Both the position numbers and the translations under genes were made by a program. Below the pieces are notes generated by a model. It saw only the letters and a list, made by a program, of their open reading frames with translations. It searched no databases and was not told where the DNA came from. From Sedimentisphaerales bacterium (GTDB taxonomy: Bacteria; Planctomycetota; Phycisphaerae; Sedimentisphaerales; Anaerobacaceae), in contig OY970194.1 in NCBI GenBank assembly GCA_963708075.1, forward strand, positions 3,712,001 through 3,776,000: DNA of 64,000 bases. Reading direction: 5' to 3'. Shown piece after piece: positions 1 to 64,000 of the stretch (its first letter is position 1; every line of letters starts with the position of its first letter).

Positions 1-280
1 CGAGAAACGCCTCCTGAACCGGGTGCAGAGTGTCGCCCTGAACCAGTCCTTCAATCGTCGTGATGGCCTTCTTGTCGGCCTGGGATACAGGAGTGACGCA
101 GGCCAGGGTGCGCTTGCCGTCCATCAGGATAGTGCACGCACCGCATCGGCCCTCGCCGCAGCCGTACTTGGGCCCCGTCACGTGCAGGTCCTCGCGGAGA
201 ACTTCGAGCAGCGGGCGCTGGGGATCCGTCGTGACGGTCCTTTCCTGCCCGTTGACGACCATCGTAATCGTCACATCCAT
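1..280 (-). CDS. (2Fe-2S)-binding small subunit of a molybdenum hydroxylase (CoxS/IorA-like); runs off the window edge
   Basis: Manual translation (absent from ORF track): MDVTITMVVNGQERTVTTDPQRPLLEVLREDLHVTGPKYGCGEGRCGACTILMDG...LACV...ITTIEGL...LHPVQEAF; GGAGG RBS upstream of ATG at 280. Confidence 0.92.
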   Translation of the reverse strand, partial: MDVTITMVVNGQERTVTTDPQRPLLEVLREDLHVTGPKYGCGEGRCGACTILMDGKRTLACVTPVSQADKKAITTIEGLVQGDTLHPVQEAFL

Positions 281-521
281 AAGCAACCTCCGTCAAGTCA
301 CAGGTTACCCCGAGCCGACTCAGCACGGCTTCTTGTTATCACATTGTACCGGTTCCGCCCGGCGCAGGGTAGGCCCTTGTTGGGGAATTGCCAGATCTCG
401 CAGGTGACGAACGCGTCTGGTAGTATCCGGGAGGTTGCATCCGCCGGCGGATATGGTTCTACTATGTGACTGACTGTGGAATAGAACTTCATCCGAAGTG
501 CAAGGATTCTGTATGAGAGAT

Positions 522-2834
522 ATGGCAGCACGACGGGCACGTACAACGCGCGATATCGTTTGTATTATGATCGTAGTGGTAGGCGGGACCAGCAAGGGAT
601 CGAACGCTGTAGACCGGCCGATCATCGGCTATGACCGGACCGTCCCTCAGGCGGCTTTTGCCGCAGGTGAGATACGGAGGGCCATATTGAGCGTGGGGCG
701 CACGGCCGTTGAGAGAGATCTTGACACCGCGATCGAGGCAGACAGTTCTCTGCGAATCCTGCTGGTCAGTGGTTCGAGTGACAAGGCCGGACGGATCGCC
801 CGTGAGTTTGGCGCGACGACCAAATCCACAGGCTGGCAGGCATATTCCCTCCGATGCAGGAAGGACGGTGACCAGACAACATATGCGGTGCTGGCCACCG
901 ATGCGGATGGGGTAATGTATGGAGGTCTGGACCTGGCCGAGGCGATTCGGCTTGGCATGCTGGCGGGTCTGGGCGACTCGGACCACACGCCCCACATCGA
1001 GCGCCGCGGCATCAAGTTCAACATCCCGCTGGACCTGCGTACGCCCAGCTATTCCGACAGTAGCGACGCCTTTCAACAGAATATCCCCGAGATGTGGAGC
1101 ATGGACTTCTGGCGGGAGTTCCTCGACGAGATGGCCCGGCACCGCTACAACGTCCTGACGCTCTGGAGCCTGCACCCGTTCCCGTCGCTGGTCAAGGTGC
1201 CGGAGTACCCGGACGTGGCGCTCGACGACGTGTGGCGGACCACGATGAAGCTGGACAACAACTTCAGCCACAGCGGCTCGGATATGGTCAAGCCCGAGAT
1301 GCTCGAGCACGTCGAGATCGTCCGGACGATGAGCATCGACGAGAAGATCCAGTTCTGGCGCGACGTAATGCAGCACGCCCGCGACCGGGGCATCGAAGTG
1401 TACCTGTTCACCTGGAACACATTCGTGTGGGGGGCTCAGGGGACCAGGTACGGCATCACAACGGACCTGCACAACCAGACCACGATCGACTACTTCCGTG
1501 CGAGCGTGCGCGAGACGGTCCTGACCTACCCGCTGCTGGCCGGGATGGGCATCACCGCCGGCGAGAACATGCCGAAGCCCTCGGGCGAGTTCTCCAAGGA
1601 GAAATGGCTGTGGCAGACCTACGGCGAGGGCATCCGCGACGCGCTGAAGTTGCAACCCGGCCGCCAGTTCCGCCTGATCCACCGCTTCCACATGACGGGC
1701 CTGGAGGAGGTGCTCAGTGAGTGGAAGGAGTATCCAGGACCCTTCGACTTCTCCTTCAAGTACGCCATCGCGCACATGTACTCCGTGCCGAACCCGCCAT
1801 TTATCAAAGAGGCATTGCCTCACCTGTCGCCGAAATTGCGCACGTGGCTGACCGTCCGCAACGATGACATCTACAGCTTCCGCTGGGGCGACCCCGAGTT
1901 CGCTCGCGCGTTCATTCGGTCTATGCCGGGGCGCGACAAGATGGCGGGTTTCTACGTGGGTCCCGACGGCTACTGCTGGGGCCGCGAGTTCCTCAGCACC
2001 GAGCCTGAGACGCCGCGCCAACTGGTCATGAAAAAGCAGTGGTACAGCTTCATGCTCTGGGGCAGGCTGAGCTACGACCCGAACCTGCCCGATGACCTGT
2101 TCAAACGCACCCTGGCGAAGCGTTTTCCGGAGGTCCCTGCCGATCAACTCTACACGGCCTGGGCCACCGCCTCGAAGATCTTTCCCCAGATCACCCGATT
2201 TCACTGGGGCGACATCGATATCCGCTGGTTCCCCGAGGCCTGCAAGCAGGACCCTGACGATCGCGGCTTCTACACGGTCCGCCACTTTATCGAAGGCCAG
2301 ACCATGCCGGAGAGCGGAATCCTCAACATCCGCCAGTACCGTGAGCAGGTCCTCAATGTAGGGGCGGGTTTCAAACCCGCCCTTGCAACGCCGATCCAGG
2401 TTGCCGAGGCTCTCAAAGGATATGCGGCGAGCACTCTAAAAGCCGTGGTGGAGCTTCGCCCGCACCAAGGTGACAATAAGGAGCTGCGCCTGACCTTAGG
2501 TGACCTGGAGGCCATGTCCCATCTGGGCAACTACTACGGCGAGAAGATTCTCGGCGCCGTGGACCTGGCCCTGTTCGACAGCACCGGGAACCCTGAGCAG
2601 AAGGCGGCCGCCATCCAGCACCTGCAAGCCGCTATGGAACACTGGCGCTTATACAGCGTCGCCTACACCCGCCAGAACAGACAGCCTGTCCTCTACAATC
2701 GCGTGGGCTGGGTGGACATCCCGGGCGCGCTGCTCAAAAAGGTTGAGCAGGACATCCAAATCGCGGAGAGCTGGCAGCCCGGCACGATCAAAGAACCTGT
2801 CGAACGCGGTGCCGACACACCTTTCCATAAATGA
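522..2834 (+). CDS. Large, probably secreted putative glycoside hydrolase-like protein of uncharacterised family; start uncertain (ORF opens at 498)
   Basis: 778-aa ORF; N-terminal GH20/GH67-like zincin-type segment (..GVMYGGLDLAE..) followed by RRGIKFNIPLD and a likely TIM-barrel region. Confidence 0.6.
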   Translation: MAARRARTTRDIVCIMIVVVGGTSKGSNAVDRPIIGYDRTVPQAAFAAGEIRRAILSVGRTAVERDLDTAIEADSSLRILLVSGSSDKAGRIAREFGATTKSTGWQAYSLRCRKDGDQTTYAVLATDADGVMYGGLDLAEAIRLGMLAGLGDSDHTPHIERRGIKFNIPLDLRTPSYSDSSDAFQQNIPEMWSMDFWREFLDEMARHRYNVLTLWSLHPFPSLVKVPEYPDVALDDVWRTTMKLDNNFSHSGSDMVKPEMLEHVEIVRTMSIDEKIQFWRDVMQHARDRGIEVYLFTWNTFVWGAQGTRYGITTDLHNQTTIDYFRASVRETVLTYPLLAGMGITAGENMPKPSGEFSKEKWLWQTYGEGIRDALKLQPGRQFRLIHRFHMTGLEEVLSEWKEYPGPFDFSFKYAIAHMYSVPNPPFIKEALPHLSPKLRTWLTVRNDDIYSFRWGDPEFARAFIRSMPGRDKMAGFYVGPDGYCWGREFLSTEPETPRQLVMKKQWYSFMLWGRLSYDPNLPDDLFKRTLAKRFPEVPADQLYTAWATASKIFPQITRFHWGDIDIRWFPEACKQDPDDRGFYTVRHFIEGQTMPESGILNIRQYREQVLNVGAGFKPALATPIQVAEALKGYAASTLKAVVELRPHQGDNKELRLTLGDLEAMSHLGNYYGEKILGAVDLALFDSTGNPEQKAAAIQHLQAAMEHWRLYSVAYTRQNRQPVLYNRVGWVDIPGALLKKVEQDIQIAESWQPGTIKEPVERGADTPFHK
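2358..2386 (+). repeat. REP-like palindrome family A, in frame inside CDS (peptide VGAGFKPALA)
   Basis: GTAGGGGCGGGTTTCAAACCCGCCCTTGC; four related copies elsewhere in the window. Confidence 0.9.
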
Positions 2835-2898
2835 CGATATACATGCAGGTCGGTACGCTTGCATGATAGGGCTGTGGCAGAGCAAACATGGAATTCGT

Positions 2899-2987
2899 GG
2901 GTGGCAGCGTCAAGCGCAGCTTGGCGATGGTCTTCTCAAGACACTGTACAGCCATCGCCAAGGCCTGCGGCCTTGACGCTGCCACCC
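2899..2987. repeat. 89-bp nested inverted-repeat element, copy 1
   Basis: Outer arms GGGTGGCAGCGTCAAG/CTTGACGCTGCCACCC, inner arms CTTGGCGATGG/CCATCGCCAAG, 21-nt loop; lies between convergent genes. Confidence 0.9.
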
Positions 2988-3025
2988 GCTTCAATCGGCA
3001 CGTTCCTGTCGCACACCGGTCGATG

Positions 3026-4489
3026 TCAGCTCTCAAAATAGACACCTGTTTTGTCGAGAGCATCGCGCAAAGTCGGGTACGGCAGGTCGCGGGTGCCGCA
3101 GTTTCTGGCGGCGCACAGAGCGGCCGCAGTGCCGGCGCCCTGGCCCTGGCCCATGCAGCAGACGGTGTTCCGCGTGGACATGTGGGCCTCGTGGTCCGAC
3201 GTGATCATCATGCCCGCCGCCAGCAGGTTCTCGATCCCTGCGACACGAAGCGCCTTGTAGGGGATGCCGTACGTGCCGCCGTTCTTCACTTGGAGGCGAG
3301 GCGCGGAGTCGTGGAAGCCGTAGATCATGACCTCATCGTCAAAGTGCCTGGCATCGAGCACGTCGGCGAGTGTAATGTCATAATCGCATGCGATGAGCCG
3401 GCCTCGACGGATGCACAGTCTCGGGCTCGTGCGGGCCATGAACGCCTTCTCGCATCCCGGGACATACCGGCGGAACAACTCCACGGCCTTGGCCAAACGC
3501 CGGCGAATCTCCAGCTCGGCCTTGGCCACCTCGTCGCGATTGGTCGGGCTGACGGACATCTTCAGGTTGCACTTGATAAACATGAGATAATTGTCATGCA
3601 CGGTCGTGGTGATCATGCCCATGCCGATGGCACGAGCCCCCTCGGCCAGGCCCGGCACATTGACCCATTCGGCGCCGGCACGGACGATTTGATCGGGCTG
3701 GCCGCTGCGCATGCCCCTGGCCAGTTGTCCAACACCTTTGTTGGCCTTGATGAACTCGTAATACTTATCGATGGACACGTTGCCGATTCCCACGCTGTTG
3801 CACACGGCGTAGTCATTGGGCTCGGTGTATTTGGCCCCGGCGTATGCGGCCAGATCGCCGTAGGCGGTGCAGTCTACGAACGATTTTGCGTAGAACGCTT
3901 CGCGCCCGGAGCGGCTCTCCACGATCACGCCCCGGAGGCGCGGACCATCCATGATCGTGCCGGTCAGCAGTGTGTTGACGCAGACGAACACGCCTGCCTC
4001 CACGAGCATCTCGAACGTCACGAGCTTGTGCAGCTCCGTATCGATGCACGTGCAGACCGAATCGTAGTTGTAGCCCTCGGTCATCTCCGCGTGGCCGGAG
4101 CAGCCGCCCACCTTCATGAGGCGGTCGATGATCTCCTGCGGAACGCCACGCACCACCTGACGCTTCTGAACGCCGGGGAACGCCTTCCAGAGGTTGTAGA
4201 AGCTGTGCAGCGCGGTGCCGCCCTCGGTGACGGTGCCGCCGGGATAACCTTTGGCCTCAATCAGGGCCGTCTTGGCCCCCTGCCGTGCCGCCGCAATCGC
4301 CGCGACAACCCCCGCCGTCCCCGCCCCGGCGACGACGACATCGAACTCCCTGATGGCCAGTCTCCTGGCAGGCTCCTCATAATACTCTCCACTCGGATTC
4401 ACCGCCCCGACCGAAGCACTCTGGAGCACACCAAGGCCTGTCCCAACAGCCAGCATCCCCTTCGAAAACTCACGTCGATTCATGGTCAT
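3026..4489 (-). CDS. FAD-dependent oxidoreductase (FAD_oxidored-type) with Tat-like signal
   Basis: NRREF Tat motif; DVVVAGAGTAGVVAAIAAARQG Rossmann motif; FVDCTAYGDLA; YGIPYKAL..NLLAAG; CMGQGQGAGTAAAL. Confidence 0.88.
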   Translation of the reverse strand: MTMNRREFSKGMLAVGTGLGVLQSASVGAVNPSGEYYEEPARRLAIREFDVVVAGAGTAGVVAAIAAARQGAKTALIEAKGYPGGTVTEGGTALHSFYNLWKAFPGVQKRQVVRGVPQEIIDRLMKVGGCSGHAEMTEGYNYDSVCTCIDTELHKLVTFEMLVEAGVFVCVNTLLTGTIMDGPRLRGVIVESRSGREAFYAKSFVDCTAYGDLAAYAGAKYTEPNDYAVCNSVGIGNVSIDKYYEFIKANKGVGQLARGMRSGQPDQIVRAGAEWVNVPGLAEGARAIGMGMITTTVHDNYLMFIKCNLKMSVSPTNRDEVAKAELEIRRRLAKAVELFRRYVPGCEKAFMARTSPRLCIRRGRLIACDYDITLADVLDARHFDDEVMIYGFHDSAPRLQVKNGGTYGIPYKALRVAGIENLLAAGMMITSDHEAHMSTRNTVCCMGQGQGAGTAAALCAARNCGTRDLPYPTLRDALDKTGVYFES

Positions 4490-4586
4490 TTCCTTTCATA
4501 GGTCCCCCCAAGCATACAGCCTGCCGTCGCCGGATTCAAGAGAGCTATGGACAAGGTGGGACAGATCGGCATATGATTTACCATAT

Positions 4587-4612
4587 TCGAATTTGAGATT
4601 TCGAGATTTCAC
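4587..4612. repeat. Heptamer tandem array (intergenic)
   Basis: ttcgaat-ttgagat-ttcgaga-tttca; a shorter related run occurs at ~5346-5364. Confidence 0.6.
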
Positions 4613-4640
4613 AGACTATGGAAAGGGCAGATGTATGTGT

Positions 4641-5342
4641 ATGACGAGAGTACGAGGGCACATGATGTGGGTTGCAGCTTTTGTAATTGTTGGGGCGACG
4701 ATCTGCACCGCGGGACAGAAGATTCAGCTCTTCGACGGCAAGACCCTGACCGGCTGGTCGGTCCACAGCGGGTTTGCCAAGTACCGCGTCGAGGATGGGT
4801 GCATCGTCGGGACCACCGTCCCCAAGAGTCCCAACAGCTTTCTGTGCACGGATAAGGAATTCGGCGACTTTATCCTCGAATTCGAAGTGAAGCTCGACAA
4901 CCCGGAGCTGAATTCCGGCGTGCAGTTCCGCAGCCAGATCGCACCGACGGAGCTGGCGTTCTGGTTCCGCGATCAGAACGGCAAGCCCTGGCAAAACGTG
5001 ATCCCCAAGGACCGCGTCTACGGCTACCAGGCGGAGATCGCGACAGAGAAAGCGGGCACCTCCGGCGGCATCTACGATGAGGCTCGCCGGGCCTGGATGA
5101 TGGCCGACGTGAAGAGCGACCCCAAGGCCGGCAAGGCGTTCAAGGACGGGCAGTGGAACAAGTACCGCATCGAATGCAAGGGCAGCTCGATCAAGACGTT
5201 CATCAATGACGTGCCCTGCGTCGATTTCAGAGACTCGCTGACGCCCCGCGGCATCATCGGCCTGCAGGTCCACGGCGTAGGCAACACGGCGACGCCCTAC
5301 AGCGTCCGCTGGCGGAATATCCAAATTGACGTGCTGAACTAG
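4641..5342 (+). CDS. DUF1080 / 3-keto-disaccharide hydrolase family protein
   Basis: LFDGKTLTGW, FGDFILEFE, NSGVQFRS, GYQAEI, WNKYRI, GIIGLQVH, VRWRNI; hydrophobic signal; start chosen within ORF 4482..5342. Confidence 0.9.
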   Translation: MTRVRGHMMWVAAFVIVGATICTAGQKIQLFDGKTLTGWSVHSGFAKYRVEDGCIVGTTVPKSPNSFLCTDKEFGDFILEFEVKLDNPELNSGVQFRSQIAPTELAFWFRDQNGKPWQNVIPKDRVYGYQAEIATEKAGTSGGIYDEARRAWMMADVKSDPKAGKAFKDGQWNKYRIECKGSSIKTFINDVPCVDFRDSLTPRGIIGLQVHGVGNTATPYSVRWRNIQIDVLN

Positions 5343-5387
5343 CAGAGAGAATCTGAGATTTGAAGTTGGTGAAAGGGAACCACCCAG

Positions 5388-7652
5388 ATGAAGTCCTTCC
5401 TTTTCGTTCTCGCCGGCGCCGTCTTTGGCGCCCTGCTGTTTTTCCAAAGGACCGACGCACAGACACAGGGATCGGATGCTTTCGAGCAGAACAAGCATCT
5501 GGGGCGTGGCGTGAACGTCCTCGGCTACGATCCGATCTGGAAAGATCGCAGCCGGGGACGGTTTGGGGCCGAGCACTTCCGCCTGATCCACGAGGCCGGC
5601 TTCAGCCACGTCCGGGTCAACCTCCATCCCTTCCGCGATTGCGGCAGCACAATCACCGAGCCTTACTTCCAGACACTGGATTGGGCCATCGAGCAGGCCC
5701 TGGCCAACAAGCTCATGGTCATCCTCGATTTCCATGAGTTCAACGCGATGGCCCGCGACCCCAACGGACTCAAGGACCGATTCCTGGCGACGTGGACGCA
5801 GCTCTCGCAGCGTTATAAGGATCAGCCCGGAGAGGTCCTGTTCGAGATCCTCAACGAGCCCAACAGCAAGCTGACACCGGAACTGTGGAACGTGTATCTG
5901 CGCAAGGCCCTGGCGATCATCCGCCGGACGAATCCTGTTCGGACGGTTGTTATCGGTCCGGGCCAGTGGAACCAGGTCAGCCAGCTCGATAAACTGGAGC
6001 TGCCCGAAGGCGACCGCAATATCATCGTGACGATCCACTCCTACAGTCCCATGGAGTTCACGCATCAGGGCGCGCCGTGGACGGGTCAGAGAGACAAGAT
6101 CGGCGTCTCGTGGGATGGCACACCCCGGCAGAAGGAGGCCATCACGACCCTGTTCGACCAGGCGCAGGCGTGGTCGCAGAAGCACAAGCGGCCGATTCAC
6201 CTGGGGGAGTTCGGCGTCTATGACAAAGCCGAGATGTCCTCACGTGTCCGCTACCTTGACTTCGTGACACGGCAGGCGGAGGAACGCGGCTGGAGCTGGG
6301 CCTACTGGCAGTTCGACAGCGATTTTATCCTCTACGACATCCCCGGCAAGCGATGGGTCGAGCCGGTCCGCGATGCCTTGATCCCACCCGAATCGGGTCA
6401 GGGCGACGCAAGCCAAGACGGACAATCCGTGATGTCAACTAACCGGCCGATGCGACAGCGGCAGAATCTGGTTCTGACTGTCGGCCAGACGCAGGGCGAC
6501 CTGCAGGGCAAAGACGATAAGGTCATTCAAGCCGGTATCGAGTACCTGGACCGGTTGGGCGGCGGCACGCTTCGCATCCTGCCCGGCACGTACACCCTGC
6601 GAAATGCCATCTACCTGCGCCCCAACATCATCCTGCAAGGCTCGGGCGAGAGCACCGTGCTGAGAAAGGCTGACGGCGTTGTGACGGCGCTCTCGCGGGA
6701 TTCCGACTGGTTCGAGTACGGCGTTGCAGTGCAGGACGCCAATGGGTTCAGGCCGGGCGACGGAATCATGCTCCGGTCCAAATCAGGGCCGGGGGACTGG
6801 CAATTCGACGTGCTGCGCGCCACAGTCACGGCCATGCGCGGCAACGTCATTTTCCTGGACCAGTTGACCCGGGAGAACTTCTGGCTGGAGAAGCAGGCCA
6901 CCGCGGGAACCATCTTTCCGCTGCTCACCGCCGAGAACACGAACGACGTGGAGGTAAAAGACATCGTTCTTGACGGCAATCGGGGCGAGAACGAGCACAT
7001 CAACGGAAACTTCGCCGGAACGGTCTTCATTCAACATTGCAGCCGCTGGCGATTCACGAACGTCACGGCCCGCCACTACAATGGCGACGGCTTCAGCTTC
7101 CAGGTGTGCGACGACATTCAGTTCGAGAACTGCCAGGCTCTGAACAACGCTGATCTTGGATTTCACCCAGGCAGCGGCGCCCAGCGGCCGGTCTTCCGCA
7201 ACTGCACGGCAAAGGGCAACAACCTAGGCCTGTTCTTCTGCTGGAGCGTGTCCGACGGGCTCGCGGAGAATTGCGTGCTTTCTGAGAACAGGCAGTTCGG
7301 GATCAGCATCGGGCACCGGGACACGGATAACATAATCAAGAACTGCACGATCGAGCGTAACGGCGAGGTCGGCATCCTCTTTCGCGAGGAGGGCACCGAC
7401 TTTCGTGGCGGCCACCGCAACGAGATCGAGAACTGTGTGATCCGCGACAACGGCTCGATGGGTATCGATATTCGAGGCCGAACCCAGGACATCACCGTCC
7501 GCAACACAAGACTGGGGGCCCAGAAGACGGGCATCCGCGTCGGCAAGGAAGCCCGGAGAATCACCCTGCAGGAGAACACCTTCGATGATTGCTCTGTGCA
7601 AGTCGAAGACCTGCGATCCGGGACAGAGCCTGTCAATCCTCCTGTAAACTAG
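5388..7652 (+). CDS. GH5 endoglucanase-like domain fused to a right-handed parallel beta-helix domain
   Basis: LGRGVN, FEILNEP (acid/base), LGEFG (nucleophile), WAYWQF; C-terminal half GGGTLRILPGTY and repeated N-C/G-I-x-I beta-helix turns. Confidence 0.85.
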   Translation: MKSFLFVLAGAVFGALLFFQRTDAQTQGSDAFEQNKHLGRGVNVLGYDPIWKDRSRGRFGAEHFRLIHEAGFSHVRVNLHPFRDCGSTITEPYFQTLDWAIEQALANKLMVILDFHEFNAMARDPNGLKDRFLATWTQLSQRYKDQPGEVLFEILNEPNSKLTPELWNVYLRKALAIIRRTNPVRTVVIGPGQWNQVSQLDKLELPEGDRNIIVTIHSYSPMEFTHQGAPWTGQRDKIGVSWDGTPRQKEAITTLFDQAQAWSQKHKRPIHLGEFGVYDKAEMSSRVRYLDFVTRQAEERGWSWAYWQFDSDFILYDIPGKRWVEPVRDALIPPESGQGDASQDGQSVMSTNRPMRQRQNLVLTVGQTQGDLQGKDDKVIQAGIEYLDRLGGGTLRILPGTYTLRNAIYLRPNIILQGSGESTVLRKADGVVTALSRDSDWFEYGVAVQDANGFRPGDGIMLRSKSGPGDWQFDVLRATVTAMRGNVIFLDQLTRENFWLEKQATAGTIFPLLTAENTNDVEVKDIVLDGNRGENEHINGNFAGTVFIQHCSRWRFTNVTARHYNGDGFSFQVCDDIQFENCQALNNADLGFHPGSGAQRPVFRNCTAKGNNLGLFFCWSVSDGLAENCVLSENRQFGISIGHRDTDNIIKNCTIERNGEVGILFREEGTDFRGGHRNEIENCVIRDNGSMGIDIRGRTQDITVRNTRLGAQKTGIRVGKEARRITLQENTFDDCSVQVEDLRSGTEPVNPPVN

Positions 7653-7682
7653 TGCTCCGGCTACGCTGATCTGGTGGATATC

Positions 7683-7776
7683 GGGCGGCAGCGGCAAGCG
7701 GAGTCTTCGGAGCTTGCCGATGGTGCCTCGGCGCAGACACGAGCCATCGGCAAGCTGGCGCTTGCCGCTGCCACCC
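7683..7776. repeat. Nested inverted-repeat element, divergent copy
   Basis: GGGCGGCAGCGGCAAG/CTTGCCGCTGCCACCC outer and CTTGCCGATGG/CCATCGGCAAG inner arms; between convergent genes. Confidence 0.85.
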
Positions 7777-7805
7777 ATCATAATTGATATTCTCTAAGCA
7801 CCATT

Positions 7806-9341
7806 CTATGGTGGGCGGAGACTAGCGGCTTCCGGATCGAACGTGGTCTCCGGCTCGAACGGGAAGATGGGCTTGCGCCGGCGCGTGTACGTCAGTCGCT
7901 CGATACGCATGTCTCCCGCTCCCGGTGTCAGAAGCATGATGTAACGAGGGGCGATGCGGGTCAAGCCGGGGAAGAGATAACCCTCCTTGACGACCACGAT
8001 CTTGTAGGTCAACGGATCGATTCTGCAAGCCTTGAATTGGTCGGGATTGGTGAAGGCCATTGGGCCGTCGGACAGAATCACGTCCACATCACCAACGCGA
8101 ACGACGGCCGTGCCGGAGTCTTTGACTAATCGCACAACCCGTGTTTCCGCCTGCAGCGGCGGCCCGAACTGCTTCTCTACGGTGGCGCCGATAGAAAGAG
8201 GCAAGATCTTGCCCTCGCCCGCTTCGAAGCATTGCCTTGTTGCTCCTGTGTCATTTATGCCCGCGACGAGGGAGTTTTTGATTCTTCGCAGGACAAGATG
8301 ACGCAGAACAATGGGCAGGTCTCCGGGCGTACTGGCCGTGACATTGTCGCCACTGTCAGTCAGGAACACTGTCGATTCCTTCGCCGCCACCGCGCGGGCG
8401 ACGCCCTCCTCCAACTCTGCGGTCTCGCAGCCGAAAGCGAATTCCCGCCGGGCATCCCACACGTTACGGGCCAGATAGACTGCGGCTTCGCGAGCAGCAT
8501 CTTGCGACCCATCGGCCGTAACCATCACCGACATTCCCGTATCCGGTGAATCCGTCCACGCGCAGCCGACGAAAATCGTAGCGGCCAGGATCTTCTCCTC
8601 ATGGCCGGCAATGCCTTCCCGCTCCAGCTTTCTCGCCTCCTCCACGAGGGACCGGAAGGGCTCGGAAGTCGTCATCGCCTTCTCGCCCTGCAGGATCATC
8701 GGAATCGGCAGAACACAGGAGACCGGGAATATCCTGCCCCTGAGGGTATCCAGCAGGATGCTGCCCGCCAATTCAGCGGTTTGCGCACCATCAGTATGCG
8801 GGGCGGTCTTCAGGCCGACGAGGATGTCACCGTACTGCGCCAGCCGGGCAGGGATATTGCCATGCAGGTCGAACGTGCAGGCGATCGGGATGTCAGGCCC
8901 GACAATAGAGCGGACTTCGCCCACAAGGATCGTTTCCGCCGGGCCGATGCCCTCAGCATACATCGCCCCATGGAGCCGTAGGAACACGGCATCGACCGGC
9001 ATCGCCGCCCGCAGCGAATCCACGACCCGATCCATTGCCTCGCGGCAGGCTTTCTCCTCGATGGTCCCGCCGCCCAAGGGATAGGCCGACACACCGGGGA
9101 TAATCTCCAGGTCCGCCCCTTCCCAAGCGGCAAGAGACGGAATGCCCGGCTTCGGAAACGAGAATGCTGTCGTTCTCACCGGGTGGAATGTATTGGTCTC
9201 ATGAGCGAACCCGGCGACGAACACCCGCTTCGTTCGTTTCCCGGCGGGCTCGGCGGCAGACACATGCTTCGACAGAATGGCACCCGTTCCAGCGGCCCCG
9301 ATTGCCATCGCATCACGTAGAAACTCCCTGCGATTTTTCAT
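7806..9341 (-). CDS. M81 family metallopeptidase (MlrC-like) with Tat-like signal
   Basis: AGFAHETNTF, LRLHGAM, TFDLHGN, PHTD, DSGDNVTASTPGD; NRREFL. Confidence 0.9.
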   Translation of the reverse strand: MKNRREFLRDAMAIGAAGTGAILSKHVSAAEPAGKRTKRVFVAGFAHETNTFHPVRTTAFSFPKPGIPSLAAWEGADLEIIPGVSAYPLGGGTIEEKACREAMDRVVDSLRAAMPVDAVFLRLHGAMYAEGIGPAETILVGEVRSIVGPDIPIACTFDLHGNIPARLAQYGDILVGLKTAPHTDGAQTAELAGSILLDTLRGRIFPVSCVLPIPMILQGEKAMTTSEPFRSLVEEARKLEREGIAGHEEKILAATIFVGCAWTDSPDTGMSVMVTADGSQDAAREAAVYLARNVWDARREFAFGCETAELEEGVARAVAAKESTVFLTDSGDNVTASTPGDLPIVLRHLVLRRIKNSLVAGINDTGATRQCFEAGEGKILPLSIGATVEKQFGPPLQAETRVVRLVKDSGTAVVRVGDVDVILSDGPMAFTNPDQFKACRIDPLTYKIVVVKEGYLFPGLTRIAPRYIMLLTPGAGDMRIERLTYTRRRKPIFPFEPETTFDPEAASLRPP

Positions 9342-11878
9342 TATTGCCTCCGATATACAACCGTCGCCACTCCCGGTCTCTCTGCAATAGTTATCAGCAG
9401 TCCGTCGTTCAGAAGTTCGCGGCCGCTGCAGGGGTGGGTTTCAAACCCGCCCTTATCGAAGCTGGTCAGATGGTAGTCAGTGTTCTCGTCTACACCTTTG
9501 AGCCTGAGCCTTGCGGATTCGTAGAAGCTGTTGTGCCGGCGGAAGACCTGGACCATGCCCTCTCCGACCTCCGGGCGGTCGAACTGCCAGGCCATCCATA
9601 CGGTGTCATCTCGCGTCCACGGCGTCAACGGGTAGAAATCGCCATAGTAATTCGTGTTGATCCGTCGCCACTGCTCGATGAACCGACGCAGTGCCGGGTA
9701 ATCGATGTCGCGCACGCGGATGTCGATGCCGAATCCCAGGCTCTGCCCGGCGTTGCTCCAGAGTGCGTATGGCTCGACGGCGGTCTTGCCGCTGCCGTAG
9801 TAGGGCGCGTTTCGCATGCCCACCGTGCCGGTGCCGTGGAACGGCAGCCACAGCGATAGGCCATACATCATGCACTGGTGGCCGATCGCCTCGTAGGCGT
9901 AGTCGCTTCGCCACAGGGGCACAGCGCGGCGCATCGTCTCGATGTCGTTGCGCCGGCCGCCGCTGGCGCACGAGTCGATGAGCATATTCGGATGCCGGCG
10001 GCGAAGCTCATCCCAGTAGGCAAGATAGCCCGTGACGTGCCTGATCTCCGCGATGCCCTGGCGGTCGGGGGCATCGGCCTTGCGCCAGTAGTCCAGCGGG
10101 TCCATGTTGAAATCCTGGCGGTAGAGGTCGATGCCCTGCTCGGTGAGCAGCCGGTCCACGTGCTCGGTTAGCCATTGGCGGGCAGCATCATCGCCGAGGT
10201 TGAGCAGGCCGCCCTTGGCCCCGCCGAGAATCCATTCCGGATGATTGTCCGAGAGCCACGTGCCGGCGGCCACCCGCTCCGGCTCGAACCAAAACAGTGT
10301 CTTGAGGCCCTTGCCGTGCGCGTAATCCGAGACAGCCCGCAGCCCTCGCGGGAACCGGGCCTTGTCCACCTCCCACGTCCCCACGCGGGGCCAGCCGCCG
10401 CCGTGATGCACGTACCAGCCCGCGTCCATCCACCAGTAATCGAGCTTGATCCCCTCCTCCAGGTAGCGATCGATGAACAGGATCTGGCGAGCTTCGTTGG
10501 CGTCGATCATCTCGTTGTACTGGCGGGAGCTGGAGGCCAGCAGTTGCGGCTTGGGCAGTTCGCCGCCGGGCCTGGGCATGGAATGCGCCATCATCCAGCG
10601 GCGCCAGACGTTCTGGGCGGTGATCCAGTCGCCTTTCCAGAACTGCAACACGATCAGCGGGCTGCGGACCTGCTCGCCCGGCAGCAGCTTGAATCGCGTC
10701 AGCTCCTGGCCCGCCTGTACGTGCAGCCCTCGCGCATTGTCGCGCACGAACTGCGCCGCCCATTGCCCGGGCCAGCCAACCGCGACGATCAGCCCCTCGC
10801 CGGACCATTCGAGGTTGAAGTAGGACCAGTCGACATTGGTCGGCCTGCCGCCTGATCCGCCAAGACGCTTGGTGACGTTGCGCCCCAGAGGCGTTTCCAC
10901 TAAGCCGTAGTCATTGCCGTTGGCGGGAGACCCAACATTGTGATGCAGCAGGAACTCGCCCTCAGTGCCACCGGTGAACCCCATATCGAGTGCTTGAATC
11001 TTCTCCAGAACCGGCGAGTCAGCAGAGCCCGTATTCTTGAAGTAGAGTGTCCACTCGACCGTGGGGAAATCCTGGTACTCGACAGCCACGCAGCGAACTT
11101 CAAGACTGCCCGCCGGGTCGATGTACACGAGTGTGTGCTCGGTACGCTGCGAGTCGAGCTTCTGACTCGTGTAATTGGCCTTCCAGGATTTGAGCAACTC
11201 CGTTGACGGCTTACCGTCGTAAACGAACGAAAATGGCGGCTGTGTGAGCGATGGTTTCGCTGCTCCGATCCAGCCAAGCGGCAGGTCCTGGAGCAAGATG
11301 CTCGAGCCGTCCTGGAGTCTCACCGCAGCCTCGGCCCAGAGCGCCTGATCCCAGCCGCGGCCGTCGCCGCCATCCTTCACGCGAATCTCGAATTGCCGGG
11401 CGCCATTCAGTGGAATGTCGATCACACGCGCTGCATCTTTGAGCCGCAGTACGGGCGATGTGAAAACCTCCTTGCCGTCCACAAGTACATGGAACGTCAC
11501 GGAACCATTTCCCATGGCCATCCCGGCCCGGGTGCTGTCGTTATTCTCCAGGCCAACCTCAGCTACGAAGCGTTCCGCAGGCCGGCCGAGGACTACCAGA
11601 AGGTGCTTCGTGGAATTGAACGCCAGGCCGTTCGTGTAGGTCTTGTCACCAATCTGAAACGGCGTCCCGCGCCACGACCGCCCGCGAGATATGCCTTCGG
11701 AGGCGTCCTCATAGAGCAGTTCCAAATGGGGCCGTACCGTCTCCTGTGCCCTGCCGAGCAGCGGGTCAAACCATTCGTTGCGAAGACGAACATCGTCATC
11801 TCTTGGCGTCACCGCTCCAGCCATTGTGGCGATAAACAGACCCACCAACACGCCGGCAAGAACAAATCGATCCTTCAT
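9341..11878 (-). CDS. Alpha-galactosidase (GH36-like) with N-terminal NPCBM/NEW2 domain
   Basis: WWMDAGWY, RFPRGL, WFEPERV, YRQDFN, IDSCASGGRRND, WRSD; NPCBM-like GSVTFHVLVDG..DQALWAEA. Confidence 0.88.
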   Translation of the reverse strand: MKDRFVLAGVLVGLFIATMAGAVTPRDDDVRLRNEWFDPLLGRAQETVRPHLELLYEDASEGISRGRSWRGTPFQIGDKTYTNGLAFNSTKHLLVVLGRPAERFVAEVGLENNDSTRAGMAMGNGSVTFHVLVDGKEVFTSPVLRLKDAARVIDIPLNGARQFEIRVKDGGDGRGWDQALWAEAAVRLQDGSSILLQDLPLGWIGAAKPSLTQPPFSFVYDGKPSTELLKSWKANYTSQKLDSQRTEHTLVYIDPAGSLEVRCVAVEYQDFPTVEWTLYFKNTGSADSPVLEKIQALDMGFTGGTEGEFLLHHNVGSPANGNDYGLVETPLGRNVTKRLGGSGGRPTNVDWSYFNLEWSGEGLIVAVGWPGQWAAQFVRDNARGLHVQAGQELTRFKLLPGEQVRSPLIVLQFWKGDWITAQNVWRRWMMAHSMPRPGGELPKPQLLASSSRQYNEMIDANEARQILFIDRYLEEGIKLDYWWMDAGWYVHHGGGWPRVGTWEVDKARFPRGLRAVSDYAHGKGLKTLFWFEPERVAAGTWLSDNHPEWILGGAKGGLLNLGDDAARQWLTEHVDRLLTEQGIDLYRQDFNMDPLDYWRKADAPDRQGIAEIRHVTGYLAYWDELRRRHPNMLIDSCASGGRRNDIETMRRAVPLWRSDYAYEAIGHQCMMYGLSLWLPFHGTGTVGMRNAPYYGSGKTAVEPYALWSNAGQSLGFGIDIRVRDIDYPALRRFIEQWRRINTNYYGDFYPLTPWTRDDTVWMAWQFDRPEVGEGMVQVFRRHNSFYESARLRLKGVDENTDYHLTSFDKGGFETHPCSGRELLNDGLLITIAERPGVATVVYRRQ
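9428..9456. repeat. REP-like palindrome family A, in frame inside CDS (peptide DKGGFETHPC)
   Basis: GCAGGGGTGGGTTTCAAACCCGCCCTTAT. Confidence 0.88.
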
Positions 11879-11897
11879 CGTTCACATCTCCTTCGCT

Positions 11898-11925
11898 GTG
11901 TCGGCAGGTTCCATCCTGCCGCTAT
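11898..11925. repeat. REP-like hairpin overlapping the TAG stop of the 11922..13367 gene
   Basis: GTGTCGGCAGG-TTCCAT-CCTGCCGCTAT; minus strand begins ATAG-CGGCAGG. Confidence 0.55.
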
Positions 11926-13367
11926 GCCTGACTCGCCTCTGGCGGATTGTGTCCGTGATGCACGTAGTGCTCGACCAACTTCCTGACCTGTCCGTTCTGC
12001 GGCGTTTCCTCCTCATTGAGTGTTTCCGTGGCCTGATCGAAGTGCTTGCGCTGCGTCTGGCAGGACTTTCGCAGCAGGGCCAGAGCTTCGCGTCTCATCT
12101 CCGGGATATTCATCTCCATCATCAACGCCGCCTTCTCACCCCGTCCGTAAATACGTGCGAGGGACTCGCGCCTGGCGAAGGTCTGCAGGAACGCCTTTTC
12201 CAGAACGACGATCTCCTGGATCGAGAGCAGCCTCTCATCGATCCTCTTGTGCAGTTGAGCCCCGCTCTCCACGCCCAGCATGTGCAGAACGTGCTCCCAT
12301 GCCCTGCAGGGCAGCATGCGAATCTTCGTGATCTCCAACAGCGACTTTCTCTCGTTGCTCAAAAAGACGCTGAGCATCCGCTGGGCCTCCTCGCGCGAAT
12401 GCATCTGCTGCTGCCTCCGCACGAACTCGAACTGCCAGGCCTGCGAGGAATCTCGAATTTCGAATCCCGAATCTCGAATTTGTCTGAGAAGATGGCGGGC
12501 TTCCTCTGCCGCCGCCCGTTGAATGACCGGCAACGTCTCTTCGTTGAGGGCATCAGGAATCTCGGATGGTCCCTTGGACAAGGTGGCGGCTGCGTTTTCT
12601 GCCGTGCCGGGTGTCTGCGCGGAGGCCGCCAACGGTTTCCCCTCTTTCAGAGCCTTCATGAACGGGAGGAATGTATGGGCCAATTCCTGATGCTTGCCCT
12701 TCCTGGCAAAGCGGCCGAGCACCTTGTGCCAATCGTGGTAGCGTTTCTCGTCCCTGAAATACTCGTGGATATCAACCGCCAGACCCGAATGGACGCCGGC
12801 CTCGACACTCTGCTCGGTGATGATCTTCATGCCCTTGAGCACGGAGAACATGTAGTCCGTGTATCTCTCTGCATCGCTTTCTTTGCGCTTTCGCAACCGT
12901 CTCAGCGCGACCCCTATATTGTCCAGCATCAAGTCGTTCACGGTGAGGACGTAGGAAGGGACCTGTTCCGCCTGCTCGAACTCGGCCACCTCCGCCATCC
13001 CCGCCAGAATGCTGTCGTCGGTCGTCTCTTTTGGGGAGTTGGAGTCCTCGGTCGCGGCCTCCATCTCCTTCTGAATCCTCGTGAGCAGCTCATCCACGTC
13101 CCTGACGGCCCTCCTGAGGAATCGCTCTCTGACGTTGTCGGCGATCCGAGCCGGACTGACCACCTTGATCACCACAAGGGCCGCCACAGCCACGCCCACC
13201 CAGGCGAAGATCCTTCCCACTTGGCGCAGCAATTCATTGAGTTGGTCGATCTGCTTCTGGCCCTGCGGATTGATCCGCTCAAACCCATCCTCGTCCGTAC
13301 CTTGGCCCCAAGCAGCGACGGCCAGTCCCAATATGATGACGCTCATCAGGAGCAGCATCCGTTTCAT
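11922..13367 (-). CDS. Hypothetical membrane-anchored protein (signal peptide, one TM helix, large helical domain)
   Basis: ATG at 13367 overlaps upstream stop (ATGA); MKRMLLLMSVIILGLAVAAWG; TM IFAWVGVAVAALVVI; no family recognised. Confidence 0.75.
   Translation of the reverse strand: MKRMLLLMSVIILGLAVAAWGQGTDEDGFERINPQGQKQIDQLNELLRQVGRIFAWVGVAVAALVVIKVVSPARIADNVRERFLRRAVRDVDELLTRIQKEMEAATEDSNSPKETTDDSILAGMAEVAEFEQAEQVPSYVLTVNDLMLDNIGVALRRLRKRKESDAERYTDYMFSVLKGMKIITEQSVEAGVHSGLAVDIHEYFRDEKRYHDWHKVLGRFARKGKHQELAHTFLPFMKALKEGKPLAASAQTPGTAENAAATLSKGPSEIPDALNEETLPVIQRAAAEEARHLLRQIRDSGFEIRDSSQAWQFEFVRRQQQMHSREEAQRMLSVFLSNERKSLLEITKIRMLPCRAWEHVLHMLGVESGAQLHKRIDERLLSIQEIVVLEKAFLQTFARRESLARIYGRGEKAALMMEMNIPEMRREALALLRKSCQTQRKHFDQATETLNEEETPQNGQVRKLVEHYVHHGHNPPEASQA
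12448..12482. repeat. Heptamer tandem array in frame inside CDS (QIRDSGFEIRDS)
   Basis: gaatctc-gaatttc-gaatccc-gaatctc-gaatttg. Confidence 0.88.
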
Positions 13368-15067
13368 GGCTGGCTCGCCTTCATGATTTCGCTGGCCAGG
13401 CGCTCGCGCAGCGGGAGCAGTTGGCGCGGGTCCTGGTCCCATGTGCCCCAGGTCGGCACTGCCGAGCGCACGACCTCATCGACAATGGCTCTTCCGCCGC
13501 GTTTTTCGAGCAGAGCGAAATACTCGTAGTCCTCCATGCCGTCACGCAGGTTCTTGAGCCGAATGGAAGCGACCGGACCCTCGATCCCGGCATCCTCGCC
13601 CGGATAGAACAACATTCCTTCCCCATTGAACTGCACCCGGAAGCCGGGATCGTCCCAGGGATTGCGCTGCGGGCTGGTCCAGCAGACGGTGGTCCAGTAT
13701 AGAAGCCCTGTCACGCCATAACGCCGGTTCAGCCACGGGGCGATTCGATAGCCCAGGACAGGGAAATCAATCTGCCAGTACGGCGGGTTATCGTTCCTGA
13801 CCTTCTCATATTCCGGGTGATAGGACGGCGCCCTCTGGCAAAGTGCCGTGTAGCTCCACACGTCATCGCCGTGTCCCTGGACACGCTTTATGCTCGACTC
13901 ATCGAGGAAGGCGAAGAGGGGGCACCATATGTCGATGGCCTCATCGATCGGCCCCCATTCCGGGTTCTGTGAGTATGGCTGCTCCACGACCAGGCACCGA
14001 AGGCCAGGCTCGGCCTCGTGGACCAGCGCCCCCAACTGCCGTACCCGCTCATACGCCTCTTTATCATTCGGCTCGTCGAGCATATACAGGTATGCCCGCT
14101 CGGCCCAGCCTTTCTTCTTCAGATAAGCATACCACGACCGATAGTAGCGAATGGCCTTGTCACGATTCGCCGCCAGGACATCGGAAAACGGCGCACGCAG
14201 GACCTCGATGTTCGTGACGTGGTACTGTTCGACGAATGCGGTGATCCGCCGGTCCGTCTCCTCGTCGAATTGAGCCGCGCCGTCCTCGGCGATCTGTGGA
14301 TAAAGATATCGCGGCAGCGGTGGATTGATGCGGTGCGCGGCCATCATTGCGATATACCGGTCCTCCAGCAGGCGGTACTTCTCCGAGTTCTCCTCCAGCT
14401 TGTGGTACCTGGCCATGTAGGAGAAATGGCCGAAGTGATTCTCGTGGGTGGGGCCGTCCGGCAGGACGAAATCCCAGACGGTGACTCGCACGGGAATCGC
14501 GACTGGCTGTACATTTCGCGCCCGCACGGAGAACGTGCCGGCATAGACCCCCGGTGCGGCATCCGCGGGGACCTCCACGTCCACCCACAGCGGCTGGTGC
14601 CTGTCTTGCCACAGATCGAAGCCTACCGCGCCGAAGCGTCCCCCATCCCGTTGCTCTCCGCGCCAGCGCGGCTCCCGAACTTCCTCGTTCGTGTACGGAT
14701 TCACAAAGGGCACCAGCGGGTCGGCAATCAGGCCGGGCGCCACCGTCGCCCCCGGGGCGGAATACCGAACGGGGATAAATACCTCGCGATAGACGCTGAC
14801 GTTCTTGACCGGCAGCGTCTCACCTGTGTCCTTCTTCAAGGGCGACATCTGGGCGGAGATGCCCTGCAGATTCCCACCCACCGCCGTGACCACGACCTGG
14901 AAGGACTCAACCTCGCCGCGAGCGCTGGATATCTCTGCGGCATCCATTCCTTCGATGGCGTCCTCCTGTCCCACACGCACCGTTGGAGACAAAGCTGCCA
15001 GCCGTATTGCCCCCGTCGCCATCTGTGCTGAAAGGAATGCGAAAAAGACTGTTGTCCACAATCTCAT
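13364..15067 (-). CDS. DUF4091-domain protein (GH123-like putative glycoside hydrolase)
   Basis: ARGEVESFQVV, LWVDVEVP..PGVYAG, YMLDEP, GLLYW, SIRLKNLRDGMEDYEY; GGAGG RBS before ATG 15067. Confidence 0.82.
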   Translation of the reverse strand: MRLWTTVFFAFLSAQMATGAIRLAALSPTVRVGQEDAIEGMDAAEISSARGEVESFQVVVTAVGGNLQGISAQMSPLKKDTGETLPVKNVSVYREVFIPVRYSAPGATVAPGLIADPLVPFVNPYTNEEVREPRWRGEQRDGGRFGAVGFDLWQDRHQPLWVDVEVPADAAPGVYAGTFSVRARNVQPVAIPVRVTVWDFVLPDGPTHENHFGHFSYMARYHKLEENSEKYRLLEDRYIAMMAAHRINPPLPRYLYPQIAEDGAAQFDEETDRRITAFVEQYHVTNIEVLRAPFSDVLAANRDKAIRYYRSWYAYLKKKGWAERAYLYMLDEPNDKEAYERVRQLGALVHEAEPGLRCLVVEQPYSQNPEWGPIDEAIDIWCPLFAFLDESSIKRVQGHGDDVWSYTALCQRAPSYHPEYEKVRNDNPPYWQIDFPVLGYRIAPWLNRRYGVTGLLYWTTVCWTSPQRNPWDDPGFRVQFNGEGMLFYPGEDAGIEGPVASIRLKNLRDGMEDYEYFALLEKRGGRAIVDEVVRSAVPTWGTWDQDPRQLLPLRERLASEIMKASQP

Positions 15068-15105
15068 ATCGATGTACCTCCCATTGCCATCAATGATGCC
15101 CCGGG

Positions 15106-15133
15106 GTACGGGCGAATCATTATTCGCCCCTAC
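15106..15133 (-). repeat. GTAG-type REP-like palindrome, family B
   Basis: Minus strand GTAGGGGCGAATAATGATTCGCCCGTAC; in the 5' region of the DUF4091 gene. Confidence 0.8.
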
Positions 15134-15248
15134 TGAGCGACCGCGGAAATCCAAGCACATTTATGGTACTATGTGGGTCTGCCGTCTGCAAAGATATATT
15201 CGAGCCGGCATTTTGGGAGTGTCTGCGTGGATTTCAGGACACTGTGCT

Positions 15249-15337
15249 GGGTGGCAGCGTCAAAACCGAAGGCCTTGGCGATGGCTCCCTCGCATCAGAG
15301 GAAAACCATCGCCAAGCTGCGCTTGACGCTGCCACCC
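15249..15337. repeat. 89-bp nested inverted-repeat element, copy 2 (opposite orientation to 2899..2987)
   Basis: Near-identical arms to copy 1, largely different 21-nt loop; between divergent genes. Confidence 0.9.
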
Positions 15338-15386
15338 GACTCTCAGATTACTTTCACAGACACTTGTGGAAAAGGGCTTTCGCAAG

Positions 15387-17084
15387 ATGAGAAAGATGAG
15401 CGTCTCCAGACGTGGATTTCTCAAACAGACAATGGCGTGGGGTTCGGCCTTGACGTTGGGGACATGGGCGTCTGCGGAGGGCGCCCGGAGCCGGGAATCG
15501 ACCGGCAGCCGACGAACACAGAAGCCCAACGTGCTGGTGATCGTGGCCGATGATATGGGGTACTCGGACGCGGGCTGTTACGGTGGCGAGATCCAGACGC
15601 CCAACCTCGACCGGCTGGCGGCCAGTGGCATCCGATTCACGCAGTGCTATTCCACTGGTCGGTGCTGGCCTTCGCGGACGTCACTACTGACCGGGTATTA
15701 TCCCCAGCAGGTCCGCATGGACCCGCCGCAGGGACGGCTACCCGCCTGGACCCGTGTTGTGCCGCATTATCTCAAGCCACTCGGATACCGGTGCTACCAT
15801 TCCGGCAAATGGCACCTGATGGGCGCCCCCAAGCCTGTCGCAGACGGCGGCTTCGACCACTCCTACGTTCTGCACGACCACAACCGGTATTTTGCGCCAA
15901 AGAACCATGAACTGGACGACCGGCCACTGCCTCCTGTGGAGGAAGGGTCGGACTTCTACGTCACGACGGCTATCGCGAACTATGCCGTCGACTTCCTGAA
16001 AGGCCACGCGGCCGACCATCGGGATGAGCCATTCTATTGCTACCTGGCCTTCACCTCGCCGCACTTCCCACTCCATGCCCTGCAGGAGGACATCGCGAGG
16101 TATAAGCAGCGGTACAGTGAGGGTTGGGACGTCATTCGTGAGCGGCGATGGAAGCGGATGCGCGAGATGGGCTTAGTCAACTGTGGCTTGTCGCCGCTGG
16201 AGTCCGACGTGATTCCGGGTTGGAACCTTCCCAAGGAGAAGCTGCGCGAAATGGTCGGGCCGGGCGAGGTGGACCGGGCCGTCGCATGGAAGGACCTGAC
16301 GGACGAGCAGCGGAGCTTTCAGGCGACCAAGATGGCGATCCATGCGGCCATGATCGACCGGATGGACCGCGAGATCGGACGAGTGCTCGAACAGGTCACG
16401 GCCATGGGCGCCGATGAGAACACCGTGATCCTGTTCGTGTCGGACAACGGCGCCAGCGCGGAGCAGATCATCCGCGGCGACAATCACGATCCGGCTGCCG
16501 CGCCGGGTTCAGGACGCTCCTACCTGTGTCTCGGGCCGGGTTGGTCCAGCGCCGCCAACTCGCCCTTCCGCCTGCACAAGTCCTGGGTGCATGAGGGCGG
16601 CATCTCATCACCGCTGATCGTTCACTGGCCCGCGGGGATCGCCGCACGCGGGGAGCTGCGGCACAATCCATGCCATTTCACCGACATCCTGCCGACTGTC
16701 CTGAGCCTGACGGGAGGCTCTGATTTCTCGCCCAAATGGAATGGTGAGGCCGCCCCGCCCCTCCCGGGCACGAGCCTCGTGCCCGCGTTTGTAAAGGATG
16801 GGACCGTTGCACACGAATTTCTCTACTTCCACCACATGACCAATCGCGCGATCCGCGTGGGCGACTGGAAGTTGGTGGCCAAGGGAGACAAAGGCCCGTG
16901 GGAACTCTATGACTTGATGGCGGACCGATGCGAATCAAAGAATCTGGCGGAGCAACATCCGGACAAGGTCGCTGAGATGTCCGCGTTATGGCAAAAATGC
17001 GAGGATCAGTTCAGACAGCAGGCAGGACCGCCGCCCCAGGAGAAAGGGCAAGGCCAGAAGCAGCGAGCTAAAACCGGTCAATGA
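15387..17084 (+). CDS. Arylsulfatase (formylglycine-dependent, Cys-type) with Tat-like signal
   Basis: [43 protein letters not shown]; exact start 15366-15396 uncertain. Confidence 0.93.
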
Positions 17085-18111
17085 CGGTGATTCCCACGGA
17101 GCCGAACTGACCCATCTTCGACAGCTCGCTTGGCGCATCCTCCAGTGGCACAGTCTTGCCGATCATAGCCTGGGGATCCAACTTGCCGGAGACGATCATC
17201 GCGAGCATCTCGCCGTACTTGCTCGCCTGCATCCCGTGGCTTCCGCAGATTTCAAGCTCCCAGCCAATCACCCTATGCATCGGGATTCGAGGCAGATAAT
17301 CGTCGCCCGCCAGCAGTCCGACCTGCACGTGGCGGCCTCGCTTGCGCAGGCAGAGAATGGAATTGGCGCAGGTCGCCACACTGCCGAGCGCATCTACCGA
17401 CACGTCCGCGCCGCGTCCCGTCACATCGCGGATCGCGCCAGGGACATCGGCATTCTCCTTCGCGTTGATCGCCACGGCCGCGCCGAGCGTCTTGGCGAGA
17501 GTAAGAACCCTGGCATCGATATCGACGCCGATCACCTGAGCCCCCAAAGCACGGGCAATCATAATAACCGACAGGCCGACGCCGCCGCAGCCGTGGACAG
17601 CTACCCACTGGCCGGGCGCGACCCGGCCCTGCGCCACGACGGCGCGATAGGACGTGGCAAACCGGCATCCGAGACTCGCGGCCGTGACGAAATCCAGCTC
17701 CTCCGGCAGGCGGACAAGGTTCACATCGGCGTATCGAATCGCAACGTATTGCGCGAACGAGCCCCAGCCGGTGAAGCCCGGCTGGAACTGATGGTCGCAC
17801 ACTTGGTGATTCCCTGAAGCACATTCAGGGCACGTCCCGCACGCACAGACGAACGGCACCGTGACCCGATCCCCGCGTTTCCAACGAGTGACGCTCTTTC
17901 CAGTTTCCTCGACGACTCCCGCCAGCTCGTGCCCCGGCACGTGCGGGAGCCTCGTAATATCCGGGTCGTGCCCCAGCCAGCCGTGCCAATCGCTGCGACA
18001 AATCCCGCTCGCCTCGACTTTGATGACAACGCCGTCGTCCGCCACGACAGGATCAGCTACCCGCGCGACCGTCAGCGGACCACCAAACTTCTGGAAAACC
18101 ACTGCCTTCAT
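17068..18111 (-). CDS. Zinc-dependent alcohol dehydrogenase family protein
   Basis: [31 protein letters not shown]; start MKAVVF at 18111. Confidence 0.93.
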
Positions 18112-18241
18112 GCCTGATCTCCATGCAACCGGGATGCCCGACGGTATGCGAGACAATGCACGTTTGTCAAGGCCCCCCTCGTTCAACTGTTCTACCCCCT
18201 GTATACTACCGTCGGTCAGAGAAGATGAAAGGGAACCGATC

Positions 18242-21200
18242 ATGAGAACAGGTTGGTGGCTTGTCCTGCTATTTGCGACGCTGGCTGTCGGCGCGGAAAT
18301 GGAACCCTTGCTGGTCATCGAGCCGGGCCCGGGAAATCCGCGTAATTCCGAAGGGGACATCGTCGAGCTCAAGGATGGGCGGCTATGCCTGATCTACAGC
18401 CGCTTCACTGGCGGGGGCGGCGATGACGCCGCGGCGGATCTGGCCATGCGAATCTCCCAGGATCAGGGCAAGACCTGGAGCGATGACAGAATCATCGTCC
18501 CTCGCGCCGACGGGCTGAACGTCATGTCCGTGTCGCTTCTTCGTCTGACCGGCGGCGAAATTGCCCTGTTCTACCTGCGCAAGACCTCGAAAGAGGATTG
18601 CCGGCCGATGATTTGCCTTTCGACCGACGAGACCCAGACTTGGAGCGAGCCGGCCGTCTGCATCACGGATGAAGTGGGTTACTATGTTCTGAACAACGAT
18701 CGCGCCGTCCAGTTGCGCAGCGGCCGGCTGATCCTGCCCGTGGCCTGGCATCAAGGCCCGGGCCGCGAGCGGGACACAGCCGGCGTGATCATGTGCTACC
18801 TCTCCGATGACAACGGCAAGACCTGGCGGCGCAGCAAGGACTCGTTCAAAGGCTACTCCCCCGATGGAAAGCGTATTATCGTGCAGGAGCCGGGTGTGGT
18901 CGAGCTCAAGGACGGACGATTGATGATGTACATGCGGACCAACGCGGGCAGTCAGTACGTCTGTCACTCGGCCGATGGCGCCGAGACCTGGTCCAAACCG
19001 GGGCCGTCGAGTCTGGCCTCGCCTTTGAGTCCCGCGTCCATCGAGCGCATTCCGTGGACAGGCGACCTGCTCTGCGTGTGGAACGATCATTCCGGCGTGC
19101 ACCCATTTCCCGCCGGCCGTAGGACGCCGCTGTGCATGGCGATCAGCAAAGACGAAGGCAAGACCTGGAGCCAATCGAAGATCCTTGAGGATAATCCTGA
19201 TGGCTGGTACTGCTACACAGCGATCACGTTCGTAAAGGACCACGTACTCCTGGCCTACTGTGCCGGCGACAAGACGATCGGCGGCCTGAATCGACTCAAG
19301 GTCGCCGCTATGTCCAAAGACTCGCTCACTTCAGTACACGCACCTGACATCCTGTGCGGTTGGGAGTTCGATTCCGAGCAGGATGTGCAGGTCTGGCGGC
19401 CGAACGCACATTTGGCAAATGTGACGACGACCAACGGCGTCGTGCAAGCGCGGGCGGTGGACTCGGACCCGTTTCTCCTCTGTCGTGACGTCACCGTCAA
19501 CGCCACGCCGCACCAGTACGTCGTCATCAGGATGAAAGCAAGCCAGCCAGGCATCGCGGAACTGTTCTGGTCGGGCCGGCTTGAAGGCCAGTATGGCGGG
19601 TTGACTGAGGCAAAGAAGCTGCGATTCTCCGTGCAAGGCGAATCTCGCTGGCAGGAGATCGTGCTGTTTCCCTTCTGGCATATGGAGGGAACAATCCGTC
19701 AGTTTCGCCTGGACCTGTATGAGGGCGCGGACTTCGAGATCGACTGGATTCACATCAGTCAATGGGGCGAGGGCAAGATCGAGAGCAGCACTGGCTCATG
19801 GAGCTTCGACGGGGACGCGAGCAAGTGGCAAATCCACCCGGCGGCATCCGAGCTCTTCGCCCCGCCGATGGAGCTGGATGTGAGCGACAAGAAATGGGTC
19901 AGTCTTGAACTCGCCGGCGACCGAGACGCCGTGGCCAGTATTCTGTGGGCCGGCGCAGACCTGCCGGGCTTACAGAGCGAGGAGTTCACTATCCGCGGCG
20001 ATGGTAAGGTACACATGTACAATCTTCGGATGGACAATCCCCGCACCTGGCAGCACAAGCTTTGCGCCTTTGGCATTCGATTGCCCGAGGACGCGAAGAT
20101 CCGGCTCCAGCGTATCCAAATCGGCAGTGACCCGGCAGGACCGGGTGAACTGGAAGTCAAGTACTTCGGTTTTGAGAACGGCGTGAATCGCGCGGGCAGG
20201 CCATGCAGGGTGCTCGCCCAGCTCGCCGGCAGCGGCGGTACAACCAATGGGATTCGCCAAGTCCAACTGCACGCTCCCGAGGGACTGAAAATCATTTCCG
20301 AGCCGGAGAAAATGGGACACCCGGGCATCAAGCATGGTGAGGTCGCACGTTTTGTCTGGGAGGTCATGGCCGAGAAGCCGGGCGTCTATCCGGTCCGTCT
20401 TTCGTTCAGCGGCAAAGGGGAGTTCCCACAGGATCAGAGTGCTTCCCTGGAATTCACGGCAGCCCCGGCGGTTCCCCGGGCAAGGTACGTTCCTGAACCC
20501 CGGCCTGTGAAGACGGATATCGAGGTATGTGCCTTCTACTTTCCCGGCTGGGAATCCGACGCCAAGTGGGACTGCATTCGTGGGATCGCGCCGAACCGCA
20601 AGCCCCTGCTCGGCTATTACGATGAGTCGAATCCCGAATGTGTCGATTGGCAGATCAAGTGGGCCGTCGAGAATGGCATCTCGTGCTTCCTCGTGGATTG
20701 GTACTGGGTCCAAGGGCGCCAGCAGCTCACCCACTGGTTCGAAGCGTATCGCAAGGCGAAGTACCGGGATATGCTGAGAGTGGCTATCATGTGGGCCAAC
20801 CATAACCCGCCCGGGACGCACTCTGTCGACGACTGGCTTCAGATCACAGGCCATTGGATCACCGCGTACTTTCCCCTGCCTGGCTACTATCGCATCGATG
20901 GTAAGCCCGCCGTCTTCCTCTGGGACCCCAAAGGCCTCCGCACCGACCTCGGCGGCTCTAAGGCGGTGCGCGAGGCTTTTGAGAAGTCGCAGAAGATGGC
21001 TCGCGATGCGGGTTTCGGGGGAATCACCCCGGTCGCCCTTGGCTATGACTTCTCCCGAAGCCACATCCGTACGTTGAAGGACGAAGGTTACTCCGGCGTC
21101 ACGACTTACCACGAGTGGGGATCGCAAATTGACGGACAGGTGAGCCGGAAGCTCTTTCGCTATGAAGACGTCGTGCGGGACAGCCCTGATGCCTGGAAGC

Positions 21201-21574
21201 AGAAGAACGAGGCAGCCGATGGTCTCATGTACTATCCCCTAGTCGATACCGGCTGGGATAGTCGGCCCTGGCATGGGCACAAGGCCATGGTGGTTCAAGG
21301 ACGGACACCGAAGCTGTTCGAGGAGCTTCTTCAACAGGCCAGATCGTTCTGCGGGCAGCATAACAAAACGATGGTCATCCTCGGCCCCCTCAATGAATGG
21401 GGAGAGGGCAGCTACATCGAGCCGTGTACAGAATTCGGCTTCGAGATGATGGAGGCTGTACGAAGCGCCTTCGCGGCAGAGCCTGCCGGTAACTGGCCGG
21501 TCAATATCGCTCCGGCGGACGTGGGCCTCGGTCCCTATGACTTCCCGCCGTCACCTGTACCAGTCGATCCATGA
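18242..21574 (+). CDS. Multidomain secreted protein: BNR/sialidase-like beta-propeller, accessory domains, GH99-like/WbsX-like domain
   Basis: Asp-boxes [41 protein letters not shown]-terminal [28 protein letters not shown]. Confidence 0.82.
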
Positions 21575-22786
21575 GATGGTGCATTCGGCCCGCAGCAGTT
21601 CGATGGCCTTCGGCAGAAACGTGACGCGCACTTCGTCGCCGATGATTTCAAATCTCAGATACGCATCGGTCTTGATCGTCGGCACGGCCACCCATTCCTC
21701 GGAGCAGCCGATCTTTCTGAAGTACGTCATACTGACATCGGGATTGAATGGCTCGCCGCTCAGCTTCGCATAAGGACCGATCAGCGTGAGATTCTCCAGC
21801 ATCGGCGGCATCTCGGGCGAAGTCTGAATCGCCAGGATAAGTTCGCACAGCGGCCTGTCCGCCTTCACACGTAGTTTCACGGAGGCGATGTCCCCAGCGA
21901 TGTGATAGCCAGGCAGGTTCGGATCGTATCCTTCATGCCCCTGCGACCACGATGCTTTTTTGCCAAGAGTCAATTCGAAGGGTTCCCCATTGACATCTTC
22001 GATACATGAACAGGGCTCCCAGCCGGCGATGCGGGCCATGAGATACCAGAATGCCGATGCCACGCGGACCCGTCCGGTCGGATTCAGATGCCCGGCATGA
22101 ATCTCCTTCGTGTAATTGGCACTGATGATTTCGTTGCCGCTCGCGTTCATCAATTTCGTGCCATCGGCCTCGTGGCATTCGATGTCCGCGACATCGAAGA
22201 GGACCTTGCCATGTGCAGCGCAGTAGGAGCGCATCTGCGCGTTGAACGAGTCCGTCCCGGCTTGGCCGTCTCGCGTGAGCGGGATGGTCCACCAGACGAA
22301 TACCTTGCCGGGATAGTCCACCTCCAGCTTCTCCATCCGGCTGCGAAAGTACTCCCAATCCGGATGGCTATCGCCGAGGGCATCGATGTAGCAGAACTTC
22401 ATCATGAAGACGTCGAAGTCATCCAGCCGGGTGGCTGTCTGCGTCACCAGGTCGTCTATCTTATCCCGCCAGTTGCCCATGCGGGCCTCGAAGACCCAGT
22501 TGTTTGGATCATACTTGCCCGCGGGAAGACAGGAACAGGCCGAATTCGTTGGATGTTCGCCCGCGAGGCAGTCCAGGCCCCAGATAATACCCTGCCCCAC
22601 CGACGCATGCCTCACCAGGACCCGCAGCGATGCCGCAGGCGGTAAGTTACTGTCGGGGATAGCGAACACATCCACGCAATTGTGATCGATGATGATGGCG
22701 CCGGTCCCGGAACCAGCCACAGAGGCCACGAATAGGAACACCAGGGCCATGGCTTCGAGCCAGATATTGTTCGTCGCTCTTCGCAT
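21551..22786 (-). CDS. Hypothetical secreted protein, possible SGNH-like N-terminal domain
   Basis: Signal peptide; HASVG, MKFCYID, FDVADIE, GHLN motifs; unrelated C-terminal domain. Confidence 0.6.
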   Translation of the reverse strand: MRRATNNIWLEAMALVFLFVASVAGSGTGAIIIDHNCVDVFAIPDSNLPPAASLRVLVRHASVGQGIIWGLDCLAGEHPTNSACSCLPAGKYDPNNWVFEARMGNWRDKIDDLVTQTATRLDDFDVFMMKFCYIDALGDSHPDWEYFRSRMEKLEVDYPGKVFVWWTIPLTRDGQAGTDSFNAQMRSYCAAHGKVLFDVADIECHEADGTKLMNASGNEIISANYTKEIHAGHLNPTGRVRVASAFWYLMARIAGWEPCSCIEDVNGEPFELTLGKKASWSQGHEGYDPNLPGYHIAGDIASVKLRVKADRPLCELILAIQTSPEMPPMLENLTLIGPYAKLSGEPFNPDVSMTYFRKIGCSEEWVAVPTIKTDAYLRFEIIGDEVRVTFLPKAIELLRAECTISWIDWYR

Positions 22787-22951
22787 GCCATCCTCCATCA
22801 TTCAGGGATATCGATCAATCCATCATAGCATAAATGCCCTACGAATGCTACAGAGCAAGACACAACACGTCGCGGATGGGCCATTGTGACCTGCGGCGTC
22901 GAAGGCTATATTAGCCGGAGCCCGAAATCGGTTGTTCCGGAGATTGACGCC

Positions 22952-24799
22952 ATGAAGAGGAATGTCTGCCGCAGCATCTTGTGCCACATCCTTCCGATAG
23001 CGATTCTGAACGCGATCTGTATTGCCGCCCAGCCGGCCACGTCGCCGGAAGGCATCCCAGCCCACCAGGAAAAACAAATCCGTGCCGCAGTGCCGGACAA
23101 GGCCCGTGTCGTGCCTGCGAAGCCGCGGCGGGTCCTGATCTGGAGCACACCATCACACCTCGCGGACAAGGACCCTCATAAGGGCTACTGCGTACCTTAC
23201 GGGGCTTGTGCGATGCGGATACTCGGCGAGAAGACCGGTGCCTTCGAGCCGGTGCTCAGTGGGGACATCGCTCAATTCCTTCCGGAGAACATCCGCCAAT
23301 TCGACGCCATCGTGATGAATAATAGCTGCGGCTCGTGGATCACGCCAAGTGACGCAGCGATGGAGAAACTGAAGAGCCACGGCGAGACGAAGGAAGCCGT
23401 GGAAAGAGTGCTCCGCCAGAGCCTGCTCGATTATGTCTCCGATGGCGGCGGGATCGTCGCGTATCACTATGCCATCGGCGCCAATGCCCATTGGCCCGAG
23501 TTCCGCCGGCTTCTCGGGGCCACGTTCATCGGCCACCCGTGGAACGAGGACGTGGCCGTGCTGGTCGAGGAGCCGGACCATCCGCTCCTTGCCACGTTCG
23601 GCGGCAAGGACTTCCGAATCGCCGACGAGATCTTCCACTTCGGGCCACCCTACGACCGCAGGGACCTGCGTGTCCTCCTTTCGCTCGATACCGAGCGCAC
23701 GAACATGGGCGTCAAGTGGATTGAGCGCGAGGACAACGACTTCGCTCAGGCGTGGGTGAAGTCCGTCGGCAAAGGCCGCGTCTTCTACACAGGCTTCGGC
23801 CACAGGACCGAGATCTGGTGGAACCCGACGATTCTCCAGTTCTACCTCGACGCGATTCAGTTCGCTGTGGGAGACCTGAAAGCACCCATGGAGCCACGCA
23901 ACTCTCAGCCGGTCCATCGCGCGCCAGGCCCTACTCCGCCGGAGGCGCGAGCGGCCAGGATGCAGGCTCGCCAGGTCGCCACGCCGAGCGAAGAACAGAT
24001 TCGAGACATCGAAGCGGCAGCGCCGCAAACCGCCCCGGCCAAGCCCACCAAGCCCCGCAAGGTGCTCGTCTGGGGACACCCCTGGACTCACACGCCGAAC
24101 CCGTTTGCAGAGAAGACCTTACAGGCCCTCGGCAAAAAGACTGGAGCATTCCAAGCCACTATTAGCGACGATCCAAGGCTCCTGCTGGGCGACCGCCTGC
24201 CGAAGTTCGATGCGCTCGCGCTCAACAACATTCATGAGCCGCAGCCCTTCCTGCCGGAGGGGTTCAACAAGCTCGATCCCGAGCAGCAGAAGGCGGCGAA
24301 GCAATTCGACCGGGCCGTCAAGGAGAGCATTATCGAGTACGTCCGCAGCGGCAAGGGCCTTGTCGGCATCCACGCCGCCACGGCAGCATTCCAAGACTGG
24401 CCCGAGTACGGCCCATTGATGGGCGGCCTCTACGAGAGCCACATCCTGCAGGAAGTGACGATCAAGCTCGACGACCCGGCCCACCCCGTCAATGCCTGCT
24501 TCGAGAACAAGCCCTTCACGATCCGCGACGAGGTGTACATCTTTCGCGCGTACGCCCGTAGCAACTTGCGCGTCCTTGCCAGTCTCGATCTGAGCCGAAT
24601 GGCAGACCCGGGCAAGCGTCCCGACAAGGACTACGCCGTCTCCTGGGTCCGGGCGGAAGGTCAGGGCCGGGTCTTCTACACCACTCTCGGCCACGAGCCG
24701 GAGGTCTACTGGAACCCCGTCTTCCTGCAACACCTGCTCGCCGGTATCCAATTCGCCCTCGGCGACCTCGCTGGAGAAACGGCCCCGATTGACAAGTGA
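22952..24799 (+). CDS. Protein with two tandem ThuA-like (trehalose utilisation, GATase-fold) domains
   Basis: Internal duplication: P.KPR.VL, G.GRVFY..(F/L)GH, IQFA(V/L)GDL in both halves. Confidence 0.88.
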   Translation: MKRNVCRSILCHILPIAILNAICIAAQPATSPEGIPAHQEKQIRAAVPDKARVVPAKPRRVLIWSTPSHLADKDPHKGYCVPYGACAMRILGEKTGAFEPVLSGDIAQFLPENIRQFDAIVMNNSCGSWITPSDAAMEKLKSHGETKEAVERVLRQSLLDYVSDGGGIVAYHYAIGANAHWPEFRRLLGATFIGHPWNEDVAVLVEEPDHPLLATFGGKDFRIADEIFHFGPPYDRRDLRVLLSLDTERTNMGVKWIEREDNDFAQAWVKSVGKGRVFYTGFGHRTEIWWNPTILQFYLDAIQFAVGDLKAPMEPRNSQPVHRAPGPTPPEARAARMQARQVATPSEEQIRDIEAAAPQTAPAKPTKPRKVLVWGHPWTHTPNPFAEKTLQALGKKTGAFQATISDDPRLLLGDRLPKFDALALNNIHEPQPFLPEGFNKLDPEQQKAAKQFDRAVKESIIEYVRSGKGLVGIHAATAAFQDWPEYGPLMGGLYESHILQEVTIKLDDPAHPVNACFENKPFTIRDEVYIFRAYARSNLRVLASLDLSRMADPGKRPDKDYAVSWVRAEGQGRVFYTTLGHEPEVYWNPVFLQHLLAGIQFALGDLAGETAPIDK

Positions 24800-24995
24800 A
24801 TCCCGGCCGTACAATCGTGAAATGCAGCCTTTTCGCTGTTGCGCAAGACGGTATTCGTAGCCTGCCCGTACATCTTCAGGAAAATCCCCGGCGTTTTTTC
24901 GTGGTGTATGCCGGACTATAGCCTCGCCTGCTGCGTACCGTACGCGTGAGCTACGGCGATGTAGCTGGTACTTCTGCACGATCAAGGATATACGA

Positions 24996-25535
24996 ATGCG
25001 GCGACACTGGTTTCGGGGACGGTGGTCTGACAGGGTCAGGCAGCTCACACACGGCGAACTGGCTCACAAAGCGTTCTGGATCGGCATCATTTTCAAGACG
25101 GTCAATGCCGTCCTGGAAGTAGCGGGCGGTATCGTTCTGCTCAGTATCAGCAGGCAATCAATTGTGAATCTTGTGTACACGATTTTCCAGCACGAGCTGA
25201 TCCAGGACCCAAACGATATGCTTGCGAATTTCCTGCTCCGCGAGGCGGAGGACCTTTCCGCCGGCATGAAGCTGTTCGCGATCATCTACCTCTTGACTCA
25301 CGGACTGATCAAGCTGGTCCTGGTGGGGGCGATCTGGCAAAGCAGGCTCTGGGCCTATCCGCTGGCGGGCGTCGTCTTCTCCCTTTTTGTCATCTACCAG
25401 ATGTATCGTTTTGTGAATACCTACTCGATTGTCATGCTGCTGTTGACGATCATCGATTTGATCATCATCGCCCTGCTGTTTCCTGAATACGACCGCGTGA
25501 AAGAGGAAATCGCGCACCGTAACGGGCACACTTGA
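24996..25535 (+). CDS. DUF2127-like membrane protein
   Basis: IFKTVNAVLEVAGG, HELIQDPND, YLLTHGLIKLVLV, WAYP. Confidence 0.8.
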   Translation: MRRHWFRGRWSDRVRQLTHGELAHKAFWIGIIFKTVNAVLEVAGGIVLLSISRQSIVNLVYTIFQHELIQDPNDMLANFLLREAEDLSAGMKLFAIIYLLTHGLIKLVLVGAIWQSRLWAYPLAGVVFSLFVIYQMYRFVNTYSIVMLLLTIIDLIIIALLFPEYDRVKEEIAHRNGHT

Positions 25536-25559
25536 TGGCACACCCGGGCCTGCAACCGC

Positions 25560-27017
25560 TTAGTTCGCCAGGCCGAAGAGGTTTAGGCTGAGGCTGTTGA
25601 GGAATCCCCAGCCGATGAAGAGAACCAGCAGGCCTGCGGCACAGACGGTCAGCACAACGGCAGTGAAGCCGGGGACACACACCGGGACCAAGTCACTTTC
25701 ATTGAAGTACATCGCTCGCGCAATGCGCATGTAGTAGAAGAGGCTGAATAGAGTATTCGCCAGGACGGCAGCCACCAGGAAAGTGAGATGATGCTGCCAG
25801 AGGGCGGACAGCAGAATCCACTTGACGGCGAAACCGGCCAGCGGCGGCAGACCCACCAGGGAGAACAGGAAGAACGCCATGACGGCGGCGAGCCGAGGAT
25901 TGCGGCTGCCCAAGCCCGTGAAATTCTCGATGCGATCCGTGCCGCTTTGTGTTTCCACGAGGCCCGTCACGCTGAACGCTCCAAGGTTCATCAGCAGGTA
26001 CACCAAGACGTAAGCCACGATGGCGGCCATGCCGGCGGCAGTGGAGAAGACCAGGACGCCGCAGACGATGTAGCCCGCGTGGGCGATGGAGGAGTAGGCC
26101 AGCAGTCGCTTGACGCTGGTCTGCCAATATGCGGAGAGATTCGCCAAGGTCATCGTGACCACCGCGACGGCGGACACAGCGAGGACCATGCGGTTCTGCA
26201 TATCCGTCGTGAGGGAAGGCAGCAGAAGATGGACGAACCGGGCGAGCGCGAGCAGAGCGGCCGATTTCGACGCGACGCTCAGCCACGCCGCTACGTCGGC
26301 CCCGGCGGCCTCGAAGGCATCCGGGCACCAGAAGTGCATCGGAACCAGCGAAATCTTGAAGGCCAGGCCGATGAACATGCAGACCAGGGCGGCTACCGCC
26401 AGCGCGGAGACGCCGTTTGCCGCCAGTTGTTTGGCGATCTGGTCCCACTGGAAGCTGCCCGTCACGCCGTAAAGCAGCGAGATACCGTAGATCATGAGGG
26501 CGGAGCAGACCGCGCCGAAGATGACATACTTGGCGGCGCCCTCTGCGGATTTCTTATTGAAGCGACGAAAGCCCACAAGGACATAAGACGGCAGCGAGGC
26601 CATTTCAAAAGCGATTGCAAAGAAGAGCAGGTGCCGCGAGGAGGCCAGCAGAATCATCCCGATCAGGCTGCCTACGAGCATGCACAGGAACACCGGCCAC
26701 TCCCAGACGGGCTTACGCCACAGAGAAGCGGCCAGAAGCAGAACGCCGAAGAGAAAGGCGCTCAAGAAGATGATCACGAACCGATACAGCGGATCAAAGA
26801 ACAAGTAGCTGGACAACCAACCGCCCGCTTGCGGATTCAGCCGCGAGGCGGACACTATCGCGACGCCCAAGCCAGCCAGCGCCACTACCAGCAGGCCGCG
26901 ACGCCCGGACGTCTTTCGGCCAAGCATGGCGCCAATGAGGATCGCGCCCAGAGTGCCGATCAGGGCCAGCACGGGCCAGATATTGCGAAGACTCTCAATC
27001 GTCAATCCATCCGTCAA
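25560..27017 (-). CDS. nuoN: Complex I-like subunit N
   Basis: FEMASLPSYVLVG, EGAAKY, FKISLVPMHFWCPD, KRLLAYSSIAHAGY, SLVGLPPLAGF. Confidence 0.93.
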   Translation of the reverse strand: MTDGLTIESLRNIWPVLALIGTLGAILIGAMLGRKTSGRRGLLVVALAGLGVAIVSASRLNPQAGGWLSSYLFFDPLYRFVIIFLSAFLFGVLLLAASLWRKPVWEWPVFLCMLVGSLIGMILLASSRHLLFFAIAFEMASLPSYVLVGFRRFNKKSAEGAAKYVIFGAVCSALMIYGISLLYGVTGSFQWDQIAKQLAANGVSALAVAALVCMFIGLAFKISLVPMHFWCPDAFEAAGADVAAWLSVASKSAALLALARFVHLLLPSLTTDMQNRMVLAVSAVAVVTMTLANLSAYWQTSVKRLLAYSSIAHAGYIVCGVLVFSTAAGMAAIVAYVLVYLLMNLGAFSVTGLVETQSGTDRIENFTGLGSRNPRLAAVMAFFLFSLVGLPPLAGFAVKWILLSALWQHHLTFLVAAVLANTLFSLFYYMRIARAMYFNESDLVPVCVPGFTAVVLTVCAAGLLVLFIGWGFLNSLSLNLFGLAN

Positions 27018-27032
27018 ACGAACAACCTCCGG

Positions 27033-28580
27033 TCAGGCGACGACCAGCTTGAGGATATTATCCAGCGTACCGTGGATAAAGGTGAACACGGTTTGCCAAG
27101 GCAGGATTCCCATGGCCAGAGCCAGCACCGCCAGCGGGGCCATGACGAGCATTTCCCGCCCGGACATGTCCGGCACGTTCTCATACTCCGGCTTCGCGGC
27201 GCCGAGGAAGACCCTTTGGACGGACCAGAGGATGTAGCTGGCGGTGAGAACGATGCTTACAGCCGCGATGATCGTCAGGACCCTGGCGCCCATGGGACCG
27301 AGCACCTGGGCCTGCCAGCTGCCGAGCAGGACATAGATCTCGCCGATGAATCCGCACAAGCCGGGCAGGCCCATCGCCGCGAAGAAGCCGAGAATCGACA
27401 GGCCGGTATAGATTGGCATGCGTGTCGCCAGTCCGCCCAGCCGGGGAATATCCCGGTGATGAACACGGTCGTAAATCACGCCGACGAGAAAGAACATCGC
27501 CGCGCTGGTAATTCCATGAGAGATCATCTGGAACATTGCGCCCTGGAAGCCGGCCGGGGTCAGCAGCGCGATACCCAGCAGCACAAAGCCCATGTGCGAG
27601 ACGGAGGAGTACGCGACCAATTTCTTGAAGTCGGTCTGGGCCAGGGCACACAGTGCGCCGTACACGATATTGATCACGGCCAGGACGCCCAGGACCCAGG
27701 CCACTACTTTGACCGCACCGGCGTGCGGCAGGATCGGGTAGCTGATTCGCAGCAGCCCGTAGCCGCCCATCTTCAGCAGCAGCCCCGCCAGGATCATGCT
27801 GATCGGCGTTGGCGCCTCGACGTGGGCGTCCGGAAGCCACGTGTGGAACGGGAAGATCGGCATCTTGACCGCGAACCCGATGTACAGCATGGCAAAACAC
27901 GCGATCCACATTGCCTTATGAGTCGCGAACGCCGGCAGCACGCCGGGCGTGCTCAGGGCGATCAGGTTGAAGGTGTGAGCGCCCTGATCGTTGCTGGCGA
28001 AGAAGAACCAGAGCATGACGATCAGCATCAGGACGCTGCCGAGCAGGGTGTAGAGGAAGAACTTGATCGCGGCGTACTCCCTGCGAGGCCCGCCCCAGAT
28101 GCCGATGAGAAAGTACATCGGCAGCAGCGTCAGCTCCCAGAAGACGTAGAACAGGAAGAAGTCGAGAGCCGTGAAGACGCCGAGCATGCCGGTCTCCAGC
28201 AGCAGGAACAGGGCGAAATAGCCCCGCTGACTCTTCTGGATATTCCAACTGGCGATGCAGGCGAGCAGGCAGATCACGGTCGTCAGCACAACGAGTGGAA
28301 AGCCGATGCCGTCCACGCCGACCATGTAGTCGATGGAGAAGCCGGCGGAGTGAATCCAGGGCACGCGATGGATGAGCTTGAAACCGCTTTGATAGTCAGC
28401 GCCGAAGACCTCTGCAGACGCTCCGAGGAAATGCGGAATGACGTGGAACGACAGCAGGCATGTCACCAGTGCGGCCACTAGTGCGGTGTGCCGAATCCAT
28501 TGCCGCGGGACCAACAGGACCGCGCCCATACCGATCAGGGGCAGGAAGATGATTGCCGTGAGTAGCCAGGAATTATTCAT
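27033..28580 (-). CDS. nuoM: Complex I-like subunit M
   Basis: FYVFWEL, AAIKFFLYT, FPFHTWLPDAHVEAPT, LLLKMGGYG, AYSSVSHMG. Confidence 0.96.
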   Translation of the reverse strand: MNNSWLLTAIIFLPLIGMGAVLLVPRQWIRHTALVAALVTCLLSFHVIPHFLGASAEVFGADYQSGFKLIHRVPWIHSAGFSIDYMVGVDGIGFPLVVLTTVICLLACIASWNIQKSQRGYFALFLLLETGMLGVFTALDFFLFYVFWELTLLPMYFLIGIWGGPRREYAAIKFFLYTLLGSVLMLIVMLWFFFASNDQGAHTFNLIALSTPGVLPAFATHKAMWIACFAMLYIGFAVKMPIFPFHTWLPDAHVEAPTPISMILAGLLLKMGGYGLLRISYPILPHAGAVKVVAWVLGVLAVINIVYGALCALAQTDFKKLVAYSSVSHMGFVLLGIALLTPAGFQGAMFQMISHGITSAAMFFLVGVIYDRVHHRDIPRLGGLATRMPIYTGLSILGFFAAMGLPGLCGFIGEIYVLLGSWQAQVLGPMGARVLTIIAAVSIVLTASYILWSVQRVFLGAAKPEYENVPDMSGREMLVMAPLAVLALAMGILPWQTVFTFIHGTLDNILKLVVA

Positions 28581-28596
28581 CGAAGCCTGTTCTCCA

Positions 28597-28656
28597 AAGT
28601 TCTCAGTTGTCAGTTCCCGGTTCTCAGTTCATGCTTCACTGTCAACTGGCAACTGC
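28597..28656. repeat. Inverted pair of heptamer arrays between nuoL and nuoM
   Basis: aagttct-cagttgt-cagttcc-cggttct-cagttc ... actgtca-actggca-actgc. Confidence 0.8.
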
Positions 28657-28674
28657 TCGCCGTGAACTGACCAA

Positions 28675-30774
28675 TTACCAAATCCAAATGAAAACCACAA
28701 CAACGCATGCCCCGGCGGTGGTCAGGCCCAGGATATAATTGCGGACCCGCCCTGTCTGGCCCTTGCGGGCTATATTTCCGCCGACGAGGGCTGCCCCGGC
28801 GACGCCGTTGACTAAGCCATCGACGCCGCGATTGTCCAGGGTCAGACCGCTGAAGAACGCCGTCCGTGCCACCCAGCGGGCCGAGCCATCGGCCAGACCA
28901 TCCAGAACCACGCGGTCGAACCATTTCCCGAATGCCGCCAGTTGCAGGACGCCGGCGACAAATGTCGCGCGATACAACTCATCAAAATAGAACTTGTTCA
29001 AGAGCAGCTTGTGCACAGGAGCCAAGGTCTGTGCTGCTTTCGCCGGAGAGATCAGCCCCTTGCTATAGGTGAGCCAAGCCAGAATCACGCCGAGGAGCAT
29101 AGCGGCGGTGGCGATGATTGTCGCGGCCGTGTGAAAACCATGTTCCGCATGCGCCGACTCTTCTGCCGAATGAGCGGCCCCGCTCGCCTCAACAGGGTCG
29201 TGCGAGGACGCACGACCTGCTTCCTGCATCTGCCAACTCACCGCCCACGTGGGCTGAGCTTCTGCGATAAGACCAATCAGGCCTCGGCCGCCTTCGTATT
29301 CGTACCGGCCTTCACCAAGCGCATGGCGTTCCGGGGCGCGTCCGAACCAACCGACGCAGATCGACAAGACCGCCAGCACTGCCAAGGGCACCCACATCAC
29401 CCGCGGCGACTCGTGAGCATGCTCGTGAATGTGCTCGTCGCGAGCTGTCGTGCGGAACGTCAGCAGGTACAGCCGCAACATGTAGAATGCTGTGATTGCC
29501 GCCGCCACCGTAGGCAGGGCAAACAGCACCCAGTGGATCCTATGGCTCCAGGCAAAACCAAGAGCGGAGGCCAGGATGGCATCCTTGGAATAAAAGCCGC
29601 TCAGCAGCGGGACGCCGGCGATGGCCAGCGTGCCGACGAGAAACGTGATGCTGGTGTACGGCATCTTCCCGTGCAACTGACCCATCTTGCGGATGTCCTG
29701 CTCCCCGTGGCAGCCGTGAATGACGCTGCCGGACCCGAGAAACAGCAGAGCCTTGAAGCAGGCGTGAGTGATCAGGTGGAACAGCCCCGCCACCCAGCCG
29801 CCGACGCCGAGTGCGAGGATCATGTAGCCCAACTGGCTGATCGTCGAATAGGCCAGGACCCGCTTGATATCGGTCATGACAATGGCGATGAGCGCGCTGC
29901 CGATCAAGGTGATCCCACCGATGTACGCCACGAACAGCAGCGCGGATGGCGTCAGGATGGGAAAGATACGTCCGACCAGGTACACGCCGGCGGCCACCAT
30001 TGTTGCCGCGTGGATCAAGGCGCTGACCGGCGTCGGTCCTTCCATCGCGTCGGGCAGCCAGACGTGCAGGGGGAACTGTGCGCTTTTGCCGATAGCGCCG
30101 AAGAACAGGCAAATCCCCGCGAACGTCAGGAGCGTGCCGTGTCCAGCAAACGCCCCCTGCCGCACCTGATTGAAGACGCCTTCCAGGGTGACCTGGCCCG
30201 TCATGCTCAGCATCGTGGCGATGCCGATGAGGAACAGGAAGTCGCCCACGCGGTTGACGATGAACGCCTTCTTCGCCGCGTTGGAGGCCGAGGTCTTTTC
30301 AAACCAGAACCCGATGAGGAAGTAGCTGCACAGGCCCACCAGTTCCCAGAAAACGAACAGGCCGATCAGGGAGTCGGCCAGGACCAGTCCCAACATGGAG
30401 AAGGCAAAGAGGCACAGGTACGTGAAGAACCGCGGGAAGCGCGGGTCGCCGTGCATGTAGCCGATGCTGTAGATGAAGATGCAACTGGCCACGACGGTGA
30501 CCATCGTGAACATGACGATGGTCAGGCTGTCGATGTGCACGCCGAAGTTGACCACCTGGGTACCGATGGTGAGCCAGCGAACCGAGGCGTTCAGGCTGTC
30601 GGGATGTCCCACGATCCAGCGGATGGAGCAGACCAGCGAGATGGCGGCCGCGGTGAGCATCAGTCCCGCCGCCAAGTAGCCGCTGCGAGGCTCGCCGATG
30701 CGACGGCCCCGAAAGACCAGCGTCACGAAACCCGCCAGGGGCAGCAACCAGGCAATGATGAATGCATACTGCAT
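28675..30774 (-). CDS. nuoL: Complex I-like subunit L
   Basis: KSAQFPLHVWLPDAMEGPTPVSALIHAATMV, HLITHACFKALLFL, GFYSKDAIL. Confidence 0.96.
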   Translation of the reverse strand: MQYAFIIAWLLPLAGFVTLVFRGRRIGEPRSGYLAAGLMLTAAAISLVCSIRWIVGHPDSLNASVRWLTIGTQVVNFGVHIDSLTIVMFTMVTVVASCIFIYSIGYMHGDPRFPRFFTYLCLFAFSMLGLVLADSLIGLFVFWELVGLCSYFLIGFWFEKTSASNAAKKAFIVNRVGDFLFLIGIATMLSMTGQVTLEGVFNQVRQGAFAGHGTLLTFAGICLFFGAIGKSAQFPLHVWLPDAMEGPTPVSALIHAATMVAAGVYLVGRIFPILTPSALLFVAYIGGITLIGSALIAIVMTDIKRVLAYSTISQLGYMILALGVGGWVAGLFHLITHACFKALLFLGSGSVIHGCHGEQDIRKMGQLHGKMPYTSITFLVGTLAIAGVPLLSGFYSKDAILASALGFAWSHRIHWVLFALPTVAAAITAFYMLRLYLLTFRTTARDEHIHEHAHESPRVMWVPLAVLAVLSICVGWFGRAPERHALGEGRYEYEGGRGLIGLIAEAQPTWAVSWQMQEAGRASSHDPVEASGAAHSAEESAHAEHGFHTAATIIATAAMLLGVILAWLTYSKGLISPAKAAQTLAPVHKLLLNKFYFDELYRATFVAGVLQLAAFGKWFDRVVLDGLADGSARWVARTAFFSGLTLDNRGVDGLVNGVAGAALVGGNIARKGQTGRVRNYILGLTTAGACVVVVFIWIW

Positions 30775-30789
30775 AGAGGTCCCCGGGTC

Positions 30790-31095
30790 TTATCCTTTCA
30801 ACTGGTCGCCCTGGTCGATATCGACTGTGGCGATCGTATGATAGAAGTTCAGGAAAATGGCCAGTGCCACGACGGCTTCAGCCGCCGCCAGAACGATGAC
30901 GAACAGGGCCGCCGTCTGGCCCGACAGGGCGCCGACTCCGTGACGGCTGAACGCCACGAGGTTCAGCGCGGCCGCGTTCAGAATGAACTCCACGCCGATC
31001 AGCATGGCGATGGCGTTACGCTTGCTGATGATGATCGCGATGCCCAGCACCAGCAGAATCGCCGAAAGAATCAGGTACGGTGTTAGCCCTATCAT
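30790..31095 (-). CDS. nuoK: Complex I-like subunit K
   Basis: GVEFILNAAALN, LAAAEAVVALAI. Confidence 0.95.
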   Translation of the reverse strand: MIGLTPYLILSAILLVLGIAIIISKRNAIAMLIGVEFILNAAALNLVAFSRHGVGALSGQTAALFVIVLAAAEAVVALAIFLNFYHTIATVDIDQGDQLKG

Positions 31096-31622
31096 GATGG
31101 CGTTGTCCCCTTCTTCTGCTGAGCTCCCAGCACCGGTATCTTCGGCCGCGCGAGATAAGCCGCTCCCAGTAGCGCCACAAGCAGCAAGACCGAGACCAGT
31201 TCAAATGGGCCGAGAAACTCACCCAATAAGCTGTGGCCGATATCCGCTATAGAGTTCCCAGCCACAAGCTCGCTCTGTGCCAGCCGGACACGCAGGATGC
31301 TCAGGATCAATCCGACGAGAAGCACCGCTACGACGATGGTCAACCAGAGGGCCTCGAATCGCCCCGGCCGCAGTCTTGGGGCCTGTTGCCGGCTGGTCAG
31401 CATGACGCCGAAGACCATCAGCACCGCCACGCCCCCGACATACACAAGAATCTGAATCACGCCGAGGAAATACGCGCCCATGAGGAAATACAGGCCCGCC
31501 ACCGAAATCAGCATGGCGATGAGCCAGTACGCCATCCGCACGATGTTCGTGCTCAGCAGAATCGCCAAGCCGGCGGCCACGGCCACTGTTGCAAAGAGGA
31601 AGAATATTACAGTCTCGAGCAT
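31092..31622 (-). CDS. nuoJ: Complex I-like subunit J
   Basis: IQILVYVGGVAVLMVFGVML, PFELVSVLLL. Confidence 0.95.
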   Translation of the reverse strand: MLETVIFFLFATVAVAAGLAILLSTNIVRMAYWLIAMLISVAGLYFLMGAYFLGVIQILVYVGGVAVLMVFGVMLTSRQQAPRLRPGRFEALWLTIVVAVLLVGLILSILRVRLAQSELVAGNSIADIGHSLLGEFLGPFELVSVLLLVALLGAAYLARPKIPVLGAQQKKGTTPS

Positions 31623-31628
31623 TACCCG

Positions 31629-32960
31629 TTACGCTCCCGGTAGATGTTTGCGGGCCATCTGCCCAACTAATCGATCACGGTTGTAGTAGCCGTAGCCCAT
31701 TCCGGCGAAGTACAGACCCAACAAGACCAAACCAAGAATGCCAAGAATGCCATGGACTGCGCCGGCAAACGCATTGAAAGCCGGATGGGCCGAATTGTCG
31801 TACAACTGCCACAGGCTGCTGCCGAGGAACAGGAGCAACGTAAACGGCAGCAGGTACTTCACACAGGCGTGCATGACCTGGTCGATGCGAATACGCGGCA
31901 GGGTCCATCGGATCCACATCTGCACCCAGACCAGGAAGGTGCTCTTGAGCACAAACCACAGGGGGCTGCCCGGCCCGCCGACGGGCGAGTTCCAGCCGCC
32001 CAGGAAGATGATCGTCGCCAGTGCGGAGACGGCGAACATCGCGACATATTCAGCGAAGAAGAACATCACGAATCGAAAGCCGCTGTACTCCGTGTGGAAG
32101 CCGGCCACGAGCTCAGATTCCCCTTCCGGCAGGTCGAAAGGCGACCGCTTACAACTGGCCAGAGAGGCGATGTAGTACGTGAAAAAGGCTAGGAACAGAA
32201 ACGGATTCTGGAAGATCAGCCACGAGAACCAGCCGCCGGACTGCGCTTCGCCAAGTGTGATCAGGTTGACGGACCCGGTGGCAACGACCGCGGCCAGCAG
32301 GCTCAGGCCCATAGGAATCTCGTAGCTGACCAATTGGCAGCCTTCACGCATGGCGCCGTACAGGCTCCATTTGCTGTTGGAGGCCCAGCCGGCCATGATG
32401 ACACCCAACACTTCAATCGCCAGCATCGCCAGGACGAACAGCAGGCTGATATCCGTATCACGGAAGACCCACCCTACGCCGAAGGGCAAAGCCAGGTAGG
32501 CACAAAATGCCGGCACAAGCGCGACGTAGGGCGCGAGCCGAAACAGCGGCTGATCGGCGTCACGCGGGATGAGGTCCTCCTTCTGAACGAACTTCAGGCC
32601 GTCGGCCAGCGATTGCGCCCAGCCGTGCCAGTGGCCTGTACGCATCGGGCCCAGCCGCGATTGAATGCGGCCGGAGACTTTGCGCTCCCCCCAGATGCCG
32701 ATGATCGCCACGATGCACACGAAGCCCAGCAGGCCCACCACGACCACGAAGTCACGGATGAACCACGGCAGCAGCGGGTTGATGAAGCGCCCCACGATCC
32801 ACACAAAGAGCACCAGCGCCACTACGGCAGCGAAGAAGATGCCCCAGGCAAAACGCAACGCTAGGGATATGCCGGTCGGACCCCACTTCGTGGCAAGACG
32901 CACAATGGTCAGACTCAAACCTTTGTATTCCACCGGGGGCCGCTGGGGAACGTACATCAT
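31629..32960 (-). CDS. nuoH: Complex I-like subunit H, N-terminally extended
   Basis: ERKVSGRIQSRLGP, ADGLK..KED, SYEIP, RSPFDLPEGESELVAGFHTEYSG, RWTLPRIRIDQ. Confidence 0.95.
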   Translation of the reverse strand: MMYVPQRPPVEYKGLSLTIVRLATKWGPTGISLALRFAWGIFFAAVVALVLFVWIVGRFINPLLPWFIRDFVVVVGLLGFVCIVAIIGIWGERKVSGRIQSRLGPMRTGHWHGWAQSLADGLKFVQKEDLIPRDADQPLFRLAPYVALVPAFCAYLALPFGVGWVFRDTDISLLFVLAMLAIEVLGVIMAGWASNSKWSLYGAMREGCQLVSYEIPMGLSLLAAVVATGSVNLITLGEAQSGGWFSWLIFQNPFLFLAFFTYYIASLASCKRSPFDLPEGESELVAGFHTEYSGFRFVMFFFAEYVAMFAVSALATIIFLGGWNSPVGGPGSPLWFVLKSTFLVWVQMWIRWTLPRIRIDQVMHACVKYLLPFTLLLFLGSSLWQLYDNSAHPAFNAFAGAVHGILGILGLVLLGLYFAGMGYGYYNRDRLVGQMARKHLPGA

Positions 32961-34129
32961 CGGTCTACCTCGCCCATCACGATATCGATACTACCCAGCA
33001 ACGCGGAAATATCGGCCAGCAGGCAATTCGGGGCCAGCACCGGCAAGACAGAGAGATTGCAGAAGCTCGGCCCACGTATCTTCAGCCGGTAGGGACTTGT
33101 CCCGCCGTCGGAGACCAGATGGAAGCCCAGTTGCCCGCGCGGGTTCTCGACCTCGTAGTAGACCTCGCCGGCAGGCAGCTTCACGATGCGAGGCACCTTC
33201 GCCTGCACGGGACCATCGGTGAGCTTGTCCAATGCCTGGCGGACGATCCGCACCGACTGGACCATTTCCAGAACGCGGACGAAGTACCGGTCCCAGCAAT
33301 CTCCAAGTGTCCCGTTTTGGCCCCGGCCCACAGGGACGTCGAACTCAAATTCGTTGTAGCGGCAGTACGGCGTGGCCTTTCGCAGGTCCCAGGCGAGGCC
33401 GCTGCCCCGCAGGCACGGCCCGGTCAAACCGTAGGCGACCGCCAGGTCCGCCGGACAGACGCCCACGTTGCCCGTGCGATTGATGAAGATATGGTTATAG
33501 CTCAGCAGGTTGTTGTACTCTGCGATCTTCGGCTCGAAGTAATCGAGGAACTCCCGGCACTGCTTGATCCAGCCCTCCGGCAGGTCCTCGCGCACCCCGC
33601 CGATGGTGAGATAGGAGTAGGTCAGACGCGCCCCGCAGGCCGCCTCGAACAGGTCCATGATCCATTCCCGCTCGCGGAAGCAGTACACCAAGGGCGTGAA
33701 CGCGCCCATGTCCAGGCCGTAGGAGCCGGTGGCCATCAGGTGTGAGGCGATGCGATTCAGCTCCGCGAAGATCACCCGCAGGTAATCCGCACGCGGCGGC
33801 ACCTCGATTCCGCCCAGCTTCTCCACCGCCAGGGCAAAGCCCAGGTTGTTGTTCATGGCGGCCAGGTAGTCCAGACGGTCGGTATAAGGCGTGAACTGGC
33901 GATACGTGACCTTTTCCGCGATTTTTTCAGCACTGCGGTGGAGGTATCCGATGTACGGCGTGGCCTTCAGGACCAGCTCCCCGTCGGTCTGCAGAACCAC
34001 CCGCAACACGCCGTGCGTGCTCGGGTGCTGCGGACCCATGTTCAGCATCAATTCCTCGGTGCGAATGTCCGAAGGAACTTCGCCGTCATGGAGCAGGTCT
34101 GGCTGACTTTGCAGTTCGATTTCTTTCAT
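32957..34129 (-). CDS. nuoD: Complex I-like subunit D
   Basis: NMGPQHPSTHGVLR, GYLHRSAEK, DRLDY, C-terminal DIVMGEVDR; no NiFe CxxC pairs. Confidence 0.96.
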   Translation of the reverse strand: MKEIELQSQPDLLHDGEVPSDIRTEELMLNMGPQHPSTHGVLRVVLQTDGELVLKATPYIGYLHRSAEKIAEKVTYRQFTPYTDRLDYLAAMNNNLGFALAVEKLGGIEVPPRADYLRVIFAELNRIASHLMATGSYGLDMGAFTPLVYCFREREWIMDLFEAACGARLTYSYLTIGGVREDLPEGWIKQCREFLDYFEPKIAEYNNLLSYNHIFINRTGNVGVCPADLAVAYGLTGPCLRGSGLAWDLRKATPYCRYNEFEFDVPVGRGQNGTLGDCWDRYFVRVLEMVQSVRIVRQALDKLTDGPVQAKVPRIVKLPAGEVYYEVENPRGQLGFHLVSDGGTSPYRLKIRGPSFCNLSVLPVLAPNCLLADISALLGSIDIVMGEVDR

Positions 34130-34605
34130 GGGTTGAACTTCAGCCCCTTATATTCGACCACGTTCTCGTAATCCTTGCGGAGCGGATGGCCGGGCCAGTC
34201 CTCCGGCATGAGGATTCGGCGAAGGTCCGGATGATGGAGGAACGTGACTCCCATGAGATCGAAGGCTTCACGCTCGTGCCACTGGGCCGCCGGCCAGATG
34301 CCGCCGACGGATTCCACCTGCGGGTTCGCCCGATCCAGCACGACCTTGACCGCGAAGGCATGAGCAAGCGATGTCGAGATCAGGTCGTATACGACCTCAA
34401 TGCTGTTCTTCGCGGGCCAGTCGATGGCGGAAATGCACCGCAAGAGGTCGAATCGCAGCCGAGGCTCGGACTTCAGGAAGCCGGCGACCGCGGTGAGCCG
34501 ATCAGCCTTGACTACAACGTGCGGATATGTTCCATCGGCGATCGCCGAGACAACGCTCTCCGCATCATGCTGCTTCAAGACTTCAATGATTTCAGATGGA
34601 GTCAT
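34126..34605 (-). CDS. nuoC: Complex I-like subunit C
   Basis: WHEREAFDLMGV.F.HHPDLRRILMPEDWPGHPLRKD. Confidence 0.95.
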   Translation of the reverse strand: MTPSEIIEVLKQHDAESVVSAIADGTYPHVVVKADRLTAVAGFLKSEPRLRFDLLRCISAIDWPAKNSIEVVYDLISTSLAHAFAVKVVLDRANPQVESVGGIWPAAQWHEREAFDLMGVTFLHHPDLRRILMPEDWPGHPLRKDYENVVEYKGLKFNP

Positions 34606-34608
34606 CGT

Positions 34609-35100
34609 TTATTGTTTCTGTTTCGCAATGGTGCGTGTGCTGATCTTGTCCTGTAAACGCATGAGGCCTTCGAGCAGTGCCTCCGGCCGGGGCGGACAAC
34701 CGGGAATATACACATCGACCGGGACAACCTGGTCCACGCCTTTGACCACGTGGTAGGCGTGCAGGTGATAGGGCCCGCCGCTGATGGCACAAGCGCCCAT
34801 GGCAATGACAAAGCGGGGCTCGGCCATCTGCTCCCAGAGCCGGCGGAGACGCTCGGCCATTTTGAAAGTCACGGTGCCCGCGACGATCATCAGGTCCGCC
34901 TGCCGCGGTGTGGCCCGGAAGGCCCCGGAGCCGAAGCGGTCGATATCGAAGCGGCTGGCGCCCGTGGCGATCATCTCGATCGCGCAGCAGGCGATCCCGA
35001 ACGTCATCGGAAAGATGGAGCGTTTCCGCGACCAGTTCAGGACCCAGTCAACGCTGGTCACGATCAAGCCCGGCTCGAATATGCCTTCAATCAGTGCCAT
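34609..35100 (-). CDS. nuoB: Complex I-like subunit B
   Basis: [35 protein letters not shown]. Confidence 0.96.
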
Positions 35101-35110
35101 TGCTACCCTA

Positions 35111-35197
35111 TTGATTAAGGATTATTGACTATTGATGATGGATGAACGACGATTCAGTCCGCCTCTTCCACTTCCAATCATCAATAATCCATCATCC
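35111..35197. repeat. Inverted pair of heptamer arrays between nuoA and nuoB, overlapping the nuoA stop
   Basis: gattaag-gattatt-gactatt-gatgatg-gatgaac ... caatcat-caataat-ccatcat. Confidence 0.78.
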
Positions 35198-35611
35198 TTT
35201 ACCAATCCTTTCATTCGTTGGCGAGGCGGCCCGCACCCAATCCAGGTAGCCAAACCGCCACAGATAAGCAAAACCGACGAAAATCAGACCCAGGAAGAAC
35301 ACCATGGACCAGAAGGCCGCGGAACCCAGGCCCTGCGCGATATAATCCTTGTACACCACGGCCCACGGATACAAGAGAGCGATTTCCACGTCGAACACGA
35401 CGAAGACGAGGGCTACGACGTAGAACCGCAGGTCGAACTGCACCCAGGCGGGCCCGATGGTCGGCTCGCCGCACTCGTAAATCTCGCCCTTGAGCCCGCC
35501 CGGATTCCTCGGCCGAAGCAGTTTGCCCAGGAGCAACGCTCCAAGTCCCAGCGCCGTGCCAACGCCCGCGAAAAGCAGCACTTCAATGGCAAAACGCGTA
35601 GATTCGGTCAT
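35192..35611 (-). CDS. nuoA: Complex I-like subunit A
   Basis: YECGE, FYVVALVFVVFDVEIALLYPWA. Confidence 0.95.
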   Translation of the reverse strand: MTESTRFAIEVLLFAGVGTALGLGALLLGKLLRPRNPGGLKGEIYECGEPTIGPAWVQFDLRFYVVALVFVVFDVEIALLYPWAVVYKDYIAQGLGSAAFWSMVFFLGLIFVGFAYLWRFGYLDWVRAASPTNERIGKG

Positions 35612-36225
35612 GCCGTTCCTTCCTTCGGTGCCGCCGCCTGCTTGGCAAGTTCGGCACAGTACTGCGGATCATCCGCCTTTGCCATCCACTCCCACTTGTC
35701 CCGATCGAGGTTCCGCCAGGTATCACGTGTCCGGGCCGCCCATGCGGGCAGGTTCGACTTCGTCAGCCAGATCGGCTCGATGGTCCGCCTGCCCTGCTTG
35801 CCCAATTTAACGAAATCAACCACCAACTCCTCCCGGCGATAGCACGAATCGTCGTGGATCGACCCCATCTTGAGGCATTGCGTAGGACAGACCTCGGTGC
35901 ACAGCCCGCAGAACAGGCAGGTGCTGTAGTCAATATTGTACTGGGTCATCGCCCCGCCGACGGCAATGTCGCGAGTCTTGTCGATCTTCCTCGGCCCGCT
36001 CTTGCCAACACTGATACAGGCCGCAGGACAGGCTTTGGCGCAGGCCTCACAGGCAATGCACCGCTCGATCTGGTAGCTGTGAAAGCCTCGGTAGCGGGGT
36101 TGCAGGGTCGGCTCGACATCGGGGTACTGTACGACCACCGTGCGGGCAAAGTGATACGGCAACGTCACTCTCAGCCCGGCGGCAACGGTCCGGACCGCCT
36201 GAACTATGTTCCTGAAGTACTGCAT
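35608..36225 (-). CDS. nuoI: Complex I-like subunit I (2x[4Fe-4S]), first gene of the operon
   Basis: QYPD, RYRGFH, CIACEACAKACP, CLFCGLCTEVCP; stop overlaps nuoA start. Confidence 0.9.
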   Translation of the reverse strand: MQYFRNIVQAVRTVAAGLRVTLPYHFARTVVVQYPDVEPTLQPRYRGFHSYQIERCIACEACAKACPAACISVGKSGPRKIDKTRDIAVGGAMTQYNIDYSTCLFCGLCTEVCPTQCLKMGSIHDDSCYRREELVVDFVKLGKQGRRTIEPIWLTKSNLPAWAARTRDTWRNLDRDKWEWMAKADDPQYCAELAKQAAAPKEGTA

Positions 36226-36305
36226 GGGCCCCTTGCATTCACGAATTACAATTTATGGGCTGCTTCTTATACCGCGCCGGTCCCGCGACAACAAGAGTTT
36301 TCTTA

Positions 36306-36372
36306 GATTTACGAATCACCATTTACGATTTAGGATTCAGGCGAAGCCGGCGTGAATGATAATTTGTGAATC
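36306..36372. repeat. Inverted pair of heptamer arrays upstream of nuoI, abutting the stop of the PPC gene
   Basis: gatttac-gaatcac-catttac-gatttag-gattcag ... gtgaatg-ataattt-gtgaatc. Confidence 0.7.
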
Positions 36373-38722
36373 ACGGCACAATTTCGAAGGGAACAGCGGG
36401 CAATACGGCAAGGGCGATCCGAGGCCTGTTGGCCTGCGATTTCTGCTTTTCGGGGGCTGGAGAGCTCACGGGGAAGGCATGGATGATCAGGTTGCCTTTC
36501 AGGCCCACCTTGGCTTTTGCAGCGTCACTGCGCAGCACGATATCCGCGCCCTGGCCGGTACGGGGAGATTTCAAACCCGCCCCAACGACTTTCTCAATCG
36601 TGATCCCTTCCGGCGGCTCGCTCAACTCAAGCTGGACCCTGCCTGTCAGGGCGGTTGCCGGCGCTGCGACTCGCACCCGGACAGTTCCGCCGGCGGGGAT
36701 TCTGATGGGAGTATTGCTGAGGATTTTCACCGGCGCCTTGGTCATGAAGCGTCCTGAGATGGCCACTCGGAGTTCCCTGGCGGGAACGAGATGGCGATAG
36801 AAGAACGCCTGCATCATGTCCTCCGCCGGCACGACCGGATGGACAATCTCACGGCCGTCAATCATGGCACGGCCTTCCAGCGAAACGCTCAACGGCTCCT
36901 GCGTAGGCGTCGGCGGGACCGTCAACGTCACCTGTACCTTATCCTGACCGGACGGCACCCAACTGCCACTTAAGATCACGTCGGCCGGCGCGTCCTTCAA
37001 AGCAAGCGCGATATCGCCGGCGAAACCGTCCTTGCGGAGGGCGTAGACGGTCAGAGGAACACTTGTCCCGCCTCGGACATTGATGCTGGCCGGCACAATT
37101 CGCAACTCAAAGTCCGGTCGCGGCGGTCCTGTGCGCAGGCGGTAGCCATACTCCGCCCCACCTTTGTTCTGGGCGTCAGCCAGGTGAAGATAGTACGTTC
37201 CATCCGCGGGCAACGTGGCACGCAGATAGGAATCGGCGTGGTGCGTGGTCAGCCCGGCCCCTTTGTCCTCCTGGTCGTCACTGGCGGCCAGTTGCCGCCC
37301 GGAGGAATCGGTCAGCTTGAGCATTGAATCCATCGGAGAATTCAGACGGCGAGCATACACTTCCGCCACGATCTCACTGCCGGCATGCCCCTCGAAACTG
37401 AACACATCCCTATCGCCGCCCTTGTCGATGTGCCCGTTGATGATCGCCGGCGTCGTGACCGGCTGAGCCTTCTGCGATTGGTCGTTTGATTCCCGCTCCA
37501 GGCACTCGGGCAGCGTGTCCACGGCGAACGGCACGAGATTGGACACCCATTCATCTCTGCCCACAGAAAGCTGATGGATTCCGACTTCAGCATCTCCAAA
37601 GCCGGGCGTCAGCGTCTTCGTGGGGAGATTCCAGCCCCGCAACTCGATTTCAGTCGGGGTCCCCGCCCGGCCGCCAAGCGGGAAGATACTCGTCACAAAG
37701 GGCAGCTCGCCCACCGTGATACGATAGACAAAATCCTCCCGGCCGCGATAGATGGAGTCCTTGATCTCGATCACGTACTCCCCGTCCGCAGGGATTTCGT
37801 AGAAGAGCACGGGATCAGGATTGAAACGATAGTCGTCGTCGTAGGCCAGCTCTTTCCCGCTATTGTCGTACAGTGCCAGCGTGGCCTGGAACCAGCCGGG
37901 GACAGCATCCGGCATATATGGGATCAATTCGCGAGCGCGGGCGGCGACGACAATCCGCTGGCCCTTTTGCGCCGTGAATCGGAACTGGTCCACACCTCCG
38001 GGCAGAATCTGGCCATTCAGGACGGCCGGCAGTGTGACCTTCATCTCGGTCTTCGCCACTGCGGATTGCACCGCCCTGAAATTCTGTTGCGGTTCAGTGC
38101 TGCCTTGCGATTCTTTTTCGCTGAATTCCGGCAACTCGCCGACGTAGAAGGCCAGCGGGTTTGTCACACCCACCGCCGTCATCAACCTCAGCTCGTGCTG
38201 ACCGGGCCCGGCATCCGGCGCCATTGTCACCGTAAGTGTGACTCTTTCCGCAATCGCCGGATTGGCCTGCCTGTTGGGGCCGTTGAGCAGCTTCTTTCTG
38301 ATCTCCGCGACCATTTTCACATCCTCGGCCGTCCATTGCGGCGGCTTGTTCGGCTCTGTGGAAGAGGGCACGCGGTCCTGTCCTTCGCGCTTGTCATTTA
38401 CCCCTGTGCCCTTCGCCGGACTGCTGCCTTTCATTGCCGCCTGCCTCTTCTCCTGCAGCACCCTCAGCCTCTCCCTCAGATCGTTGAACTCCTTTTGAGT
38501 CAACGGCCTGGTGCGCTCGACCACCACAGCCTGAACGCCAGCGCCGGAGAAACATGCGTCGTGGACGCCGTCAAGGAACTGCCCGCCGACCACGATCTGG
38601 AACGTCGTGCCTCGCTGGCCGCCGGCAGGATAGACGTAACCGATGTGGGGCATGTTCTGCGCGTGTACAACCGTCGCAGTCACGAGAACAGTCGCCATAC
38701 ACAGAATCGCACGCCACAGCAT
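36371..38722 (-). CDS. PPC (pre-peptidase C-terminal-like) domain protein, planctomycete type
   Basis: GYVYPAGGQRGT, repeated NG.I...G.D.F.F, PLGGRAG, YRLR.GPPRPDF. Confidence 0.85.
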   Translation of the reverse strand: MLWRAILCMATVLVTATVVHAQNMPHIGYVYPAGGQRGTTFQIVVGGQFLDGVHDACFSGAGVQAVVVERTRPLTQKEFNDLRERLRVLQEKRQAAMKGSSPAKGTGVNDKREGQDRVPSSTEPNKPPQWTAEDVKMVAEIRKKLLNGPNRQANPAIAERVTLTVTMAPDAGPGQHELRLMTAVGVTNPLAFYVGELPEFSEKESQGSTEPQQNFRAVQSAVAKTEMKVTLPAVLNGQILPGGVDQFRFTAQKGQRIVVAARARELIPYMPDAVPGWFQATLALYDNSGKELAYDDDYRFNPDPVLFYEIPADGEYVIEIKDSIYRGREDFVYRITVGELPFVTSIFPLGGRAGTPTEIELRGWNLPTKTLTPGFGDAEVGIHQLSVGRDEWVSNLVPFAVDTLPECLERESNDQSQKAQPVTTPAIINGHIDKGGDRDVFSFEGHAGSEIVAEVYARRLNSPMDSMLKLTDSSGRQLAASDDQEDKGAGLTTHHADSYLRATLPADGTYYLHLADAQNKGGAEYGYRLRTGPPRPDFELRIVPASINVRGGTSVPLTVYALRKDGFAGDIALALKDAPADVILSGSWVPSGQDKVQVTLTVPPTPTQEPLSVSLEGRAMIDGREIVHPVVPAEDMMQAFFYRHLVPARELRVAISGRFMTKAPVKILSNTPIRIPAGGTVRVRVAAPATALTGRVQLELSEPPEGITIEKVVGAGLKSPRTGQGADIVLRSDAAKAKVGLKGNLIIHAFPVSSPAPEKQKSQANRPRIALAVLPAVPFEIVP
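36558..36586. repeat. Degenerate REP-like palindrome family A, in frame inside CDS (VGAGLKSPRT)
   Basis: Gene strand GTTGGGGCGGGTTTGAAATCTCCCCGTAC. Confidence 0.8.
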
Positions 38723-38737
38723 AAACCACTCCCCGGC

Positions 38738-40090
38738 TTACATGATCTCTTTCAAACGTCCGCCCATGCTGACGCCATCGGCGGCGGAGGGCAGCACCCC
38801 GACCTTCAGGCCTTGCGGATGGGGCAGCGTCGCATCGAGACCGATGCCGAGCAACTCGTACATGCTCGCAATGAGGTCCACCGGATACACGGGCCGGTCC
38901 TTCACTTCTTCGCCCTTTGCGTCTGTGGCCCCGACCACGCGGCCGCCCTTGAAACCGCCCCCGGCGACCACCGCGGAAAAGACCTTGCCGTAGTGGTTGC
39001 GTCCGCCACTCCAGGGCGGCTCCCACTGGACCTTCGGCGTCCTGCCGAACTCGCCGCTCCACCAGACGATCGTGCTGTCCAGCAGGCCGCGGTCCGACAA
39101 ATCCTGGAGCAGCGTCGCCATCCCTTTGTCCATGTCCGGCAGCATGCGACGCATGCTCTGAAAGTGCTGCTTGTGCGTGTCCCAGCCTTTGTAGTTGATG
39201 GTGACGTAGGGGACGCCCCGCTCGACGAGCCGCCGGGCCATCAGGCAGGATTGGCCAAACGTACTGCGCCCGTACTGATCCCGTAATTCGTTCTTCTCCT
39301 GCGCCAGATCGAACACCTTGGCCCCGTCGCCCAGGATCAGATCATACGCCTGCTTCTCGCACTGCTCCGAGGCTGCTAGTTGCGGATCGCCCTTCATGGC
39401 GTGTTCCAGCGTGTTGAGGTTGTGGAGAAGGTCCCGCCGGCTCTGCTGGCGTTTCTCGGAGATGCCCTGGGCCACGACGCCCTCGACGACAAACGGGTTC
39501 CTGGCCGGGTCGCCGCCCGTGGCGAACGGCTTGCAGCGCGAGCCCAGGAACCCCGCCTCGGAGAACCGCCCCTGCAGGTCGGTCAGCACGATGTAAGGCG
39601 GAATCAGCCCAGTGTATCCGGCATCGTAGCCCTTGAATTGCGAGACGACGGCCCCGACACAGGGATAGACCTCCTTGCCGCCGGGCGCACGGCCGGTCTG
39701 AACCATGTAAGCGGCCGTTTCATGAGAGTTGATGCCGTGGGTCATACTGCGGATGATCGAGTACTTATCGGCCTGCTTGGCCAGGAGGGGAAGCAGCTCA
39801 CCGATGATGATCCCGTCCACGTTGGTGGGGACGGGCTTATTCAGCGAGCCGCAATAGTCATTGCCCGCCTCCGGTTTGGGATCGAACGTATCAAGATGGC
39901 ATGGGCCGCCCCACATCCAGATTTGAATGACAGCCTTGGCCTTCGCGTTTGCAGCGACACCGTCAGGCATTTTATTGGATGCCCTTACGGGCACACTACG
40001 AACAAGACCGTCGCCCAGCGTCAGAGCAGCCGCACCGAAGAGGCCGCGACGTATTGCCTCACGCCTGGAGATTGCTGTGCTCATGGCCAC
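38738..40090 (-). CDS. DUF1501 domain protein with Tat-like signal
   Basis: SRREAI; WMWGGPCHLDTFDPKP; FGQSCLMARRLVERGV; WDTH; GEFGRTP; GRNH. Confidence 0.92.
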   Translation of the reverse strand: MAMSTAISRREAIRRGLFGAAALTLGDGLVRSVPVRASNKMPDGVAANAKAKAVIQIWMWGGPCHLDTFDPKPEAGNDYCGSLNKPVPTNVDGIIIGELLPLLAKQADKYSIIRSMTHGINSHETAAYMVQTGRAPGGKEVYPCVGAVVSQFKGYDAGYTGLIPPYIVLTDLQGRFSEAGFLGSRCKPFATGGDPARNPFVVEGVVAQGISEKRQQSRRDLLHNLNTLEHAMKGDPQLAASEQCEKQAYDLILGDGAKVFDLAQEKNELRDQYGRSTFGQSCLMARRLVERGVPYVTINYKGWDTHKQHFQSMRRMLPDMDKGMATLLQDLSDRGLLDSTIVWWSGEFGRTPKVQWEPPWSGGRNHYGKVFSAVVAGGGFKGGRVVGATDAKGEEVKDRPVYPVDLIASMYELLGIGLDATLPHPQGLKVGVLPSAADGVSMGGRLKEIM

Positions 40091-40112
40091 TGCCCTTCTC
40101 CCTTCTTTCGAA

Positions 40113-41705
40113 TCAGTGCCGATAGAGAAATTCCGCGCCGTTGATCAACGCCCAAGCCAGATCCACGAACGCCTCTCGCCCCCTTCCGCCTCCTGACTGA
40201 GGAGCATACGCCGCAATGACTTTCAGCTCTTCTTCTGTCGGATAACGCGAGAGAATCGTCAGGTAGAGTTCATTGACGATCTCGGGCGGCTTACGCCTGG
40301 ATTGCAGTAGGGATTGCAGCTTCGGCCCCTGCTCGACTTTGCGCTGGACGTGACTCGAATTGAGCATGTGCAGCCGTTGGCCGGCTGTGGGACGGCTGTT
40401 CCGCTCCGACTCCAGTCCGGTGTCACGCGGCGGACGCCCGAACAATTCAAGGAAGGAACTCGTGATGCTGCCATCCGCCAGCGCGATCGATCTCTGATCT
40501 TCGGGAATGAAAGTGAACGGTTCAGGAATCGCGCTGGAGTACTTTTCGGTCGTGCCGGTGATCTGGTTGAGCGCATCGATGAGCACCTCCGCCTCCAGCC
40601 GGCGCAGTGGATAGCTCGCGAAATTGGCCGCAGCTTCAGGCTTGTCGCTGCCAGAGATGGAGGAAAGCTGGTATGTCCGCGAGTTCAGAATCAGCCGATA
40701 GATATGCTTCAGGTCGTAGCGGGCGGCGACCAGTTCCTTCTCCAGGAGAGCCAACAGCTCCGGATTGCTCGGCGGATTGTCCGGCCGGATATCGTCCGGC
40801 TCGTGAACGATGCCGCGTCCCAACAGCCAGGACCAGGTGCGATTCACGATATTCCTCGCAAACCAGGGATTGCCCGGAGCCGTCAGCCAATCCACAAAGA
40901 TCACACGCGGGTCCTGCCCCTGTAGAGACGCAAGATCTTGCGTTTCCACTTTGGTTCCATCCGGAAAGATCGCCGCGGAGAGTCCCGAATTTGAGATCTC
41001 AGATTTCGGATTATCCTGATTCGGATCGAAGAAAACGATCTCCTCTTTCCATTCCCCGGTGTACTTGTAGCCGACCTGTGAGAAGAAGACGGCCATGGCC
41101 GACCAGCGATCCTTCGGCCAGCCCTCCGCCCGCACCCCCATAAATGTCAACGCCACGGCCTGTGCCAGGGCCTGCGGCTCCTTGCTCTGAGCGGCTCGGT
41201 AGAAGTTCACCTGAGGCACACGGAAATTGCTGCCGCTGGCCGTCAGCATCTCCCGGACGAACCGGTCATAGGGCATGTCCTCCTTGATGCAGGTTCGAAT
41301 CCAGCGGTGGTAGCCCTGCACGGCGTTGGGCCACAGGTTGATTGGGAACTCCGACTTGACGCGCAGCAGGTCGCTCCACTTCATCGCCCAGTAGTCGGCG
41401 AACTCCTCTCGCTCCAGCAGGCGATCGATCAGGACGCTGCGCTTGTTGGGGTCTTTGTCCGACAGAAAGGCTCTGGCTTCCTGGGCAGTGGGCAGTGTGC
41501 CGATCACGTCCAGGTAAGCCCGTCGGACAAACACGGCATCCGAGCATAGATTGGCGGGCTGAATGCCCAACTGCTCCAACCGGCCGAAAACCAGCTCATC
41601 GATCCGGCCATGGGGCACCGGCGGAGCAGGGTCCTCGTAGGGGCGGGTTTCAAACCCGCCCGCATTGGTCAGCACGAACGCCAGAATCAACAACACCCTT
41701 GCCAT
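40113..41705 (-). CDS. DUF1549/DUF1553 (PSCyt2/PSD1) domain protein
   Basis: FVRRAYLDVIGTLPT, MPYDRFVRE, NPWFARNIVNR.W..LLGRGIV, NPPSNPELL, RRLEAE, FGRPPR, DLAWALIN..EF. Confidence 0.92.
   Translation of the reverse strand: MARVLLILAFVLTNAGGFETRPYEDPAPPVPHGRIDELVFGRLEQLGIQPANLCSDAVFVRRAYLDVIGTLPTAQEARAFLSDKDPNKRSVLIDRLLEREEFADYWAMKWSDLLRVKSEFPINLWPNAVQGYHRWIRTCIKEDMPYDRFVREMLTASGSNFRVPQVNFYRAAQSKEPQALAQAVALTFMGVRAEGWPKDRWSAMAVFFSQVGYKYTGEWKEEIVFFDPNQDNPKSEISNSGLSAAIFPDGTKVETQDLASLQGQDPRVIFVDWLTAPGNPWFARNIVNRTWSWLLGRGIVHEPDDIRPDNPPSNPELLALLEKELVAARYDLKHIYRLILNSRTYQLSSISGSDKPEAAANFASYPLRRLEAEVLIDALNQITGTTEKYSSAIPEPFTFIPEDQRSIALADGSITSSFLELFGRPPRDTGLESERNSRPTAGQRLHMLNSSHVQRKVEQGPKLQSLLQSRRKPPEIVNELYLTILSRYPTEEELKVIAAYAPQSGGGRGREAFVDLAWALINGAEFLYRH
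40922..40949. repeat. GTAG-type REP-like palindrome family C, in frame inside CDS (VETQDLASLQ)
   Basis: GTAGAGACGCAAGATCTTGCGTTTCCAC, near-perfect 28-bp palindrome. Confidence 0.82.
40986..41013. repeat. Heptamer array in frame inside CDS (NPKSEISNS)
   Basis: cgaattt-gagatct-cagattt-cggatta. Confidence 0.78.
41637..41665. repeat. REP-like palindrome family A, in frame inside CDS (NAGGFETRPY)
   Basis: GTAGGGGCGGGTTTCAAACCCGCCCGCAT, directly after the hydrophobic signal segment. Confidence 0.9.
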
Positions 41706-41797
41706 GCTTCACGAGAATTCCATATTACCAAAGGGCGACCACAGACCGTCCTCCCTTGTCAGGACGTTCAACAAGTCTGGCAAATTGCAGGAAAGAG

Positions 41798-41848
41798 AGC
41801 TGCCGGTTCACGGTTCTCAGTCCACTGCCAACTGAGAACTGCCAACTA
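41798..41848. repeat. Inverted pair of heptamer arrays overlapping the stop of the aldo/keto reductase gene
   Basis: agctgcc-ggttcac-ggttctc-agt ... actgcca-actgaga-actgcca-acta; same unit family as 28597..28656. Confidence 0.8.
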
Positions 41849-42808
41849 TGCGTTGATCGCTCTATCTATTCGCCGGATCGTGTCGTCCACTTCCTTCGGC
41901 TTCATCATCCCGATGGTCACCGCGTCCACCAGTTGGTTCTGGAACACGTACCGCAGCGAGGCGTCCATCCGGTCGGGTCTGGCCAACTTTCCCGCTCCAA
42001 AGAGCTTCATGCCGACAACAATTTTGCCGTTGGCGCGGGCCTGCTTGAGAATGGGCGCCACCTCTTCCGGTGAGCCATCCATCTCCGCGTCCTTGCCCAC
42101 GTTGTTGATCCGGGCGATGAAGACATCCACCCAGGGATGGGCCGCCGCCACTTTCAGGGCGCCGACGTCGTGACAGGAGACACCCACGGCCCGCACGACG
42201 CCTTTCTGTTTGAGCTCGGACAGCTCGTCGCGGATGCGCTCGAACTCCTTCGGCCAGTCGGCGTTCTGCATGCAGTGGATCAGGCAGACGTCGAGGACAT
42301 CGGTGTTGAGTTCCTTGCGGAAGCGATCCACCTCCTCTTTGGCGCCGCCGGAAGGCGAGTTCCAGTACTCCTTCCTCGGCCAGATCTTGCTCGACAGGAT
42401 GTACTTGTCCCGCGGCACGCCCTTCAGAGCTGTCCCGACGTACGGATGGGCTCCATAAAGATCTGCGGTATCGATGAATGCGACCCCCTGGTCAATGCTG
42501 TGGCGAAGCAACTCGGTAAACGCCTTTTCCCCCAGCCGGGTGTGGGCGGAGGACCGTCCCCCGCCGTTCCACCCCGTGCCGTGTGCGATACGGGTGGCCT
42601 TAATGCCGGTCGGGCCCAATGTCACGATATCCGTGGCGCGGGACTTGCCGGAGGTCTTGCGTTTCTCGGCCCCGGCCAGCAGGCTGGACTGAGCCATCAC
42701 GGCCCCCGCACCAACAAGGGCGGTGGCGAGAAACCGGCGGCGGCTCTGTGAGAATTCAGATTTCAAATTTCGGATTTCGAGATTCTGGCAAGGTTTCTGA
42801 TCGTACAT
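41846..42808 (-). CDS. Aldo/keto reductase family protein with Tat-like signal
   Basis: SRRRFL; IDTADLYG; SSK; CLIH; AVGVSCH; GMK; GAAAGGA RBS before ATG 42808. Confidence 0.9.
   Translation of the reverse strand: MYDQKPCQNLEIRNLKSEFSQSRRRFLATALVGAGAVMAQSSLLAGAEKRKTSGKSRATDIVTLGPTGIKATRIAHGTGWNGGGRSSAHTRLGEKAFTELLRHSIDQGVAFIDTADLYGAHPYVGTALKGVPRDKYILSSKIWPRKEYWNSPSGGAKEEVDRFRKELNTDVLDVCLIHCMQNADWPKEFERIRDELSELKQKGVVRAVGVSCHDVGALKVAAAHPWVDVFIARINNVGKDAEMDGSPEEVAPILKQARANGKIVVGMKLFGAGKLARPDRMDASLRYVFQNQLVDAVTIGMMKPKEVDDTIRRIDRAINA
42750..42784. repeat. Heptamer array in frame in the signal n-region (QNLEIRNLKSEF)
   Basis: gagaatt-cagattt-caaattt-cggattt-cgagatt. Confidence 0.82.
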
Positions 42809-42830
42809 GGAACGATTCCTTTCAAATGGA

Positions 42831-45461
42831 TTACTTGTCACCAAGGCGTTTGATTCTCATGTTGCGATACCAGACGGGCCGGCCATGGTCCTGCAGGCCG
42901 ACATAACCGACGCGGGCAAAGTCCTTAATGGCTCGCGGGAACTTGTTCGACGTCCCGTCAGGGTTCTCTCGCGGCTTGACCCACCGGTCCACATCCATGT
43001 TGATGACCTGCTCACCATTGAGCACGACTTCGACGCGATTGCCCTTGCAGGTCAGCGTACAGCGGTTCCATTCGCCGGGCGGCTTAATGGCATTCTTCGA
43101 CGGTTCCTGGCAGTCGTAAACGGCGCCGGCGGTGCCGGTCTTGCTGAGTTTCTCCCGACCGTACGAGTTGGCCACCTGGACCTCGATGCCCGTATAAACC
43201 GGGTCTTTCACATCCGAGGTGCGAAAGAAGATGCCGCTGTTCGTGCCGTCCACGACCTTGAACTCCAGATCGAGGACGAAATCGCCGTAGGTGTCCTTCG
43301 TCCAGAGGTAATCGAAGTTATGCTCCTGGCCGTCCATCGCTCGGCGAACGGTCAGGATCCCATCCTGGACGATCCAGGAATTGTCCGGCCCGGTCGTCCA
43401 ACCGGCCAAGTCCCGGCCATTGAACAAGGTCACGAAGCTTTCGGCATCAGTCTTGAGCCCGGCGGCCTGCGGTCGATCCTTCTCAGTGAGCGGTCGAATG
43501 AGGAGATTGCGGAATTGGACCAGACTGGAGGCGGGACCCTGTTGGCCGGTCTTGGGATCGATGCCGCCGTGATGTTGCAGGCCGATGGGACCACGCTCAG
43601 GCAAGCCGGGCACCTGGGCATCTTCGATGACGAGATTGCCGTTGAGCATCACCGTGACGCGGTCGCCGACCACGGTGATGTCCATCGAATTCCACTGCCC
43701 AACTGGACGGTCCGCCGGTTCCTTCGGCACGACGGCGGCTCGCTGCGCCGGCGTCAGGCTCTTATCATTGCGGATGGACCACATCTCCCCGGAGCCAACC
43801 GGCCAGCACCACAGATTGACCTGTCCCCGGCCTGAGCCACGAAGGAGGATGCCGGAATCCGCATTGGGAGTCGGAGTCTCGATCACCTTGCCGCCGGCAT
43901 CGGTCTTGTACGAGCCGTCGGGCAGGATCGCAGGCATCGGGTACAGGTCGGAGGTCCCCTTGAATCGCCACTCCACGTGGAGGGCGAAATCACCGAATGA
44001 CTCCTGCGTCCACAGGTTCTTGTCACCCTTGGCTTCAGACTGAGCATCGTAATCGATCACGCCATCAATGACCTTCCAGTGCCCATTGTCCCCTTCGGGC
44101 ACCTTCCAGCCAGCAAGGTCCTTGCTATTGAAAAGGACCTGGTATGCAGGCCATTCCCGCCACGTGGGATACATCTCTTCCTGCGCGAGCTTGTGGAGCC
44201 GGGGCGGCGTGGGCGGATTGCCGTGGTTGTAGAAGATATACAGGCCGCCTTTGCCCGCGATCACGATGTCGTTGCGGCCGTCCCTGTTCATGTCGGCGAT
44301 GTTGAGCTTCATGCCGGCGCTGACCACATAATTGGGTGGCGGATTGATGCCCCCTTCCTCGGGATAGTACGGCAGATGATTGTATGAGAGGACGTGCCGC
44401 TCGAATTTCCCACCCTGGATGTCGTACCAGAAGGTATAGAGAGGGTCGAACGCTCCGATGTCCCGGCCGTGGTGGGCGAAGAGCCGCTTGCCGGTCACGA
44501 GGTCGGGCTTGCCATCGCCATTGAGATCGCCCATGGCGAAGGTGTGGAATTGGCTGTAGTCGGTCTCCACCCAGTGCGTCGTGAAGGTGCGTTTGCCCGC
44601 GGCGTCCACTTTCTGCTGAAGCCAGGCCATGCCGTAGTTGTGGGAGGCGCCGATGATGATGTCGTTGCGGCCGTCCTGGTCCACATCGTGGATGATGATC
44701 GGGTGCGACGCCGGCCCGCCCAGACCCTTATCCGCCTTGAACTCGTAGTCCGCGTGGAAGGTCCACGGCGTATCACTCGCCCGCTGCGGCTGCTCGTACC
44801 AGCCGATCTGCGTCACGATATCCACGCGCCTGTCGCCATTGATGTCGCCCATGCCGTTGCCGTGCACGTCGCCCTGGGTCCCCACGACATGTTCCACGAA
44901 CCACGGGGCCTTGTCGATGTGCTCCAGCCACGTCATGCCCTGGCCTTTGACCAGTGCCCAGTGATTGCACAGAATATCGTCATCGCCATCGCCATCGATG
45001 TCCCCGTGGATTACGCCCTCCATATTGATCGCCTGGTGGATGCGGGTGGACTTCCACACCACGTCCTTCTTGCCGGGATTCTCATACCAGAACGCCCCTT
45101 TGAGGAACATCCAGCCGGAGCTGACGATGTCCATCCGGCCGTCGAAGTTGACGTCCATGGCGAACTCGCTGTTGTCGTCCGTCTCCGGCCCGTTGGTCTC
45201 AGCCCCGTCTCGGAAGTCCGCGTGCTTGACCCAATCGGGCGCCTCGTACCAGTTGCGCCCCGCCGCGATATCCAGGTCCCCATCGCCGTCGAAGTCCAGC
45301 ACCGACGCACACTCACAGAACGGCCCGAACCAGTAGCTGTTGCGGCCCGGATCGTGAATAGGCCCGTCGATCTTGGTCGGGATAAAGATCACCTCCGCCG
45401 CCTGCACAGGCACCGCCATCATTATCGCCACAGCAATCCACAGCCACTTCTTTCCCGGCAT
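42831..45461 (-). CDS. FG-GAP/VCBS repeat beta-propeller fused to two DUF1080 domains
   Basis: Repeated D.(D/N)GDG..DI motifs; two LFN.(K/R)DLAGW...SGI...GLQ.HG...RN blocks; signal peptide. Confidence 0.9.
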   Translation of the reverse strand: MPGKKWLWIAVAIMMAVPVQAAEVIFIPTKIDGPIHDPGRNSYWFGPFCECASVLDFDGDGDLDIAAGRNWYEAPDWVKHADFRDGAETNGPETDDNSEFAMDVNFDGRMDIVSSGWMFLKGAFWYENPGKKDVVWKSTRIHQAINMEGVIHGDIDGDGDDDILCNHWALVKGQGMTWLEHIDKAPWFVEHVVGTQGDVHGNGMGDINGDRRVDIVTQIGWYEQPQRASDTPWTFHADYEFKADKGLGGPASHPIIIHDVDQDGRNDIIIGASHNYGMAWLQQKVDAAGKRTFTTHWVETDYSQFHTFAMGDLNGDGKPDLVTGKRLFAHHGRDIGAFDPLYTFWYDIQGGKFERHVLSYNHLPYYPEEGGINPPPNYVVSAGMKLNIADMNRDGRNDIVIAGKGGLYIFYNHGNPPTPPRLHKLAQEEMYPTWREWPAYQVLFNSKDLAGWKVPEGDNGHWKVIDGVIDYDAQSEAKGDKNLWTQESFGDFALHVEWRFKGTSDLYPMPAILPDGSYKTDAGGKVIETPTPNADSGILLRGSGRGQVNLWCWPVGSGEMWSIRNDKSLTPAQRAAVVPKEPADRPVGQWNSMDITVVGDRVTVMLNGNLVIEDAQVPGLPERGPIGLQHHGGIDPKTGQQGPASSLVQFRNLLIRPLTEKDRPQAAGLKTDAESFVTLFNGRDLAGWTTGPDNSWIVQDGILTVRRAMDGQEHNFDYLWTKDTYGDFVLDLEFKVVDGTNSGIFFRTSDVKDPVYTGIEVQVANSYGREKLSKTGTAGAVYDCQEPSKNAIKPPGEWNRCTLTCKGNRVEVVLNGEQVINMDVDRWVKPRENPDGTSNKFPRAIKDFARVGYVGLQDHGRPVWYRNMRIKRLGDK

Positions 45462-45723
45462 AGTCACTCCCCTTGCATTACTCCTGATTGAGTTGAACAG
45501 CGATGATGTCCATAAGGCCGCCTCACGACAGCGTCGAACGTGGCACGCTCGATACACCGATGCCTCATGCTAATCCCCGCAGACAGAAGCGTCAACGATG
45601 TTTCTTGCTGGCCAACTCGTCCGACACACAGTAAGATGGCCCCGGCCCGACAACCGCAGGCACGTAAATCCGAGATTGCCTGCAGCCAGGCCTGGGAACG
45701 GTTCCATACTAAGGAGATACCCA

Positions 45724-46986
45724 ATGACTGCCATGCCCCTGAACGTCCGAATCCGCCTGAGTATCATGATGTTCCTCCAGTACATGATGTTCGCCGCCTG
45801 GTGGGTGCAACTGGCGGCATACCTTGCCAAGACCGGCGTCGCGACCAACCTGCAGGGCTGGATCCTCAGTAGCATGCCCCTGGGCAGCCTGGTCTCGCCG
45901 ATCTTCTGCATGATCGCGGATCGCCATTTCGCCAGTCAGAAGGTGCTGATGGTCCTGAACCTTGCCTGTGCCGGTCTGCTATTCCTCGCAGCCCTGCAGG
46001 GCAATCCGACCATCCTGTTCGTGATCCTGCTGCTGGCGATGCTCTGCTATATGCCGACCTGGAGCCTGACCAGCGCGGTAGCGATGGCCAACGCCCCTTC
46101 GGACAAGTTCCCTCAGATTCGAGTGTTCGGGTCGATTGGTTGGGCGGCAGCCATGGTGTTCAGTCTCGCAGCGGATAAGCTCTTCAACGGCACAAAGATC
46201 GACGGCACCGCCATCCCTCTGTACTGTGGCGCCGGCACGGCCCTCGTGGCGGCCCTGCTGAATTTGACCCTGCCCAACACGCCTCCGCCGGCCAAGGGCA
46301 AGCCGGCTTCGATTATCGACGTCCTTGGCCTCCGCGCACTAGGCCTTCTGAAAAGCGGCAATTTCGCCTTCTTCATGCTCATCTCCATGCTGGCGATGGT
46401 CCCATTCACGATGTACTTCTCATTCGCGTCGCAATTTTTTATGAGCCAGGGCTTCACGCAGGTGACGGCGATCATGAGCTGGGGCCAAATCGCAGAGATC
46501 TTGATCATGCTTCTGGTTCCGATCGCATTGACACGCTACGGCGCTAAGTGGGCGATCACCGCGGGCCTTGGGATGCTGCTGGTGCGCTATATGGCGTTCA
46601 TGGCCGGCAGCACATTCGATCAGATATGGCTGTACTATGTGGCCATTCTCGTGCACGGCGCCATTTTCGGCTTCTTCATCGTCGGCGGCCAAGTGTACGT
46701 GGACAAGAAGGCACCACCGGAGATCAAGGCCCAGGCACAGGGACTGGTTGGACTGCTCCTGTTCGGCGTAGGCATGCTCATCGGCACGCTCTCCAGTGGA
46801 AAGCTGATCGGAATGTACACAACCGACAAAGGCACCAACTGGAACACAATCTGGCTCATCCTCATGGTAATGAGCGCGGTCCTGTGCGCGGCGTTCTGGC
46901 TGCTCTTCCGAGACGATGTCCTGAAGAAGGTCGCACCGGCAGCCCCGCTGGCCGGTCTCGATCAGGCAGAGGTGGCTAAGGCGTAA
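45724..46986 (+). CDS. MFS transporter, nucleoside:H+ symporter-like (NupG/XapB/YegT family)
   Basis: LSIMMFLQY, IADRHFASQK, CYMPT, FPQIRVFGSIGW, GQIAE, VHG..FGFF, QAQG. Confidence 0.88.
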   Translation: MTAMPLNVRIRLSIMMFLQYMMFAAWWVQLAAYLAKTGVATNLQGWILSSMPLGSLVSPIFCMIADRHFASQKVLMVLNLACAGLLFLAALQGNPTILFVILLLAMLCYMPTWSLTSAVAMANAPSDKFPQIRVFGSIGWAAAMVFSLAADKLFNGTKIDGTAIPLYCGAGTALVAALLNLTLPNTPPPAKGKPASIIDVLGLRALGLLKSGNFAFFMLISMLAMVPFTMYFSFASQFFMSQGFTQVTAIMSWGQIAEILIMLLVPIALTRYGAKWAITAGLGMLLVRYMAFMAGSTFDQIWLYYVAILVHGAIFGFFIVGGQVYVDKKAPPEIKAQAQGLVGLLLFGVGMLIGTLSSGKLIGMYTTDKGTNWNTIWLILMVMSAVLCAAFWLLFRDDVLKKVAPAAPLAGLDQAEVAKA

Positions 46987-46996
46987 GGGGCGGGAG

Positions 46997-48022
46997 ATGG
47001 AGAAGCTGGGCGCTGGGATCATTGGCTGCGGGGCGGTGGCGGAAGAGTATGTGAAGGCCTTTCAGGCCGACAGCCGGTCGGAAGTCCGGGCGCTGGTCAG
47101 CCGCAATCGCGCCAACGCGGAACGGTATCGTGACAGGTACGACCTCAAGTGCGCGATTGAGACCGATGCCGCGGCCATGCTTCGCATGAAGAATGTCGAT
47201 ATCGTTGTGGTGTGCACGCCGCATGATACGCACACTGCCTACGTCGTCGCGGCGGCGGAGGCCGGCAAGCACGTGATCATCGAGAAGCCTGTGGCGCTGA
47301 CTGTAGAGGATGTGCGGAAGCAGAGACAGGCCGTGAGCAGGAACAAGGTCAAGACGATTGTGAGCTTCGTGCTGCATTGGAACCCCCTGCTCATGACCGT
47401 TGATCGATTGATCGGCCAAGGCGCATTGGGCAACATCTTCATGGTCGAAGTGGACTATATGCACCGGATCTGGATGACGCCGGAGCAGAAATGGCTGGGC
47501 AGCAGCAAGCAGAGCGGCACGGCCATCCTCACGGGCGGCTGTCACGCCGTCGACGCGCTGCGATGGTTCGCACGCAGCGAGGCCGAGGAGGTGTCCGCAT
47601 ACCAGGTGAAGACGGAGAACCCCATCGAGTACCCCGGCACGATCTCCGTGAACGTCAAGTTTCGAGACGGCAAGGTGGGCCGGACGACCACCACCTTTGA
47701 TGCAAGGATGCCCTACGTTTTCAATATCGGCGTCTACGGCACCGAAGGCTCCATCCGCAATGACAGGGTGTTTGCACCGAAATTGTTCCCCGGCCAGAGC
47801 AATTTCCTTCAGGTCCCCTGCATCCTGCCTGAAAGCGCCGACGTCTCCCACCATCCTTTCCGGGCCGAGGTGTCCCATTTCCTCGATTGCATCATTGGAG
47901 ACAAGCGGCCGTTCCCGGACCTGGAGGACGCGGCCAAGACGCACGCCATTTGTTTCGCCGCCGATCTTTCGGCCGAACGGGGCAGGCCCGTGAAGCTCAG
48001 CGAGCTCGATGCCTCCATGTGA
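46997..48022 (+). CDS. Gfo/Idh/MocA family oxidoreductase
   Basis: IIGCG, VCTP...H, GKHVIIEKP, GCHAVD. Confidence 0.92.
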   Translation: MEKLGAGIIGCGAVAEEYVKAFQADSRSEVRALVSRNRANAERYRDRYDLKCAIETDAAAMLRMKNVDIVVVCTPHDTHTAYVVAAAEAGKHVIIEKPVALTVEDVRKQRQAVSRNKVKTIVSFVLHWNPLLMTVDRLIGQGALGNIFMVEVDYMHRIWMTPEQKWLGSSKQSGTAILTGGCHAVDALRWFARSEAEEVSAYQVKTENPIEYPGTISVNVKFRDGKVGRTTTTFDARMPYVFNIGVYGTEGSIRNDRVFAPKLFPGQSNFLQVPCILPESADVSHHPFRAEVSHFLDCIIGDKRPFPDLEDAAKTHAICFAADLSAERGRPVKLSELDASM

Positions 48023-48038
48023 GGGACGTGAGGTCGAT

Positions 48039-49079
48039 ATGATCAGTATCGCGGGAACACTCTCCAAGGCATGGATGCACCAGGTGCTCGGCGTCGTGTT
48101 CGACCGCGATTACTACTTCGATCCGATCTGGCGCCACGCCATCGACTGCCGGTGCAACGAGTACGCCGCCGAGGAATTCCCGGGGATGGGCCTTTTCTAT
48201 TCCGAATCAAATCTGGGGCGGATTCAATATTGGGACAAGGAACAGGTCCAGATCGGGGGCATTCAGCCAAACATGATCCTCGGCATGCTCCTCGGCGCCG
48301 ATTTTCTCCCGGCCGATGATCGCGACGCGGACATCACGCCGGGATGCCTTGCAGGCGTTGATCCCGGTGAGTTGCCCAGTCCCGAGACATTGCTGCGCCA
48401 TGATCTCGTTCGCCTGTTCGACGGTCAGATTGCCCGGATTCAGAGCGAGGGGCAGTTGTGCCCGATCCCCCCATTCTTCTGGGACACCTCAGGCCGAGCG
48501 ACAATCCATGGAGTCCTGACCACTGCCCAGAAATTCTACGGCGAGACCATATTCCTTGACCTGATGAACGACCCTCGCAAATGCCTGAGAATCCTGGACT
48601 GGATCGCGGATGCCTATATCGTGCTTTGCCGGCACTTTGCACAAAAGGCCCATCTGCCCATAACGGATGTCCACGTCGGCGAGTGCTCCGCCTGCATGAT
48701 CAGTCCCGCCCTGACGAAGGAATTCGTCGTGCCGGTGACGTCAAGAATTGCCCGTGCGCTCGGCCCCCTGCGGCTCCATTCCTGCGGGTCCAGCACTCAT
48801 CTGCTGGAGGCCATTTCTGAGATCGACCGCCTGCAATCAGTGGACCTCGGCGGCGAGACCTCGATCCGCAAGGCACGCGAGATCTTCGGCCCGGAGATGT
48901 TGATAAGCATCGCCGCGCTGCCGCGTGACATGTCAGCAGAAAGCTCTGAACCCCTATTGAATTGGGCCGGACGAATCCTCGAAGAGAACGCGGGTGGCAA
49001 CCTTGTGTGCGTCTATCACCTTGAGCCGGCCTACAACCTGGAAGCGATCCGGTCGCTGACCGACTATCTGCGGCAGTGA
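48039..49079 (+). CDS. Uroporphyrinogen decarboxylase / MtaA-CmuA superfamily protein
   Basis: IHGVLTTA, FLDL..DP, MISP....EFV.P, LHSCG. Confidence 0.7.
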   Translation: MISIAGTLSKAWMHQVLGVVFDRDYYFDPIWRHAIDCRCNEYAAEEFPGMGLFYSESNLGRIQYWDKEQVQIGGIQPNMILGMLLGADFLPADDRDADITPGCLAGVDPGELPSPETLLRHDLVRLFDGQIARIQSEGQLCPIPPFFWDTSGRATIHGVLTTAQKFYGETIFLDLMNDPRKCLRILDWIADAYIVLCRHFAQKAHLPITDVHVGECSACMISPALTKEFVVPVTSRIARALGPLRLHSCGSSTHLLEAISEIDRLQSVDLGGETSIRKAREIFGPEMLISIAALPRDMSAESSEPLLNWAGRILEENAGGNLVCVYHLEPAYNLEAIRSLTDYLRQ

Positions 49080-49082
49080 AAT

Positions 49083-49105
49083 CGGTGGAGCAAGCCCCAC
49101 CCTAC
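49083..49105 (-). repeat. GTAG-type REP-like hairpin family D between convergent genes (possible terminator)
   Basis: Minus strand GTAGGGTGGGGCTTGCTCCACCG. Confidence 0.65.
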
Positions 49106-49108
49106 TAC

Positions 49109-50350
49109 TCACCCTTCCTGGATCGTCATTGCCTCACGGTCGTAGTTCTGGCGCCTGCCGGTTTCGAGGGCCTGGAAGCACATGATGCTCGCAACAGAAT
49201 GTGCATACCCTGCCTCGATGGGCGCGTTCGGCTCCTGGCGGGACCTGATACAGTCGAGCCAGTTGCGCATATGCGCTTCCGTCAGGTCGCCCTGCGGGAC
49301 GGGCGCGACGACGACCGGCTCTTTGAGGGCATCTTTGCCGCCGCCATCGGCGCGGGCTGTCCAGGTCTTGATGTCGAACGTGCCCCGAGTGCCGTAGAAA
49401 ATCACCTCCCCAAACGTCTGGCTATTGCCCAGACGGGTGGAGTAGTTCAGCATGAATTCCTTTGGGTATGTCAGGATGCAATCGACTGTATCGGCGTGCT
49501 CACGTCCATCCTTCCAGACGTACACGCCGCCGAGCGCCACGGCCGAGGCGGGGAGAGGATCATCCATGAACCACGTCGCGACGTCCATCCGATGCACCCC
49601 CAGCAGAGCCGGCGTGCCCAGTGTGAAATCTTTGTACAGGTGCCAGCGACGGAAGCGTTTCGCATCGAAGGCCTGGCGCGGCAGATTCATCAGGAAGCCC
49701 TCCCAGTCCACGTCCTCCTGATGGACATCGCTATAGCCGCGAGCCCATCTCGGGCCGGCATCATGATAGAATGCTTCCACCTCGCTGATTTTGCCCAGGA
49801 TGCCGGACTGAACCAGCTCCGCCGCCTTCTTGTGCCGCAGATCACTGCGAAATTGTGTCCCCACCTGCACGACGGCCTTGTTCTGGCGGGCAAGCTTCAC
49901 GGCCTCCTGGGCATACGTCAACTGCGTAGCCATGGGCTTTTCCACGTACACATCCTTTTTCGCCTTGAGGGCATCCACCAGGATGGGGGCGTGCGCGAAA
50001 TCTGCGGTCGCAATAATCACGGCGTCGATATCGGCTCGCGAAAGGACGTCGCCATGCCGCGAGCACGTGTCCGGAACGGTATTCTGTCGCTTTGCCAAGT
50101 CTGCGAGGGTCCTTTTGATATTGACCTTCCATACATCGCACAGGACCTTGATTTCGAGATCGTGCTCGCCTTTCAATCCCAGGGCGGCTTGCATCAGGGC
50201 GTTGCCCCGACCCCCGCAGCCGATCAGGCCGATGGAGATGCGCTCATTGGCTCCAAAAGCCGTTGCGGGAATCAGGGTCGGCATCGCGACGCTCGCAGCG
50301 CCAACCGCTGCATTCTTGACGAATTCCCGGCGACTGGACTTGCTGTTCAT
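49109..50350 (-). CDS. Gfo/Idh/MocA family oxidoreductase with Tat-like signal
   Basis: SRREFV; IGCGGRG; DVYVEKP; VQVGTQ.RS; GVHRMD. Confidence 0.92.
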   Translation of the reverse strand: MNSKSSRREFVKNAAVGAASVAMPTLIPATAFGANERISIGLIGCGGRGNALMQAALGLKGEHDLEIKVLCDVWKVNIKRTLADLAKRQNTVPDTCSRHGDVLSRADIDAVIIATADFAHAPILVDALKAKKDVYVEKPMATQLTYAQEAVKLARQNKAVVQVGTQFRSDLRHKKAAELVQSGILGKISEVEAFYHDAGPRWARGYSDVHQEDVDWEGFLMNLPRQAFDAKRFRRWHLYKDFTLGTPALLGVHRMDVATWFMDDPLPASAVALGGVYVWKDGREHADTVDCILTYPKEFMLNYSTRLGNSQTFGEVIFYGTRGTFDIKTWTARADGGGKDALKEPVVVAPVPQGDLTEAHMRNWLDCIRSRQEPNAPIEAGYAHSVASIMCFQALETGRRQNYDREAMTIQEG

Positions 50351-50385
50351 ATCGAGTCCTCCCTTCTATGCCCCGGACGATCCAT

Positions 50386-50414
50386 GTACGGGCGGGTTTG
50401 AAACCCGCCCCTAC
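50386..50414 (-). repeat. REP-like palindrome family A, best-conserved copy; its TAG is the stop codon of the lactonase gene
   Basis: Minus strand GTAGGGGCGGGTTTCAAACCCGCCCGTAC; ORF ends ..CCG TAG at 50411. Confidence 0.9.
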
Positions 50415-51556
50415 GGATTACCGGAGACGGTGACCATCTTCAGGCAGACGGGCATGGACACCCGGCAGACCTGTCCCGTGGGTATCAACGCGCCAAGGTC
50501 CTGGTTGATGCGAAAGCTGACGATGGTGCCGCTGTCCTGATTGGCAACCAGCAGGAATGTGCCGGATGGGTCAATCGCGAAATTGCGAGGGGTCTTGCCC
50601 TGGGTGGGCTCGTGGCCGAGCAGGCGAAGTCCGCCGGTCTTGTCATCCACTGCGAAGATGGCGATGCTGTTATGCCCGCGGTTGGAGCCATAGAGGAATC
50701 GCCCGGACGGATGCACGTGAATGTCGGCGCACGTGTTCGCACCCTGGAAGCCCGCAGGCAGAGTCCCGATTTTTTGGAAAGGCTTCAGCGTGCCGGCATC
50801 CGCATCGTAGGTATATGCCGCGATTGTGGAGCTGAGCTCCTCGATCACGTACACGTACTTGCCGGTGGGGTGAAAAGCAATGTGCCTCGGCCCTGATCCG
50901 GGCTCGGACCGCACGAAGGGCGGGTCATTGGGTAGCAGTTTGCCCTGCTCGAAATCAGGACGGTAGACCATGACCTTGTCAATCCCCAGGTCCGCCGCCA
51001 ACGCATAGCGATTCCCGGCATCGAGTACGACGCAGTGGGCGTGCGGCCCTTTCTGGCGGTTTGGATTGACGCTGGAGCCTTCATGTTGCACCACACTGGT
51101 GGCGGGTTGCAGCCGGCCGTCGTCGGCGATGGGAAGCATAGCCACGTGGCCGCTGCCATAGTTGGCCACGAAGAGGAACCGGCCCTCGCGGTCAACAGTC
51201 ACATAGCACGGCCCCTGCCCTCCCGACGGCTGCTCGTTCAAGATGGTCAACTCACCTGTGGTCGAATTGCGCGACAAGGCAACCACGGCTCCGCCCTGGC
51301 GGCCGGACTCCCGGACCGCATATATACACCGTCCCTTGGGGTCGATGGCCAGGAACGAGGGGTTCTCCAGACCGGCCGTCTTGCTGACGGATGTCAGGGC
51401 CCCGGTGGAAGGGTCCAGGCGGTAGACGTAGATGCCTTCGCTACCCTTGCCGGTGTATGTCCCCACGTACACCAAGGCGTCCCGGGGTTCTGAGGCCGCC
51501 CACAGCGGCCCCACGGCCAGACAACTCAAGCACATCGCTACGATTGCACGCTTCAT
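50411..51556 (-). CDS. pgl: Lactonase family beta-propeller (6-phosphogluconolactonase, YbhE type)
   Basis: YVGTYT, NPSFL, ANYGSG, PHAH, DLGID, GSGPRH, SNRGHNSI, PRNF, ANQDS. Confidence 0.88.
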   Translation of the reverse strand: MKRAIVAMCLSCLAVGPLWAASEPRDALVYVGTYTGKGSEGIYVYRLDPSTGALTSVSKTAGLENPSFLAIDPKGRCIYAVRESGRQGGAVVALSRNSTTGELTILNEQPSGGQGPCYVTVDREGRFLFVANYGSGHVAMLPIADDGRLQPATSVVQHEGSSVNPNRQKGPHAHCVVLDAGNRYALAADLGIDKVMVYRPDFEQGKLLPNDPPFVRSEPGSGPRHIAFHPTGKYVYVIEELSSTIAAYTYDADAGTLKPFQKIGTLPAGFQGANTCADIHVHPSGRFLYGSNRGHNSIAIFAVDDKTGGLRLLGHEPTQGKTPRNFAIDPSGTFLLVANQDSGTIVSFRINQDLGALIPTGQVCRVSMPVCLKMVTVSGNP

Positions 51557-51644
51557 ATCGCAAGTCCTCACAAGATGATCATCGTTCCATGACCCTGCAT
51601 GCCCGGCTATCCTATCCCCCAAGTCACCCGCATTCAAGCGATGT

Positions 51645-52586
51645 TCAATCACGCGCTTTCGCGGATACTGGTTCCGGCGCCGTCGGCGGCCGGTCAGAGA
51701 TGGAGAACCAGGTCGTGAGCGAGCCCAACACAAGCAGCAGAGATCCCACCCACAGTTCCAGACTTGGCGTCACGTCCAAGTACAAACAACTCACCAAGGT
51801 TGATAGGAGCGGGGTAAAATAAGAGCAGGCAACCACAAGCGACAGGTGGCCCTTTCGCATCGCCGCATCCCAAAGCGAATAAGCCAGCACCGTACAGACG
51901 CCCAGCACTACGGCTTCACCGGCCACTCGCGCGCTCCATGCAAAGGATTCCGTCGAGAAGAAACGCAGGCCCAGAAGCATCAATCCCGTGGCCGGGATGA
52001 ACAGTTCGACAGCCCCACCGGCCCCGGGCCGAGACCAGCGTCGGGCCAGAGTCGAGTACAGCGCCCATGTGACCGCGCCGACAAACGCAAATGCGTAGGC
52101 GGCAGGATTGACCTGCAAGTGTCCCCAGAACGACTGCCATGACACACGAGTGCCTTGCGTAATCACCAGGAACTCGCCTGCCAGGGCGAGCACAGTCCCC
52201 GGCACAAGCAGCAGACTGGCCCGCTTGTGAAGGAGGAGAAGGGAGAACAGGATCGTTGCCGCCGGCCACAGGTAGTTCACCAGTCCAACTTCGAGCACCT
52301 GCTGTCGGTCCGCGGCCGACCCGACCGCCAGGAACAGAAGAACAGTGTACAGGACAAACAGGGAGCCGCAACCAAACACGTACCGACGCGAGAGTGTGAG
52401 GAATCGCTGCATCGGCGCTCGCCGCCACCCGAGTTGCAGCAGGCAAAGCAGGCCGCCAATCAGATAAACGTATGCCCCTGCCGTCAGGGGACCCGTCTGC
52501 TCCGACAGACTGCGAGCCACGGCTACCGTCGTGCTCCAAAGAACGATGGCCGCGAGCCCGCCGCCGGTGCTCCAACTGATATTCAC
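51645..52586 (-). CDS. DMT/EamA transporter, YddG-like
   Basis: AIVLWST, VGLVNYLWP, WALYS, SYFTPLLS; ~10 TM segments. Confidence 0.85.
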   Translation of the reverse strand: MNISWSTGGGLAAIVLWSTTVAVARSLSEQTGPLTAGAYVYLIGGLLCLLQLGWRRAPMQRFLTLSRRYVFGCGSLFVLYTVLLFLAVGSAADRQQVLEVGLVNYLWPAATILFSLLLLHKRASLLLVPGTVLALAGEFLVITQGTRVSWQSFWGHLQVNPAAYAFAFVGAVTWALYSTLARRWSRPGAGGAVELFIPATGLMLLGLRFFSTESFAWSARVAGEAVVLGVCTVLAYSLWDAAMRKGHLSLVVACSYFTPLLSTLVSCLYLDVTPSLELWVGSLLLVLGSLTTWFSISDRPPTAPEPVSAKARD

Positions 52587-52841
52587 GTTACCTTGGCTCA
52601 GAGATCTCTTCCCGGAAAACTTCGCGTCTTATACCACTTGTCATCGCGATCGGCAACCGACCGACGCACATGCCTTCGACGCCGAACGGGACCCAAAACG
52701 CTATGCGGTTCGGGTCAATACGTGTATACTGGACGCGCGAGTGGTGGCCGTGGGCGTATGAACTGCGATCCCTACTGGCCGTATAGCCGCTCGAAATGTT
52801 GTTCGGTTCATGGCTCAGCGACGAGCGGCTGGGCTCACCTC

Positions 52842-52869
52842 GTGCGGGCGGGTCATTATTCGCCTCTGG
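52842..52869. repeat. Degenerate copy of REP-like family B
   Basis: GTGCGGGCGGGTCATTATTCGCCTCTGG versus GTACGGGCGAATCATTATTCGCCCCTAC at 15106 (22/28 by hand). Confidence 0.55.
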
Positions 52870-52900
52870 GTGCCACATGCTCGGTTCGGGTGGGTGCTGT

Positions 52901-55480
52901 ATGGCTTGCTTATCGTCATATACATCGCGTTGCAGCCATGTCATTGGCATCTTTCTGATCGTCTTTTTCCTCGCAGAGGCCCCAGCCGCCACAGGCCAGG
53001 ATTCCAAATCTGAAATTTCAAATTCGAAATCGCTTTTCAAGACGGGCGAGTATGACAAGTGCCTCGAATCGGCCCAGAAGGCCATTAAGGATGGGGCTTA
53101 TTCCATCGAGTGGCACGTCCTTCAGACGGAGTGCTTGCTGGCGTTGGGGCGGTATGAGGAGGCCGCAGCTCACGTCGATGAAGTGCTGAGAGGCTCGCGG
53201 CCGGACATTTGCCTGCTGCGGGTCGCGCACACCGCCTATCAGCACAGCAACCAGGCCGAGAAGGCCACGATGATGCTCGCAACGGCTTACAGGATCGCTA
53301 GTTACCGCCGTTCGGAGTACCTGACCAGTGCGGAGATGGTGGCTCTGGGCCAATGCCTGCTTCTGCTGGGAGCCGAGCCGCGGCTTATCCTGCGAGACTT
53401 CTACAACCGGGTCATCGAGCGCGACCCGAACTGCCGCGAAGCGTACCTCGCCGCCGGCGCACTGGCGGCAGCCAAGCAGGATTACGAGTTGGCCGCAGAA
53501 CGCTACCGCGAAGCCCTTAAGCGATTTGGCGACGATCCGGACGTTCACTACGGGCTGGCCCAGGCGTTCTACTACAGCGACCGAAAAGCGATGATCGCGT
53601 CGCTGGATGCGGCCCTTCACGTGAATCCCAGGCATGCACCGGCGCTGGTCCTGCTGGCTGAGCATCAGATCGACTGCGAAGACCGGGAAGGGGCGGCCAA
53701 ATCGCTGGACCGCGTGCTCGCGGTCAATCCCTGGCATCCGGAGGCCTGGGCGTGCAAGGCGGTCCTGGCCCATTTCGCCAGCGATCCCAATGCCGTCAAT
53801 ACCTGCCGCGCCAGCGCACTGAAGTTCTGGCCGAAGAACCCGCAGGTGGATTACCTCATCGGCAGAAAGCTATCGCAGAATTATCGTTTTGCCGAGGGCG
53901 CCGCCTGTCAACGTCAGGCAGTAGTATTCGATCCCAACTACCTGCCCGCAAAGATCCAACTGGCACAGGATCTGCTACGGCTTGGGGATGAGCACGAGGG
54001 CTGGGCCCTGGCCGATGAGGTGAATAGCAAGGACGCCTACAATGTCGAGGCCTACAACCTCGTCAATCTTCATGATGCGTTGTCCCAGTTCAAGACGCTG
54101 TCGGCGGATGGCTTGCTCGTAAGAATGGACAAGCACGAGGCGGCCGTCTACGGCGACAGAGTCGTCGAGCTGCTCCGGCGCGCCAGGTCCAGGCTGTGTG
54201 GCAAATACGGGCTCAGATTGGATGGGACCGTCACGATCGAGTTGTTCCCCAACCAGCAGGATTTCGCCGTCCGGACGTTCGGCATGCCGGGCGGGGACAG
54301 TTTTTTGGGGGTCTGCTTCGGCAAGGTCATCACGGCCAACAGCCCGAAGGCTGCCAGACCGTCCAACTGGCAATCGATGCTCTGGCACGAGTTCTGCCAC
54401 GTCGTGACGCTGAATCTCACAGGCAACAAAATGCCTCGCTGGCTGAGCGAGGGGATCTCCGTCTATGAGGAGATGCAGGAGAACCCGATCTGGGGCCAGG
54501 CAATGAATCCGCAGTATCGCAAGATGATCCTCGACGGAGGACTGACGCCGATCAGCAATCTCAGCGCCGCGTTCATGAGTCCGCCGACCCCGATGCACCT
54601 GCAGTTCGCTTACTATGAATCCGCCCTTGTGGTGGAGTTTCTCGTTGAGCGATCCGGCTTTGCGTCGCTTAAAGCAATCCTCGCCGACCTGGCAAGAGGA
54701 GAGGAGATCAACGCCGCCATCGCGAGGCACGCCGGGGCGATCAAGGAGATCGAAAACGGTTTCGAAGCCTTTGCCAGGAAGCGGGCGCAGGAGTTGGCCC
54801 CGGATGCAGACTGGGAGCAGCCTGCACGGGACCAGGTCGATCCCGCCGACCATGCGGCGGTCACTCAATGGCTGACCGGCCACCCCAACAACTTCTGGGC
54901 CCTGACGTTGCACACCGGCAACCTCTTGGCCGAGGAAAAGTGGGAACAGGCCAAGGAGCCTCTCCGGAAGCTGATCTCTTTGTACCCAGCGTACGTCGGT
55001 CAGGACAATCCCTATCGACTCCTCGCCCAGGTGCACCATACCCTCGGAGAAACGGAGCAGGAAGCGCAGACGCTCGGCAAATTGGTGGCGCTTTCGCCTG
55101 ATGCCGCCGACGCCTATGACCGCCTTATGGAGATCGGGATGGAGCAGAAAAACTGGATGCAGGTAATCGAAAACAGCGACAGGTATCTTGCAGTGTACCC
55201 TCTGTTATCGGCGGTGTACTTGCGTTCAGGACGGGCGTGCGAAGAGCTTGGGCAACCGGAGCGGGCCATCCAGTCTTATGAGCGTCTGCTCCTGCTGGAC
55301 CCCGCAGACCCGGTCGATGTCCATTATCGCCTGGCACAACTGCTCCAGCAGCACGACCCCGCCGGCGCGAAGAGGCACATTCTTGAAGCCCTCGCCGATG
55401 CCCCACGCTTTCGCCAAGGCCATAAACTGCTACTGAGCATTCCCACTGAGGCGACAACGATCCAGGAGAAGCAGCCATGA
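52901..55480 (+). CDS. TPR-repeat protein with central gluzincin (peptidase MA-like) domain; start uncertain
   Basis: Multiple TPR-like helices on both sides; WHEFCH (HExxH) plus PRWLSEG. Confidence 0.85.
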   Translation: MACLSSYTSRCSHVIGIFLIVFFLAEAPAATGQDSKSEISNSKSLFKTGEYDKCLESAQKAIKDGAYSIEWHVLQTECLLALGRYEEAAAHVDEVLRGSRPDICLLRVAHTAYQHSNQAEKATMMLATAYRIASYRRSEYLTSAEMVALGQCLLLLGAEPRLILRDFYNRVIERDPNCREAYLAAGALAAAKQDYELAAERYREALKRFGDDPDVHYGLAQAFYYSDRKAMIASLDAALHVNPRHAPALVLLAEHQIDCEDREGAAKSLDRVLAVNPWHPEAWACKAVLAHFASDPNAVNTCRASALKFWPKNPQVDYLIGRKLSQNYRFAEGAACQRQAVVFDPNYLPAKIQLAQDLLRLGDEHEGWALADEVNSKDAYNVEAYNLVNLHDALSQFKTLSADGLLVRMDKHEAAVYGDRVVELLRRARSRLCGKYGLRLDGTVTIELFPNQQDFAVRTFGMPGGDSFLGVCFGKVITANSPKAARPSNWQSMLWHEFCHVVTLNLTGNKMPRWLSEGISVYEEMQENPIWGQAMNPQYRKMILDGGLTPISNLSAAFMSPPTPMHLQFAYYESALVVEFLVERSGFASLKAILADLARGEEINAAIARHAGAIKEIENGFEAFARKRAQELAPDADWEQPARDQVDPADHAAVTQWLTGHPNNFWALTLHTGNLLAEEKWEQAKEPLRKLISLYPAYVGQDNPYRLLAQVHHTLGETEQEAQTLGKLVALSPDAADAYDRLMEIGMEQKNWMQVIENSDRYLAVYPLLSAVYLRSGRACEELGQPERAIQSYERLLLLDPADPVDVHYRLAQLLQQHDPAGAKRHILEALADAPRFRQGHKLLLSIPTEATTIQEKQP
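53004..53031. repeat. Heptamer array in frame just after the signal peptide (SKSEISNSKS)
   Basis: ccaaatc-tgaaatt-tcaaatt-cgaaatc. Confidence 0.82.
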
Positions 55481-56334
55481 CAAGACCACGATGGCTCATC
55501 GTTCTATCCTCTGTGCTCGTTGTGGCAGCAGGAGCGACGCTGGCGCAGAGGTACTATGATCGAGGCAGCGTGCCCAACTGGGAGGTGGACAAGGAATTCG
55601 CTCACGATGTCTTCACGTTCGTCCGCATCCGGTACTCCTCGGGATACGGCGGCTACGAATATGGGGGCTACGGCGGCGGATATGGTCGCCGAGGTCGGGG
55701 TTACGGCCGGGGCGGCGGCGGCTGGGCGACGGACTATCCCGACAGCGACCTGAACTTCTCCTATCGGCTGCATCAATTGACCTCCATGGAGGTCAACCCC
55801 GACGGCCTTGTGCTCGAATTGACAGACCCCGAACTGGTCAACTACCCGTTCATCTACCTCCTGGAGCCCGGCCGGCTGGTCTTCAGCGAGCCCGAGGTCG
55901 AGGCGCTGCGAGGCTACCTGCTCAACGGCGGCTTTCTCATGGTCGATGACTTCTGGGGCGAGGCGGAGTGGTACAACTTTTATCGCGAGATCAAGCGGGT
56001 GTTCCCCGACCGCGAGCCGGTCGAGCTGGACCTGGATCACCCGGTCTTCCACGCCGTGTTCGACCTGAAGGAAAAGCCGCAGATCCCCAGCATCAACGTG
56101 GCCCTGGCGGGCCGCGACTATGGCGTCACCTGGGAACGCGACGACGCACGCGAGGTCCACTACAAGGCCATCTACGACGATAAAGGCCGGATGATGGTCA
56201 TCATCTGCCACAACACCGACCTCGGCGACGGCTGGGAACGCGAAGGGGAAAACGAGTGGTACTTCCATGAGTTCTCCGAGAAGAAAGCATATCCGCTGGG
56301 AATCAATATCGTGTTCTACGCGATGACACATTGA
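55477..56334 (+). CDS. DUF4159 domain protein
   Basis: FTFVRIRY, WATDYP, YPFIY, LRGYLLNGGFLMVDDFWG, HNTDLGDGWE, GINIVFYAMTH. Confidence 0.9.
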   Translation: MTRPRWLIVLSSVLVVAAGATLAQRYYDRGSVPNWEVDKEFAHDVFTFVRIRYSSGYGGYEYGGYGGGYGRRGRGYGRGGGGWATDYPDSDLNFSYRLHQLTSMEVNPDGLVLELTDPELVNYPFIYLLEPGRLVFSEPEVEALRGYLLNGGFLMVDDFWGEAEWYNFYREIKRVFPDREPVELDLDHPVFHAVFDLKEKPQIPSINVALAGRDYGVTWERDDAREVHYKAIYDDKGRMMVIICHNTDLGDGWEREGENEWYFHEFSEKKAYPLGINIVFYAMTH

Positions 56335-56349
56335 AATGGGAAATAGTGA

Positions 56350-57354
56350 ATGGCAAATCCTGAGATCTACGAATCTGAGCAATGGGCAGTGGAGCAAATC
56401 AAGGCCGCACGGGAGCGCATTGGGACTGAGCTTTCGAAAGCCATCATCGGCCAGCAGGATGTGATTGAGCACTTGCTGATTGCCGTGTTGTGCGGCGGGC
56501 ACTGCCTTGTCACGGGGGCGCCGGGCCTTGCGAAGACCCTCCTGGTCAAGTCGCTGGCGCAACTGTTTGACCTGAAGTTCCAGCGCATCCAGTTCACGCC
56601 GGACCTCATGCCCGCAGATATCACGGGCACGGAGATCCTCCAGCAGAATGACGGCGAGCGGAGGATGGCTTTCGTCAAAGGACCGATCTTCGCCAACATG
56701 ATCCTCGCTGACGAGATCAACCGGACGCCGCCCAAGACGCAGGCCGCCATGCTCGAAGCGATGCAGGAGCACCACGTGACGGCCGCGGGGGTGTGCTACA
56801 AGCTCGAGGAGCCGTTCTTCGTCTTCGCCACGCAGAATCCCATCGAGATGGAAGGCACGTACCCGCTTCCCGAAGCCCAGCTCGACCGGTTCATGTTCAA
56901 CGTGTCCATAGATTACCTGCCGGAGGATGACGAGGTGGCCGTGGTTCGCCAGACCACCACAACCGAGCCTCAACCCATTGCGAGAGTCTTCACCGGCGAG
57001 GACCTGCTCCGGTTCCACAGCGTGGTGCGCAGGGTCCCCACCGCCGAGGACGTGGTGCGTTACGCCGTAAGGTTGGCTGCCGCGTCGCGGCCGGGTCCCG
57101 GCGCGCTGGATTTCGTCAACGAATGGGTCACATGGGGAGCGGGCCTGCGCGCCTCGCAGTACATGGTGCTCGGCGCCAAGGCCCGGGCACTGCTCTACGG
57201 CAGATCGCATGTCAATTTCGATGATATTCGGGCGCTTGCTCTTCCGGTGCTTCGCCATCGGCTGCTGATCAACTACCGTGCCGAGGCTGAGGGCGCCGGT
57301 GTCGAGACTCTCGTGGACCGCCTGCTCAAGTCCGTGAAGGAGAAGATCAAGTGA
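56350..57354 (+). CDS. MoxR family AAA+ ATPase
   Basis: GAPGLAKT, RIQFTPDLMPADI, LADEINR, ATQNPIE.EGTYPLPEAQLDRF. Confidence 0.96.
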   Translation: MANPEIYESEQWAVEQIKAARERIGTELSKAIIGQQDVIEHLLIAVLCGGHCLVTGAPGLAKTLLVKSLAQLFDLKFQRIQFTPDLMPADITGTEILQQNDGERRMAFVKGPIFANMILADEINRTPPKTQAAMLEAMQEHHVTAAGVCYKLEEPFFVFATQNPIEMEGTYPLPEAQLDRFMFNVSIDYLPEDDEVAVVRQTTTTEPQPIARVFTGEDLLRFHSVVRRVPTAEDVVRYAVRLAAASRPGPGALDFVNEWVTWGAGLRASQYMVLGAKARALLYGRSHVNFDDIRALALPVLRHRLLINYRAEAEGAGVETLVDRLLKSVKEKIK

Positions 57355-58341
57355 CGGATCGAGCCGGTCCATTTCGCTCGCAGATCGCCGGTGGCAAAGC
57401 CGAGGGCATGATCGATCCGGCGGCGTTGATGAAGATCAAATCGATGGAGCTGCGTGCCAAGGCGGTCGTCGAGGGCTTTTGCAGGGGAATTCACCGCAGC
57501 CCCTATCACGGCTTTTCCGTCGAGTTCACCGAGTACCGCCAGTACACCCTCGGCGACGACCCCCGCTATATCGACTGGCGCGTGTATGCGCAGCGATCGG
57601 TTCTTCATCAAAAAGTTCGAGGACGAAACGAACCTCCGCTGTCATCTGCTGATCGATCACAGCCGGTCGATGGCCTATGGCTCGGCCGGCTATGCGAAGT
57701 CACAATACGCCGGCACACTGGCGGCGACGCTGGCCTACTTTCTTTTCATGCAGGGCGACGCTGTCGGCCTGGCCACATTCGACGACCAGATCCGGCAGTA
57801 CCTGCCGCCACGCAACCGGCCGAGCTACCTGCGAAGGCTGATCCATTCGCTGGAGGCCGCGCCCGCGGGCAAAGCCACCGACCTGGGTCCGCCGCTGCAG
57901 CGCCTGGCTCAAATGCTGACCAGGCGAGGGTTGATCGTGCTGATCTCCGACCTGCTGACGTCGGTGGATCGGCTCGAACCTGACCTGGGCTACCTCTGCG
58001 CGGGTGGTCACGATGTCGTCGTATTCCACGTACTGGACCCGGCGGAGCTGCATTTTGATTTTGACTCGCCGGCCCTGTTTCGGGACGTGGAGACCGGGCG
58101 CGACCTGTACATCGATCCGTCCGCCGCCCGCAAGAGCTACACGCGATTGCTGAACGACCATCTTAACAACGCGAAGGCCATCTGCCAGAGGCTCGGGATC
58201 GACTACCATCTGTTCGCAACGGACCGTCCATTCGATTTGGTCCTGCTCGATTTCCTGCAGGGTCGCATGCGCCGCCGCAGGCACCAGATTCGAAATCCGA
58301 ATTTCAAATCTCGAAATTCCGGCGAGGGGAGGACGGCATGA
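57351..58341 (+). pseudogene. DUF58 domain protein split by an apparent frameshift near 57590 (pseudogene or sequence error)
   Basis: Frame 1 gives HRSPYHGFSVEFTEYRQY..GDDPRYIDWRVYA; the next frame continues RSDRFFIKKFEDETN..IDHSRSM. Confidence 0.85.
58284..58318. repeat. Heptamer array forming the C-terminal tail of DUF58 (QIRNPNFKSRNS)
   Basis: ccagatt-cgaaatc-cgaattt-caaatct-cgaaatt. Confidence 0.8.
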
Positions 58342-60449
58342 GCTTCCTGTACCCTCTATTTCTGGCCGGCGTCGCCGCGGTGGCTGTGCCGATCCTGCTG
58401 CACCTGATTCGCCGTCACACGCGAGAACGCGTGGCGTTCAGTTCCCTGATGTTCCTGCGCACGACGATGCCGCGATTCAAGAGCCGCAGCCGGCTGGAGC
58501 ATATACCGCTGCTGATCCTGCGATGCATGATCGTGTGCCTGCTGGCGTTTGCCTTTGCACGTCCTTTCCTGGTGCGGCCGGCTGCGGTGGGCACGGCCCG
58601 GCCCGGTGAGCGGATTGTCATGCTGATCGACACCAGTGCATCAATGCGGCGTGAAGGCGTCTGGGCCCAGGTGGTCGACGAAACCAAGTCGGTCCTGGCA
58701 CATGCCGGGCCGGCCGACCGCCTGTGCGTGATGAGCTTCGATCAGACCACGCACACGCAGATCGGATTCGAGCAGTGGACGACAATGGATCCCATTCAGC
58801 GTGCGGCCATCGCGGCCCAGAGCATAGCAAGCCTGTCGCCGAGTTGGGCATCCACCGATCTCGGCCATGCTCTCGTCGCGGCTGCGGAAGCCATCGAGGA
58901 TGATGAAGTGACCGATGGGCAGCAAAGCGGCGGCATGCGACGGGTGGTGCTGATCAGCGATCTGCAACAGGGCAGCAATCTCGACGCGCTCTCGGCTTAC
59001 GAATGGCCCGAGCGGACGGAGCTGGTGGTCAAAGCGATTCCGTGCCACGGAACGACGAACGCCTCACTGCAGTGGATCGCGAGCCGCGAGACTCTGGCCT
59101 CCTCGCGTGGTGACGGCACGCCGAGTATACGCGTTACGAATGCCCCGGATGCGGACAGAGATCGTTTTGAACTTCGCTGGGGCGAGGGCAGGCAAACGGA
59201 TGTGTACGTGCCGGCGGGTCAGAGTGTCGTCGTGCATGCCCCGGCCAATCCGGATCAGCCGGCACCCACAAAGCTCGTCCTTGCCGGCGACGATCACGAC
59301 TTCGACAACGTCCTCTATCTGGCCCCGCAGCCACAGCGCAACATCAATATCCTTTATACCGGCAATGAGGATCCCAATAATACCAGGGAGATGCTGTACT
59401 ACGTGCGCAGGGCCTTTGGAACCGGCAGCGCAATGAACGCGAACATCGTTGGCCGCCCCGGCAACGAAACCATCAGCGATGCCGATATCAAGACCGCCCA
59501 CGTGATTCTTGTCACCGACCTGATCAGTCCGCAGAACTTTGCGCCGCTGCGGAAGTATCTTGAGTCCGGCAGGATTCTCCTGCTGGTCATGAAATCCGCC
59601 GAGACTGCCGCCGTCCTCTCAGGTTTGGCGGGCATTGAAAGACTTGACTGCCACGAGGCCAATGTCGGTCAGTACGCGATGCTCGACCGTATCGAGCTCG
59701 AGCATCCATTGTTGAAGCCTTTCTCCGACCCTCGTTTCGGCGACTTCACGCGGATTCACTTTTGGAGATACCGGCGCATCGATGCCGCCGATTGTCCCGG
59801 GGCGAGGGTGCTGGCCTGGTTTGACAGCGACGACCCTGCCTGGCTCGAGGTCCCCATGGGTCGCGGATCGCTGCTTGTGTGGACCAGCGGATGGCATCCG
59901 GCAGACAGCGACCTGGCGCTTTCATCCAAGTTCGTCCCCCTGCTGTATTCCGCTCTCGAATACAGCGGAGCCTTTGCGGGATACCGGCCGCAGTACTTCG
60001 TCGGCGACCCGGTGCCTGTCCCCGAACAGAATGCATCGGTCTCCCCAAACGTGGACATCCACCGGCCGGACGACACCATCGTGCACGTAGATGCCGCTCA
60101 GCGAGCCTTTACACAGACGGACCTGCCAGGCATTTATTCGATTCTGGATTCGACGCAGGGTGCTAATCCGCAATCCTTTGCCGTCAATCTGGCTGCCGGT
60201 GAGAGCCGGACCGATCCCATGCCAATCGAGGAACTGGAGAGGAGGGGCATCTCGCTGAAATCTGTTTCCGGCATTGCACCGGCGGGCGGCGAGCGAGAGA
60301 TACAGCACAGCAGCTTTGGCGAAATGGAATCGCAGCAGAAACTCTGGCGATGGGTACTTGTGGCAGTATTGGCGATGCTATTGGTTGAGACATGGCTGGG
60401 CGGCTGGCTCACGCGCCCCAGTCCGGCGTCTCAGGAGGAGCAGACATGA
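58338..60449 (+). CDS. BatA N-terminal plus vWA domain membrane protein
   Basis: MSFLYP..PILLHL..FSSLMFL; DTSASM MIDAS; LISDLQ; C-terminal LWRW..LLVE. Confidence 0.9.
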   Translation: MSFLYPLFLAGVAAVAVPILLHLIRRHTRERVAFSSLMFLRTTMPRFKSRSRLEHIPLLILRCMIVCLLAFAFARPFLVRPAAVGTARPGERIVMLIDTSASMRREGVWAQVVDETKSVLAHAGPADRLCVMSFDQTTHTQIGFEQWTTMDPIQRAAIAAQSIASLSPSWASTDLGHALVAAAEAIEDDEVTDGQQSGGMRRVVLISDLQQGSNLDALSAYEWPERTELVVKAIPCHGTTNASLQWIASRETLASSRGDGTPSIRVTNAPDADRDRFELRWGEGRQTDVYVPAGQSVVVHAPANPDQPAPTKLVLAGDDHDFDNVLYLAPQPQRNINILYTGNEDPNNTREMLYYVRRAFGTGSAMNANIVGRPGNETISDADIKTAHVILVTDLISPQNFAPLRKYLESGRILLLVMKSAETAAVLSGLAGIERLDCHEANVGQYAMLDRIELEHPLLKPFSDPRFGDFTRIHFWRYRRIDAADCPGARVLAWFDSDDPAWLEVPMGRGSLLVWTSGWHPADSDLALSSKFVPLLYSALEYSGAFAGYRPQYFVGDPVPVPEQNASVSPNVDIHRPDDTIVHVDAAQRAFTQTDLPGIYSILDSTQGANPQSFAVNLAAGESRTDPMPIEELERRGISLKSVSGIAPAGGEREIQHSSFGEMESQQKLWRWVLVAVLAMLLVETWLGGWLTRPSPASQEEQT

Positions 60450-63400
60450 TTGAGGAAGCTCTTCGCAGACAACTCCAACCCATAGCCGACCGGCGAAGGC
60501 GCCTGCACCTGGCCCGGCGGCTGTCGATCTGCTGGCTGATCTGCGGTTCTCATCGGGGCCGCCATGGTGAGCGGAGCATGGCTGTGGGGCTGGGGATCGA
60601 CTTCGGCCGTTCTGGCCCTGTGCATTGCGGCCGTCCTGGCGACAGGCTGGATCATCTACCGATCGCGTCGCCTGCAGCCGGACTATCGGGTCCTTGCGCG
60701 AACCATCGAGCAGCAGCATCCTGACTTGCAGGCCCTGCTATTGGCCGCGATCGAGCAAGAGCCGCAGGGCCCGGATGGACAGATGGGCTATCTCCAGCAG
60801 CGGGTGATTGCCGAGGCGGTCACCCATGCAACAGGTCATGATTGGCTCCAAAGCATCTCCCGAGGAAAGCTGATGCTGGCCGGCCTGGGCCGAACTGCCA
60901 CCCTGCTGTTCCTGCTGGTCGTCTTGTCCCAAATGCTGCCGCTTACGTCGCTGCTGCCACGCGAGCACAAGGGCGTGCTGGCATCCAGAGGCCTCGACGT
61001 CACCGTCACTCCAGGTGACACATCCATCGAACAGGGCACGCCGGTGGTGATATTGGCGCGTTTCGAGGGGCGTGTGCCGTCGGCGGTGGACCTGCTGTTC
61101 GGCGAGGCCGGGCAGGAGCCCCAGCAGATCTCGCTGAGCAGGAGCCTCGACGATCCCGTGTTCGGCGGCATCCTTCAGGACGTCCGATCCGATCTGCTCT
61201 ACCACGTCGAATACGCGGATCAGCGGACGCGCGATTTCGCGATCAGCGTCTATCAGTGCCCCGAGCTTGTCCGGGCTGATGCGAAGATCGTGTATCCCGC
61301 CTATACGAAGTTGCCCGAGAAGACGATCAAGGACACGCGTCAGGTCAGCGTAGTCGAGGGCTCCGAAGTCACGCTCATCCTCACGCTGAACAAGCCGGTA
61401 GCCACCGCCCGGCTGGTCCCTAAGACAGGCATCGCAGTGGGCCTTGCCGTGGATCGCCAGGACCCTAATGTGCTGACCGCGTCCGTGACAGCGTCGCAGA
61501 GCCAGCGGTACGAGTTGCAGATGGCCGATGCCCAGGGCCGGTCGAACAAGCTGCTGCCGCGGTTCGTGATCGAGGTGCACAAGAACCTGCCGCCCGAGCT
61601 GACGCCGGTATTTCCGAGCAACGACGTGGTGGTTTCGCCGCTGGAAGAGCTCTCGCTAGAGGCGGAAGTTGCCGACGATTACGGCGTCACCGGCTACGGG
61701 CTCTCCTACGCCCTGGCTGGCACGGAGGGGCGAGACCTGGTGCTGAGCGAGGCTTCGAATGAAAAGCCACAGATTCAATACCTTCTCGCGATGGAGGAGC
61801 TCAAGGCCGAGCCGGACCAGTTGCTGACCTGGTACTTCTGGGCCGACGACGTTGGGCCTGACGGCAAGCCCCGCAGGACGGCCAGCGATATCTACTTCGC
61901 CGAGGTGCGCCCCTTCGAGGAAATCTTCCGTGAGAGCCAGTCCTTCCAGGATCAGCAGAACCAGGATCAGCAAAACAGCCAGGAAGGCAATCAGCAGGAC
62001 CGGCCCGGCGAGCGGCTGGCCCAACTGCAAAAGCAGATCATCAGCGCCACGTGGAACATCAAGCAGCAGGCCGAGCGCTCCGGCGAGATCGACCGCCATA
62101 AGGAAGACCTCGACGTCGTCCAGCAGTCCCAGGCCGGCGCCTTGGAGCAGGCCGGCGAGGCGTTGAAAGAGGCGGAAGACCCGGCGGCGATGAAAGCCCT
62201 TCAGGCCGCTTCGGATCACATGCAAACTGCCTTGGACCACCTGAGCAAGGCGTCGGAATCTGCATCGACAACGGAGCTGACGCCCGCGCTGGCCGGCGAG
62301 CAATCGGCCTACCAGGAGTTGCTGAAGCTGCGGCAGCGGGAGCACCAAGTGGCCCAGGGCCGTAGCCAGGGTCGGGCTGCCAATGCCAACTCCCAGCGTT
62401 TCCAGCAACAATTGCAGCAGTTGCAGCTCACGCAGCGGGAGAATCGATATGAGACGCAGCGTCTGGCTCAGTCCCGCGAGCAGTCCGGCCGCAGCGAGGA
62501 TCTGCAGATGCTCAACCGGCTGCGAGACCTGGCACGGCGGCAGAACGAGATGAGCGACAGGCTCCGCGAGGCACAGGCAGCCCTTCGCCAGGCGCAGAAC
62601 GAGCAACAAAGGCAGGAGGCGCTTCGCGAGCTCCGCCGCCTGCGGGACGAGCAGCTTGAAGCGCTTCGCGACACGGACGAGCTCCAGCAGCAAATGGAGA
62701 GGCCGCAGAACCGCCAGCGAATGGCCGATGCCAGACAGCAGTTGGATGATTCCCGGGCCGGAATCCGTGAGTCGGCGGAGGCGATGGAACAAGGGATGGT
62801 CTCCAGGGCAATCACCTCCGCGACACGCGCCCAGCGTCAACTCGAGCAGATGCGTGATGAGTTCCAGCGCCGCACCTCCAGTCAGTTCAGTGACCAGATG
62901 CGCAACATGCGCGAGGAGGCGCAGCAACTCGATCAACGCGAGGAGGAAGTCGCACAGGAGCTGAGCCGGCAGATCGATGCAAGGCAAAAGACGCTTGCGG
63001 GGCCCGATGCAAACCGCGAGCTGGCGGATCAGATCGATCAGCAGAAGGAGAGTATGAAGGAGCTGATCGACCAGATGAAGGGGGTAAGCGAGCAGGCGGA
63101 GAACTCCGAGCCGCTGCTGTCGAGGGCGCTTTATGATACTCTGCGCAAGGCGAGCACGAAGGACCTTGACAAGACTCTGGAGATGACCCGGGAGCTGCTG
63201 CGGCGGGACCTGCTGCCTCAGGCGCAGGAGATCGAGCGGCGGGCCGGCAATGGCATTGACGAAATCCGCCAGGGCGTCGAAGAGGCGGCCAGAAACGTGC
63301 TCGGCGATGAGGCCGACTCGTTGCGCCTGGCTCGCCAGCAGATCGAGGAGCTGATCCGGCAGATGAATGACGAAATGGCCCGTGTCGGCGGTGCAAACCC

Positions 63401-64000
63401 GCAAGGTGACGATCCAAATGGATCGATGAACACGGCAAGTCAAGAGAGGCGGGCTGAGGCTCAAGCTGGAGCCAGAGATAGCCAGGAAGGCGGACAACCG
63501 GCAGACCGCGCGTCGGGTGAGAGGGACTCCACGCGTTCAGGGCAGGCTCAGCAAGGCGGCTCCCCTCGCGAGGGTGCGGAGCAGCAGGCCTCCGATCGCC
63601 GTGCCCAGGCGGATGGTGGCGCGCGGGCCGACCCAAGAGGCTTGGGCGGCAATCCCGGCTCCCCGGGACAATGGGATGATCCGGGCAACCGAGGGCCGCT
63701 CACGGGTGAGGATTTTCGCCAATGGTCGGATGGGCTGCGCGACGTGGAGGAGATGCTCACTGAACAGGAGCTGCGTGACGAGGCAGCGAGGATTCAGGAC
63801 CGCGCCCGGGCCATACGGGCGGAGTTCAAACGTCACGGCACGGAGCCACAGTGGGACCTGGTCCGCACGCAGATCATGGACCCGCTGACCGAGTTGCGGC
63901 AGCGAGTGGATGAGAAACTGGCGCAGCTTCAGTCGGACGAAACGATGGCCCCCATCGACCGTGATCCGGTGCCCGACCGCTTCGCAGACCTGGTCCGAGC
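60446..64000 (+). CDS. Large DUF4175-like membrane/coiled-coil protein; apparent frameshift at ~60542; runs off the window
   Basis: ATG 60446 overlaps upstream stop; frame from 60543 reads AVLIGAAMVSGAWLWG..YPAYT..DDYGV..EVRPFEE..Q-rich helices..IDRDPVP at the window end in the same frame; absent from ORF track because it has no stop. Confidence 0.78.

Follow-up and report, generated by a model that had tools for sequence, protein, structure and literature searches.

The window, the whole 64-kb stretch of DNA analyzed here, holds five copies of a GTAG-tipped palindromic REP (family A), four of which are read in frame within genuine genes. The host genes encode a 773-residue protein with no Pfam match (513-2834, forward strand), a GH36 alpha-galactosidase-like protein of 845 residues (9341-11878, reverse strand), a PPC-domain protein of 783 residues (36371-38722, reverse strand), and a DUF1549/DUF1553 protein of 530 residues (40113-41705, reverse strand). 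All four have long open frames and orthologues, and are present in a public protein collection with identical starts. A preliminary description of this DNA had reported the five palindromes, placed four of them in frame within coding sequences, and named two reading frames, all of which held. Its label of "putative GH" for the first gene was not confirmed.

The copy at 2358..2386 (forward strand) encodes residues 616-625 of the 773-residue protein, with a net gain of 3 residues relative to empty alleles (those without the REP). At this site, the empty allele P0024 (88.8% identity) and the filled allele P0025 were available, and the length agreed in 6/6 distant orthologues. The copy at 9428..9456 (forward strand) is read from the opposite strand and supplies residues 808-817 in the GH36 protein, for a net gain of 2; the empty length was found in 57/66 homologues. 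At 36558..36586 (reverse strand), a copy with a decayed stem supplies the PPC-domain protein with residues 713-722, a net gain of 7 (agreement 7/7). The copy at 41637..41665 (forward strand) lies where the hydrophobic N-terminal stretch of the DUF1549/DUF1553 protein ends and encodes residues 14-23; the length of this region varies, and the net change was about -1 (agreement 3/5). The fifth copy (50386..50414, reverse strand) matches the consensus exactly; a lactonase gene uses its TAG as stop codon, and the rest is intergenic. Two REPs of other families, overlooked in the preliminary description, were also present. One, of family C, lies in frame at 40920..40949 (reverse strand; residues 253-262; net +5; empty-length agreement 31/31) in the same DUF1549/DUF1553 gene, which thus carries two REPs and one heptamer-repeat insert. 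The other, of a third family, lies in frame at 29195..29220 (reverse strand) at about residue 519 of nuoL and is common to two close relatives; an empty allele was sought for this site and none was obtained.

The copies at 2358, 41637, and 50386 have 0-2 mismatches to the consensus (0 matches in 100 shuffles) and fold strongly as hairpins compared with shuffled sequences (z -4.1 to -5.7). Those at 9428 and 36558 have 4 mismatches each, with weak folding at 9428 (z -1.8) and folding no better than shuffles at 36558 (z 0.33). A repeat finder grouped both with the remaining three.

Genome-wide, the family A consensus is a double-foot GTAG REP with 74 copies. It falls in the class of 20-40 base palindromes with GTAG at one end, as GTAG REPs are defined by Di Nocera et al. 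(2013), and, like them, it is dispersed, multicopy, and chiefly extragenic. Among 70 copies that were placed, 41 were intergenic, 8 lay at gene edges, 2 were in weak frames, and 19 were in well-supported genes (27%, vs 79% coding DNA in the genome). The preliminary emphasis on intragenic copies was therefore overstated, although its in-frame copies stand. REP families A-C have a larger in-gene share than other REP families, as a raw share with stop-codon content not factored in. Orthologue comparison indicated that in-gene family A copies are lineage specific, and the names of the protein-cluster members support a planctomycete as host. Family A copies are well-conserved singlets, not REPIN-type inverted pairs, and only 4/74 have a same-family neighbor within 150 bases. 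REPs were also seen stacked upon one another and upon gene ends.

The kind of element, the transposase class, and the occurrence of REPs within genes are already known. In-frame GTAG REPs in unrelated genes, most of them in the PVC member Opitutus terrae, appear in the available sections of Di Nocera et al. (PMC3733652), and further GTAG cases in those of PMC6006769; on this point, too, the preliminary description was overstated. The REPs of PMC3733652 share with family A feet that supply TAG stops and a majority of extragenic copies. They are regarded in the accessible text as loop or linker insertions, whereas here native residues are replaced, including one modeled beta-strand. A term search of supplement file 3 of PMC3733652 gave 0 hits for the reverse-frame peptide of family A. 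The RPEs of Rickettsia, as presented in part of PMC3733652, likewise place palindromic DNA in frame within working genes; however, RPE-4/6 are CGTC-tagged and lack a transposase of their own, and RPE-1 is longer, whereas family A is GTAG-tagged, 25-29 bases long, and accompanied by a matching RAYT, with little net change in length. REPINs/BIMEs of RAYT groups 2 and 3 (PMC3116915, PMC3333891, and bioRxiv 10.1101/2021.07.10.451892, in the portions available) have in common with family A the GTAG foot, an HUH transposase, and a proposed single-stranded cut-and-join chemistry. There the inverted pair is mobile, singlets are regarded as dead remnants, and nearly all copies are extragenic, in contrast to the conserved singlets of family A. 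The closest system is TnpA-REP subclass 2.4 (= RAYT group 4), for which Quentin et al. (2018; PMC6006769, available sections) describe double-foot REPs like those of family A.

A transposase gene matching family A lies at G000:1813158-1813760 (G000 is the window's genome), 1.9 Mb from the window. It contains a family A REP in frame after the HUH motif, between HUH and Y (G000:1813438), and an inverted copy lies 1 base beyond its stop; no upstream copy was found within 600 bases. Compared with the subclass 2.4 motifs (HUH, NH[IFV]H; WQ; Y, YIxNNP), HUH and WQ matched, and in the Y motif the first N is replaced by E. The gene scored 73.7 bits against NF047646, under the cutoff of 80, with the match split by the REP insert, and 32.3 bits against PF01797. 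A GTAG hairpin was located within the matched stretch at 69/91 related transposase loci, and homologues with this REP beside them occur in G001 and in other phyla. No start codon in frame with the G000 gene lies at its ribosome-binding site. Judged by these sequence features, the gene bears the marks of TnpA-REP subclass 2.4 and would encode a putative enzyme of that class, in agreement with the link to RAYT/TnpA-REP drawn in the preliminary description. A Pfam Y1_Tnp scan of the genome returned 13 other Y1 genes and missed this one, which is split by its REP. None of the 13 is flanked by family A, and they were rejected as its transposase.

Filled and empty alleles were compared for 23 single-REP events, excluding composite or paired inserts (L130, L135, L137, L144/L148, the DUF1501 N-terminus, and L083) and the hypervariable site L136. 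The net gain had a median of +3 residues (range -1 to +10), below the 8-10 codons of a 25-29 base element, and was at least +8 in 2/23 events; only these two (+8 and +10) are compatible with clean insertion. At the four family A sites in window genes, the 10-residue peptide brought net changes of +3, +2, +7, and about -1, so native codons were lost there. As read from the aligned alleles, filled forms were shown to lack native codons at the REP site, and the ~10-residue peptide is not simply added. The earlier proposal of added peptide cassettes resembling Rickettsia RPEs was thus not supported; lineage specificity held. Empty-allele lengths agreed across sites (31/31, 10/10, 5/5, 57/66, and 10/11). 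Some empty alleles had 84-92% protein identity, with none closer found, and about 70-90% DNA identity. At G000:7152176, a REP occupies the position of 32 native bases, between flanks that are 82-90% identical. The measured sites are survivors within genes: a DNA-level search (828 REP hits, 54 alignments) gave no intergenic filled/empty pair among the matches listed, only in-gene or REP-in-REP cases. Orthologues of two in-gene sites were absent from 5 genomes, and L137 had a single orthologue. In a structure model of the GH36 protein, the REP peptide is predicted to stand in for a hairpin tip and a beta-strand of the C-terminal domain; a second model, of low confidence (mean pLDDT 46), was set aside.

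These results suggest that the element is a lone double-foot REP, dispersed by a TnpA-REP (HUH/Y1) transposase of subclass 2.4, that on balance probably lands by replacement. An unlikely alternative is that the REP, or an inverted pair later collapsing to a double foot, is inserted cleanly, and that separate deletions of nearby native codons then bring the sequence back into frame or shorten the loop and are retained by selection. Since 29 is not a multiple of 3, frame-restoring deletions would be favored. Two events look nearly clean, and parts of PMC6006769 and PMC3116915 propose that inverted pairs collapse to one long palindrome. In addition, two filled GH36 alleles differ by three codons, which indicates that trimming after landing, or repeated landing, happens. 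However, a second event would be required at 21/23 sites, nearly always removing native DNA and sparing the hairpin core; native losses reach up to 11 codons where the region is otherwise constant in length; and close filled relatives share identical junctions, with no longer intermediate seen except at GH36. A long-lived frameshifted intermediate in the MurG-like gene, a further REP host elsewhere, would also be unlikely.

The two ends of the element are unequal. GTAG forms the first four bases in 59/74 copies, whereas the far foot is intact in 21/74 (p 4e-10). A pyrimidine precedes the foot in 484/577 REPs, vs a background of 60%. CT precedes it in only 13/74 family A copies; cut sites of other TnpA-REP subclasses are given as CT/CA in the available text of PMC8266576. 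Base matching at the junctions was weak and confined to one side: at the downstream end, 3.4/9 junction bases matched vs 2.6 expected (p about 0.003, 16 sites), an excess that could also stem from protein-level selection or a fuzzy boundary. Under replacement, the transposase would cut single-stranded DNA and join the GTAG-foot end of the REP-bearing strand to the target, with a preference for sites that follow a pyrimidine. Joining at the opposite end would be left to host repair, with no second precise cut and sometimes with the help of a few matching bases, and repair may remove about 0-35 target bases, often together with the far foot of the REP. Most in-gene hits would be purged; survivors would be those that are in frame, avoid stop-containing frames, and carry a tolerated peptide.

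Matching bases also bear on a quite improbable alternative, a homology-driven conversion without a transposase cut in the target, in which short REP single strands anneal to look-alikes at the replication fork and are incorporated by copying, as in oligonucleotide recombineering. Look-alike targets do occur: 5.9/9 bases match at one end in GH36, a family C REP occupies the middle of another REP, with 8/10 bases matching at one end (L210 vs L175), and at L135 one REP family replaces part of another. The stacking of REPs on REPs and gene ends would fit as well. By contrast, the upstream end showed no overall excess of matches (p 0.49), and matching bases were absent at several sites, including L132, MurG, and GH36-G005b. 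No leading/lagging strand bias was observed (30 vs 44 for family A; 367 vs 353 for all families), and conversion alone explains neither the precision of the GTAG end nor the pyrimidine bias.

Returning to replacement by the transposase, the REP peptide would have no function of its own except being tolerated, and host genes would remain under purifying selection after landing (dN/dS 0.10-0.14). Values vs a relative sharing the REP were 0.097 for the 773-residue protein and 0.135 for the GH36 protein. Such selection would indirectly favor expression of the REP-bearing proteins, as in the Rickettsia RPE case. Retention of in-gene copies for a function, as an RNA hairpin tuning transcription or translation or as a useful peptide, is very improbable: different REPs landed three to four times in a single loop of one protein (G000, G005, G007, and G021) and copies persist over relatives at 86-95% identity, but the in-gene DNA decays (9428 and 36558; P0061 and P0082), reading frames differ, unrelated genes are hit, and repeated hits equally fit a tolerant or attractive site.

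The route of REPs to new sites is described as an open question in the available part of PMC8266576, and whether codons are replaced or added is a clue to it. In-gene copies are the sole place where orthologues reveal the empty site reliably, so that loss of target DNA and unequal ends become visible. Such a comparison, showing that the peptide is not simply added, is new relative to the literature found: REPs "inserted" in the transposase gene and cited insertions in other genes appear in the available sections of PMC6006769, which, unlike the present analysis, contain no filled/empty comparison or target loss. Neither was found in print for REPs in a search that covered few subscription journals and, for PMC6006769 and the bioRxiv papers, the main text. 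It is possible, at a little under even confidence, that subclass 2.4 performs a one-ended "overwrite", with a precise GTAG-foot join and up to about 35 target bases lost at the other end. It would then be a natural mutagen working by site replacement, in which 2-11 native residues, even a beta-strand, give way to a stereotyped peptide of 8-10 residues. Such exchanges would recur, each independently, in the same loops across a genus, and the filled/empty pairs would provide the first footprints of REP integration in vivo. Repeat-derived peptides could thus replace structured protein segments, beyond lengthening loops, which affects the interpretation of such indels in alignments and phylogenies.

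An apparent shared insertion in "paralogues" (G000:267625 and 6661467) proved to be a second REP family beside the first, in unrelated genes. Contigs from 4 runs were also compared with window positions 1-14000. No joint or indel at the two REP sites of this interval was found among the matches listed, and a 239-base soil contig spanning 9216-9454 with 1 difference represents a filled allele.

The preliminary description had a single 29-bp palindrome sitting in frame in four unrelated genes. In the window, copies of this REP (family A, double-foot, tipped with GTAG) at 2358, 41637, and 50386 matched its consensus with 0-2 mismatches, and shuffles gave zero matches; those at 9428 and 36558 were present, each with 4 mismatches. 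Four copies lay inside long frames, both reading ways had been named correctly, and all four host proteins occur in a public collection with the same starts. Pfam confirmed the labels GH36 (9341-11878), PPC (36371-38722), and DUF1549/DUF1553 (40113-41705); the first gene (513-2834) had no Pfam match. The fifth copy (50386) supplies the TAG stop of a lactonase gene, whose end lies at about the same position in six relatives, several having other REP-like hairpins there.

Alleles carrying the REP (filled) were then set against orthologues lacking it (empty). The peptide, proposed as a lineage-specific indel, was lineage specific but not a plain insertion, and native codons were lost. In the 513-2834 gene, 11 residues take the place of 8 in an empty allele (88.8% identity), and the net gain of +3 holds against 6/6 distant orthologues. 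For GH36, the net gain was +2 against 57 of 66 homologues; a relative at 89% carries an undamaged REP with identical junctions, and the filled form of another is three codons longer. PPC gained 7 residues (7/7 orthologues), the DUF1553 N-terminus, a variable region, showed -1 in 3/5, and the second REP of that gene +5 in 31/31. Beyond the window, DNA comparison gave 14 further events and protein comparison alone another 4. Net gains of the 23 single-REP events (16 copies from the genome under study, G000, and seven from relatives, excluding paired or stacked inserts and a single hypervariable site) were -1, -1, 0, 1, 1, 2, 2, 2, 2, 3, 3, 3, 4, 5, 5, 5, 5, 6, 6, 7, 7, 8, and 10, with a median of +3 residues; three or four of these events occupy one loop and are perhaps not all independent. 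The gain of clean insertion (+8 to +10, from 25-29 bases) was reached in 2/23 events, and clean insertion with deletion coming later is a doubtful, though possible, alternative. In the sharpest case (G000:7152176), 29 REP bases stand in place of 32 native bases, between flanks at 82-90% identity across seven relatives. At the site occupied in G000 within a GH127 domain (~residue 606), the peptide of three related loci (L143, L145, and L146) resembles a family C REP that has decayed; it shows zero length change against other orthologues and is possibly an old, fully absorbed replacement.

G000 is a single contig of 7.5 Mb, in which our gene calls gave 5630 genes (79% coding). A profile scan found 74 family A copies, with 1 match in the reversed control. 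A stricter scan took in 14 GTAG-tagged families and gave 720 copies (70 of family A), of which 572 lay between genes, 36 at the margins of genes, 32 in weak frames, and 80 within well-supported genes. Family A lay in such genes in 19/70 cases, far under the 79% that random landing would give (p 3e-20) and above the 61/650 of other families (p 6e-5). Families A, B (52 copies), and C (41 copies) were mostly single, with any REP at ≤150 bases in 29/163, while pairing in three more-paired families reached 162/269; the in-gene fractions were 37/163 vs 10/269, uncorrected for stop-codon content. The 23 family A copies wholly within called genes used frames 13, 5, 3, 1, and 1 times, and stop-containing frames were avoided. 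The core was matched in 13/23 genus genomes and 1/17 outside the genus, with 1-14 copies per matching relative vs 57 in G000, most relatives being fragmented assemblies. Two paired families in G000 (32 and 24 copies) are in frame at 11 places as ~20-residue inserts, with an in-gene share above that of family A. Family A is clustered at G000:C1:3700000-3980000 (16 copies vs an expected 2.8, with corrected p 6e-5 for a 250-kb bin that has 13), where other families are not enriched, 1.9 Mb from the family A transposase.

A Pfam scan of G000 gave 13 Y1 genes, and family A flanked none of them. An inverted family A pair (G000:1813128 and 1813438) led to a gene overlooked by that scan, at G000:1813158-1813760 on the minus strand, with one copy in frame right after the HUH motif and another just past the stop; the gene is a RAYT (TnpA-REP), a link to the palindrome that had been proposed earlier. 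It scored 73.7 bits with NF047646 (cut-off 80) and 32.3 with PF01797, and is broken or misassembled, because its sole start with a ribosome-binding site is in a different frame. A 674-aa frame at G000:C1:266718-268742 merges a pair of genes that are distinct in relatives (the C-terminal part of cytochrome b and a multiheme cytochrome), which suggests an assembly indel error and bears on the out-of-frame RAYT start. Among 91 related RAYT loci (80 from a GTDB scan and 11 from searching the genus, including two in G000 itself), a GTAG hairpin lay at ≤400 bases in 78 and within the matched stretch in 69. Family A was present at 21/91, and homologues of the same type were flanked by family B (locus L171) and family C (L167). 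This type is TnpA-REP subclass 2.4, defined, in the portions available to us, by its motifs, by double-foot REPs, and by REPs lying in frame within the transposase gene (Quentin et al. 2018, PMC6006769). Two related Y1 genes (G000:C1:3707970-3708620, 3.4 kb ahead of the window, and 4659420-4660085) have no GTAG hairpin nearby.

The two ends of family A were asymmetric: GTAG formed the first four bases in 59/74 copies and the far foot was whole in 21/74, native-looking bases standing in its place at 2358 and in a MurG-like gene. The base before the foot was a pyrimidine in 484/577 REPs vs 60% for any GTAG, and CT preceded it in only 13/74 family A copies; the cut sites CT and CA are published for other subclasses (PMC8266576 and PMC3333891, in part). 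No strand bias of REPs was found. We somewhat favor the following course: an HUH enzyme would join the REP precisely at its GTAG foot, the other end would be repaired with loss of target bases, and selection would then retain in-frame, tolerated outcomes. The measured sites are all in-gene survivors, and the empty alleles are too distant to reveal the landing event itself. At 16 sites, one event each, empty sequences resembled the downstream REP end modestly, at 3.4/9 bases vs 2.6 in shifted controls (p ~0.003), and showed no excess similarity to the upstream end (p 0.49). The resemblance was striking at a few sites (GH36; L210 vs L175, two related loci) and absent at several, and homology-driven conversion is unlikely. 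Purifying selection acts on both window genes having a close filled relative (dN/dS 0.135 for GH36 and 0.097 for 513-2834). Functional retention of the REPs is very improbable. In the GH36 model (80 sequences, mean pLDDT 88.7), the tip of a hairpin and the greater part of strand 96-103 are made up of the peptide (residues 93-102), with confidence reduced to 75 over residues 91-100; this predicted strand is partly imposed, empty alleles dominating the alignment.

REPs in frame in unrelated genes, mostly of Opitutus terrae, appear in the consulted portion of Di Nocera et al. 2013 (PMC3733652), and subclass 2.4 and in-gene REPs are already published, which makes this a known type of element. According to the excerpts available, REPIN papers consider the pair to be what moves, with singlets as its remnants (PMC3116915), and tie REPINs to RAYT groups 2 and 3 only (bioRxiv 10.1101/2021.07.10.451892), and PMC11708052 concerns large deletions linked to IS. 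The literature accessible to us, including PMC3686654, yielded no filled/empty comparison or target loss for REPs, though supplements and subscription papers could contain one; the overwrite-type footprint is apparently undescribed so far.

Different REPs struck a single loop of a rhamnosidase-like protein in G000 and three relatives (G005, G007, and G021), a loop that is empty in 10 other homologues. Loops at the DUF1501 N-terminus (loci L074, L081, L083, L084, L085, and L091), L378-L383, and L357 gather differing REP families, and across relatives hold pairs, REP-in-REP stacks, and a ~49-base fused double-foot element. A heptamer-like tract (window 40983-41012) lies in frame within the DUF1553 gene, in a loop with similar tracts of differing lengths in some relatives; others are intergenic (12453, 36304, 42756, and 58290). 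A separate MITE-like repeat of ~90 bases without the GTAG tag has inverted copies at 2899-2987, 7682-7776, and 15249-15337, and was very deep in aligned contigs from three runs. Gene 42831-45461 contains four 48-base repeats at 159-234-base spacing (44258-44857), which we take to be coding repeats of beta-propeller type.
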